A stretch of 63,641 nt of DNA, filler included, from Stramenopiles sp. TOSAG23-6 (GCA_900128565.1; 8 parts of 8 records of this genome joined end to end with filler, not necessarily neighbours in it); one strand, 5' to 3'; shown: positions 1 through 63,641, counted from the whole stretch's first letter. Notes: generated by a model not told the origin, from the letters alone. Made by a program: numbers and translations.

Positions 1-54
1 AAATTTCGTACCTAACGATTTTTTTTACTAAAAAAATATTTTTCCAAAATACAT

Positions 55-1991
55 ACATTATTGCTTTCCTGTTCGCCTCCGAGTCTACTGACAGGAAAAA
101 ATATTGAAAACAAAAAAAGTCAGTTAGGAAAAGATATTGGAACTGCATGTGTAACATTTATTGCAAATCGTGATAATGATAATCTACATGCAAATACAAT
201 ACATGTATGTTTTCATTTCATTTTTCTTATCCAATTACGAATTTATGGTTTTATTTCATACGAAATTTCGTACCTAACAGAATTAAAAAAAAAAAAAAAT
301 TTGAAATATTTTTACAAATATATGGTGTTGCAACTTGGGTAATTATTGGTTGGATTGGCTTTCATAAAATAGAGCGATGGAGCTTGCATCTTCCCGATGT
401 TGTAAACAAGGCACCCACAGAGGATACTGAAAATAATTCAATAGAAAATAATGGAAAAGCTAATCGTTTACAAAGTCATTTTTTACCAGCACCAGTGAGT
501 GTTTTATCCATGAATATATCAAATACTCTACTTGGTGTGGGCTGCAGTGACGGATCCCTTATTATCTATAGTGTTGATGTATTTCTTGATGTATTTTGGG
601 CAGAGACTCGCTTACCTGCTGCAATAACCGCAGTTGCATTCCATCGTGATAGTTATGTTGTTGCTGGTACTGCAAACGGGGCGATACAAGTATTCTCAAT
701 TATGCGACTTGCACCTGACAAAGATGGTTCACAGATAAATAGTAGTTTCCTATCTAGACAGGCATTATTAATCATGCCTGTTACAGAAGAATCTAGTAAG
801 GAGTGTACCAGTTCATGGTTGCCACGGGTCAATCGATTAGTAGCTGCTGTCGCCCCAGATGGTCATGGTATTGTTTCCGCATCATGTATATCCAATGACA
901 TTGCAGCTGCAATAGTCACTAATATAAAAGGTAGGGTTTTTTTACTTGAATTAGATAGCGGAGAAGTTGTCGGTGCACTAACACCATCCTCTCAACTAAT
1001 TAATGCTCGAAATGGTCCAAAGTTTTCAGCACCATCCCTAACAGTTTTGAGTGGTAAATTCATCGCAGCTGCCCTTGAAGTGAATGATGAAGATGCACAA
1101 GCAGCAGCAAGAATGGGAGGAGGAGATGAAGACTTGGGAAACAATGACTCCAATAGTTCTTTTCCAAATTCTGCCATGAAAAGCGAAATGGATAAGCGAT
1201 TGTTTGGTAATCCAGCATTTTCAGCGCCATCGCTTTCCTTATTCTATCCATGGGAAATTCTGTCCTTTTTCTTTCCCGCAGTATCAACAGCGATAAAACA
1301 AGTTAGTTTGACGGAAAAAGCTGATTTGGCAGCCAAGTATTTCAATTTAGCAACACCTGAACAGCGAAGAGACAAAGCTGTCCAGTTGCAACTTGCACCA
1401 AAGGATTTCCGTGGTGATAGTATGTTATTTGGAACAGGTTCACGAGCAGGTTCACGAGCAGGTTCTCGAGCAGGTTCTCGAATAGGTTTGCAAAATGGGT
1501 CTCGATCTGGATCGCGTCGAAGTATAACTGGTTCAAGACATGGCATAGGCACTCCCTCGAGAAATAGTATTAGCTCGAGACACGGAACTCCGAAAGGTTC
1601 AATTGCTGGTACACCATTAAGGACTGGAACAGATATGTCTCGAAGATCTGGGAAAAGTGAACGATTGAGGGCAAAATATAGTAATATGGGTGCTGTGCCA
1701 TCAACAACAGAAATAGATGAAGAAGAATTTCTAGGGTTCAATTTTAATGCACCGGAAAGGATTGTAATTCTTGAAGAAAAAACTAGCACTGAACAGCATA
1801 ATACATTACCAAACTCGAGACGAATAGTAGTAACAGGCGATGGTAATATCTCAACCAAATTTATGATGCGAAGGATGCAAGGTGGGAATAAAGCACGAGA
1901 ATCTATGATAACAAAACTTGGGCAAAGAAGAGATCAACTTTTGGAACTCATGCTTTTGAATGGAAGAGAACAACTTGGTAAATTGAATTGA
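55..1991 (+). CDS. WD40/beta-propeller-like protein, 5'-truncated; exons 55-204 and 324-1991
   Basis: Removing intron 205-323 joins ORF 61..342 to ORF 207..1991 in phase 0 (..NTIH|GVATW..). WD40-like strands LGVGCSDGSLIIY and VVAGTANGAIQVF; GSRA repeat in the tail. Confidence 0.6.
205..323 (+). other. Family intron, GT-AT, 119 nt
   Basis: CAT|GTATGT ... CATACGAAATTTCGTACCTAAC ... CAAATATAT|GGT; restores frame. Confidence 0.8.
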
Positions 1992-2080
1992 TTTACAATC
2001 TAAAATATATAATAAACAAAACCTAATAATAATAAATATGCAGTTGAATCAGTTGAAGCCTCTTGGACTTTTTTGTTAAT

Positions 2081-2412
2081 TCAGTGTTCTCTTACAACGC
2101 TTCCAACTGCCATAGCGGAACCCATGAATGCCCCCGCTCCCAATAAAGTTTTGTCAATACGTCGGGTACGTAAAAAACAACCCGCAATACCCACTGTTGC
2201 GCCATTTAATGTATTCTATATGTCAAATTTAAAATGAAAATGAATCCCCAATAGTGTTACTACAAATGGGTTGAAAAATTATTTGTACCAATAAAACCTA
2301 CCAAAACAAATGATAGTGCACCTTTTTTTACTCTAGATTGTAGGCTTACGTGCTGCTGTGGACTAAAGTGAGCATAATTCTCTCTATCAGATTTATTGTG
2401 GTCAAATACCAT
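2081..2412 (-). CDS. Small membrane protein, Romo1/Mgr2-like (81 aa); exons 2412-2302 and 2215-2081; absent from the ORF track
   Basis: Spliced translation MVFDHNKSD..RVKKGALSFVL|NTLNGATVGIAGCFLRTRRIDKTLLGAGAFMGSAMAVGSVVREH*. The Gly-rich C-terminal helix resembles Romo1. The intron 2216-2301 is canonical (GTAGGT..ATAG). Confidence 0.5.
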
Positions 2413-2789
2413 GCTTAACAACTTCTTCAATATGTAATAGAAAAATAAGTTTTATGAAGAGTTAGAGTTTGAGATGAGACAAACGCGTGATGTTTGTCAA
2501 ATTGTCAATGCGCGCGACACGTGGCAGATATTTTCGGATTTTTCGTGTGATCGTGAAAAATTTATGATAATTGTCATACAACAACCAATTTTTGGCAAGG
2601 CTTTTTGGGCTTTTTATGTCCGATTCCGGTCCACTTCACTGTCATCAGGTATAGGCTGTTGGTGTTATATAGGATTAAGTTGGAACAAAGTGTATATTTT
2701 ATATATATTTTTATAAGTTTTAAAAAAAAAAGATCATGTCTTTGTAACATCGGTACCAGGTACCAGTACCTACTACATAGCGCGATATT

Positions 2790-4425
2790 TTAATTTGCCT
2801 CTTCAATTTCCCTTTGTAATTCAGATTGTACATATCCAAGTGTACCTTCATTCAATCCTGCTAAGAGTTTACCCTTAATTTCCGCCCGAAGAATTGTATC
2901 TCGCTTATTATTATACACCCAATTCCAAAGCATCAACCCCGAGAAAGAAAAATAAAAAAAAACTGGAATAATAATTCGAATTCTTCTAACCCATAGTGCC
3001 ACATTCGCGTCTCGTTTTGTTTCGTTATCTTTCTTTTCAAAATTGAATTTTCTTTCTTTGTCGCGATCACCTTCCATTAAAACAAGTACATGTATTTTGG
3101 AAAAATAATTCAAAAAAAAAATGTTAGGTACAAATTTTTCATACAAAAAAAAAAAAATAATTTGAGATTCATAATAAAAACCTACTTCCTCCTCCTCATC
3201 CAAAACAGCATGCCACTGAAATCGCGTGACTGCAACTACTATTATAGTTGAGGTCACAAAACATAGTAATAAATACCAATGAACCCAAAGTACACCACTT
3301 GTGGCTGAAATTGAAGAATTATGATGTAACGTTCCAATGTAAGTCACAGCTGTCAGAAACCCAATACATGTATTTGTGAAGAAATATTTTTTTAAATTTT
3401 CATTTTTTGTTAGGTACAGATTTACGTACGAAAATTAAAATTTCATTTTTTTTTAAATGATACATTTTTAACATACATGCAGTAGATAACTGTGCTGAAA
3501 AAAACTTTTGATGTGAAATGAAGAGTGACGTCATTGCAAAAGTAATGGTAGCAAACAATGGTATCAAATATGGCGAATGAGAAATCCGTTTAATCAACAT
3601 TGCTCCAATGACACGTTCAACATTCTCAGTTGAAAATAGTGAGGGCTCTTTTGCGTCACGAACCTGCCAAGATTCCAATTTCCAAGTGCTGCTCTTTGTC
3701 GGTTTAAATTTTGTAGGGACGTCATAACCTAGCAGATCAATAGACTTTGGACCGTAACGCAATGAACCCAGCTTTATTTGGATAATTTGTCTATCAAACG
3801 GATAACCCCATAAATCAAAGCTAAGAGTCACTTTGCTCGTCATTCTCTGTGATAGCATGAGTTCACCGTTTCGAAACCAAAGAGCCGCTTCTGGAACAAC
3901 TGACGCTTCTGATGAATTGACTACATAGATATCCGGGACCCACACTGGCCACTCGTAGTCTTTCCCATTAAAATGACCATGAAGATATCCCATGGTCGTG
4001 ATGCCATTGAGTCTGTGGTCTTTCCAACTTGTTGTGACAACAAGGTCAACATGAGCGAGTTGTCTGGTTGGGTCTACTTCGTACCATTTTAAAATATCCA
4101 AACCGCAGAGTATCTTATCTGTTTCGATAGTTTTTTTTGTTCTTCCAGGTCGAACTTCTGGATTGTAATCTTTTGGAACCTTGAAATTGTCTAATCCGCT
4201 GGATTGAGAAGCCGCGGCTTCCTTTTCAATTGCAGATGACAGAGAAGTTCCAAATAATGGAAGATTGTAATAGCGACCGTGACCTTTTTCTGGGAAGGTT
4301 GTTTTTGTAGGTGAATTTTCAAATCGAAAGGAATTAATTATTTGAGGTGATACATTGACATATCCTGCAATGTTGTAGATTTGCAATAAGAGCAACACTC
4401 CTGTTAATTTACTGTTCAGAAACAT
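2790..4425 (-). CDS. Pentameric ligand-gated ion channel subunit (Cys-less Pro-loop); exons 4425-3477, 3367-3186, 3089-2790
   Basis: Signal peptide, YN..VRP, WKDHRL, VWVPDIYVVN, YPFDRQ motifs and four hydrophobic segments after removing two GT-AT introns. Confidence 0.8.
3090..3185 (-). other. Family intron, GT-AT, 96 nt (in frame, no stop)
   Basis: GAA|GTAGGT ... TTTGTACCTAAC ... TTCCAAAATACAT|GTA. Confidence 0.7.
3368..3476 (-). other. Family intron, GT-AT, 109 nt
   Basis: GCAT|GTATGT ... CGTACGTAAATCTGTACCTAAC ... CACAAATACAT|GT; phase 1 on both sides, giving the M2-like helix STAC-IGFLTAVT. Confidence 0.8.
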
Positions 4426-4649
4426 ACTTCAAAGGAATATTGTGAAATATTGCAGAGGTATTAGATAGATACGAATACTTGTTAAGATCTAACGCACGAT
4501 CGACGGTTATCGCCGTGGACAATTCGAATTAATTATAACGGATCAAATCCGAAATCAATTTCCGAATTTCGATCAATTTTTATTGCGCATCGACTCAGGA
4601 TAGCAAAACGATAACTAAACTACATTTGGTTTGAAAGCTTCCAATTGCA

Positions 4650-4985
4650 ATGGCTTCTGCTCCAACTCCATCATCACCTGGGTGGGAACCTTCACCTGAT
4701 ACATTCCCAGGATCTGGCACATACATCCTTGAAAGTTCAAGTAGTATGAGACGTAGTTTACCTTTTGCAGCAAGTAGTATGAGACATAGTTTACCTTTTG
4801 CAGCAAGACGTCGTCTAGATTCAACTTCTCTACCTGTTCAAGCAATGGCTCAAGTAAATAACTTTCTAAACAACCAAATGAACCAGCTTCATAGTAGCCA
4901 TGAAAATAGCGAACATCGATATTACTATGCTCAGAGAAATTTGGAGAGTTTGCTTTTGAAAAGATCATATAACCCAATTGCATGA
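4650..4985 (+). CDS. Hypothetical protein (111 aa) with a 33-bp internal duplication
   Basis: ATG-initiated ORF divergent from the channel gene; SSMR(R/H)SLPFAA occurs twice. Confidence 0.35.
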   Translation: MASAPTPSSPGWEPSPDTFPGSGTYILESSSSMRRSLPFAASSMRHSLPFAARRRLDSTSLPVQAMAQVNNFLNNQMNQLHSSHENSEHRYYYAQRNLESLLLKRSYNPIA

Positions 4986-5260
4986 ATCTTTCACGTGTCA
5001 GGGACTCATTTTGGTTACTTAATTAACTCCATTTGCAACAGAATCACATTGTGCACTTGCCTGTGTGTCCTGATTATAGCAAACATGTTTTTTTCAGTTG
5101 GACAACAAATGTTCTCAAATCATCATATTTGGTCACCTAATCTACTCTCCAAACGCAAACGCAACATACCAAGTCCACCAAGTCTTTAAAATCAAACGCA
5201 ATAAACTACACTACTATATATTTATCTGATAAAAATTATATAAAAAAATATTTTTGTTCG

Positions 5261-6478
5261 TCATACTTCAACATTGCGTACACAATCATTTTCTTCTCCA
5301 GGTAATTCCACAGAGAAATCAGCATAAAGGACAATATTTCTTCCTTCAAATGGCAAAATCTGTTTTTTCAACCTACTATCTTTCTCTAATAAATACGTAA
5401 TAAAATCTTCATACGTTGTAACGCTAAAGCCTGAACGTAATTTTCTATTTGGAAATAAACATGGAAACACGCAACACGGAACAACTGCACATAATGTATT
5501 AAACCGGATAGCTGCATCTACAATAGCTTCAGTTGCCTGATCAGGATGCATTCCCACAAAAAGAGAGGCACCAACCAAGATAGATCGATTTAATTTTACA
5601 AATTCATCAGTTGCGGCAAAGAAAGCTGCAATATGATCTGGTGGAGAAGCACCAACTTTACGCAAGCGCTTCGCGTTTCGTGCATTTAATCTAGTTTTAC
5701 GAAGCATGGGATCAATCACGGTACTTTTTATCTTGCAAAGTAACAGAAATTCAATTGATAATTGCCCCTTTCCGCCAGCAACATCAACTATTCCATTTCC
5801 TCGACTTAATTTTTTAACGCTAAAAGTATCGATGAGCCACTGAGCCATTACTTTAGCTCGAAACCGTTTTTCTTTGTTACTACCATGGCTTATATTCTGT
5901 TTATTGCAATAAGCACTCTTACGTTTTTTACTATTACTATGTTTTACCTTTTTCATTCTTTCAGTGAGACATTTTGGCTCAGCTTTTCGAGCAGAGACAA
6001 AAGCTTCGTTACGATACTGGAACATTGCCGATATTGAAGTTGCATTACTTGAACGTGCATCATTGTTCAATTTTCTTATAGACGAAAGGGCGTTGAATCC
6101 AGCATGTTGGGCCTCGACTGAAATCCTTGAGAGAACACGATAAGAAGTCACTACTGGTAAATTATCCTCGCCTGCGTCAACTCCCAACTTACAATCTAAC
6201 TCTAAACGCATATTATGTTGTAACATTGAAGATTTTTCTGGGAATGGGGCCGTTGCAGTCCAGTATTTTGAAGAACGCGAGAACACAACTTGACACAATT
6301 CACCATTATCAGTCTGGATAGTCAAAAATGCTAAATTTTTGCCCAGGCAACGCCTTCTTACCACAAATCCAGTTATTGACTTGTCAGTAATAGACTTGTC
6401 AGAATTATTTCCTAAATGTAACCCAGACACTGATGATATGCGACTATGATTTTGCATCTTGTTTGGCGATTCCATCAT
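5261..6478 (-). CDS. Putative SAM-dependent methyltransferase with N-terminal OB-fold-like region
   Basis: VDVAGGKG motif I, GMHPDQATE, VVPCCVF; N-terminal GFVVRRR.LGKNLAFL is OB-like. Confidence 0.6.
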   Translation of the reverse strand: MMESPNKMQNHSRISSVSGLHLGNNSDKSITDKSITGFVVRRRCLGKNLAFLTIQTDNGELCQVVFSRSSKYWTATAPFPEKSSMLQHNMRLELDCKLGVDAGEDNLPVVTSYRVLSRISVEAQHAGFNALSSIRKLNNDARSSNATSISAMFQYRNEAFVSARKAEPKCLTERMKKVKHSNSKKRKSAYCNKQNISHGSNKEKRFRAKVMAQWLIDTFSVKKLSRGNGIVDVAGGKGQLSIEFLLLCKIKSTVIDPMLRKTRLNARNAKRLRKVGASPPDHIAAFFAATDEFVKLNRSILVGASLFVGMHPDQATEAIVDAAIRFNTLCAVVPCCVFPCLFPNRKLRSGFSVTTYEDFITYLLEKDSRLKKQILPFEGRNIVLYADFSVELPGEENDCVRNVEV

Positions 6479-6764
6479 GAGTACTTACAACTATCTAGAA
6501 ACTATTTGTTCATTACGTCGAATTTTATAGTAATATGTCTACTAGATTTACTTATTTTAATAATTTTAAGCGATATCAATGACTTTTGATCCGTTGCGCT
6601 GGCTTGAAAAATACGTTAAAATATACGATTTTTGAATTTCAGATTTGGATACGATACGACGATACATTCGTTCGTATCGATACCACACTTTTTAAACAAA
6701 GATTCAAAAAAATTGGATCAGATAATACACTTATATTGTCTTTGTGTGATTTGTTGACAAAACT

Positions 6765-7889
6765 ATGCTTAATGCGAAAGAGCAAATGTGCCTTTTAATA
6801 TTCGTTTTATTTCTAAGCACACTTACAGTTTCAGTGGCGCAAATAAACGAATATTCTAGTTCCAGTGAAGAAACTAATATTGATCCTAAGATTAAAGCAA
6901 GTATAAGTTTCCCTACTTTGAACAAAGATTTGTTTAAAAATGTCCTTGATGCTGCGAAAGAGATAAATATGCGAAATTCGTTTGTTAATATACATTTGTT
7001 TAACGCAGGTTACATAGAGATGGAGAAAAGTTGGATATGCAACGTGAAGAAATTTGGTCATTCAATTCTTATCAATACGCTTTTTATAGCGACTGAACAG
7101 GCAGCCTTTAAAGCTATCAAAGATTTTTCGAAAATAATTGTGGTACCACTAAATGTTGTTTTATATCAACATACTGCTCCTTCCCTTCTCACTTACGGTG
7201 AAAACGCATACTATTCCTTTATGCTTTTTAGAACCAGAGTAATTGAAGCGCTTCTTAATTCGGATATTACTGTTTGGTTAACCGAAGCTGATGCAGTATG
7301 GAGAAGAGATGTTACAGATGTTATATGGAAGCATGCAAATGACGATTCTATTGACATCGCAGCTCCAAATGATTCCACAAGTACCACAATGGATGGAAAA
7401 AATACGATCGTAGGGATTAATATGGCGCTCCTTCGTCCAACTATCCCCACAAAAAGGATTTGGAAGAAAATGCAAATTCTATTTGAAGATAGAATCAAAA
7501 CATCCATGCAAAATAATGATGTATTAACTGAACCAGAAAATGAGTTATTAACTCAACTTTTGGCCAAAGACAAAACTTTGAATTTTATTCAACTTGATCC
7601 GCAAGTTTTCACTTCTGGTTTGTGGTACAATAAAAATTTCAGTTCTTTCCGGAGCCTTATACGCAACCCAGCAGTGATTCAAAATAATTGGATCGTTGGT
7701 GGTGTTAACAAAGTTAAACGCATGAAACTTTGGAACCACTGGTTCTTGGATGAAGCAGGAAAGTGTCGAAAAACAAAAGTATGGACTATTTCAGAAAAAA
7801 ATCCTCTTCAAAAACTAAAAACAGTTGTGAAAGATGAAGAATTGGCAATATTGGGTGACCAAAAAACTGATGAGTGTGTAAAAAACAAA
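6765..7889 (+). CDS. N-terminal part (nucleotide-diphospho-sugar transferase, GT77-like) of a multidomain glycan-modifying protein
   Basis: Signal peptide, SWICN, WLTEADAVW, NNWIVG..KVKRMK...HWFL. The last 55 nt (7835-7889) equal 15979-16033. Confidence 0.7.
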
Positions 7890-7989
7890 NNNNNNNNNNN
7901 NNNNNNNNNNNNNNNNNNNNNNNNNNNNNNNNNTTAATTAATTAANNNNNNNNNNNNNNNNNNNNNNNNNNNNNNNNNNNNNNNNNNNN
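7890..7989. other. Artificial contig linker N-TTAATTAATTAA-N; also at 15879-15978, 23867-23966, 31851-31950, 39817-39916, 47769-47868, 55714-55813
   Basis: Identical 100-nt spacers carrying six-frame stops; contig lengths decrease monotonically. Confidence 0.97.
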
Positions 7990-8043
7990 AAATTTCGTAC
8001 CTAACGATTTTTTTTACTAAAAAAATATTTTTCCAAAATACAT

Positions 8044-9980
8044 ACATTATTGCTTTCCTGTTCGCCTCCGAGTCTACTGACAGGAAAAAATATTGAAAAC
8101 AAAAAAAGTCAGTTAGGAAAAGATATTGGAACTGCATGTGTAACATTTATTGCAAATCGTGATAATGATAATCTACATGCAAATACAATACATGTATGTT
8201 TTCATTTCATTTTTCTTATCCAATTACGAATTTATGGTTTTATTTCATACGAAATTTCGTACCTAACAGAATTAAAAAAAAAAAAAAATTTGAAATATTT
8301 TTACAAATATATGGTGTTGCAACTTGGGTAATTATTGGTTGGATTGGCTTTCATAAAATAGAGCGATGGAGCTTGCATCTTCCCGATGTTGTAAACAAGG
8401 CACCCACAGAGGATACTGAAAATAATTCAATAGAAAATAATGGAAAAGCTAATCGTTTACAAAGTCATTTTTTACCAGCACCAGTGAGTGTTTTATCCAT
8501 GAATATATCAAATACTCTACTTGGTGTGGGCTGCAGTGACGGATCCCTTATTATCTATAGTGTTGATGTATTTCTTGATGTATTTTGGGCAGAGACTCGC
8601 TTACCTGCTGCAATAACCGCAGTTGCATTCCATCGTGATAGTTATGTTGTTGCTGGTACTGCAAACGGGGCGATACAAGTATTCTCAATTATGCGACTTG
8701 CACCTGACAAAGATGGTTCACAGATAAATAGTAGTTTCCTATCTAGACAGGCATTATTAATCATGCCTGTTACAGAAGAATCTAGTAAGGAGTGTACCAG
8801 TTCATGGTTGCCACGGGTCAATCGATTAGTAGCTGCTGTCGCCCCAGATGGTCATGGTATTGTTTCCGCATCATGTATATCCAATGACATTGCAGCTGCA
8901 ATAGTCACTAATATAAAAGGTAGGGTTTTTTTACTTGAATTAGATAGCGGAGAAGTTGTCGGTGCACTAACACCATCCTCTCAACTAATTAATGCTCGAA
9001 ATGGTCCAAAGTTTTCAGCACCATCCCTAACAGTTTTGAGTGGTAAATTCATCGCAGCTGCCCTTGAAGTGAATGATGAAGATGCACAAGCAGCAGCAAG
9101 AATGGGAGGAGGAGATGAAGACTTGGGAAACAATGACTCCAATAGTTCTTTTCCAAATTCTGCCATGAAAAGCGAAATGGATAAGCGATTGTTTGGTAAT
9201 CCAGCATTTTCAGCGCCATCGCTTTCCTTATTCTATCCATGGGAAATTCTGTCCTTTTTCTTTCCCGCAGTATCAACAGCGATAAAACAAGTTAGTTTGA
9301 CGGAAAAAGCTGATTTGGCAGCCAAGTATTTCAATTTAGCAACACCTGAACAGCGAAGAGACAAAGCTGTCCAGTTGCAACTTGCACCAAAGGATTTCCG
9401 TGGTGATAGTATGTTATTTGGAACAGGTTCACGAGCAGGTTCACGAGCAGGTTCTCGAGCAGGTTCTCGAATAGGTTTGCAAAATGGGTCTCGATCTGGA
9501 TCGCGTCGAAGTATAACTGGTTCAAGACATGGCATAGGCACTCCCTCGAGAAATAGTATTAGCTCGAGACACGGAACTCCGAAAGGTTCAATTGCTGGTA
9601 CACCATTAAGGACTGGAACAGATATGTCTCGAAGATCTGGGAAAAGTGAACGATTGAGGGCAAAATATAGTAATATGGGTGCTGTGCCATCAACAACAGA
9701 AATAGATGAAGAAGAATTTCTAGGGTTCAATTTTAATGCACCGGAAAGGATTGTAATTCTTGAAGAAAAAACTAGCACTGAACAGCATAATACATTACCA
9801 AACTCGAGACGAATAGTAGTAACAGGCGATGGTAATATCTCAACCAAATTTATGATGCGAAGGATGCAAGGTGGGAATAAAGCACGAGAATCTATGATAA
9901 CAAAACTTGGGCAAAGAAGAGATCAACTTTTGGAACTCATGCTTTTGAATGGAAGAGAACAACTTGGTAAATTGAATTGA
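8044..9980 (+). CDS. Duplicate copy of the WD40-like gene
   Basis: Same as 55..1991. Confidence 0.55.
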
Positions 9981-10778
9981 TTTACAATCTAAAATATATA
10001 ATAAACAAAACCTAATAATAATAAATATGCAGTTGAATCAGTTGAAGCCTCTTGGACTTTTTTGTTAATTCAGTGTTCTCTTACAACGCTTCCAACTGCC
10101 ATAGCGGAACCCATGAATGCCCCCGCTCCCAATAAAGTTTTGTCAATACGTCGGGTACGTAAAAAACAACCCGCAATACCCACTGTTGCGCCATTTAATG
10201 TATTCTATATGTCAAATTTAAAATGAAAATGAATCCCCAATAGTGTTACTACAAATGGGTTGAAAAATTATTTGTACCAATAAAACCTACCAAAACAAAT
10301 GATAGTGCACCTTTTTTTACTCTAGATTGTAGGCTTACGTGCTGCTGTGGACTAAAGTGAGCATAATTCTCTCTATCAGATTTATTGTGGTCAAATACCA
10401 TGCTTAACAACTTCTTCAATATGTAATAGAAAAATAAGTTTTATGAAGAGTTAGAGTTTGAGATGAGACAAACGCGTGATGTTTGTCAAATTGTCAATGC
10501 GCGCGACACGTGGCAGATATTTTCGGATTTTTCGTGTGATCGTGAAAAATTTATGATAATTGTCATACAACAACCAATTTTTGGCAAGGCTTTTTGGGCT
10601 TTTTATGTCCGATTCCGGTCCACTTCACTGTCATCAGGTATAGGCTGTTGGTGTTATATAGGATTAAGTTGGAACAAAGTGTATATTTTATATATATTTT
10701 TATAAGTTTTAAAAAAAAAAGATCATGTCTTTGTAACATCGGTACCAGGTACCAGTACCTACTACATAGCGCGATATT

Positions 10779-12414
10779 TTAATTTGCCTCTTCAATTTCC
10801 CTTTGTAATTCAGATTGTACATATCCAAGTGTACCTTCATTCAATCCTGCTAAGAGTTTACCCTTAATTTCCGCCCGAAGAATTGTATCTCGCTTATTAT
10901 TATACACCCAATTCCAAAGCATCAACCCCGAGAAAGAAAAATAAAAAAAAACTGGAATAATAATTCGAATTCTTCTAACCCATAGTGCCACATTCGCGTC
11001 TCGTTTTGTTTCGTTATCTTTCTTTTCAAAATTGAATTTTCTTTCTTTGTCGCGATCACCTTCCATTAAAACAAGTACATGTATTTTGGAAAAATAATTC
11101 AAAAAAAAAATGTTAGGTACAAATTTTTCATACAAAAAAAAAAAAATAATTTGAGATTCATAATAAAAACCTACTTCCTCCTCCTCATCCAAAACAGCAT
11201 GCCACTGAAATCGCGTGACTGCAACTACTATTATAGTTGAGGTCACAAAACATAGTAATAAATACCAATGAACCCAAAGTACACCACTTGTGGCTGAAAT
11301 TGAAGAATTATGATGTAACGTTCCAATGTAAGTCACAGCTGTCAGAAACCCAATACATGTATTTGTGAAGAAATATTTTTTTAAATTTTCATTTTTTGTT
11401 AGGTACAGATTTACGTACGAAAATTAAAATTTCATTTTTTTTTAAATGATACATTTTTAACATACATGCAGTAGATAACTGTGCTGAAAAAAACTTTTGA
11501 TGTGAAATGAAGAGTGACGTCATTGCAAAAGTAATGGTAGCAAACAATGGTATCAAATATGGCGAATGAGAAATCCGTTTAATCAACATTGCTCCAATGA
11601 CACGTTCAACATTCTCAGTTGAAAATAGTGAGGGCTCTTTTGCGTCACGAACCTGCCAAGATTCCAATTTCCAAGTGCTGCTCTTTGTCGGTTTAAATTT
11701 TGTAGGGACGTCATAACCTAGCAGATCAATAGACTTTGGACCGTAACGCAATGAACCCAGCTTTATTTGGATAATTTGTCTATCAAACGGATAACCCCAT
11801 AAATCAAAGCTAAGAGTCACTTTGCTCGTCATTCTCTGTGATAGCATGAGTTCACCGTTTCGAAACCAAAGAGCCGCTTCTGGAACAACTGACGCTTCTG
11901 ATGAATTGACTACATAGATATCCGGGACCCACACTGGCCACTCGTAGTCTTTCCCATTAAAATGACCATGAAGATATCCCATGGTCGTGATGCCATTGAG
12001 TCTGTGGTCTTTCCAACTTGTTGTGACAACAAGGTCAACATGAGCGAGTTGTCTGGTTGGGTCTACTTCGTACCATTTTAAAATATCCAAACCGCAGAGT
12101 ATCTTATCTGTTTCGATAGTTTTTTTTGTTCTTCCAGGTCGAACTTCTGGATTGTAATCTTTTGGAACCTTGAAATTGTCTAATCCGCTGGATTGAGAAG
12201 CCGCGGCTTCCTTTTCAATTGCAGATGACAGAGAAGTTCCAAATAATGGAAGATTGTAATAGCGACCGTGACCTTTTTCTGGGAAGGTTGTTTTTGTAGG
12301 TGAATTTTCAAATCGAAAGGAATTAATTATTTGAGGTGATACATTGACATATCCTGCAATGTTGTAGATTTGCAATAAGAGCAACACTCCTGTTAATTTA
12401 CTGTTCAGAAACAT
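10779..12414 (-). CDS. Duplicate copy of the pentameric ligand-gated ion channel gene
   Basis: Same as 2790..4425. Confidence 0.75.
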
Positions 12415-13249
12415 ACTTCAAAGGAATATTGTGAAATATTGCAGAGGTATTAGATAGATACGAATACTTGTTAAGATCTAACGCACGATCGACGGTTATC
12501 GCCGTGGACAATTCGAATTAATTATAACGGATCAAATCCGAAATCAATTTCCGAATTTCGATCAATTTTTATTGCGCATCGACTCAGGATAGCAAAACGA
12601 TAACTAAACTACATTTGGTTTGAAAGCTTCCAATTGCAATGGCTTCTGCTCCAACTCCATCATCACCTGGGTGGGAACCTTCACCTGATACATTCCCAGG
12701 ATCTGGCACATACATCCTTGAAAGTTCAAGTAGTATGAGACGTAGTTTACCTTTTGCAGCAAGTAGTATGAGACATAGTTTACCTTTTGCAGCAAGACGT
12801 CGTCTAGATTCAACTTCTCTACCTGTTCAAGCAATGGCTCAAGTAAATAACTTTCTAAACAACCAAATGAACCAGCTTCATAGTAGCCATGAAAATAGCG
12901 AACATCGATATTACTATGCTCAGAGAAATTTGGAGAGTTTGCTTTTGAAAAGATCATATAACCCAATTGCATGAATCTTTCACGTGTCAGGGACTCATTT
13001 TGGTTACTTAATTAACTCCATTTGCAACAGAATCACATTGTGCACTTGCCTGTGTGTCCTGATTATAGCAAACATGTTTTTTTCAGTTGGACAACAAATG
13101 TTCTCAAATCATCATATTTGGTCACCTAATCTACTCTCCAAACGCAAACGCAACATACCAAGTCCACCAAGTCTTTAAAATCAAACGCAATAAACTACAC
13201 TACTATATATTTATCTGATAAAAATTATATAAAAAAATATTTTTGTTCG

Positions 13250-14467
13250 TCATACTTCAACATTGCGTACACAATCATTTTCTTCTCCAGGTAATTCCAC
13301 AGAGAAATCAGCATAAAGGACAATATTTCTTCCTTCAAATGGCAAAATCTGTTTTTTCAACCTACTATCTTTCTCTAATAAATACGTAATAAAATCTTCA
13401 TACGTTGTAACGCTAAAGCCTGAACGTAATTTTCTATTTGGAAATAAACATGGAAACACGCAACACGGAACAACTGCACATAATGTATTAAACCGGATAG
13501 CTGCATCTACAATAGCTTCAGTTGCCTGATCAGGATGCATTCCCACAAAAAGAGAGGCACCAACCAAGATAGATCGATTTAATTTTACAAATTCATCAGT
13601 TGCGGCAAAGAAAGCTGCAATATGATCTGGTGGAGAAGCACCAACTTTACGCAAGCGCTTCGCGTTTCGTGCATTTAATCTAGTTTTACGAAGCATGGGA
13701 TCAATCACGGTACTTTTTATCTTGCAAAGTAACAGAAATTCAATTGATAATTGCCCCTTTCCGCCAGCAACATCAACTATTCCATTTCCTCGACTTAATT
13801 TTTTAACGCTAAAAGTATCGATGAGCCACTGAGCCATTACTTTAGCTCGAAACCGTTTTTCTTTGTTACTACCATGGCTTATATTCTGTTTATTGCAATA
13901 AGCACTCTTACGTTTTTTACTATTACTATGTTTTACCTTTTTCATTCTTTCAGTGAGACATTTTGGCTCAGCTTTTCGAGCAGAGACAAAAGCTTCGTTA
14001 CGATACTGGAACATTGCCGATATTGAAGTTGCATTACTTGAACGTGCATCATTGTTCAATTTTCTTATAGACGAAAGGGCGTTGAATCCAGCATGTTGGG
14101 CCTCGACTGAAATCCTTGAGAGAACACGATAAGAAGTCACTACTGGTAAATTATCCTCGCCTGCGTCAACTCCCAACTTACAATCTAACTCTAAACGCAT
14201 ATTATGTTGTAACATTGAAGATTTTTCTGGGAATGGGGCCGTTGCAGTCCAGTATTTTGAAGAACGCGAGAACACAACTTGACACAATTCACCATTATCA
14301 GTCTGGATAGTCAAAAATGCTAAATTTTTGCCCAGGCAACGCCTTCTTACCACAAATCCAGTTATTGACTTGTCAGTAATAGACTTGTCAGAATTATTTC
14401 CTAAATGTAACCCAGACACTGATGATATGCGACTATGATTTTGCATCTTGTTTGGCGATTCCATCAT
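13250..14467 (-). CDS. Duplicate copy of the putative methyltransferase
   Basis: Same as 5261..6478. Confidence 0.6.
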   Translation of the reverse strand: MMESPNKMQNHSRISSVSGLHLGNNSDKSITDKSITGFVVRRRCLGKNLAFLTIQTDNGELCQVVFSRSSKYWTATAPFPEKSSMLQHNMRLELDCKLGVDAGEDNLPVVTSYRVLSRISVEAQHAGFNALSSIRKLNNDARSSNATSISAMFQYRNEAFVSARKAEPKCLTERMKKVKHSNSKKRKSAYCNKQNISHGSNKEKRFRAKVMAQWLIDTFSVKKLSRGNGIVDVAGGKGQLSIEFLLLCKIKSTVIDPMLRKTRLNARNAKRLRKVGASPPDHIAAFFAATDEFVKLNRSILVGASLFVGMHPDQATEAIVDAAIRFNTLCAVVPCCVFPCLFPNRKLRSGFSVTTYEDFITYLLEKDSRLKKQILPFEGRNIVLYADFSVELPGEENDCVRNVEV

Positions 14468-14753
14468 GAGTACTTACAACTATCTAGAAACTATTTGTTC
14501 ATTACGTCGAATTTTATAGTAATATGTCTACTAGATTTACTTATTTTAATAATTTTAAGCGATATCAATGACTTTTGATCCGTTGCGCTGGCTTGAAAAA
14601 TACGTTAAAATATACGATTTTTGAATTTCAGATTTGGATACGATACGACGATACATTCGTTCGTATCGATACCACACTTTTTAAACAAAGATTCAAAAAA
14701 ATTGGATCAGATAATACACTTATATTGTCTTTGTGTGATTTGTTGACAAAACT

Positions 14754-15878
14754 ATGCTTAATGCGAAAGAGCAAATGTGCCTTTTAATATTCGTTTTATT
14801 TCTAAGCACACTTACAGTTTCAGTGGCGCAAATAAACGAATATTCTAGTTCCAGTGAAGAAACTAATATTGATCCTAAGATTAAAGCAAGTATAAGTTTC
14901 CCTACTTTGAACAAAGATTTGTTTAAAAATGTCCTTGATGCTGCGAAAGAGATAAATATGCGAAATTCGTTTGTTAATATACATTTGTTTAACGCAGGTT
15001 ACATAGAGATGGAGAAAAGTTGGATATGCAACGTGAAGAAATTTGGTCATTCAATTCTTATCAATACGCTTTTTATAGCGACTGAACAGGCAGCCTTTAA
15101 AGCTATCAAAGATTTTTCGAAAATAATTGTGGTACCACTAAATGTTGTTTTATATCAACATACTGCTCCTTCCCTTCTCACTTACGGTGAAAACGCATAC
15201 TATTCCTTTATGCTTTTTAGAACCAGAGTAATTGAAGCGCTTCTTAATTCGGATATTACTGTTTGGTTAACCGAAGCTGATGCAGTATGGAGAAGAGATG
15301 TTACAGATGTTATATGGAAGCATGCAAATGACGATTCTATTGACATCGCAGCTCCAAATGATTCCACAAGTACCACAATGGATGGAAAAAATACGATCGT
15401 AGGGATTAATATGGCGCTCCTTCGTCCAACTATCCCCACAAAAAGGATTTGGAAGAAAATGCAAATTCTATTTGAAGATAGAATCAAAACATCCATGCAA
15501 AATAATGATGTATTAACTGAACCAGAAAATGAGTTATTAACTCAACTTTTGGCCAAAGACAAAACTTTGAATTTTATTCAACTTGATCCGCAAGTTTTCA
15601 CTTCTGGTTTGTGGTACAATAAAAATTTCAGTTCTTTCCGGAGCCTTATACGCAACCCAGCAGTGATTCAAAATAATTGGATCGTTGGTGGTGTTAACAA
15701 AGTTAAACGCATGAAACTTTGGAACCACTGGTTCTTGGATGAAGCAGGAAAGTGTCGAAAAACAAAAGTATGGACTATTTCAGAAAAAAATCCTCTTCAA
15801 AAACTAAAAACAGTTGTGAAAGATGAAGAATTGGCAATATTGGGTGACCAAAAAACTGATGAGTGTGTAAAAAACAAA
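14754..15878 (+). CDS. Duplicate copy of the GT77-like N-terminal part
   Basis: Same as 6765..7889. Confidence 0.65.
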
Positions 15879-15985
15879 NNNNNNNNNNNNNNNNNNNNNN
15901 NNNNNNNNNNNNNNNNNNNNNNTTAATTAATTAANNNNNNNNNNNNNNNNNNNNNNNNNNNNNNNNNNNNNNNNNNNNTGAAGAA

Positions 15986-18900
15986 TTGGCAATATTGGGT
16001 GACCAAAAAACTGATGAGTGTGTAAAAAACAAATTACCGAACTGTACAAATATTGTCAGTCCTCAAAAAAAAGAATCGAATTCAATGCCTAAAGTGTTGT
16101 CTACATTAAGTGGTCAAAAGTTTAAAAGCTTTTACTTTGTTGATTGTTACTACCTTGCTTCAAACAGTAAGATCACAAACTGGACTGATGATACTAGTTC
16201 ATGGGAGCAATGTGCTTCATGGGCTTTCCAGCATCATGCAAACTGGTTTGTGCTTCATGATTCTCATCCAATGACTGCTAATAACTTAGCACGAAATACG
16301 GACATTGTTGGAACATGTGGTTTTGGTGGTGCATATCATACTGAAGGTATTGCTCACCCCAGTGAATGTCTATTAGATGATAAAAATCGCCATGTTGGAG
16401 GAATAGGAATTGTTGCAGTATATAAGGTGAGTAAAGCCAAAATAAAAGACGCTGTTTTATGTATGAATGAAACTTGCAGTCTCGAGCAGAAAGAGAGACA
16501 ACTCGCGGAAATTTCCCCATTCAAATGGGTAGATTCAAATGTTCGTCTTCTTGACGGACCTCGGAATTTTTCAACGGATTTTGCATATATGTTAGAATCG
16601 GGTGTAAAGGTTGCCTATCGTGTACCAAATATCATTCGAGAATGCTTACATTGTGTTTATTCTCACTATGATCAAACATGTAACGACTCTACAATACTTT
16701 CTATAGGTGTCCTTTCATACGATTCTTTAAAGCGACAGGAAATTCGTGATACATGGGGTCAATTATCATGTGTATTTTTTATAGTCGGAAAGAAAGGTGG
16801 GCTGTGGCCTGAGCAAGAAGCGATGGAAAATCGCGATATAATATTAATTGACATTGAAGAACATTACAATATTCTGCCGTACAAGACATATTTGTGGTTC
16901 TACCTGGCACATCGCTGGTTCCCCGATGCCGAGTATGTTATAAAAACAGATGAGGATTGTTATGTGGATACGGTCGCCTTTAATGCAGAGTTAACTCGTC
17001 TTAAACCAGATTATTTTGGCAGTCTGTCGCCAGATCGGAAACCTATTAGAGACCCCAATCATAAGCGTTATTTGTCTACCGAAAGTTATGGAGAAGATTT
17101 GCTACCCAAATACGCAAGTGGGTTTGGATATGCCCTCTCTCGTAAAGCACGCGAATGTTTATTATCTAAAGTTGCAACACAGACCCACATCACAATAGAA
17201 GACGTGGCAGTAGGTATCATTATGAAAGAGTGCGGGATACTTTTACATTCTTCCACCAAATTTGACTTGAATAATATTGCTGGAACAACACGTTATCCAG
17301 GATCTATGTTTCATTATTCCTTTATTGATTGCTTTCATCATAAATCTCAAAAACAAGTAAAATATTGGGCACAACAGAGAATGACTACTTCTGAGTGTGC
17401 AAAATGGGCAGTTTTGGTACATCGTAGTAAATGGTTTGTTCTTGAATTTCCTCAAGCGCTGAATGATGGACGTGCAAGTTGCGGCACTGGAGGATCTTAT
17501 AACAAAGAGGGCGAGGCTCGTCCAAAATCTTTGTGTGTTACCAACCAATATGGAGATCCTATTGGTGGACGCAATGTTTTTGCAGTCTACAGTGTTAACC
17601 AAACACATGGTAGCGTAAGACCACAACAACTGCTGGCACCTTGGGTAGTGAAACATACTTCTTCTCACTCCTCAGATGGCCTAACCTTAGCTGTGATTCA
17701 TGAGCGTTTGCCATCCAAAAAATCATTTGCTAAATTTACAGATAGTTGCTCAGCTAGCTTCAAGTTTCTCGATTGCTATTCCCATAAATCAGGAAAGCAA
17801 ATTGAAGCATGGGCCGATCGAATAAGAAAGGGTATTACATGGCGACAATGTACAGAATGGGCTGTTGGTAATGGCGCACATTGGTTTGCTTACAATTTTG
17901 AAAGACACCACTTTGACCATTCACGTGAATTTATGCATGCAACCTGTGGATATGGCGGTTCGTATGATACTGATTCAAATCTCAGTAATCTTTGTTCATT
18001 CAAAAAAAATTTTATAAAATGGCCTCGAGGGGTGTTTGCGGTGTATGCAATAAGCGACGATAATGAAAATGCTTTACCAACTTTTTCCATGGATTCGGGA
18101 AAACATTCAGTCACAAAACAGGACATTATCATGATAAAGAACTGGACTTCAAGCCCAATAGTATTAGAAAAATATAAGCTTTTGATCTTTACAATTCCAA
18201 GAACTGGTTGTACGCTTTTAAGAAAACTTTCCCGGCGTATGATGGGCTTTGAAAATTATCTAGACGGAATTGATGGTGAGATACCTCACAATCCTCAGTA
18301 TAATGGTCTTCGGTACTTAAATTCTTATACAACTACACAAGCTACAAATATGATGACTTCTCCGTCTTGGACCCGCGCAATATTTCTTAGGGAACCTCAA
18401 GAAAGACTTTTATCGGCGTATTTAAAATCTAACAAAACATTTGCCGCTAAAAAATGTAGACGCGATTCTCTAACTTTTGAGGAGTTTATTTATTTAAGAG
18501 AAACTTGTACAGATGAGCATTGGAATCCACTAGAAAATTTTATGGACTACCATTGGTGGCAGTACATAAATTTTTTTGGAAATTTGAGAACTGTTGCGCT
18601 GGATACAAAACGGCTTTTAAAAAAAGTTGGAGCATGGACTGAATTTGGTGCCAGTGGGTGGTACAATATGAATAAAAGATTAGGGTGGAGAAAATTCGAA
18701 AAGGATCCAAAACGTATTTCCGATGCATTTGCCGAAGGAGTAAATACAAATACGAGGGAAAAGTTGGTTCAATATTATACTCCAGAACTGTGGAATGCCG
18801 TAAATGATAAGCTTTACAAACCTCCATTTTGTTACAAAACAACGGAAATTCAAATGATTGAAGATGATGTTTTTGAAACATTTTCCGGTTCAATGAGAAA

Positions 18901-19798
18901 ATACATTGGTAATGATGAATACTATGTTGTAGACTCTAATACTAAACGTAACCTATCTATAAAAGATATAGGCGATGGAAGATATCGAATCACTTGTAAT
19001 GATTCTAATTTAAAAACAATTTCCTTTACCGCAATTCTACAATATTCTTGTGGAGTTGGGAAATTATCACCCCCAGTAAAAGACAAATGGATTGATGCTG
19101 GTGCACTGAATACCCACTTTAATGGGGTAATTACCTGTAAATATGATACAAAGAAAGAGAACAGAAATGGTATGCCATCATTGAGGTTAAATCCAATTCA
19201 CCTCAATAAATCAAAACTTTATGCGATTGGAGACTCTATGATGAATCAATTCATATTCTACGACAACAAGAAACCGCGCTATAACTCTGTTCAGTTTAAG
19301 AAGATTCAGTATAAGCTAAATCTTGATACATATGATACATATCTTGCAGAAATTTTTGAGATTTTACCTCATAATGCTGATTCAATTCTATTACTCAATA
19401 GCGGTTTGTGGGACTTGTTAGACGACTATTTTGACCCTTACTTTTATAACCATGAAATTGCTCTCGATAAACTTATACGTACAATTAAAGCTGAATTTCC
19501 AAATACTCGCGTTATATGGAAAGGTATGACAGCCGTGCATATCCACCGAGTGGATTGTGGATGTATTTTTGAATGTTTAAAGCGCGTAAAATACATGAGC
19601 TCCTCACGAGCGTCTCAAATTGAAGTCATTCAAAAGAAAATAGTTGATCGATACAATATCACATACATACCACAGTATGATTTCACATATACAAGTGCTG
19701 ATAAGTGTCGACCAAACGATGGTCGTTATTATACTGAAGATATGAATAATATTCTCTGGGACAAGGCATTTAATAACCGAGACCCAAAAGATGGATAA
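15986..19798 (+). CDS. C-terminal part of the multidomain protein: Cys-rich repeats, GT31 galactosyltransferase, carbohydrate sulfotransferase, SGNH-like domain
   Basis: GT31: RQEIRDTW, VIKTDEDCYV, IEDVAVG. Sulfotransfer_2 PAPS motifs: FTIPRTGCT, FLREPQERLLSAY. SGNH-like: AIGDSMM, LNSGLWD, DGRYY. Confidence 0.8.
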   Translation: MAILGDQKTDECVKNKLPNCTNIVSPQKKESNSMPKVLSTLSGQKFKSFYFVDCYYLASNSKITNWTDDTSSWEQCASWAFQHHANWFVLHDSHPMTANNLARNTDIVGTCGFGGAYHTEGIAHPSECLLDDKNRHVGGIGIVAVYKVSKAKIKDAVLCMNETCSLEQKERQLAEISPFKWVDSNVRLLDGPRNFSTDFAYMLESGVKVAYRVPNIIRECLHCVYSHYDQTCNDSTILSIGVLSYDSLKRQEIRDTWGQLSCVFFIVGKKGGLWPEQEAMENRDIILIDIEEHYNILPYKTYLWFYLAHRWFPDAEYVIKTDEDCYVDTVAFNAELTRLKPDYFGSLSPDRKPIRDPNHKRYLSTESYGEDLLPKYASGFGYALSRKARECLLSKVATQTHITIEDVAVGIIMKECGILLHSSTKFDLNNIAGTTRYPGSMFHYSFIDCFHHKSQKQVKYWAQQRMTTSECAKWAVLVHRSKWFVLEFPQALNDGRASCGTGGSYNKEGEARPKSLCVTNQYGDPIGGRNVFAVYSVNQTHGSVRPQQLLAPWVVKHTSSHSSDGLTLAVIHERLPSKKSFAKFTDSCSASFKFLDCYSHKSGKQIEAWADRIRKGITWRQCTEWAVGNGAHWFAYNFERHHFDHSREFMHATCGYGGSYDTDSNLSNLCSFKKNFIKWPRGVFAVYAISDDNENALPTFSMDSGKHSVTKQDIIMIKNWTSSPIVLEKYKLLIFTIPRTGCTLLRKLSRRMMGFENYLDGIDGEIPHNPQYNGLRYLNSYTTTQATNMMTSPSWTRAIFLREPQERLLSAYLKSNKTFAAKKCRRDSLTFEEFIYLRETCTDEHWNPLENFMDYHWWQYINFFGNLRTVALDTKRLLKKVGAWTEFGASGWYNMNKRLGWRKFEKDPKRISDAFAEGVNTNTREKLVQYYTPELWNAVNDKLYKPPFCYKTTEIQMIEDDVFETFSGSMRKYIGNDEYYVVDSNTKRNLSIKDIGDGRYRITCNDSNLKTISFTAILQYSCGVGKLSPPVKDKWIDAGALNTHFNGVITCKYDTKKENRNGMPSLRLNPIHLNKSKLYAIGDSMMNQFIFYDNKKPRYNSVQFKKIQYKLNLDTYDTYLAEIFEILPHNADSILLLNSGLWDLLDDYFDPYFYNHEIALDKLIRTIKAEFPNTRVIWKGMTAVHIHRVDCGCIFECLKRVKYMSSSRASQIEVIQKKIVDRYNITYIPQYDFTYTSADKCRPNDGRYYTEDMNNILWDKAFNNRDPKDG

Positions 19799-20002
19799 GA
19801 CTTTTTAATATTTACAAATAAAATTTTATAATAACATTTTTAAGCTTCCGCATCAGCACACACTTTAACTATGAAATTTAAGTACAGGAATCATGTGTAC
19901 ACATGCGTGAAGAATAAACTTTCTGATGTAAAAAAATAAATTCTGTATAGCCTCAAAAATAAAACTTGAAATAATAAATTTAATGAAAACTGAAAATTAC
20001 TC

Positions 20003-22366
20003 TCAACTAAAACTCTTTCTCCTTTGAAGCAACTCATGTTCAAATGTATGATCACTAAAACTAGCACTCAAATGCCTTTCTAATCGAGCATGCGCATGCC
20101 TCATTCCATTATTAAATACAACTTTTGACGCAATCTTTTCAGCTTCGTTTTCGGCTTTGAGTTCTTTTACCTTTAATGTTAATTTTTCTACTTCAGCTCT
20201 ATGTTTATGTATTTTACTTTTAATATTTTCCCTTGCTAATGCATGAATAGATACACTCCACTTTCTCCATGCTCGCGAAAGGGATACATGTAGCATACGT
20301 GATAACATGCTGTACAATATCTGTATTCCATGAGATTTCTCAAATTGCTGAAGTTTAGATGTCATGACACGAAGTTGAAACGAAGTCCCTTTCAAATGCT
20401 TCTCATTATATTCTGACTTCCCCGCTGATAATTCCCAGCGTTTCCATATCTTTGATAGCCAAATGCGAAAAGCTGCCCACAATTGAGATCTAAATAAACG
20501 TATCAGAACTTTCCGGGCGGAAGTTCTTTGGTGTTCGCGTAATTCATCTGCCTGACGCACAACATGTGCACAGACTCGCCAATGTTCAAAAACGGACCAT
20601 AAATAAGAAAACTCTAGCCTTAGGATTACTTTTCGAGATCTCTCTTCTTGGTGTCGTTTGACTTCATCTTGAAGAAGAACATTTTCTTCGCCTACTCTAA
20701 TTACTTCTAATTCGTGTTCTTTAATTTTTGCTTTAGCCTTGAAGTGCAATTGCTGTAAATGTTTGCCCACATGATCTATCCAAGCCCTAAAGCCACACCA
20801 CATTAAATTTCTTTCGAGTCTTCTAATAACTTTACGAACAGCCGTTATACGCATATCTAATTCTTCGTGCTCACCTCGCACAACATGTGCTGCAGAGCGC
20901 CACTTCTCAAATATATGCCAAGTAAACGAATGTTCTAGTCTCATTATTACCTTTCTTGCTCTAACATTTTGGTGTTGCTTAATGACTGTGGCAAGATCTA
21001 GATACTCCGACCGAAGATGAGATACTGCATTTTCATGATCTTGATGAATTGAATCAAATTTTCTTAATTCGTTTTCTTTCATTGCACTAAGAGCTGCCAA
21101 CCACAATCTAAAAGCTGACCATATTTGCTTACGAAGTAGGCGTAGAACAACCTTTCTTGCAGTTGCTCTACGAGTCTCTCGTAATTCATCTGCAACGCGT
21201 ATAACATTCGCATTTTTTCGCCATTCTTCAAACACGTGCCATATATAATGATGGAGAAGGCGCAATATTACCTTCCGGGCCCTTTCTTCCTTGTGTCTCT
21301 TGACTTCATTTGCTAAAGATGTCTCAATTAGGGCATGTCTTTCGGTTTCTGTATCAGTAAATACCTTACGAACCCAAATAGACCATCCTGATAAAATATT
21401 ACGGTGTACTCTTCTTCCCATAGCAAACGATAACATTCGAACCGCGCATTCTCTTCGCTTCGTCTCGTGTTCATCTTTAATAGATGTGAGCTTGATATTC
21501 TCTTTTTCGTGAACTTTTGCTTCTTGAAAAATGCTATAAATTTGCTTATTTTGCCGATTTTTGTCACCATATACGCATTCGTGTAACGCAGAAACCCAAT
21601 GACTACCAACCACACTACCTCCCGAGCTCTTACTTACCTTAAAGTGGTGCTTTCGATTATTTTCGTCTACTGTTGTAAATGTTTCCACTTCGATTCTTTT
21701 AACTACGTGTTCCGCTCCATGTGATGGAGAATTTATTTTATGCAATTTATGATGATGCTTTGATAGTAACTGAACCAGTGTTCCGTCGGATCTTAATCCA
21801 AATGGACGAGTAATCCAAGACGATGGATGCAAGTGTCTCTTGTGAGACTTCTTTATCAATTCACCATGAAAGATAAAGTCCTTATTTTCACCAAATGGAG
21901 AGCCAATTTTACTAAGAGAGCCAATTTTACTAGGAGAGCCAATTTTACTAGATAAACCTTGTTGATTCAAACTCTGAGATAAGTGAAGTTTCATTGAGTC
22001 TTGAGAGGGATATTCCGATATTTCATTTGATTTTTCCTCTACATGCAATGATGGGGTTTCTGGTGGCGGTGGTTGTGGTACTTCTCCCATATTTTCTTGT
22101 GACAACAACTTTGTATCTATCTCCGGGATATTTGTCGTCGATGACGTAACTTTTTCCTCTTTCAGTATTTTAAGAACTCTTTTTCTTCTCTTTGTCTTTT
22201 GTTTGTTTCTCTTATGGGTTTCTCCTTTACTGGAATTTCTCTTATCCTGTTTGATCCCTTCTGATGGACTCGTTCTTTTTGTCTCTTTGGAAGATCCTTC
22301 AGCTTCTAACACGATCTTTCGCTTTATCTCTGCCGTATGTATGTCGTTTAATGATACGGAATCCAT
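20003..22366 (-). CDS. Protein with a PH-like domain and Sfi1-like (centrin-binding type) helical repeats
   Basis: FHGELIKKS..SWITRPFGL is PH-like; repeated RKVILRL....W..F..W units. Confidence 0.5.
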   Translation of the reverse strand: MDSVSLNDIHTAEIKRKIVLEAEGSSKETKRTSPSEGIKQDKRNSSKGETHKRNKQKTKRRKRVLKILKEEKVTSSTTNIPEIDTKLLSQENMGEVPQPPPPETPSLHVEEKSNEISEYPSQDSMKLHLSQSLNQQGLSSKIGSPSKIGSLSKIGSPFGENKDFIFHGELIKKSHKRHLHPSSWITRPFGLRSDGTLVQLLSKHHHKLHKINSPSHGAEHVVKRIEVETFTTVDENNRKHHFKVSKSSGGSVVGSHWVSALHECVYGDKNRQNKQIYSIFQEAKVHEKENIKLTSIKDEHETKRRECAVRMLSFAMGRRVHRNILSGWSIWVRKVFTDTETERHALIETSLANEVKRHKEERARKVILRLLHHYIWHVFEEWRKNANVIRVADELRETRRATARKVVLRLLRKQIWSAFRLWLAALSAMKENELRKFDSIHQDHENAVSHLRSEYLDLATVIKQHQNVRARKVIMRLEHSFTWHIFEKWRSAAHVVRGEHEELDMRITAVRKVIRRLERNLMWCGFRAWIDHVGKHLQQLHFKAKAKIKEHELEVIRVGEENVLLQDEVKRHQEERSRKVILRLEFSYLWSVFEHWRVCAHVVRQADELREHQRTSARKVLIRLFRSQLWAAFRIWLSKIWKRWELSAGKSEYNEKHLKGTSFQLRVMTSKLQQFEKSHGIQILYSMLSRMLHVSLSRAWRKWSVSIHALARENIKSKIHKHRAEVEKLTLKVKELKAENEAEKIASKVVFNNGMRHAHARLERHLSASFSDHTFEHELLQRRKSFS

Positions 22367-22701
22367 CGTAAACCAACGCGCACTGGATAGTTGACACGTA
22401 TATGTAGTTTAGATTTGATATACGTAATACTCAGTTGTCTAAAAATTCACAGAAAATGTAGTAAATGTAAATTAATCCAATACTAATCCTAGTGTAGTAT
22501 ACTTACTACAGGTAGTAGTGTAAGTAGTAGCCTAAAATTAACAAAAAAAGAACGTCAAAAAAACATGATGTACGTAACTGTAACAGTTACGCCCTAGGCT
22601 AGAGTAGCTACCTTGACACCTACTACTTATCAAATCAAGACAATGTTTATTGGGTTATGAAACCACCTTCGTATATAGCTTAATGATATTACAATCACCG
22701 C

Positions 22702-23768
22702 ATGTCATCCCCTCTATCTGAGGTAGCTGAAAAGCTCTTGCGGGAGAATCCCCCCAAGGTAGCATTACGCAAAGCGCAGCTGTCCCTCTCAGAAACTGAG
22801 AGCAACTTTGGTCCTTTACATGTCAGAACTGCGGCCGATGTGCACACACTTGCACACCTTCTTCAAATGCAAGACAAGCTACCTGAAGCAGTAGTATTAT
22901 TTGAACGCTACCATTTTCTTGCCAAGCGCTTATTTGGAATAAAACATCCTCGAACACGTAAAATAGTTTCAACACTTGGTGATGCACTTTACACGCTGCG
23001 AAAGTACGAAGAATCCGAGCCATACATTCGCCAGAGTATGGAATACTTTCAAGAAAATCTTGGATATGGACATTCTAAGACCGTTGAAAGTGTACACAAA
23101 CTAGCTGAAGTGTTGCACGATCTTGGTGAACTAAAAGAAGCTGAGCATTTATACCGTCGTGCTTTGAAAGAATATACAAATAGTCTAAGTGTTGGGCATT
23201 CCACAATCAAATTTCTCCTACTTCGACTTTCAGATCTACTCCAAGCTACAGGACAAGAAGCAAGATTACACGATGAACTTCCCGTTGACTTTGCATTCCT
23301 CGCAACATTGGAACCTTTGAGGCGAAATATGGTTGATGAAGCTATTGAAGTATTTGTCTTTTGTATGGAACGCAGAAAGCCCAACTCTTGGGCAGAACAA
23401 AAGCTCTTAGCAAACGGATATACAGTTGAAGAAATAGCAGAGGCAAGAAAACGGGGCCGAATCAATGCAGATGCTCGTGTTCGTCGGGTAGAAAAATCTC
23501 AGCGTAAAGCAAAAAAACAAATGGAAAGGGAAGCAAAATGTAAAGCATATGAAGAAAAACAAGCAGAATTGAGCAAGAAATCTATATCTGGGAGACTTCG
23601 GCGTATTACTGGAAAACCTACAAAGATTCAGCTGCCAAGTTATTTGAATCAAGCAACATCCGAAGAAGAAAAGGAATTTCGAAAACCAAAGAATCAACTT
23701 TCAGCTGATGAAATATCTAAATATAGAGAAGCATTTGAGTTATTCGATGAAGATAAAAGTGGTACAAT
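22702..23768 (+). CDS. TPR (kinesin light chain-type) protein with C-terminal EF-hand, 3'-truncated
   Basis: G.xHP.T repeats, EAEHLYRRAL; YREAFELFDEDKSGT plus AT|A = Ile after splicing gives the EF-hand loop DxDxSGTI. Confidence 0.7.
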
Positions 23769-23865
23769 GTACGTTTTATTTTTTTTCAATTTTGAATTTA
23801 TTTTTCGTACTAAATTTCGTACCTAACGATTTTTTTTACTAAAAAAATATTTTTCCAAAATACAT
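23769..23865 (+). other. Family intron, GT-AT, 97 nt
   Basis: AAT|GTACGT ... CGTACTAAATTTCGTACCTAAC ... CCAAAATACAT|A. Confidence 0.75.
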
Positions 23866-24065
23866 ANNNNNNNNNNNNNNNNNNNNNNNNNNNNNNNNNN
23901 NNNNNNNNNNTTAATTAATTAANNNNNNNNNNNNNNNNNNNNNNNNNNNNNNNNNNNNNNNNNNNNGNCAGAACTTGTTGTTTTACTTTTATGGCATCCA
24001 GTATGAAACATGTCGTATCAATAGAGTATACTAGTTGCAGATAGTAATTATTACAGTGCATCATA

Positions 24066-24575
24066 ATGGTAATACAGACATCATCTCTTTATGAATCTCT
24101 CAGAGTTTTGTCTTCTGCCGACATATCTAGTTTGAAGAAAGTTTTCCCCCAATATTCCAAACTTACGTTAGTTCCACCTCTGGTTTTCCTATGCTTGAGT
24201 GATCCTTTTATAAGTCCAACTGATGGTGACGTAAGGAAACTCGTCAACCAACTAGAGTGTATGGGTTTTGTGTCGGGAACACAGCTCGCTGATTACCGTG
24301 AGCAGTACATTAAACTTTCTACTCCTGATTTTAGTCGAATAGAACACATTGAAATTTGTGATGAAATATTTCTTATCACCAAAGTTACTTCAGGTGCTGT
24401 ATTTACGTCCAACATCGATACATCCAAAGGTGGTGGTTTAATTATCGTATTGACTTCTTCATCCGTTCTTTTAGTCTGTAGTTACCCGGGGGAAACACAT
24501 GGTCGTGCACGTGTGGCCCTTGGTATGCTTGAAACAAAAATAAATTCTATAGGAAATAAAAGAAATAAAAGGTAA
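24066..24575 (+). CDS. Hypothetical protein, possibly profilin-like fold
   Basis: 169 aa ORF; KGGGLIIVLTSSSVLLVCSY followed by a helix resembles the profilin C-terminus. Confidence 0.4.
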   Translation: MVIQTSSLYESLRVLSSADISSLKKVFPQYSKLTLVPPLVFLCLSDPFISPTDGDVRKLVNQLECMGFVSGTQLADYREQYIKLSTPDFSRIEHIEICDEIFLITKVTSGAVFTSNIDTSKGGGLIIVLTSSSVLLVCSYPGETHGRARVALGMLETKINSIGNKRNKR

Positions 24576-24625
24576 ATTCAAAAAAATTATATTTTTTTTT
24601 AATCTACAAACTATTTTTTTTAAAT

Positions 24626-26107
24626 CTACAAACTAATTTTTTCTCTCATCATCTGTACCCAACTAAGTACTCGTAATTGTATGGAGGCATCTTCGCCACA
24701 AACGGATACATATAATGAGGCATTTTCATCTGTTGAATCTTTCGCTGCAACACTTGCTGCGAACTTTCGGCCATCGTGGCTGATCTTTCCTGAGCCACTC
24801 CCAAGGTTTGTATTTGAACTATCATCAAAAAGTGTCAAACGACCCATCACCTTTAACGAAGAATCTTCTATATGTTGCACATTCTTTATATCTTCTATAT
24901 TGCTTTTAATAAATGCGTTCTCCGGGCACTCTAAAAATATCCCAGTGTTATCACTCCTGTGAATGCCAGATACTCCAAGTTTATTTTTTGAGAAATCATT
25001 TTTTGTACTATTTTTTGTGGTGCTTTCAGATGTGGTATTTTCTGAGCAACGCAATAACGTTGGAAATCCATGAGTTGTATCATCAATTACGACTTCATTC
25101 AATTCTCCAGTAGCGGCATCAAGTTCTAGATCTACCTCAACCGGTGCTGCAATGGAAACAACTACAGAGCCTTTGACGTGAGTAGTTCTGAGAGAACTCG
25201 AGCCACTCAGGCTATCAAAATGAGCTTTAATACCACCGGTACCATTAGTTTCTGCAGAGATAGATCCCGAAATAGATCCAATATTCACATGTCCATCATT
25301 ACATTTTGCCTCACACGTACCTTGAACTGTACCAACAATTATATTACCAGATCCAATACTCGTTAAAGTTGATTTTTCAGAATATAATGCTGCCAAGTCT
25401 ATTCCAGAGGCCAATTTATTGGTTGCAGTAGATGACACGTAAACTTTTGGACCCATCAACAATTTCCCCTTTACACCGTGTAAACCACTGACAATGTCTA
25501 GATACCCTTCGACTGCAGAACCTATGCGAATTCCACCAAGCGGTCCAGAATGAAGTTTGACTAAAGGACCTCTCAGCTTATTCACATTGATGCTACCAGT
25601 TTTGCTACACGCTACTATTTCATCCCCCTCTATTTTGTCATGAACCGTAATATCTCCAGATGAGATGTCAATATTTAAGTTAAAATAAGTGGGTATCATA
25701 ACTCTAAGAATATTGTTATTAGTCTTTGTTTCGCTTACACTAGAAACTTTAGTATCGATACAAAGAACTTCGTTTTCGACTTTCCACTCTATCGGAATAG
25801 AACAATCACGATCTTTTTTACCACTCACGTCTACATGTTTTGCTTCTTCTTGGTATACTTCAATAACACACTCATCTTCCCACCAAGTTGGAAAAATTTC
25901 TACTTTTTGGAAGCAACCTTGATGGACGAAGTCACTTATTGACAAAGTACCTTGTCTTGCCACAACAACTCGTTCACTACATAACTGCTTCCATTCAGCA
26001 CCTAATTTTGTACTTGAACGAAGGTAGCTTGCAGAAGGATTATGAACAACTGTTGTAGATGCATTACGAATGGAAAAATTATTCAGACACTTTCGAATAC
26101 CAAACAT
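24626..26107 (-). CDS. DUF4097/FAM185A-like beta-helix repeat protein, probably mitochondrial
   Basis: Likely start MFGIRK (presequence-like); repeated SGDI/TGSI/DGHV/GGI turns. Confidence 0.55.
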   Translation of the reverse strand: MFGIRKCLNNFSIRNASTTVVHNPSASYLRSSTKLGAEWKQLCSERVVVARQGTLSISDFVHQGCFQKVEIFPTWWEDECVIEVYQEEAKHVDVSGKKDRDCSIPIEWKVENEVLCIDTKVSSVSETKTNNNILRVMIPTYFNLNIDISSGDITVHDKIEGDEIVACSKTGSINVNKLRGPLVKLHSGPLGGIRIGSAVEGYLDIVSGLHGVKGKLLMGPKVYVSSTATNKLASGIDLAALYSEKSTLTSIGSGNIIVGTVQGTCEAKCNDGHVNIGSISGSISAETNGTGGIKAHFDSLSGSSSLRTTHVKGSVVVSIAAPVEVDLELDAATGELNEVVIDDTTHGFPTLLRCSENTTSESTTKNSTKNDFSKNKLGVSGIHRSDNTGIFLECPENAFIKSNIEDIKNVQHIEDSSLKVMGRLTLFDDSSNTNLGSGSGKISHDGRKFAASVAAKDSTDENASLYVSVCGEDASIQLRVLSWVQMMREKISL

Positions 26108-27265
26108 TTTGCAAAGTGTTCCAATCGGCAAAGACACATAATAAAAAAGCTTGTTGTTGTTATGACGTCGCACGTGTGTGTCAAAAACACGAAATATGGG
26201 ATTAAAATATGAAATTTGAGATTCTTGGTGAAAGGAAGGCCATTTTTTATGTTTTGAATTAAGTAATGGTAAAGACTTTTTAAGTGGTGTAGATGAGTAA
26301 AAACTGTGTGATGAATGTTGAAATTGGGGTGTTATACAATCGCTCACAGTTAAATTAGCTTGCCGGTAGGTTTAAAACTATTTTCTATGTGGATGCATCT
26401 ATCTAAGCTGGAAGAAATATGATGCCTGATTCAAGGTGTGTGGTAGGCTTTACGTATATATAACGTAAAATTAATATATCTATTTCGACGAATATGGTCA
26501 TGAGTGGGGGAATAATGATTATAAAAGACTAAAGACAAAAGAGACGTAAATAGATTTGGATGCGTAAGGTTGTACAAATCGAGTTCAGTTTTGTTTCCTC
26601 GTTATAACTTAATATACTTAATATAGCTTTATTCAATAAAATATTGAGTTTATAATAACTATATTTTCGAGAATGATCATAATTATGAGCAAACTTTAGT
26701 CAACTTTTTTCTCTAGGTGTTTTTTCTTCTGCTCTTCAGTTAGATATCGACTAGCTTTATTGGCAGCGTGGATTCCTAAACTCGCGTGCTCATCGTGGGT
26801 CATCTTTTCCGCATTTTTGCTACTCATAAAAAAAAAGAGCAGTATTGGAAGTAATATCCAAATGAATCCGTTATCAACTGTCATGAAATTGTCTGTAAGG
26901 GTAAATTTGTTTTTGTTTTAACAAATGTGTGTGTTTCAAAAGATTTCCCCGGTCGTTTCTGCCTTGCCTTCTTTTAGATATAGTATGATATGAAATAGAA
27001 ACGTATCTTTGCGCTTGCAGCCGCTTGCCTTGGCTTGCCTGCATCAAGATTTCGTGTCGTGCGACTCGTTTCAAAATATATTAAACAGCAGGTTTGTCAG
27101 AGTCAATCAATGGCCAAATTGAAATTGGCTCTCGCCACGCGTGTCTTCCTCCATTTTTTGACTACTCAAACGGAGCGAGAAGCCTAGTTTTCCCTGGGGA
27201 AGTATAAGTGCTTTAGAGGTGGCGACATTAGTCTCTAGTTATAAGACAGGTAGAATACTTTTACG

Positions 27266-29931
27266 ATGGCGGGTGGACAAGTTAACATGCCGGAAATCCT
27301 GGCCAACTGTCAGGTTCCAAACGACGAGATTCGTAATCACGCGGAGAAAATGTTGACCGATATGCGGAACAGCAACCTTGGTGCTTTTGTGTCTTTACTC
27401 GCCCAAGAACTCTGTGTTGAGGGTAAGAATGTTCAACTACGTCAGCTCGCTGGTTTACAGCTTAAGAATACATTGGATGCTCAAGATGAGGCGCTTGCTC
27501 AGCAACGTGCTGATGCCTGGCTTTCTGTTGCTCCAGAGATTCGCGCCAAAGTAAAACATGGGGTTTTAACAACACTTCAATCTCCTGACCACAAAGCTGC
27601 CCATACATGTGCCCAGGTGATAGCAAAAATCGCACGAATTGAGTTTCCAGCTGGTAAATGGAACGAGCTTGTGCCAACACTCCTGCAAAATGTACAACAG
27701 GAAGCAAACGACGGTTTAGTTCAATCTTCCCTTCAGTCTCTAGGGTATTTCTGCGAAGAGGTCGACGCTGACAGTATACAGCAAACAGTTGTTGATCAGA
27801 TTCTTACCGCTATTGTACAAGGCACAAAACGTCAGAAGTCAAAGGATATTGTCCATGCAGGAGCGATGGCCATGCTTCACGCGTTGGACTTTGTCCACGC
27901 TAATTTTACTAAAAAGCAGGAACGCGATGCTATCATGAGTGCCATTATGACTACTTCGTTAAATCATGAAGAGAAAGTACGCGTTGTTGCATATGAGTGT
28001 ATTGGACAGGTAGCGAGCTTATACTATGAACATCTCCGAGATTATATGCAAGATCTTTTTAAAATGACTTTTAACACTGTTCGAACAGACTCTCCCACAG
28101 TGGGTATGCAAGCCCTTGAGTTTTGGTCTACTCTGTGTGACACTGAGCTCGGAATCATAGATATGAAGGAAAATGGTGAAGAAACTATTGCATGTGCCCA
28201 TTACATCAAAGGTGCGTTGCATCCTCTTGTGGAGCTGTTGACCGAAACATTAACTAAACAAGATGATGTTCAAGATGATGATACTTGGAATATTGCAATG
28301 GCTGGTGGTACTTGTCTTTCTCTTGCTGCTCAAGTTGTTCGTGACGATATTGTTCCTAAAATCACACCTTTTATTCACCGAAATATTCGCGATCCAAATT
28401 GGCGCAAACGTGAAGCTGCAATGCTTGCATTCGGTTCGATAATGGAAGGTCCCGATGAACGTACATTGGGTCCTATGTATGTTTTCAAAATTGAATTTCT
28501 AATTTATTTATTTTTCATACGAAATTTTGTACCTAACGAATTTCGAATGTAACATTTTTTTTTTCACAATACATGGTGGAACAAGCATTACCTTTATTAC
28601 TGAATCTGATGAAAACCGATACCGATTCGAGAGTGAAGGACACTACTGCGTGGACTATTGGTCGTATTTGTGGGTTACATATTGGAGCTGTAAAACCAGG
28701 AATGTGGCCAGAGCTAATGCATGTATTGATGCATTCTCAGAATGATGAACCACGAGTTGCTGCCAACATATGCTTCGCTTGTAATAATTTAGCTCAATCG
28801 ATGGAAGAATTCTCTGATAATGAAGGAAGTAATGCTCTATCGCCATACTTCAAAGGACTTGTGGAAAAACTTTTATCTACTGCTGATCGAGACGATTGGG
28901 ATATAAATAACTTACGAGTATCAGCATATGAAGCAGTGAATATGTTGGTGTCTAGTGCTGCTGAGGATATGAAACCTCTCATTAAAGAATTAGTGCCTTA
29001 TTTCTGCGGGAAGTTGAACGATTCTCTAAATTTTAAGATAGTCACTACGGATGACAAAGATGAACACTATCAGTTGCAAGCTCTTTTGTGTGGTACAATA
29101 CAGACTGCGATAAATCGTCTGGATGATGAGATAAAGTCACAAGCTGATACAATAATGAAACTTTTATTAAGGGTATTTAGCTGCAACTCGGCTACAGCTC
29201 ACGAAGAAGCATACATGGCCATTGGAGCTCTAGCAAATGCGGTTGAACAAGACTTTGATAGGTATATGAATGTATTTGTGCCATTTCTTAAACGAGGTCT
29301 CGAACGTCACGATGAGCACCAGGTGTGTGTCGTTGCCGCTGGAGTAGTTGGTGATGTGACACGAGCGTTAGAGCAAAAGGTCACTCCTTACTGTAAAGAT
29401 ATAATGGCACTCCTTATCCAAAATCTCCAAAATTCTAATCTTGACCGTGCTGTGAAACCTCCAATACTCGGTGTTTTTGGAGATATTGCATTGGCTATCG
29501 GAGGTGACTTCAATTTCTTTTTGCCAGTTGTTATGACAATGCTTCACCAGGCTGGTAAAATTCCTACTCCTGATGATGCAGATGAAGATATGGTTGAGTA
29601 TATAGCCACTCTGCGAGAAAACATACTCGATGCTTATGCAGGAATTATCCAGGGTATGCATGAAGGCAATCAAGCTGCAATGCTCGCTCCATTTGCTGAC
29701 CAAATTGGTCAGTTTCTTGGCACAGTTTCAATGGATCCTCAAAGAGATGATGCTACTAGTCGCTCTATTGCCGGTGTGTTAGGTGATTTAGCAATGTCTT
29801 TGGGAAGTAGGGTAAAACCAATCGTGACTCATCAGTTTGCACAGGGTGTCCTTGGAGATTGCAAAAATTCTCCAAATGAAGATACGCGTGAAATGGGGAA
29901 ATGGGCGACTACTAAAATTTTGGAACTCTGA
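27266..29931 (+). CDS. KPNB1: Importin subunit beta-1 (~855 aa); exons 27266-28476 and 28575-29931
   Basis: RQLAGLQLKN, QALEFWST, AGGTCL, WRKREAAMLAFGSIMEGP, VKDTTAWTIGRIC. The spliced junction GPDERTLGPM-VEQALP is colinear with importin beta. Confidence 0.93.
28477..28574 (+). other. Family intron, GT-AT, 98 nt
   Basis: CCTAT|GTATGT ... CATACGAAATTTTGTACCTAAC ... CACAATACAT|G. No AG inside the intron; the first downstream AG gives a frameshift. Confidence 0.88.
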
Positions 29932-30222
29932 AGACTTCACACTCATATCAAATTAGTGAAAGTATAGAGATAAAATATAGAAATGATCTATTTACTTCAG
30001 CAGACGTGCATGTTTGCAGCAAATATGGAATGGACTTTTCTTTTTTGTCAAAGTCGAAGCTTTAGATGCTTTGAGAAGTATAATGTTTTTGAATAATATT
30101 ACTACTTCAAGCTTTCAAACTTCTAATAAAAGATATCACANTGNANTTNAAAAAGCNTTCTANGTATTGTATAAATCAATTTATTTTTGTAATTGTCCGT
30201 TACTTTGCAACACGCCAGTTAT

Positions 30223-31800
30223 TCATTCAGTAATATCCTTTGGAGGCAATAGGTTTTTTCTCATAATGTATCCATCGTCGGTGATAGGTATGACATATTT
30301 TGATATGTGTTTAGGTGATTGTTTTGGCAAGGATAGCCCAATTGGCATTGGCACCCCAAGTGATCTAATCCCTATATAATGACACAACTCATCGAATAAT
30401 ATAAACCCATCGTTTTTATCATCGAGAACTCTGAATTCAGCAAAATATTCTTTAGTAGAAAGTCGAGCTCCAAGTCTATGTAACCCATCACGAAACTCAT
30501 TTATATCTATTTTTTTGTCATCATGACTTGTACTAACAGTTAGATCCATCGAATTAGTATTACTATTTACTCCAAAGACATGCCATAATTTATCAAAGAA
30601 AAAAATATTTCGTAATAAAGCTGCAAATTCGTGTTTTTTAATCCATGTTTCTTCAGTAGAGCCACCTGATTTTCGTACTGTAAAATGAAATGCACTCACC
30701 AAAGCTTCCTCATTATTAAATCCTTTAAACCCTGGTATACATGTGATAAATGTAAGCATACTCAGAATTGAACATACACCAGTCTCCTTAGTAACTACAG
30801 TATCCCAAATTTGACAAAGTTTCGCTTGATTTTGTAAAAAAGAATTTATTTTTTCATCACATTCCGATCGATTTTCAAGAAAGAACTTTCGTAGTCCAAT
30901 TGCATCTGATACTTCAGTTTCAACTACATTTTTCGTTACATTGTTCATTGAATTCTGATTATCTAGATTTTGTGGTTTTTGTTTTCGTTTTCGTTTGTAT
31001 CTTTTACTTTTGTATTTGGAAACATGTTTGTTTATTCTGTGTGTTTTATATTTTAATTCGTATCCTTTTCTCATTTTATAAAAAATGTTACTTCTTTGTT
31101 TATACACACATGCATACCGGTGTTTGCTCTGCTTCGTCGGTTGCATATACCCCGGTATCTTCCTGTTGTGGCTATTTTGATACGTATTTTCTGTCATTAT
31201 TGGTGTTTGAGCATTCGTATCAACAGTTATATTTTCATACGTATTTTTGGTCATTATTGGTGTTTGAGCAGTCGTATCAACAGTTATATTCTCATACGTG
31301 TTTTTGGTCATCATTGGTGTTTGAGCAGTGGTATCAACTGTTACATGTCTGATTGGAACTGTCTGTGTATTACTTTTCCTAACAAGAGGACTATCTACTG
31401 CGTTGGAATCAGTATTACTCGGCATTCTCATTCGCGCAACTTCTTGTACAATATTTGCCATCTCCTCAAGACGGTTTGTTGGTATGTTTGTAAATGACTT
31501 TAGCAACATTTGTTCTACATTGATGTTGTTATTTGATTCGGTTTTATCTTCCAAAACTCGTTTTAAAGCTATTTCTAGTTTCAAGAAATTTTCTAGTTGG
31601 GGTTTCTCTTCCGTGAAATACGGAGATTTCGCAATAATCTCGTTATCATTTTGTTTGATAAAAAATGTTTTGGAGTTATTCCGGTGAGCGCCATTCACAG
31701 ATGTCACTTGTTTCATTTTCACATTCCATGCTACTGATGGATGCTCTTTTTGTATCTTTGCTTGTTTATCTTGATAACTTTCTGCTTTTGATTCATTCAT
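30223..31800 (-). CDS. EF-hand protein (flagellar calcium-binding-like C-terminus), probably 5'-truncated
   Basis: DDKKIDINEF, EFRVLDDKNDGFILFDELC; the contig ends in a repeat upstream. Confidence 0.6.
   Translation of the reverse strand: MNESKAESYQDKQAKIQKEHPSVAWNVKMKQVTSVNGAHRNNSKTFFIKQNDNEIIAKSPYFTEEKPQLENFLKLEIALKRVLEDKTESNNNINVEQMLLKSFTNIPTNRLEEMANIVQEVARMRMPSNTDSNAVDSPLVRKSNTQTVPIRHVTVDTTAQTPMMTKNTYENITVDTTAQTPIMTKNTYENITVDTNAQTPIMTENTYQNSHNRKIPGYMQPTKQSKHRYACVYKQRSNIFYKMRKGYELKYKTHRINKHVSKYKSKRYKRKRKQKPQNLDNQNSMNNVTKNVVETEVSDAIGLRKFFLENRSECDEKINSFLQNQAKLCQIWDTVVTKETGVCSILSMLTFITCIPGFKGFNNEEALVSAFHFTVRKSGGSTEETWIKKHEFAALLRNIFFFDKLWHVFGVNSNTNSMDLTVSTSHDDKKIDINEFRDGLHRLGARLSTKEYFAEFRVLDDKNDGFILFDELCHYIGIRSLGVPMPIGLSLPKQSPKHISKYVIPITDDGYIMRKNLLPPKDITE
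31175..31345 (-). repeat. Coding tandem repeat, 57-bp unit x3
   Basis: ITVDTTAQTPIMTKNTYEN-like unit three times; boundaries approximate. Confidence 0.75.
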
Positions 31801-32010
31801 ATTTACATTCCATGCTACTGATGGATGCTCTTTTTGTATTTTTGCTTGTTNNNNNNNNNNNNNNNNNNNNNNNNNNNNNNNNNNNNNNNNNNNNTTAATT
31901 AATTAANNNNNNNNNNNNNNNNNNNNNNNNNNNNNNNNNNNNNNNNNNNNGTTAGGTACAAAATTTCGTACGAAAAATAAATTCGAAATTGAAAAAAAAA
32001 TAAAACGTAC

Positions 32011-34635
32011 ATGTGACGTTCTTCCATTAATGTAAATGTTAACCCTCCATGTTGACCAAATGATCCAAGTAATGTCTCTTCTCTCATTTCCATACCCCAA
32101 AAAATCCAAGGATCGCTTGAACGTTCAAATAAATTAAAGTACTTTTTTGAGCGTATTGAATCCATACCTAAGAAATTTGGTAATTTGTTTTGTGTTTTTC
32201 TATTCGGTAATAAAGTTTGTAGCTCTGATATGCTGAGGAAAGCATATTCTTCGGGTATCTTTTCAAACCCACCAAAAAATGCTGATAAAAAAGGAATAAT
32301 TACAAAATGTCGAATATGACTAGATAAAGTGTTTCTTTCATCATATTGTATCGATTTATCTTTGCATTCACCATCAATCTTATCTTCGTCTGATGAATGC
32401 ATATTTTTCCTTTCTACCTCTTCAACAAATCCATTCACTGCATTTCTCATTCGGCGGAGAAATATTTGCTTGGCTACTCTAATGACGATTTCACGGCGTA
32501 TTAAATTTTGTACTTGTTGTGGGAGATCTTCTCTCATGTATTTTGGAAAAATATTTGAAAAAAATCGTTAGATACAAAATTTCGTACGAAAAAAAAAACG
32601 AATTTGAAAAAAAATTAAAACTTTCAGTACACGACCAAGACACCATAATGGACAACCGTGTTTGTGAAGTACATGGACGAGTTGAGAAGAATGTGTCACG
32701 CAATCTCCTGTCAAATAATCTAATTTTGGTATACTTTCTCTATTTGTTGCTGTACTTGATGGCGAGGATGAGTTATTGTCTCGTGGGGTAGATGAGGTGC
32801 TATTATTTCTAGTATTTGAAGAAATTTTCGTCCAGCCAACATTCAAAGCTTTAACAAGAGATGGTATGACAGTACCTTCAAAATATTGCGCAGATTCACT
32901 TAGTTGAATTAACTCGTTTGGATATTCTAATTGATTTTTTTGATTTAAAGTTCTTGGATTACAAATACGTGTATTATTTAATTCATATGGAGAAATAGCA
33001 GATGTCCAAGGAGATGCTAGTAATAAAGGCAACAACGATGAATTTTTTTTTTTTCGAGATTGATCTGTTTGAGAGGTTCTACTCATACGATACATTTCCG
33101 ATAATTCCGGTCGCATTCTTCTTGTTGATAAAACATGACCACTAGGATACTGCTCTCGCAACACCACAGCATTACCAGGTGGCACATTTCGTGCATTTAT
33201 CTGTAATAAAGAAGCAATACGATCATTTGCTACTCTTGACCGTAGTCGTATGGCTGCCGATTTTTCCTCAGAATCTGTAATTTGTGGCCATCCACGTGAG
33301 TACACTGCAATATATTCACCTGGTATCTCTTCACCACCACGTACATCAACAAATTTGTTACAGTTTTGTTGCGCAGGACATGAAATTCCCTTAGCACTCA
33401 TCCAACTAGGTCCTCTTCGCCCACACATACCCAAAGGCAACCGAGGTCGTTTCGAAATGGTGCCATACACATTATATGCCTGTAGAATTGCTCGAAGTTC
33501 AGATTTCCACTCTATACTTTGCGTCGCTGATATCGAAATCGGTTCTATTGGTTTGGTTGTATTTGATGGTACATATAAAGCTCTGAGAGGATTTGAAATA
33601 CTTTGAGGTCTTGATGGCAAAAGTGGCGGAGACAGTAAAGTCCCGCCTACAGCATAGTAATATGCTTCTGTTTCTGTCATTTTCCCAGGTAGAGACTTCT
33701 GAGCTTCATAAAACATTATGGAGGGTAAAACTATTCTATTGGAAGCATCACGAATACCTTCAATGCCCAATGTATCACTCAATTTAGTTAAAATATTATT
33801 TAAAACAGAACTACGATTATGAGCTACAATGAACCCAAGGTCACCAGAACACGGATGGAATGGACGAATTGATGCTACATTTTCACTGTCTATAGATTGC
33901 ATACTTAGTGGTAATATCATTGGTGGTGGTGGGGGGGGGGGGGGTCGTTTGCCGATAATAGGTTTTATAGCTGGTTTCCATTTAACTGTTTTAGGACACC
34001 ATGTATTTTGGAAAAATATTTGAAAAAAAAATAAATTTTTGTTAGGTACAAAATTTCGTACGAAAAAAAATTCGATTTTTTTGTTTAAAAAAAAAATAAA
34101 ACGTACATGTGACTGGTCGAAAACCATAAATCATTGCAGGTTTGAGTATATATCCATTCATTCCATATAAATCTTCGACAACTTTCTCTGCGTTTTTTTT
34201 TCCATCCCAATAACCACGAAGAAATGGTTTAGATAATTCTATTTCTGCAGCAGAAATAAAAACAAAACGAGGACAACTTTTAATGTTTTTCGCGGCTGAA
34301 ATGTTTGTGTCTCCGTTGATTTGTACCATTTGTTTATTATTTCCAAATCCTCCAATACACGCTACAGCTGCAGTAACATCTTTTAAACTACGATGTGTAC
34401 ACCACTCTTCTTTTTGTAAGACATCGCATTTGATCCATTTGATATCATTCGTCCAGAGTGGATCAACTCCTTTTATTTTTCGTACTGGAGGCCCAGATCT
34501 ATTTATACTAATAACTTTTGCACCCATCGATAGTAACTTACGACATACTGCTCCACCAACATAACCATTGCCACCAAATACAACCACTTTATGACCAATC
34601 ATGATATAGTATAGATAATATATCAATACTTTCAA
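32011..34635 (-). CDS. NAD(P)-binding epimerase/SDR domain joined to a Clu-like region; exons 34635-34107, 34000-32626, 32535-32011; 3'-truncated
   Basis: VVVFGGNGYVG, RFVFISA, YWDGKKNAE, LKPAMIYG; downstream MRPEL, LHKHGCPLWCLGRV, EIVIRVAKQIF resemble Clu motifs. Exact start codon uncertain. Confidence 0.55.
32536..32625 (-). other. Family intron with apparent GA donor (GA-AT), 90 nt
   Basis: CT|GAAAGTTTTAATTTTTTTTCAAATTCG is colinear with GTACGTTTTATTTTTTTTTCAATTTCG of a sister copy; phase 2 matches the acceptor. Confidence 0.55.
34001..34106 (-). other. Family intron, GT-AT, 106 nt
   Basis: ACAT|GTACGT ... CGTACGAAATTTTGTACCTAAC ... CCAAAATACAT|GG; phase 1 on both sides. Confidence 0.8.
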
Positions 34636-34897
34636 TAAAATGACTGTACAGAAACAATTTTGTCAAGAAACACACTATTTAATGTAGGTTGGTTTTACGA
34701 TAAAACAAGAACACAAAAGTCATGTGAACAAAAAAGGAAAAAAGTCGTTCGAGAAACACGTGTCAAAAAAAAAAATTAAAAAAATTCGGGCAAAGCAAAT
34801 CGGCAAATCCGGGGATAAAATAAATATAAATAATAATAAATTCATAATGAAATACGTCTATCTTTACTCTTGAACTCTACAATGTAATTTGATTCCA

Positions 34898-36325
34898 TCA
34901 TTGTGTAACTGAATCCTCCACAACATCAATAATGTACTTTGGTAATATTGCTTCTGTATCCCGAACGCTTCCCACGGTTGGATCTTCTTTTGGTTTCACG
35001 ACTTTCGCCATAATGATAGGGATACCCGTTTTAGACGACTTTGGTCCATTGGCTGATTTAGCGTTTCCAATTGCTTCAACAACTTCAGGCGTTATTTTAT
35101 TTTCACTACTTTTTTTAAAACCTGTCTTAACAATTAGGCGTGTGTGTTTAATATCGGTCCCAAAAAAATTCCATACCGCTTCTGTTTCAACATCAGAATC
35201 TTTCATTGCTGCCTTTGATGATTCAAAAATTTCAAGTACCGAGTCGCTATGACAATCATGTATAGCCTTAATGTTCATCGTACCCCCGTGCTTTTTGTAT
35301 ATTTTTTTTACAAGGTTAAATGTTTTTTGACTATCTTCATCACTTGTAGGATCATCGGGTAGAATTGCATTACAATAAAATTTTGATGTCATGTTTATGC
35401 TGATCAAAATTATTGGAACAATAATATCGGCAAGAACCAACATTACACAAAGCACCATAAGTGGGTTAGCTTTAATTTTTTGAAAGACGCCTTTCTTATT
35501 TGTTTCTGAACTTTTTTCTCCTTGACTTTCTTCATCTCCTAGATTTTTGTTTTCACTTTCAACGGGGCGGACTACTTTTTTATTTTCAAAAGTGTCAACT
35601 AGGCGTGCTTTTTCATCCATTGTTTCATCTTCGATGTTGACAACAGTTGACCTTTCGTCCTCAATACCATTAGGAGTAGTGCCACCATCAGGAGTAGTGC
35701 CCTTATTGGGTGTTTTTTGACTTGTTGTAGCTGTTTTGGTCGAGAAATATCGATCGTACAGAGCTGGATTAGTCAGATCGATTGTTTCACGCGGCTGATC
35801 ATTACTGACGTGTCCAACATATTTATCTCCAACAAATTCTGGCAGATCATAATGGTGATCATATAATGTGTCTTCAGTAAGATCCTGACTTTGAACTGGT
35901 TCATGCTTGTGACCATCGTCATCAGGTGGTAAATATTCTGTTATTAGACTTGTTTTTCTTACAGCAAAGTGAATGTGTTCCTCTTGTTCAGGAGGAGATA
36001 CTGAATTAGTCGTAGACTTTGTCTCCCCGTAGAACTTCGGATCTGTGAGATCGACTCTTTTTCTAGGTTGTTTTGGTTGATTTTTCCGTATTTTACGTTG
36101 TTGAGAGAGTCGGCGTTTTTTTATCATCTTTTTATTTTCAGTCGCCTTCATTTCTGAAGAAAACGTCGGTTTTGTTAGAGTACTTCTTGATTCTGAAGAC
36201 TTTTGAGGTGTAAATTCTTCTGAAATATCAACCGGAGCATCTCCATAGAATTTGGGATCTGTAAGATCAATTCTGGCTCTTGGTTGATGAGAATGTGTTG
36301 TTGTGGACATTGCTATTATAGACAA
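34898..36325 (-). CDS. Hypothetical single-pass membrane protein
   Basis: 475 aa ORF; one hydrophobic span (LMVLCVMLVLADIIVPIILISI); (I/V)DLT(D/N)P..Y motif three times. Confidence 0.55.
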   Translation of the reverse strand: MSIIAMSTTTHSHQPRARIDLTDPKFYGDAPVDISEEFTPQKSSESRSTLTKPTFSSEMKATENKKMIKKRRLSQQRKIRKNQPKQPRKRVDLTDPKFYGETKSTTNSVSPPEQEEHIHFAVRKTSLITEYLPPDDDGHKHEPVQSQDLTEDTLYDHHYDLPEFVGDKYVGHVSNDQPRETIDLTNPALYDRYFSTKTATTSQKTPNKGTTPDGGTTPNGIEDERSTVVNIEDETMDEKARLVDTFENKKVVRPVESENKNLGDEESQGEKSSETNKKGVFQKIKANPLMVLCVMLVLADIIVPIILISINMTSKFYCNAILPDDPTSDEDSQKTFNLVKKIYKKHGGTMNIKAIHDCHSDSVLEIFESSKAAMKDSDVETEAVWNFFGTDIKHTRLIVKTGFKKSSENKITPEVVEAIGNAKSANGPKSSKTGIPIIMAKVVKPKEDPTVGSVRDTEAILPKYIIDVVEDSVTQ

Positions 36326-36676
36326 TGTTGTTATTTTTGGAATATTGTAATGGTATTGATTTCACTCTCTCGAGCTGTCGCCAAAGTAAGATACGTTTTA
36401 ACGGAAATTTTTACATTTTACAGCTTAGATACGGCTAGGGTTAGGGTTTCGGTGGTAGTATTTTTTTTTATACATCAACACGTGATTGTCGTGTGTATCA
36501 CACTACACCTTGTGTTCCATTATCAAAAAGTACAACGAATAGTAAGAGTTATTCATATTGTTTAATTTACTTTTCTGAATATTGTAATAGAACATTTTCA
36601 AGCTAATTTGATACATTACATACATACTCTTTGCAGAAAAAAGTCATATTATTTTCAGTGTATACGTACTATCATC

Positions 36677-39002
36677 ATGGAGTCCTCAGCACTATCTAAA
36701 CATTTCTACGATTTGGCCGAAGGCTTTGGTTTGTTTTTCTATGCAGTAATTCCTTCAGATCATGCATATACAAATGTAAAAGATGTACCAAACTACACTA
36801 CACGAGCAATACCATATTTCTTTGGTTTAATGTTGATTGAGTTATTGGTGTCTCGTTTTCGACGTCGTGAAGTTTATCGACTCAATGATGCAATCATGTC
36901 TGTTAACTTGGGTATATTACAACAAATGGGTAAAGTGTGGTGGGGTTGGTTAGCGATTACATCATATTTATGGATATGGGAAGATCATGCAATATATCGA
37001 GTTCCTCATGATTCATTAATTACTTGGTTTGGTTTATTTCTAACAGTAGATTTCGTGTATTATTGGTTCCATAGATTGGCTCATACGTATCACATTTTCT
37101 GGTCTGCGCATTCGGTGCATCATTCTGGGGAGGATTATAATTTAGCTACTGCACTACGTCAAGGCGTCCTACAACCCGTATTTTCATGGATATTACCATT
37201 ACCACTTGCTTTCTTCTTTCATCCAGCCATGTACATTGTACATAATTCTTTGAACACTTTGTATCAATTCTGTACGTTTTTTGTAATGTTTAATTTTTTT
37301 TAGTGAAAATTTAATTTTTTTTTTTGAAAATTTTGGACCTAACAAAAACAAATTTTAAATATGTTTAAACAAAAAATGGATACATACGGAAATGATTGGA
37401 AATTTAGGACCATTCGAATATGTCTTGAATACAGCTAGTCATCATAGGATGCATCATAGGCCTCCAGGAAATTGTAATTATGGTGGTGCACTCGTACGCT
37501 TCCATTATTCATTTTAATTTTTTTTTTAAACGAATTGTTTTTTTCATACGAAATTTTGTACCTAACAAAACAAAATTAAATTTTTTAAAAAATATTTTTA
37601 CACAATACTGATTATATGGGATAGAATGTTTGGTACATTTATCGAAGAAGATAAACAGCGATCATACTATGGATTATGTCGTCAGTATACAACATTTGAT
37701 GCTTGTACGTTTTGTTTTCATCAATTTCAAAAAAAAAAAATTTCAAAAAAAAAATTTCAAAAAAAAAAATTCAAAAAAAATTTCTAAAAAAAAAATTTTC
37801 AAAAACTTTTTTTTTTCTAAAAAACTTTTAAATTTTTGAAATATTCTTCAACAATATATGTGCTGCTAATGTGGAGCATCCAACTCGTGTTGCACAAAAT
37901 GTTGGTTATATATCATCTCAATCAAAACAAAACAAACAAAACAAACAAGAAAATCAAGCAAATAGTTTTGTACCATCTTTTGTACCATTACTTAATTTTT
38001 CAAAATTAAATCAATTTATAACAAAATTGTTTCGAAAAAGAGTTCGACATAAGACAATTTTTGATCCTGCTGGTCTTTTTAGACCATTTAAAAATCAACA
38101 AACACGATCAAATTTATGGAATTTACCAAAAATGGAAGCAGAACGTCCTAAATTAGATGGTGATATTGATGCAACAAAAAACACGAAAAATATTGAAAAT
38201 ATTGAAAATTCAAAAAATACAAAAAATACAAAAAAATCTTTAGATATGACAAAAAGTACAAAAAATGATATGAACCCTACTAAGCCTACTACTATTGATA
38301 CAAATATATCGTATATATATTCAAATACATTTCGTGTTTTGATGAAAATGTATATTTTTATACAATTTGTTACAATGGTTGTTACTTTTTATATAATTCT
38401 ACTTACACACAAAAATATGCAAACATCAAAAAAAGTTATTTGGACTTTATATATCTGTTTAAGTGTCTCTTCAATTGGTGTTTTATGTGATGGTATTGAA
38501 AGAAAAGGTATGTTTTTTTTTTCAACATGAATTTCTAATTTATTTTTTTTGAAATTTTTTTTTGAAATTTTTTTTTGAAATTTTTTTTTGATATGAAATT
38601 TTGAAATTTTGAAATTTTTTATCTTACAAAAAAAATCATTTTTTTGAAATATTTCTTCACAATTTAGGAAATTGTTGGAGAGAAACAATTCGACATTTTT
38701 TATTACTTATTTTTGTATATACAAAACATATTCAAATACCAAATTCGATACGTTCAATTCAATACAAAGATTTTGTACGTTTTCATTTCAATTTCGAATT
38801 TATTTATTTTTTCGTACGAAATTTTGTACCTAAGATATTTTTTTTTGTTAAATATTTTTTTACAATACATACTATACAATCTGAATTTCTATTATATACA
38901 ATTATTTGTATGAATATGAGTGCCTGGTTTTATGTAATGAATATTTGTGTTTCAAGCAAATTACAACAAAATCAAACAACAAATCAAAAAAAAATAAATT
39001 AA
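36677..39002 (+). CDS. AGMO: Alkylglycerol monooxygenase (fatty acid hydroxylase family); exons 36677-37271, 37378-37493, 37611-37704, 37860-38507, 38668-38774, 38871-39002
   Basis: YYWFHR, HSVHHSGEDYNLATALRQ; after splicing LYQFWIHTE, SHHRMHH, NYGGALIIWDRMFGTF. Confidence 0.85.
37272..37377 (+). other. Family intron, GT-AT, 106 nt
   Basis: TTC T|GTACGT ... TTTTGGACCTAAC ... CAAAAAAT|GG ATA CAT gives the conserved FWIH. Confidence 0.85.
37494..37610 (+). other. Family intron, GT-TG, 117 nt
   Basis: CTC|GTACGC ... GTACCTAAC ... CACAATACTG|ATT ATA TGG gives the conserved LIIWD. Confidence 0.75.
37705..37859 (+). other. Degenerate family intron, GT-AT, 155 nt
   Basis: T|GTACGT ... CAACAATATAT|GT; phase 1 match, giving TFDACAANVEH. 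The branch block is degenerate. Confidence 0.65.
38508..38667 (+). other. Family-like intron ending in AG, 160 nt
   Basis: AG|GTATGT ... GAAATATTTCTTCACAATTTAG|GA; the AG sits at the family acceptor position. Confidence 0.65.
38775..38870 (+). other. Family intron, GT-AT, 96 nt
   Basis: TTT|GTACGT ... CGTACGAAATTTTGTACCTAAG ... TACAATACAT|ACT. Confidence 0.7.
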
Positions 39003-39146
39003 AAGTTACAACAAAATCAAAAAATTAAATCAAAAAAAAAATATTTTTGTTGATGAATTATTTTAGTTAATAAAATAAAAATTATATTGTTTATATAATA
39101 TTCATGAAATCATTATTATATCAATCAGAAAGTAGTCAAATAGTTA

Positions 39147-39743
39147 TTAAAAATGTTTAGCAAGATATTTTTTTGCACTACTATTACCTAAATTAGCAGA
39201 TTTAGTATACCACTTTTTAGCTTCATTTTTGTCTTTAGCAACACCATAACCATCAAAATAACAATGGCCAAGCCATCTTTGTGCTTCACTATTACCTAAA
39301 TTAGCCGATTTAGTAAACCACTTGAAAGCTTCATTTCTGTCTCTAGCAACACCTTGACCATGATAATAGCACCAACCAAGTTGAAATTGTCCTTTACTAT
39401 TACCTAAATTATCAGATTTTGTATACCACTTGAAAGCTTCTTTGTAGTCTTTAGCAACACCAGTACCATTAAAATAGCATTTACCAATATAATATTGAGC
39501 ATAACTACAATCCTTATTATCCATAAACATCTTAAATGCTTTTTCATAATCCGTTTTATAACCATTCAAACCCCAATATGTACAATATGCAATAGCCATT
39601 GGAAAACCAGCAATAGCTGTAGATTCAATCATTCGTTTTCCATTCTTTTCATCAATAGTCTGAAAGTCATGACCCCAATATTTTGCATAACCAAGTTCAA
39701 ATAAATTCTGTGCACCTTTATTTTCTATCTTTTGACGTTTCAC
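39147..39743 (-). CDS. Sel1-like repeat protein, 5' end beyond the contig
   Basis: Repeated AQ..LG.CY..G.GVAKD..EAFKWY.KSA.LGN. Confidence 0.85.
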   Translation of the reverse strand: MKRQKIENKGAQNLFELGYAKYWGHDFQTIDEKNGKRMIESTAIAGFPMAIAYCTYWGLNGYKTDYEKAFKMFMDNKDCSYAQYYIGKCYFNGTGVAKDYKEAFKWYTKSDNLGNSKGQFQLGWCYYHGQGVARDRNEAFKWFTKSANLGNSEAQRWLGHCYFDGYGVAKDKNEAKKWYTKSANLGNSSAKKYLAKHF

Positions 39744-39971
39744 TACACTATTAGATGATGATGAACTTGATTTTCGTTTTTTTCCACTACTACTACTATT
39801 ACAACTACTATTTGATNNNNNNNNNNNNNNNNNNNNNNNNNNNNNNNNNNNNNNNNNNNNTTAATTAATTAANNNNNNNNNNNNNNNNNNNNNNNNNNNN
39901 NNNNNNNNNNNNNNNNAGGTACAAAATTTCGTACGAAAAAAAATTCGAATTTGAAAAAGAATAAAACATAC

Positions 39972-42363
39972 GTATAACTCGGCATGCAAGATTTCGTCTA
40001 TAATAACAATCTGCATCTCTCAAAGTTTGTTGATATACCATATATTCACGCCAATATTGAAAATACTCTGTAAATGTACGAAATCTCCAAACAACTTTTA
40101 CATGACGTTTTCTATATCTATGAAGGGTTTTTCTGTGGGCATGTATTTTGGAAAAATATTTCAAAAAAAAATCTAAAATGTTTTGTTAGGTACAAAATTT
40201 CGTACGAAATTCAAATTTTCAAAAAAATAAAACATACATGCTCTCGGAGTTTTTTTAATCCAAATTGTTTTCCAAAGTTTCGTCTATTCATCCGACCAAA
40301 CAATAATGCCCACGCATCAAAACATTTTTCATATAATCTTGTAGTATACCTATTTTTCGCGAGAGGTTCTAAATAAGTATAATATTCCCGATGACCTTTG
40401 GAGAATCGCCGAAATTTCCTTGACGCGCGTTTGAGTTGCCAATATCGATGAAAATCTAGGCTTAATATTTCAATCTTTCGATGTGCAATCACTTCTTTTG
40501 TAAAATTTAACCATTTTACAAAACTGGTCATTCCTAAACGAAGTCTGAAGTATATATCTGCTTCAATAGTTTGACGCCGATTTTTTTGAATTTCATTAAT
40601 ATTATCTACCCATTGATGAAAGCAATGATCTCTCAAAAAATGCTGATATTTTAACACTGCTAATTTAATCTGTTTCTGATCAAAAGTTGACTCTTTAAAT
40701 ATGTGAAATGCCCAATATTTTAATTTTCGATGACGCATGTTATCCGCCATGACACACCACTCAGCATACTCTCTTCGAGAAACTGCGATTTTTAACCATT
40801 TTACTAGACTTATCGTTTTGACTTTATGCTTGTAAAATGCTACTGCGTTTTCATACAACATTATTTCTCTATCTTCTTCTTCTTTTCTAATTCTTTCTTT
40901 TTCTAAATCTACATTTCGTTTCCACTTTTCCTGCTTTACGTTGTGAATCAGTGTCTGGAATGTTTTTGTCATCAATTTTAGACGACATCTACGGGCAAAT
41001 GGATACATCAATCGCCAAAATAAAAATGTTTGCCTGGTTTTGTTTAGTTTAGAAAGATTTTGCAAAGTTGTAATGCATTTCCTTTCCCTGATTGAGGCCT
41101 TTGCAAACCAAAACCAAACAAATAAAATTCGTTTCACTACTCTTCTTCTTTTCGCATTCCAACAATACCTGGTTTCATTTATTTGTTGATTAACATAACC
41201 CAAAGCTACATGTATTTTGGAAAAATAAAATTCTACATTGAAAAAAAAATCATTAGGTACAAAATTTCGTAAGAAAAAAAAATTGGAATTTGAAAAAAAA
41301 TAAAACATCCATCCTCTAAAGTCCCAGTATTTTTTGATACGTGCCTTTTGTTTATTCCAGTATAATTTCCGCGGTATAGTTTCCAACGACGTAATCTAGT
41401 TTGAAGAGATCTTAACATATTGACAGCATTTGCATCAGAGCCTCTACATTTTAATGACATCATATTATCATCTATAAATTCTAATCTTGGGTCGCATCTT
41501 GATCGTATAATTTGACTTACATCTGAAAAATCTTTTTCATGTGTTATTCTTTCTTCATATCTTTTCCTTTCAAAGTAGTAATACTTATCATTATTTTCTT
41601 CTAGAGGGCTGGTACTTGGCAAATTTGAAATTGAATCTGTACCAAATTTTGTACCTGACGAAATTCGAATTTGCTGACTATCGCCCTCACTATTTGTTTC
41701 ATCATAAGGATGCCTTGAAGGTGATACTGGTATTGGAGATGATGACCTTGGCACAATTTGTTCTAAAGATTTTTTCAAATGTACTGGTATTGGGGGTTCT
41801 AAAGATTCTCTCGAATTTAATGGTATTGGAGATGATGACCTTGGCACAATTTGTTCTAAAGATTCTTTCAAATTTAAAACAGACGATATAATCGGTGCAA
41901 TTGGATTGTTTGGTGGCGTATTTGGTGGTGGAGGAGGCCTATGTATTCCTCTGATATTTTTACTACTGACTGATAGTTCTCGAATATTATTTGATATTTT
42001 GATTGCTACTTTTTTGGATTCTTTGGCTGTAGATGTGTTGCCCAAGGAAGAATCTCTTTTCCTTAAAACTTTTTCTGGAGTTAATAAAATCGATGATGGT
42101 TTCTTTATACCTATAGCTTTCGTAGAAACAGTAAGGTTTGTTGGTACTTCAGGGGCCAAAAAGGATTTATTCCGCAGTATTTTTCTCATCTTTGCTTCTA
42201 TAATGTCACTTTCAATTGCCAGTGCTTTTGGCGTTCTCAACGGAGTTCTTACCGTTGGAGTCTTTGATGATACTGCACTTCTCCCACTAGATTCAGTTTT
42301 ATTAAAGACATCAGTTTTCTCTATCTCATTCAACTCTGCGTCACTTTCTTTCAAAGTACTCAT
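39972..42363 (-). CDS. Sfi1-like repeat protein; exons 42363-41311, 41209-40238, 40140-39972; 3'-truncated
   Basis: Low-complexity N-terminus followed by periodic A..Y/F......F..W repeats; three ORFs joined by family introns. Confidence 0.6.
40141..40237 (-). other. Family intron, GT-AT, 97 nt
   Basis: CAT|GTATGT ... CGTACGAAATTTTGTACCTAAC ... CCAAAATACAT|GCC; phase 0 on both sides. Confidence 0.8.
41210..41310 (-). other. Family intron with apparent GG donor (GG-AT), 101 nt
   Basis: GAT|GGATGTTTTATTTTTTTTCAAATT ... TACGAAATTTTGTACCTAAT ... CCAAAATACAT|GTA; phase 0 on both sides. Confidence 0.6.
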
Positions 42364-42452
42364 CTCACTAGCGAGTACTTTTTATTTTAGTGTAGTAAAC
42401 CTTGAAAAACCACAACGCACACGAACGAATTTTTGGATATTTTTTTTTATAT

Positions 42453-45400
42453 CCCTCAAACTCATAAATTAATCTGAAACGATTTTTTTTCGATTTTTTT
42501 TCGATTTTTTTGGCGAAAATTTTAATTGACACATGTCAAAGAAGATAAACATACTTAATTAATACATAACATACGCATACACATCGCGCGGATTCACTCT
42601 TAATTTGTTTTCTCATCAAACTTATTTTTCTATTATTATTACTGGTAAATTACCCAATAACCTTGCTTGGAACAATGCCAAGAAACAAGAGACCAAGGAA
42701 TAAAAGCTCTCCCCCGAAAACTCCTAGCAGAAAACCGACGTGTGCAAGCGTCTCCCAATGCAGTTCATCTACTTCACTGCGAGAACCGTCGTCGATAAAT
42801 ATTGATATGGATTCATACTACAACCTTTCTTGTTCAGAGGACGAGGCAGATATAGACGAGTTTGATTCATCTCAAGAGGATGATTATATCCATATCAGTG
42901 CAAACGAGCCAGACATCCATCAGGAAGCAGCAAGCAGTATCCACAGTCGTCGCTATGGAGATGAAGCCGTTGATAGATGTGTAGATGGTACACGGATGTA
43001 TGATATTGGAGATCCAGTATTAGCTCAATGGGAAGAAGAATGGCTTCATGCTACAATTAGTGGATTAGCACTTGTAGATGGAAACTCGTATTACGATGTT
43101 CTTTGGTCAAATGGTCAAGAAAGTCTTGAATTACCATCAAGTCAAATAAGACTTCTTGATCAGATCTTAACAATGAATTTGCCAGATGAAGACAGTGAGG
43201 ACGAAGATTATCAAGAGCAAACTGAAGATCAGAATGAGCTGGTAAAGGATGCTGAATGTCTGGAAGAAGTTAACCAAAAGGAAGACTTTTCTGCTGAAAA
43301 GATAAAAGTACCGCAATTGGCGTCTTCAAATATTCCTGTTTGTAAAGTACCAGAAGGTAGCTGGTGGTTGAAAGTCGACGTCGAAATAACGGGTGGCGCA
43401 AAATCTGTTTGTCGTGTGATAGCTTTAGCTTCTGTTGTGCTAGATTCAACAGGTGCACAGGTAGGAGAACCATTTGAGAAATTAATTTATTGTGATGAGG
43501 AAATCCAACCTATTAATGAAAGCATAACAAAACTGACGAAGATATGTCCTGCACCTCCGGGATATAGGAGTATTAAAAATGCGGATAGAGCGGATGTTGT
43601 ATTTAAACAATGGATTGATTGGATGCTTGGTCTAATGTCAGAGCATAAACCTACCAGTATGAGTATTGTTGCGTATAATGGAAAGGCATGCGACTTTAGA
43701 ATGATCGAGTTGGAGTTGGCAAGAGCTAGCCTAGATCTGCCGCTATGTTATGACAATTCTGATGAGAGTGAAGTGTCTCCAGAATCGATTCGCGGTAGCT
43801 CAAAGCGTAGTCTCTCTACTAGTACACGCTCAAAGTCATCTATTGAATGGTTTTACCTTGATGCAAAACCAATTGCTTCTGTATGCAAAGAGTTTATGAA
43901 TGCATCTGTGGAAGATTGGCCGGAGAGAGGTCAAAAGAGAGGTATGCCTTCAATGACTATCAAAAATATTGCAAAATATATTATCAAGACACGTGATATA
44001 TATAAAGGAGATTCTTATTACACAATCTGTGGTGTAGAACATGATGCTATGGCTGATACAAAAGCGCTTCAAGTAGCATTTACTGATGCAAATACAATCT
44101 GGAAACGTCGGTTCAACAAGGTGGCTCAAAGACGACATGAGTGGCAGCATTATGCAAGTGAAATGATGGTGTATATTAATCACATTTTGAAAGATCCTCT
44201 TCCATCTGCATGGCAAGAGTTCCCCCGTGGTAGTGCCCCAAAAATGATGTCTGCTGACGCTGCAAAAGATGCAATATTGAAGAAAATCACAACACCAAAG
44301 GCAATTGAAGAAGCTGAAGCTCAAGCAGATCAAGAGAGACGACGTGGACGTTCACGTAGTGATCGCGCTGCAGCACGAGCAACACAAGAAAATGATTCTA
44401 GTGATGAATCCGAGGTTAACCCAGATGCTGTTGGCGATGATGAAGCTCGTGCAGCTGCTGAACCGGCATTTACTCCACAACGTGGTTGTCAAGAAAATGG
44501 TGGTGTATCACATGAATTCAAACGAGCTCTTGGTATTGTAACTGGTGTTAGTGCCGCTGCAATCTTAGATCCTACTCTTTTAATGGTAGCCATATTCGTC
44601 TATTTCTTTACAGATGCTCTCTTGCAGGTTATTGCCGATGCAACCAACTCAAAAGCACAGGAGAAAGTGGTTAAAGTAAAAGAAAATGGTAAGTGGATAC
44701 ATCGTAAAAGAAAAGCTTCAGATAGAAGCAATCTTACAGAGAAACCCCGCAGTAAACTTCTTGTTGATAACCCTGTCACTGCGAATGAAATAGGAGTCAT
44801 TCTTGGCTTTCGCATACTTATGGGCGCCCTTCCAAGAAAGAATGTACGACACTATTGGAATACAAAAATAAAGGATATGAAAGTAAAAGCAATCAGTGAA
44901 GTGATGACAGTCAATAGATACCTTGCTGTTATGTCAAATCTATCATTTATGAATGTAGGAGATGATAATTACTTGAATGATCCACTACGAAAATTGCGCA
45001 AAGTAAATGATTATCTACGGGAAAGATGTTCGAAAGCATATGATGTATGCCAATTATTTGCTGTTGATGAATCACGAATTGCATTATTTTCCAGGTATTG
45101 TCCATTCATATGGCGTATGACATGCAAACCCGTCAAGTGTGGCTGCACTATATACTGTCTTGTGTTTAGTCGAACAACATACTTATATAATTGGAGCTGG
45201 TGGCTTGGAAAATCAAAGAAAACATCAGGTCAACCAACGGATCTTGGTCTTCTCGATGAAGATAATGACACAGAAGTTGGGGGTGTTATTGGAAGATTGA
45301 GTAAACTAATTACAGAAGCATTTGATGGAACAGGCGCTGTTGGTTTCTTTGACAAAGCTTTTACATCAATAAAGCTTGTTCGTTCCTTGAATGAACGGGG

Positions 45401-46864
45401 TATTCATACTGTTGGAATGATGCGTGCACATCGTCCGAAGAAGGCAAAGAGAGGATGGGCTGAATATTGGCCTTTTCGTAAATATGGTGACCAAGATGCA
45501 GGACGTCATGAAAAAGGGTACTCACGCACGGCATATACATTGCTTGGCTCTGGCGATTGGCTTTGTGCAGAGACATGGCGCGATAACCGGTGGGTTACAT
45601 TTGTGTATACAACTTATCATGGGGTTGTAAGCAATGTGAAACGATGGACAAGTTCAGTAAAGGCTAGAGTTGATCGTGTTTGCTCTTTTGCTTTAGAAAT
45701 GTATCAGAAGAATATGGGGGGCGTTGATCACTTGGATGCATACATTGCGGCGTCATTGATAAAAATGGGTCACTGCTCACGGCGATATCATCGGCAACTG
45801 TTTCACTGGCTACTCGCAGCAATGGTGAATAATACACGTGTCATTTTTGTTGAACTCTACCCAAACATTGAAAAGTTAAAGAAGGAACAACATAACTTTG
45901 GCTTTGCATCATGGTTTCAACAAGAACTTGGTAGAGCGGTCATAAAGCATTTTGTGCAGAAGGCGAAAGATGAGTTAGGGACGCCAGCAACACGCTTTAG
46001 GGAAGGTACACAACCAGGTTTTATGAAGAAATCAACTGGGCGAAGGCGAAAGCCAACAAAACGTGAGATAATGAAGGATTTCACACCGGTGCGACCAGTA
46101 CCAAACCGTCACAAGCGTGTTCAGGCTAAAGAAATTGTGGTAAAAGTAAATGACGATGGTACTGAGGAACATCTAGCGAGCAGAGGTCGTTGTGCTGCAT
46201 GTTATGCTTTAGCTAAGCGGGAAAACAAGATGGGTGAAACAACGAATATGCCAAATGGGTCATCCATACCCCGGCCCTATTATGCTTGCAGTAAGTGTAA
46301 AGTTCATTTATGTGAAAAATGTTTTAATGACAGTTGGAATCATAAAGATGTCATACCACATCTTCCTACACCTAGAAATGTAATATTTGGTGATTGAATA
46401 AATGATTTTGAATGACTTTCCAGTTGTTTTACTAAATTATTGTTGTTACATCACTCCATCAGCATGTGCCGTCACCGTTGACATGTCAATATTCATAATT
46501 TTTCCATTTTCTCCATTTAAATAGCTTTCTATCCACCCAATGACTTATATACATACTCTAATTCACTATTCTATGTGTTGGATTCATTTTGACCGTATCT
46601 TATACATTTTATATGTTTTATGTTCATTTATGACATATTATACATTAATGAACATTAATGTATAGTTTTCAAAAATTATTTTTTTTCTATTGAAAAATTT
46701 AGACTTTATAATGTGCATAATTCAACTGTTCGATACAATGACCTTCTAGAGCACAACCATATGGTCATTTCCACCAAAAATATTGATGATAGCTCAATTA
46801 TTGATGAATTGGTCATTCAGTGAGTTTTACAGTACCGGATTTAGTACCGGCGTGAGTTTGGCGG
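42453..46864 (+). mobile_element. piggyBac-like DNA transposon, 4412 bp, ATAT target-site duplication
   Basis: ATAT(42449-52)-CCCTCAAACTCA ... TGAGTTTGGCGG-ATAT(46865-68): 12-bp TIRs matching at 10/12; contains an intact transposase ORF. Confidence 0.8.
42663..46397 (+). CDS. piggyBac-family transposase with N-terminal Tudor-like and DEDDh exonuclease domains and a C-terminal Cys-rich domain
   Basis: DDD core: FAVDES, FFDKAFTS, YQKNMGGVDHLD. Exonuclease: VDVEITG, VAYNGKACDF, HDAMADT. Tudor-like: IGDPVLAQW..WLHATI. C-terminus: RCAAC..CSKCKVHLC..CF. First ATG at 42675. Confidence 0.88.
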   Translation: MLGTMPRNKRPRNKSSPPKTPSRKPTCASVSQCSSSTSLREPSSINIDMDSYYNLSCSEDEADIDEFDSSQEDDYIHISANEPDIHQEAASSIHSRRYGDEAVDRCVDGTRMYDIGDPVLAQWEEEWLHATISGLALVDGNSYYDVLWSNGQESLELPSSQIRLLDQILTMNLPDEDSEDEDYQEQTEDQNELVKDAECLEEVNQKEDFSAEKIKVPQLASSNIPVCKVPEGSWWLKVDVEITGGAKSVCRVIALASVVLDSTGAQVGEPFEKLIYCDEEIQPINESITKLTKICPAPPGYRSIKNADRADVVFKQWIDWMLGLMSEHKPTSMSIVAYNGKACDFRMIELELARASLDLPLCYDNSDESEVSPESIRGSSKRSLSTSTRSKSSIEWFYLDAKPIASVCKEFMNASVEDWPERGQKRGMPSMTIKNIAKYIIKTRDIYKGDSYYTICGVEHDAMADTKALQVAFTDANTIWKRRFNKVAQRRHEWQHYASEMMVYINHILKDPLPSAWQEFPRGSAPKMMSADAAKDAILKKITTPKAIEEAEAQADQERRRGRSRSDRAAARATQENDSSDESEVNPDAVGDDEARAAAEPAFTPQRGCQENGGVSHEFKRALGIVTGVSAAAILDPTLLMVAIFVYFFTDALLQVIADATNSKAQEKVVKVKENGKWIHRKRKASDRSNLTEKPRSKLLVDNPVTANEIGVILGFRILMGALPRKNVRHYWNTKIKDMKVKAISEVMTVNRYLAVMSNLSFMNVGDDNYLNDPLRKLRKVNDYLRERCSKAYDVCQLFAVDESRIALFSRYCPFIWRMTCKPVKCGCTIYCLVFSRTTYLYNWSWWLGKSKKTSGQPTDLGLLDEDNDTEVGGVIGRLSKLITEAFDGTGAVGFFDKAFTSIKLVRSLNERGIHTVGMMRAHRPKKAKRGWAEYWPFRKYGDQDAGRHEKGYSRTAYTLLGSGDWLCAETWRDNRWVTFVYTTYHGVVSNVKRWTSSVKARVDRVCSFALEMYQKNMGGVDHLDAYIAASLIKMGHCSRRYHRQLFHWLLAAMVNNTRVIFVELYPNIEKLKKEQHNFGFASWFQQELGRAVIKHFVQKAKDELGTPATRFREGTQPGFMKKSTGRRRKPTKREIMKDFTPVRPVPNRHKRVQAKEIVVKVNDDGTEEHLASRGRCAACYALAKRENKMGETTNMPNGSSIPRPYYACSKCKVHLCEKCFNDSWNHKDVIPHLPTPRNVIFGD

Positions 46865-47031
46865 ATATCATTCGACCGTTACATTTTTGAAAATATAGTT
46901 GATGTACCTATCCAATAATATACGTAGTATATCTAATCCCAGAAGATTTTCGGATTTCAAAGAAACAAAGCTAATCTCTAAAAGCCTACGTTTAGTACGA
47001 CGAAAAATAATTTCAACTATCGCAAGCCATA

Positions 47032-47439
47032 ATGGGTAGAAAAGTAGCAGAAATCAGCTTGACACCCATCAAAGATGAAGCCGACTGGCAAAAGATGTTA
47101 GACGACAGCACCAGTAAAGTAGTTGTGGTAGATGTCTATCAGGATTGGTGTGGACCGTGTGAGGTATTAAACCCTGTATGGAGTGCCATTTCATTAGAAT
47201 TTGATGATTTTAAAAATATCGGCTCATTTAGATCCATTGAATCAGGTTCGGTTGAACCATTAAGCGAGTTTACAGGTGAGGAGAGCACCTGCCGCCCGCT
47301 ATTTCTCATTTTCAGAAACAGAAACCTTGTGAAACGAGTATATGGTTGTAACGCTCCTCACCTTAAAACGATTATTATGGATACTATACAAACGACGGGT
47401 TTATTGAAAGAAGTAGAAGAGACAGAAAATAGTAGTTAA
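47032..47439 (+). CDS. Thioredoxin-domain protein (dynein light chain/NME8-type thioredoxin-like)
   Basis: VVDVYQDWCGPC, CRPLFLIF, GCNAP. Confidence 0.8.
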   Translation: MGRKVAEISLTPIKDEADWQKMLDDSTSKVVVVDVYQDWCGPCEVLNPVWSAISLEFDDFKNIGSFRSIESGSVEPLSEFTGEESTCRPLFLIFRNRNLVKRVYGCNAPHLKTIIMDTIQTTGLLKEVEETENSS

Positions 47440-47926
47440 TTGTGAGAGATTTGTCGTAGAATTCGTTTCAAATTCTTGTATATGAAATATTGTTTCTTTT
47501 AAATTTATGTATAAAAAGGAGAAAGTATTTCGAAAATATTATTTGAATATATTTGTTTATTAGTTTAAATATTATTTGAATATATTTGTTTTCATTGAAG
47601 CACTACACAAATTATTAAACTCTGTATCAAAAGAGTCCAACCAGGTTCGATCTAACACTGGAGCTTTCATAAAATTCTTTTCTGGGGACGTTTCGGTTTC
47701 AACTTTTATTGTCAATGTATTTTGGAAAAATATTTCAAAAAAAATCTAAAAAAATTTGTTAGGTACAANNNNNNNNNNNNNNNNNNNNNNNNNNNNNNNN
47801 NNNNNNNNNNNNTTAATTAATTAANNNNNNNNNNNNNNNNNNNNNNNNNNNNNNNNNNNNNNNNNNNNATTTTGTACCTAACAAATTTTAGTTTTTTTTT
47901 TTTTGAAATATTTTTCCAAAATATAT

Positions 47927-60593: not shown

Positions 60594-61253
60594 TCACGAC
60601 TGAAATAATATCGAACTCATCAAAGATGAATTATTTCGATTTCGCCCTTTTAACTTTAAACTTCTCTTTGTTATATCACTATATAGTTTTGCTACATCTA
60701 ATGATTCATTTTCTATTTTGTTTTTTTCAGCCTCAATTTCTAATTTAATTGCTTTAATTGAATTTTCTTCAGCATCACGAAATTCATTAATTTTATCGTT
60801 AATGTCAACACTACAATCATGATAGATTTCATCAATAGGGTTAGGGTTTATTTCATTATTGTGTACTACATGTTGTGTTTCATCATTTGTATTTTTTACA
60901 TCTTCTTTATTGTTACAAAGTTCAATTTCAAAATCATCATTTTTTTTTTCAATGTTTTCTACGTTTTCTAAGTTTTCTAAGTTTTCTAAGTTTTCTAGGT
61001 TTTCGTGTTTTTGTTTATTTTTTTGAGTTTCGTGTTTTTGTTTATTTTTTTGAGTTTCGTGTTTTTGCTTATTTTGTTCTGTCATGTATTCCAATACTAA
61101 AGGTTTTAATTCATTAAAAGTTACTCGACCACTTTTTAACACAATAGGATCATTATTATTATTTGGTACAAATAAACATAATCGCTCAGCATCCATACAT
61201 TACACACAATAGTACAAAAAATTAAAAAAAATTAATTTTTTTTGAAATTTTGT

Positions 61254-61284
<31 letters not shown>

Positions 61285-62352
61285 TAANTTNAATTTAAAT
61301 TTAAATTAAAAAAAAAAAAAAAAAAATTTAGAAAGAAAAAACCTACGAAATATTCGGACAAATGCAAAGCTTAACTAATAAATTTGGTACAAGACTAAGT
61401 TTTACATGTTTACCATCACATTTTGAATCACCAATGCGTAATTTATGAAATTCAGCTCTTAATGTTGATGTATTGTGAAAAAAATATTTTTTTTTTTTAA
61501 ATTTTTTTTTTTTTTGGAAATTTGTTAGGTACAAAATTTCGTATGAAAAAAAAAAAAAAAAATTGTAAAATTTTAAAATTCATAATAAAAAAGGTACCTA
61601 AACGTTCTGAATAGTACATTGAATTTTTCGCTGCATAATCAATATCCATAAATATATTATTAGATTTTGTATTGATTCTGTTTTTACCATTTATATTATT
61701 ATGTGTGCTTCTGTTTTTCATTTTTGTTTTCGTATCAATATTTGTACCATTTTTTTTCGTATCAATATTTGTACCATTTTTTTTCCTATCAATATTTATA
61801 CCATCCATCCAATAACCACCTGAATAATTATCACGTTTATTTCTATGTTTTGCATATAATGAATCTAATTGTTTTTCCAATGTTTTACGTTTTTCTATAT
61901 TTCGTGTAGTTGTAACTGTATTTCGTATTTCAATAATTTTATTTAAAATACGTTCATATTTTGTAAAGGAATATTTTTTTTTTTTTTCAAAAAATTTTTG
62001 AAAATTTGTTAGGTACAAAATTTACTACGAAAAAAAAATTTTTAATTTTTTTTTTTTTTTAATATAATTATATAATTATAATTTGAAAACGTACATGAGC
62101 TGCAAATAATGCTGCATCAGCAGCATCTGCTTTTGCTGTTGCCTTTTGAAGCTCAATAGTACATGAAGTTACCTTAGATTCAATAGGGTTAGGGTTAGGG
62201 TTAGGGTTAAAGTTTGAATTAAAAGAAGATTTTCTTTGTTGTAAAAAATTATCTCTTTTTCTAGGGTTAGGGTTAGGAGTATGCATTTCATTTTTTTGTG
62301 TGTTTTTTTGAGGAGATGATGTGAAGCGTCTTGTGGCACAAATCTGTCTCAT
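60594..62352 (-). CDS. Hypothetical low-complexity/coiled-coil protein, multi-exon
   Basis: GT-AT family introns 61956-62094 (phase 0) and 61468-61597 (phase 1) join three ORFs in frame; the last junction near 61200 is unresolved. Confidence 0.5.
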
Positions 62353-62511
62353 TGGATGTCGTAGTTTTCTTTTTCTCCATTTTTTCTTTGCATCTTTTAG
62401 TGTTACATTACCAATACCACAATAATTATCATTGTTTAGAAGACTGTAGAGTAAAAAAATATATTTTTTTAATTTTTTGATTTTTTTTTTTTTTTTTTTT
62501 TTTTTTGAAAA

Positions 62512-62552
<41 letters not shown>

Positions 62553-62842
62553 ACGAAATTTTGTACCTAACAAATTTTTAGATTTTTTTTTTTTTTTTTC
62601 GTACATGTTTGGAAAAGCAGTAAAACTTAATGTATTACGTGAGAATCAAATACCGTCGTTAATTATGTCACAGGTAAAACCTAATGTTTGGCCTATCTCG
62701 AGTGTTAATACTTTAAGTAATGGTCATGCACCAACAGAGTCTGATACAAATGATCTTGGTAATCAATATCAGGTATTTTTTAATTATTTAAATTAGGGTT
62801 AGGGGTGAGGCCAATTTTTTTTTTTTTTTTTTTTTTTCAAAA

Positions 62843-62873
<31 letters not shown>

Positions 62874-63217
62874 TTTTTTTTAAAAAAATTTTTGAAAATT
62901 TTTTAGGTAAAAAATTTCCTACGAAAAAAAAATTTTTAATTTTTTTTTTTTTTTAATATANNNNNNNNNNNNNNNNNNNNNNNNNNNNNNNNNNNNNNNN
63001 NNNNNNNNNNNNNNNNNNNNNNNNNNNNNNNNNNNNNNNNNNNNNNNNNNNNNNNNNNNNNNNNNNNNNNNNNNNNNNNNNNNNNNNNNNNNCGAAATTT
63101 TGTACCTAACATTTTTTTTTTTTTTTTGTTTGAATTTTTTTTTTAAATTTTTTTCAAACTTTTTTGTACCTAACAAATTTTTTTCAAAATTTTTTGAAAT
63201 ATTTTTCAAAAATACAT

Positions 63218-63518
63218 GTATTAATGATGTCAACGCTTCACAAGAATTATTATCATCGTTATATAATTGGCCAACGGATTCCGACAGCATGTATTTTGTT
63301 TTTCAAAAAAAAAAAAAAAAAAAAAAAAAAATATTTTTTCACAATACATGAGATCTCTGACAGATGATGATGGTGATGGAATTCGTTTTAAAAATTCTCA
63401 TTATGGAAGACCAACATTGGATAATATGAAAGACAGTCTACATTGGCTTGTTGATGGTGCACAACCTGGGGATACGTTATTTTTTCATTTTTCAGGTCAT
63501 GGTTCGCAACAAAAAGAT
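63218..63518 (+). CDS. Metacaspase (peptidase C14), internal exons 63218-63290 and 63350-63518
   Basis: (C)INDV, M-RSLTDD, WLVDGAQPGDTLFFHFSGHGSQ; acceptors AATACAT| at 63217 and 63349, donors at 63291 and 63519. Confidence 0.85.
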
Positions 63519-63641
63519 GTTTGTTTCTTTTATTATTATTATTATTATTTTTTTTTTTTTGAATTTTTTTTTGATTTTTTTTTTCATACGAAATTTTGTA
63601 CCTAACCAAAAAAAAAAAAAAAAAAAAATTTTTTCCAAAAA

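Follow-up and report, generated by a model that had tools for sequence, protein, structure and literature searches.

A family of putative introner-like introns ending mostly in AT in DNA pieces of a stramenopile

Genes and family members in the window

The window, i.e. the whole stretch of 63,641 nucleotides analysed here (Stramenopiles sp. TOSAG23-6, GCA_900128565.1), is built from eight contig-like pieces with N/TTAATTAATTAA spacers between them, piece 1 being identical to piece 2; therefore 205-63641, which the preliminary description had treated as one feature, is not a single locus. The source resembles a fragmented single-cell assembly: no piece reaches 8 kb, there are gaps of N, and one piece occurs in duplicate. 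Stop-codon use is standard (TGA 10, TAA 7 and TAG 1 among 18 ORF ends), and independent seawater metagenome runs contain 0.30-0.61 of the words sampled from the stretch. An uninterrupted ORF of 1275 aa for a piggyBac-type transposase, devoid of flanking inverted repeats, occupies positions 42570-46397.

The genes are interrupted by short segments, of which the sequence-only family model recovered 31 members in the 54,979 unique bases (about 55 kb) from this one organism. Members account for 6.9% of the sequence, and 8 of the 14 contig ends fall inside them. Eighteen segments had been listed at the outset, and all of them start with GTA and end with AT; at least nine more members were found in addition, including a TG-ending and an AG-ending one. 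The donor and acceptor phases, taken from the longest open frame on each side, agreed in all 17 segments for which both exons are present, as had been claimed. The segment left out of this test, 23769-23865 (plus strand, GTACGT...ATACAT, family model), follows ...FDEDKSGT and runs to the contig end, where its downstream exon is lost.

Homology supports the exact borders in three plus-strand genes, importin-beta, AGMO and Sec7, in which removal of the segments restored a gap-free product, as judged from homologues and Pfam profiles. In the importin-beta gene, the intron at 28477-28574 (GTATGT...ATACAT, phase 2, AT|G = Met) gave a spliced protein aligned without gaps to 14 of 14 homologues, the HEAT_EZ profile closing exon 1 with its positions 1-24 and opening exon 2 with 27-55. 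The AGMO gene contains five introns. Intron 1 (37272-37377, GTACGT...AAAAAT, phase 1, T|GG in YQFWIHTE, upstream exon ending TTCT) interrupts the FA_hydroxylase profile, which stops at 83 with exon 1 and is picked up at 86. Intron 2 (37494-37610, GTACGC...TG, model E 1.5e-16) has its TG end two bases past TAC and restores NYGGAL|IIWDRMFGTF. Intron 3 (37705-37859, GTACGT...ATATAT, phase 1) is devoid of the ACCTAAC branch motif. These three junctions are the ones aligned gap-free to 15 homologues. Intron 4 (38508-38667, GTATGT...ATTTAG) combines the family 3' motif with an AG end and is placed by that motif and the homologue alignment. Intron 5 (38775-38870, GTACGT...ATACAT, phase 0), placed by phase, family model and homologue alignment, has a less certain border, the nearest homologue showing a 7-residue gap. 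The introns of the Sec7 gene are located at 54631-54772 (GTACAT...GTTTAT, phase 0; phase and family model), 54818-54921 (GTATGT...CTATAT, phase 0, ...GIAQFLL|QNKQLDK...; phase, the following exon opening at Sec7 profile position 42) and 55032-55146 (GTATGT...ATACAT, phase 2; phase and family model). The exon before the last of these covers profile positions 42-77 and the exon after it 79-134, the split codon falling between the two.

Both phase and the family model support an intron of a WD-repeat gene on the plus strand (205-323, GTATGT...ATATAT, phase 0), with no AG within 40 nt on either side, and the following introns on the minus strand. A Cys-loop receptor gene carries 3090-3185 (GTAGGT...ATACAT, phase 0, upstream exon ending GGAA) and 3368-3476 (GTATGT...ATACAT, phase 1), the latter with the 7-nt direct repeat CATGTAT at both junctions. 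The best match to the family model, 34001-34106 (GTACGT...ATACAT, phase 1, T|GG), connects an epimerase-like exon to an orphan exon. The others are 40141-40237 (GTATGT...ATACAT, phase 0), 56722-56895 (GTATGT...ATTCAT, phase 1), 61468-61597 (GTACCT...ATACAT, phase 1, upstream exon ending TTAG), 61956-62094 (GTACGT...AAATAT, phase 0) and the composite 57038-57314, made of a full element (57234-57314) and a half element (57038-57089), which may be one 277-nt intron or two abutting ones.

The metacaspase gene on the plus strand encodes the motif LTDD, in agreement with the preliminary description, and FHFSGHG too. A family element before its start codon (62447-62614, GTAGAG...GTACAT, family model) is possibly a 5'-UTR intron. 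It is followed by 62773-63217 (GTATTT...ATACAT, family model), which contains an assembly gap, two core motifs in sense and, at 62905-62933, an inverted copy of the core 29 nt long, and by 63291-63349 (GTATTT...ATACAT, phase 2), supported by phase.

Seven members are cut by contig boundaries. Contig starts truncate the 3' parts 1-54 (plus strand, ending ...CCAAAATACAT, model E 3.6e-08, 3'-motif matrix 24.6 bits) and 47869-47926 (plus, ending ATATAT, 3'-motif matrix and family model), as well as the 5' parts 31951-32010 (minus, GTACGT..., model E 5e-12), 39917-39971 (minus, GTATGT..., family model) and 55814-55920 (minus, GTACGT..., family model). Contig ends truncate the 3' part 47715-47768 (minus, ending ATACAT, 3'-motif matrix and family model) and the 5' part 63519-63641 (plus, GTTTGT..., family model), which follows ...FHFSGHGSQQKD. 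Two further minus-strand members, both identified by the family model and ending ATACAT, have irregular 5' ends. The frame is not restored with the best donor of 32536-32630, GTACTG, which misfits the phase, while GTGTCT 13 nt upstream would fit; homologues of the gene carrying it were not found. The frame-compatible 5' end of 41210-41307 is GGATGT, with GG and not GT.

Common signals and the 3' end

The segments form a single sequence family with the consensus GTAYGTTTT...TTTCRTACGAAATTTTGTACCTAAC...AAATATTTTTYCAAAATACAT. Near full-length pairwise identity among the introns is 77-93%, and blastn gave E<=1e-5 for 142 of 231 intron pairs (low-complexity filter off); the copies are no independent observations. 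All model matches with E<0.005 are in sense relative to the flanking ORFs, which fits a strand-specific process at the RNA level. Among the 18 introns first listed, the 5' hexamer is GTATGT in 8, GTACGT in 6 and another in 4; GTA at +1 to +3 and T at +6 and +7 are present in 18/18, and G at +5 in 15/18. Of 22 introns, 20 carry CTAA followed by C, T or G before their 3' end, and the distance from the branch motif GTACCTAAC to the 3' end is 24-57 nt. Positions -5 to -1 read T/A/Y/A/T in 16, 16, 17, 18 and 18 of the 18. The consensus at the two ends exceeds chance expectation by far. On sequence grounds, the interruptions are genuine and have exact borders.

The first 9 and the last 7 bases of the intron constitute an imperfect inverted repeat. 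This repeat of the family ends is short and AU-rich. Fold energies of six introns were no better than those of shuffles (z between -2.3 and +1.0, with a single value under -2). YAT stands before both cut sites, an arrangement that resembles a transposon target duplication. Among the 18 listed introns, the upstream exon has A at -2 in 13 cases, T at -1 in 16 and both, that is a final AT, in 11, the remaining seven ending GGAA, TTCT, GCTT, TTTT, TCTT, ATTT and TTAG. The duplication-like flank belongs to only 13-16 of the 18 copies, and it could instead stem from pairing preferences of snRNA.

AG is the near-universal 3' end of introns. The 27 defined 3' ends of the family comprise 25 AT, one AG and one TG, so that AT as the main end holds for the window but not for every member. 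Usable AGs are lacking: within 40 nt of the 3' end, an in-frame AG is missing from 8 of the 18 non-AG-ending introns among 19 examined, the sole nearby AG of the importin-beta intron is out of frame, and the in-frame AGs of AGMO intron 1 and Sec7 would remove residues kept by homologues or profiles. The use of nearby AG acceptors, the objection anticipated beforehand, still has a candidate in the metacaspase intron 63291-63349, with an in-frame AG 3 nt downstream.

The stretches between branch site and 3' end contain 98 AT dinucleotides in 20 introns. Therefore AT alone is insufficient to define the 3' site, and a longer motif, TAYAT after AAATATTTTTYCAAAA, must specify it. AG occurs 16 times within the introns against 43.8 expected, a value not reached by any of 2000 shuffles, while GA stands at 65. 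This depletion and the AG-ending member, both expected if the machinery still reads AG, suggest that AG recognition is probably retained and not replaced. The depletion may also be partly inherited from a common ancestor sequence and not due to selection.

Spliceosomal removal and its rivals

We consider it reasonably probable that the segments are introner-like spliceosomal introns, with a YAU instead of a YAG 3' splice site, and that they belong to the nuclear DNA of a marine eukaryote that is uncultured and has an AT-rich genome. The spliceosomal reading had been proposed at the outset, and the major-spliceosome-like GTAYGT donor, the ACCTAAC branch and the lack of a usable AG speak for it. 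Each copy would supply the U2-type donor and a yeast-like branch site; the cut would fall after ...TAYAT, mostly ...AAAATACAT|G, and the YAT of the upstream exon before the donor would repeat the YAT at the intron end. Because YAT precedes both cuts and the ends form an inverted repeat, the removed unit resembles an element together with a single copy of a target duplication of 2-4 bp, the arrangement known from introners of transposon origin, and the family may have spread through transposition. Since the duplicated target would be (C)AT and not AG, the second catalytic step would have to accept A-U at the 3' end, and its place would be set by the extended conserved block at the 3' end rather than by the dinucleotide alone. 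A G(+1)/U(-1) pair at this step is not known to have a structural basis.

The preliminary description had further postulated an altered 3' splice-site recognition in the lineage. The dominance of AT ends in the window agrees with this, but the change possibly belongs to an introner-type mobile element and not to all introns of the lineage, since these introns are homologous copies of a single abundant family, whose ends are inverted repeats and whose YAT flank resembles a duplication. As to the snRNAs, whose inspection had been proposed, neither they nor splicing-factor genes were found in the window (Rfam, 0 matches). The protein collection yielded no product of a spliced transcript from this organism. 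Confirmation of the AT ends in RNA would mean that a core signal of splicing has changed across the genome.

It is unlikely that these are AT-AC introns in a shifted register, each beginning two bases earlier and ending ...ATAC, with the deviant copies having degenerate 5' ends. In 11 of 18 cases the upstream exon ends AT, and C occupies intron position -3 in 12; there both registers yield the same mRNA. The shift would turn the GG...AT of 41210-41307 into AT...AC, and AGMO intron 2 (GT...TG) would end in ...AC with Leu still encoded. On the other hand, GTA is kept at +1 to +3 in 18/18 even though seven upstream exons do not end AT, the shifted 3' end is AC in only 11-12 of 18, and in AGMO intron 1 the shift gives L, found in 0 of 15 homologues, in place of the F of YQFWIHTE (F in 13, Y in 2). 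Nor does the shifted 5' sequence ATGTAYGT fit ATATCC of the U12 type or the AT-AC consensus of the U2 type.

Equally improbable is a transformed minor, U12-like spliceosome that tolerates non-AG ends and selects the 3' site by position. The branch ACCTAAC, which is intermediate between U2-type TACTAAC and U12-type TCCTTAAC, points in this direction, as does the 5' end GTATGTTTT, matching GTATCCTTT at 7 of 9 positions; a large expansion of minor introns reportedly occurred in Physarum (10.1101/2020.10.12.336362). GT-AT and GT-TG are recorded as U12-type rarities (PMC1557818). Against it, G at +5 (15/18) and T at +6 (18/18) take the place where U12-type introns need CC. The branch motif also lies 24-57 nt from the 3' end, farther than the U12-type spacing of about 10-26 nt.

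Still less probable is RNA removal without a spliceosome, in which the paired inverted-repeat ends (exon AU + GUAU... with ...AUAC + AU) would set two staggered cuts. Analogous proposals exist for the euglenid nonconventional introns and the Amoebophrya introner elements, the latter joining inverted and direct repeats with non-canonical ends (PMC7789003). About 10 bp can pair between the consensus ends, with the two cuts staggered by 2 nt; of six introns folded, three show this end helix at minimum energy, and the TG-ending intron is cut 2 nt past TAC like the AT-ending ones. However, the TAC-less introns 37272-37377, 54631-54772 and 56722-56895 end in AT all the same, the fold z-scores are insignificant, no covariation was seen between the ends, and the invariant GTAYGT and ACCTAAC are left unaccounted for.

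Elimination at the DNA level, by precise excision of transposon-derived internal eliminated sequences through a domesticated transposase as in ciliates, is very improbable. In its favour, the segments are short, rich in AT and bounded by inverted repeats, their flank looks like a 2-bp duplication that keeps one copy after removal, and a piggyBac-type ORF lies in the window; but such enzymes use TTAA/TA and not AT. Moreover, all 31 members are gene-sense and none is independently antisense, while DNA excision need not follow the transcribed strand. The donor and branch consensus would be unexplained, stop-codon use is standard, and the segments are present in the assembly and in the independent seawater metagenome runs, which contain 0.30-0.61 of the sampled words. 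An artefact of single-cell amplification, assembly or concatenation, which the fragmentation, N gaps and duplicated piece might suggest, is hardly credible in view of 31 codon-exact copies in unrelated genes, the recurrence of the stretch in independent metagenome runs, and a conserved donor, branch site and end that chimeras do not produce.

Comparison with known systems

Among the closest known systems are the introners of Micromonas, Aureococcus, fungi and many aquatic protists, in which many similar short introns likewise occur across unrelated genes, a similarity that blastn detects here too. Inverted-repeat ends, a short duplication-like flank, a removed unit of element plus one flank copy and genic sense are also common to both; an autonomous partner, insertion polymorphism or copies outside transcribed regions did not emerge here. 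Published introner surveys admit only AG or AC as 3' ends in curating families (PMC12130899), whereas the present one is AT-ended in 25 of 27 cases.

In the marine protist Amoebophrya most introns are non-canonical and repeated; their ends are inverted repeats, and direct repeats of 3-5 nt span the junctions (PMC7789003). Neither terminal dinucleotides nor a branch motif are conserved in them, and a search for U1 gave no result, whereas here a U2-type donor and branch are present and only the 3' dinucleotide deviates. Non-GT-AG introns dominate in Fritillaria borealis, hemistasiid diplonemids and euglenids, as AT ends do here. Their ends are either not conserved, as in the diplonemids, where CT-CG, TG-GC and others each stay below 12% (PMC12621601), or altered on the 5' side, as in Fritillaria with its AG-AC and AG-AT introns. 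GT...AT introns combined with a CTAAC branch are not described from any of these lineages. Group II introns have the termini 5' GUGYG ... AY 3', the last base being a pyrimidine. The GUAYG...AU termini here are alike, but with a length of about 100 nt, no domain V/VI structure and a location in nuclear genes this is a resemblance only.

Mammalian GT-AT and GT-TG introns are conserved rarities, U2-type in DGCR2 and ARS2 and U12-type in DEADC1 and SLC24A6 (PMC1557818), and offer a precedent. Their donor is normal, their 3' end is AT or TG, and they are apparently spliced; both deviant ends occur here too. They amount to a handful among hundreds of thousands; here such ends are the rule within the window and bound to one intron family. 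The literature search turned up GT-AT introns only as rare exceptions, the preliminary description having recognised no described system in these introns.

Borders of the introns and their 3' ends

It was found that all 18 segments listed in the preliminary description begin with GTA and end with AT exactly where this had been proposed, and the observation of GT...AT segments is confirmed. The donor and acceptor phases, which had been claimed to match, do so in 17/17 of the segments having both exons (longest open frame on each side), a result expected by chance in about 1/3 of cases. The cuts also rebuild conserved motifs, as had been suggested, and importin-beta, AGMO and Sec7 are restored when compared with homologues and Pfam profiles. 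At the importin-beta intron (28477-28574, +) the join ERTLGP/MVEQALPLLL, in which the slash marks the cut, is gap-free against 14/14 homologues, and in the Pfam profile HEAT_EZ position 24 is the end of exon 1 and position 27 is residue 2 of exon 2. The three junctions in the catalytic domain of AGMO, YQF/WIHTE, NYGGAL/IIWDRMFGTF and TFDA/CAANVEHP, are all gap-free against 15 homologues, and positions 83 and 86 of the FA_hydroxylase profile stand on either side of the split Trp codon. The Sec7 profile is matched from 42 to 77 in one exon and from 79 to 134 in the next, position 78 being the codon split by the intron 55032-55146 (+). The borders of these introns are exact, because both the homologue alignments and the profiles continue across them.

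The junction at AGMO intron 5 (38775-38870, +) coincides with a gap of 7 residues in the nearest homologue. The segment 32536-32630, in a gene without homologues, ends with ATACAT; its best donor, GTACTG, is in the wrong phase, and GTGTCT 13 nt upstream would fit. In 41210-41307 the frame requires GGATGT as the donor, and 57038-57314 is composed of one full element of the intron family and one half element.

Few signals in eukaryotic gene expression are as invariant as the 3' AG, which is recognised early by U2AF35 and, at the second catalytic step, through RNA-RNA contacts that involve the 5' G and the branch A. The 27 defined 3' ends comprise 25 AT, one AG and one TG; the dominance earlier claimed for a (Y)AT acceptor therefore stands for this window, with the single AG and the single TG as exceptions. 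A 3'-end matrix was derived from positions -21 to -3 only, so that AT was not presupposed, and was scanned on both strands. The 23 matches of at least 15 bits were followed by AT (18), AG (2), TG (1), CA (1) and AA (1). Three were discounted as probably not intron ends, namely the CA (inside an ORF and without a branch motif), the AA (poly-A) and one AG, which is the reverse complement of the 5' end of another intron. The matches outside the training set were followed by AT in six cases, by TG in the homology-confirmed AGMO intron 2 (37494-37610, +) and by AG in AGMO intron 4 (38508-38667, +). AT alone cannot be the 3' splice signal, because between the branch motif and the 3' end of 20 introns AT occurs 98 times and ACAT 4 times; in importin-beta an earlier in-frame ACAT exists, but the protein is rebuilt by the cut at another ACAT.

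Within the introns AG was observed 16 times against 43.8 expected (GA = 65), and 0/2000 shuffles were that low, although this test is weakened by the common ancestry of the family copies. A search for nearby AGs that could serve instead covered 19 complete introns, 18 of them not ending with AG, and in 8 of these 18 neither the 40 nt before the 3' end nor the 40 nt after it hold an in-frame AG. The sole AG at the importin-beta 3' end is at +11 and out of frame, and the use of in-frame AGs would delete 10 residues at AGMO intron 1 and 4 residues in Sec7, all of which are retained in homologues or profiles. Apart from the later metacaspase intron 63291-63349 (+), where an AG 3 nt downstream is the only one remaining as a possible alternative, the introns are without usable AGs.

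YAT precedes both cut sites. The upstream exon has C/T at -3 in 16/18, A at -2 in 13/18 and T at -1 in 16/18 segments, and the intron has C/T at -3 in 17/18 (C in 12/18) and A at -2 and T at -1 in 18/18, a symmetry which may be regarded as the AT counterpart of MAG/GT...YAG/. Since AT is the usual end of the upstream exon and C the usual intron base at -3, many copies can also be written as AT...AC. That the same introns are all spliced in this register is nevertheless unlikely: seven upstream exons do not end with AT, GTA being at +1 to +3 in all seven, and in AGMO intron 1 (37272-37377, +) the GT register restores a conserved F (13 F and 2 Y in 15 homologues), whereas the shifted register gives L (0/15). 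Judged from the copies at hand, GT...AT would be the single register fitting all of them.

A family of homologous introns

The window is not a single locus: its eight pieces, whose slowly falling lengths suggest that they are the longest contigs of a fragmented assembly, are separated at ~7.9-kb intervals by spacers (N44-TTAATTAATTAA-N44) at 7890-7989, 15879-15978, 23867-23966, 31851-31950, 39817-39916, 47769-47868 and 55714-55813. Piece 1 (1-7889) is identical to piece 2 (7990-15878), so that naive scans count each feature of 1-7889 twice; without the duplicate there are seven unique pieces with 54,979 unique bases.

The segments are one family, which the preliminary description had missed. 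The alignment of 16 introns contains three conserved blocks, GTAYGTTTT at the 5' end, a core of 25 nt (TTTCRTACGAAATTTTGTACCTAAC) and a 3' block of 21 nt (AAATATTTTTYCAAAATACAT), with A/T runs of variable length between them. Pairwise blastn gave near full-length matches of 77-93%, the best pairs over 60-108 nt, and 142/231 intron pairs reached E<=1e-5 (low-complexity filter off; partly poly-A/T); similarity between unrelated genes of one genome at blastn E<1e-5, by which introners are recognised, is thus present. A sequence-only model of the family identified 31 members in the unique sequence, of which 8 are cut at contig ends. All 31 are in the sense orientation relative to the flanking ORFs, and the only antisense match with E<0.01 comes from one member, whose partly palindromic core matches itself. 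The family accounts for 6.9% of the sequence, yet 8/14 contig ends fall within members, so that on this evidence the core must occur in the genome as a high-copy repeat. One member (62447-62614) is a putative 5'-UTR copy upstream of the metacaspase start codon, and another metacaspase intron (62773-63217, +) contains the core in inverted form over 29 nt (62905-62933). The intron-core pattern had 0 matches in public metagenome, genome and viral contig collections; the 21-nt 3' motif matched 7 metagenome loci, none of them a family member by the model.

The core, for example at 34047-34075 (-), contains a near-perfect palindrome (TACGAAATTT[C/T]GTA) that stands immediately before CCTAAC, and a second donor-like GTACGA. 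No compensatory changes occur among the palindrome variants, so that the palindrome may serve as a protein-binding signal in the DNA and not as a hairpin in the RNA. The first 9 intron bases and the last 7 before AT form an imperfect inverted repeat (GTAT(G)TTTT versus AAAATAC), which in the consensus AT/GTAT(G)TTTT and AAAATAC/AT is short, AU-rich and absent from some copies. The introns resemble a small element with inverted-repeat ends and a target duplication of 2 bp (AT) to 4 bp (CATG), one duplicate of which would be co-removed, as has been described for introners; snRNA pairing preferences could explain the YAT symmetry and the end repeats just as well.

In the Sec7 gene, the long first exon contains at 54385-54583 (+) an inverted-repeat pair resembling the intron core (GTACC.AAATT.TGTACCTAA), with a weak match to the family model (E 1e-4) at 54501-54564, then AAATACAT. 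The frame is open throughout, and the region is an element that has been exonised or else an intron that escaped recognition.

Gene content of the stretch

The G+C content is 24-41%, and the stops at 18 ORF ends (TGA 10, TAA 7, TAG 1) indicate a genetic code that looks standard. The eukaryotic genes include importin-beta, AGMO, Sec7, metacaspase, a Cys-loop receptor ligand-binding domain, thioredoxin and TPR/EF-hand proteins. Sec7 was located by Pfam at 54773-55402, and its match is absent from the exons 61598-62547. In a cluster look-up the nearest AGMO relative, 65% identical, was a EukProt gene model, and the importin relatives were ENA/Logan contigs. When importin-beta exon 2 was compared with proteins of near lengths in the collection, the best non-self match was 57% and no transcript-derived protein appeared, nor did any appear among shorter lengths over residues 1-110. 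Among public runs, small single-organism runs and seawater metagenomes share sequence with a 9.9-kb stretch. The shares in poly-A metatranscriptome runs were small (0.05-0.13) and give no evidence on splicing.

An intron-less ORF of 1287 aa at 15935-19798 (+) has fused galactosyltransferase, sulfotransferase and GDSL-lipase-like domains. The Cys-loop (pentameric ligand-gated channel) ligand-binding domain belongs to a protist gene at 3477-4428 (-), both introns of which are in the transmembrane part. A 456-codon exon with an intron on each side (32631-33998, -), which lies downstream of an epimerase/NmrA-like exon, had 0 homologues among 7965 candidates from a collection of 5.8 billion proteins and 0 Pfam matches. 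Six short interstitial telomere-like runs, (TTAGGG)2-3, occur at 55597, 56127, 57493, 60554, 62189-62206 and 62793, in the last two pieces only; one is within a coding exon (the other strand giving NPNPNP) and one within an intron. An uninterrupted ORF of 1275 aa at 42570-46397 (+) carries a piggyBac-type transposase domain (DDE_Tnp_1_7, E 1.2e-43). It has no flanking inverted repeat of at least 14 nt and may be domesticated; no connection between it and the intron family was found.

Mode of removal and known systems

GT starts 26/27 of the defined 5' ends. Among the 18 segments it is invariant, within GTAYGT in 14/18, with G at +5 in 15/18 and T at +6 in 18/18. The branch motif CTAA[C/T/G], mostly GTACCTAAC, is present in 20/22 introns and, in the 16 of the 18 listed introns bearing it, stands 24-57 nt from the 3' end. 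The donor (GT, GTRNGT-like) and the branch (YTRAY) are those of U2-type introns, and the terminal AG is absent from 26 of the 27 defined 3' ends. The 5' splice site consensus of U12-type introns is RTATCCTT, from which G at +5 and T at +6 depart, and in place of the U12-type branch TCCTTAAC at ~10-26 nt from the 3' end there is ACCTAAC, once at 24 nt and otherwise at 34-57 nt. Removal by a transformed minor spliceosome is for these reasons as unlikely as the AT...AC register. No snRNA genes were found in the window by Rfam.

The reading that we consider probable is that the spliceosome would remove the family introns at a 3' site, YAU, whose position is set by the conserved 3' block, the introns having descended from, or having been homogenised as, an introner-like element. 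We infer removal at the RNA level, the spliceosome as its agent, and transposition. More tentatively, A-U may be the routine 3' dinucleotide of the major spliceosome, having arisen with a MITE-like introner invasion in which the AT duplication would supply both the exon-side and the intron-side YAU/.

Structure-guided excision of RNA outside the spliceosome is less likely than either of the unlikely accounts already considered: euglenid nonconventional introns have variable termini and a stable end-joining helix, whereas here the termini are conserved and no significant structure emerged when six introns were folded (z -2.3 to +1.0). DNA elimination as in ciliates, to which the piggyBac-type transposase ORF could lend some weight, is very improbable, as ciliate internal eliminated sequences, which are missing from somatic DNA, show no gene-orientation bias and the complete strand bias found here (31/31 sense) contradicts it. 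An artefact is scarcely credible.

If spliceosomal removal at YAU is correct, a free-living organism with nearly all its seen introns ending in AT and with a yeast-like donor and branch would represent a natural experiment on site choice in the second step, and introner invasions need not obey GT-AG. Such genomes would go unseen by current introner surveys and gene finders, which require AG or AC, and the gene models of this organism and its relatives would be systematically broken. The occurrence of YAT before both cuts ties the question of the 'protosplice site' to target-site duplication in a directly testable manner. If, on the more tentative reading, A-U became the routine dinucleotide with the introner invasion, this would be the first case of the insertion chemistry of a mobile element rewriting a core splice signal genome-wide, donor and branch staying canonical.

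The view that this is not a described system agrees with full-text searches of openly accessible articles, in which no description of a genome dominated by GT...AT introns was found; the same holds for passages of PMC12621601, PMC12768974, PMC9903769, PMC12130899, PMC7789003, PMC5778133 and PMC1557818, and the two Tara single-cell/MAG papers examined make no mention of unusual splice sites. Conserved rare GT-AT and GT-TG introns, of both U2 and U12 type, exist in mammals (PMC1557818), and in introner surveys a 3' end counts as valid only if it is AG or AC (PMC12130899). The introns of Amoebophrya are repeated and non-canonical with inverted and direct repeats but, unlike those described here, without conserved termini (PMC7789003), those of hemistasiid diplonemids have non-conserved, GC-rich ends (PMC12621601), and GT-AG is reported in the mirusvirus and other marine surveys (PMC12768974). 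The finding is real and unusual, and the segments are best classed as spliceosomal introns of introner type whose 3' splice site is not AG.
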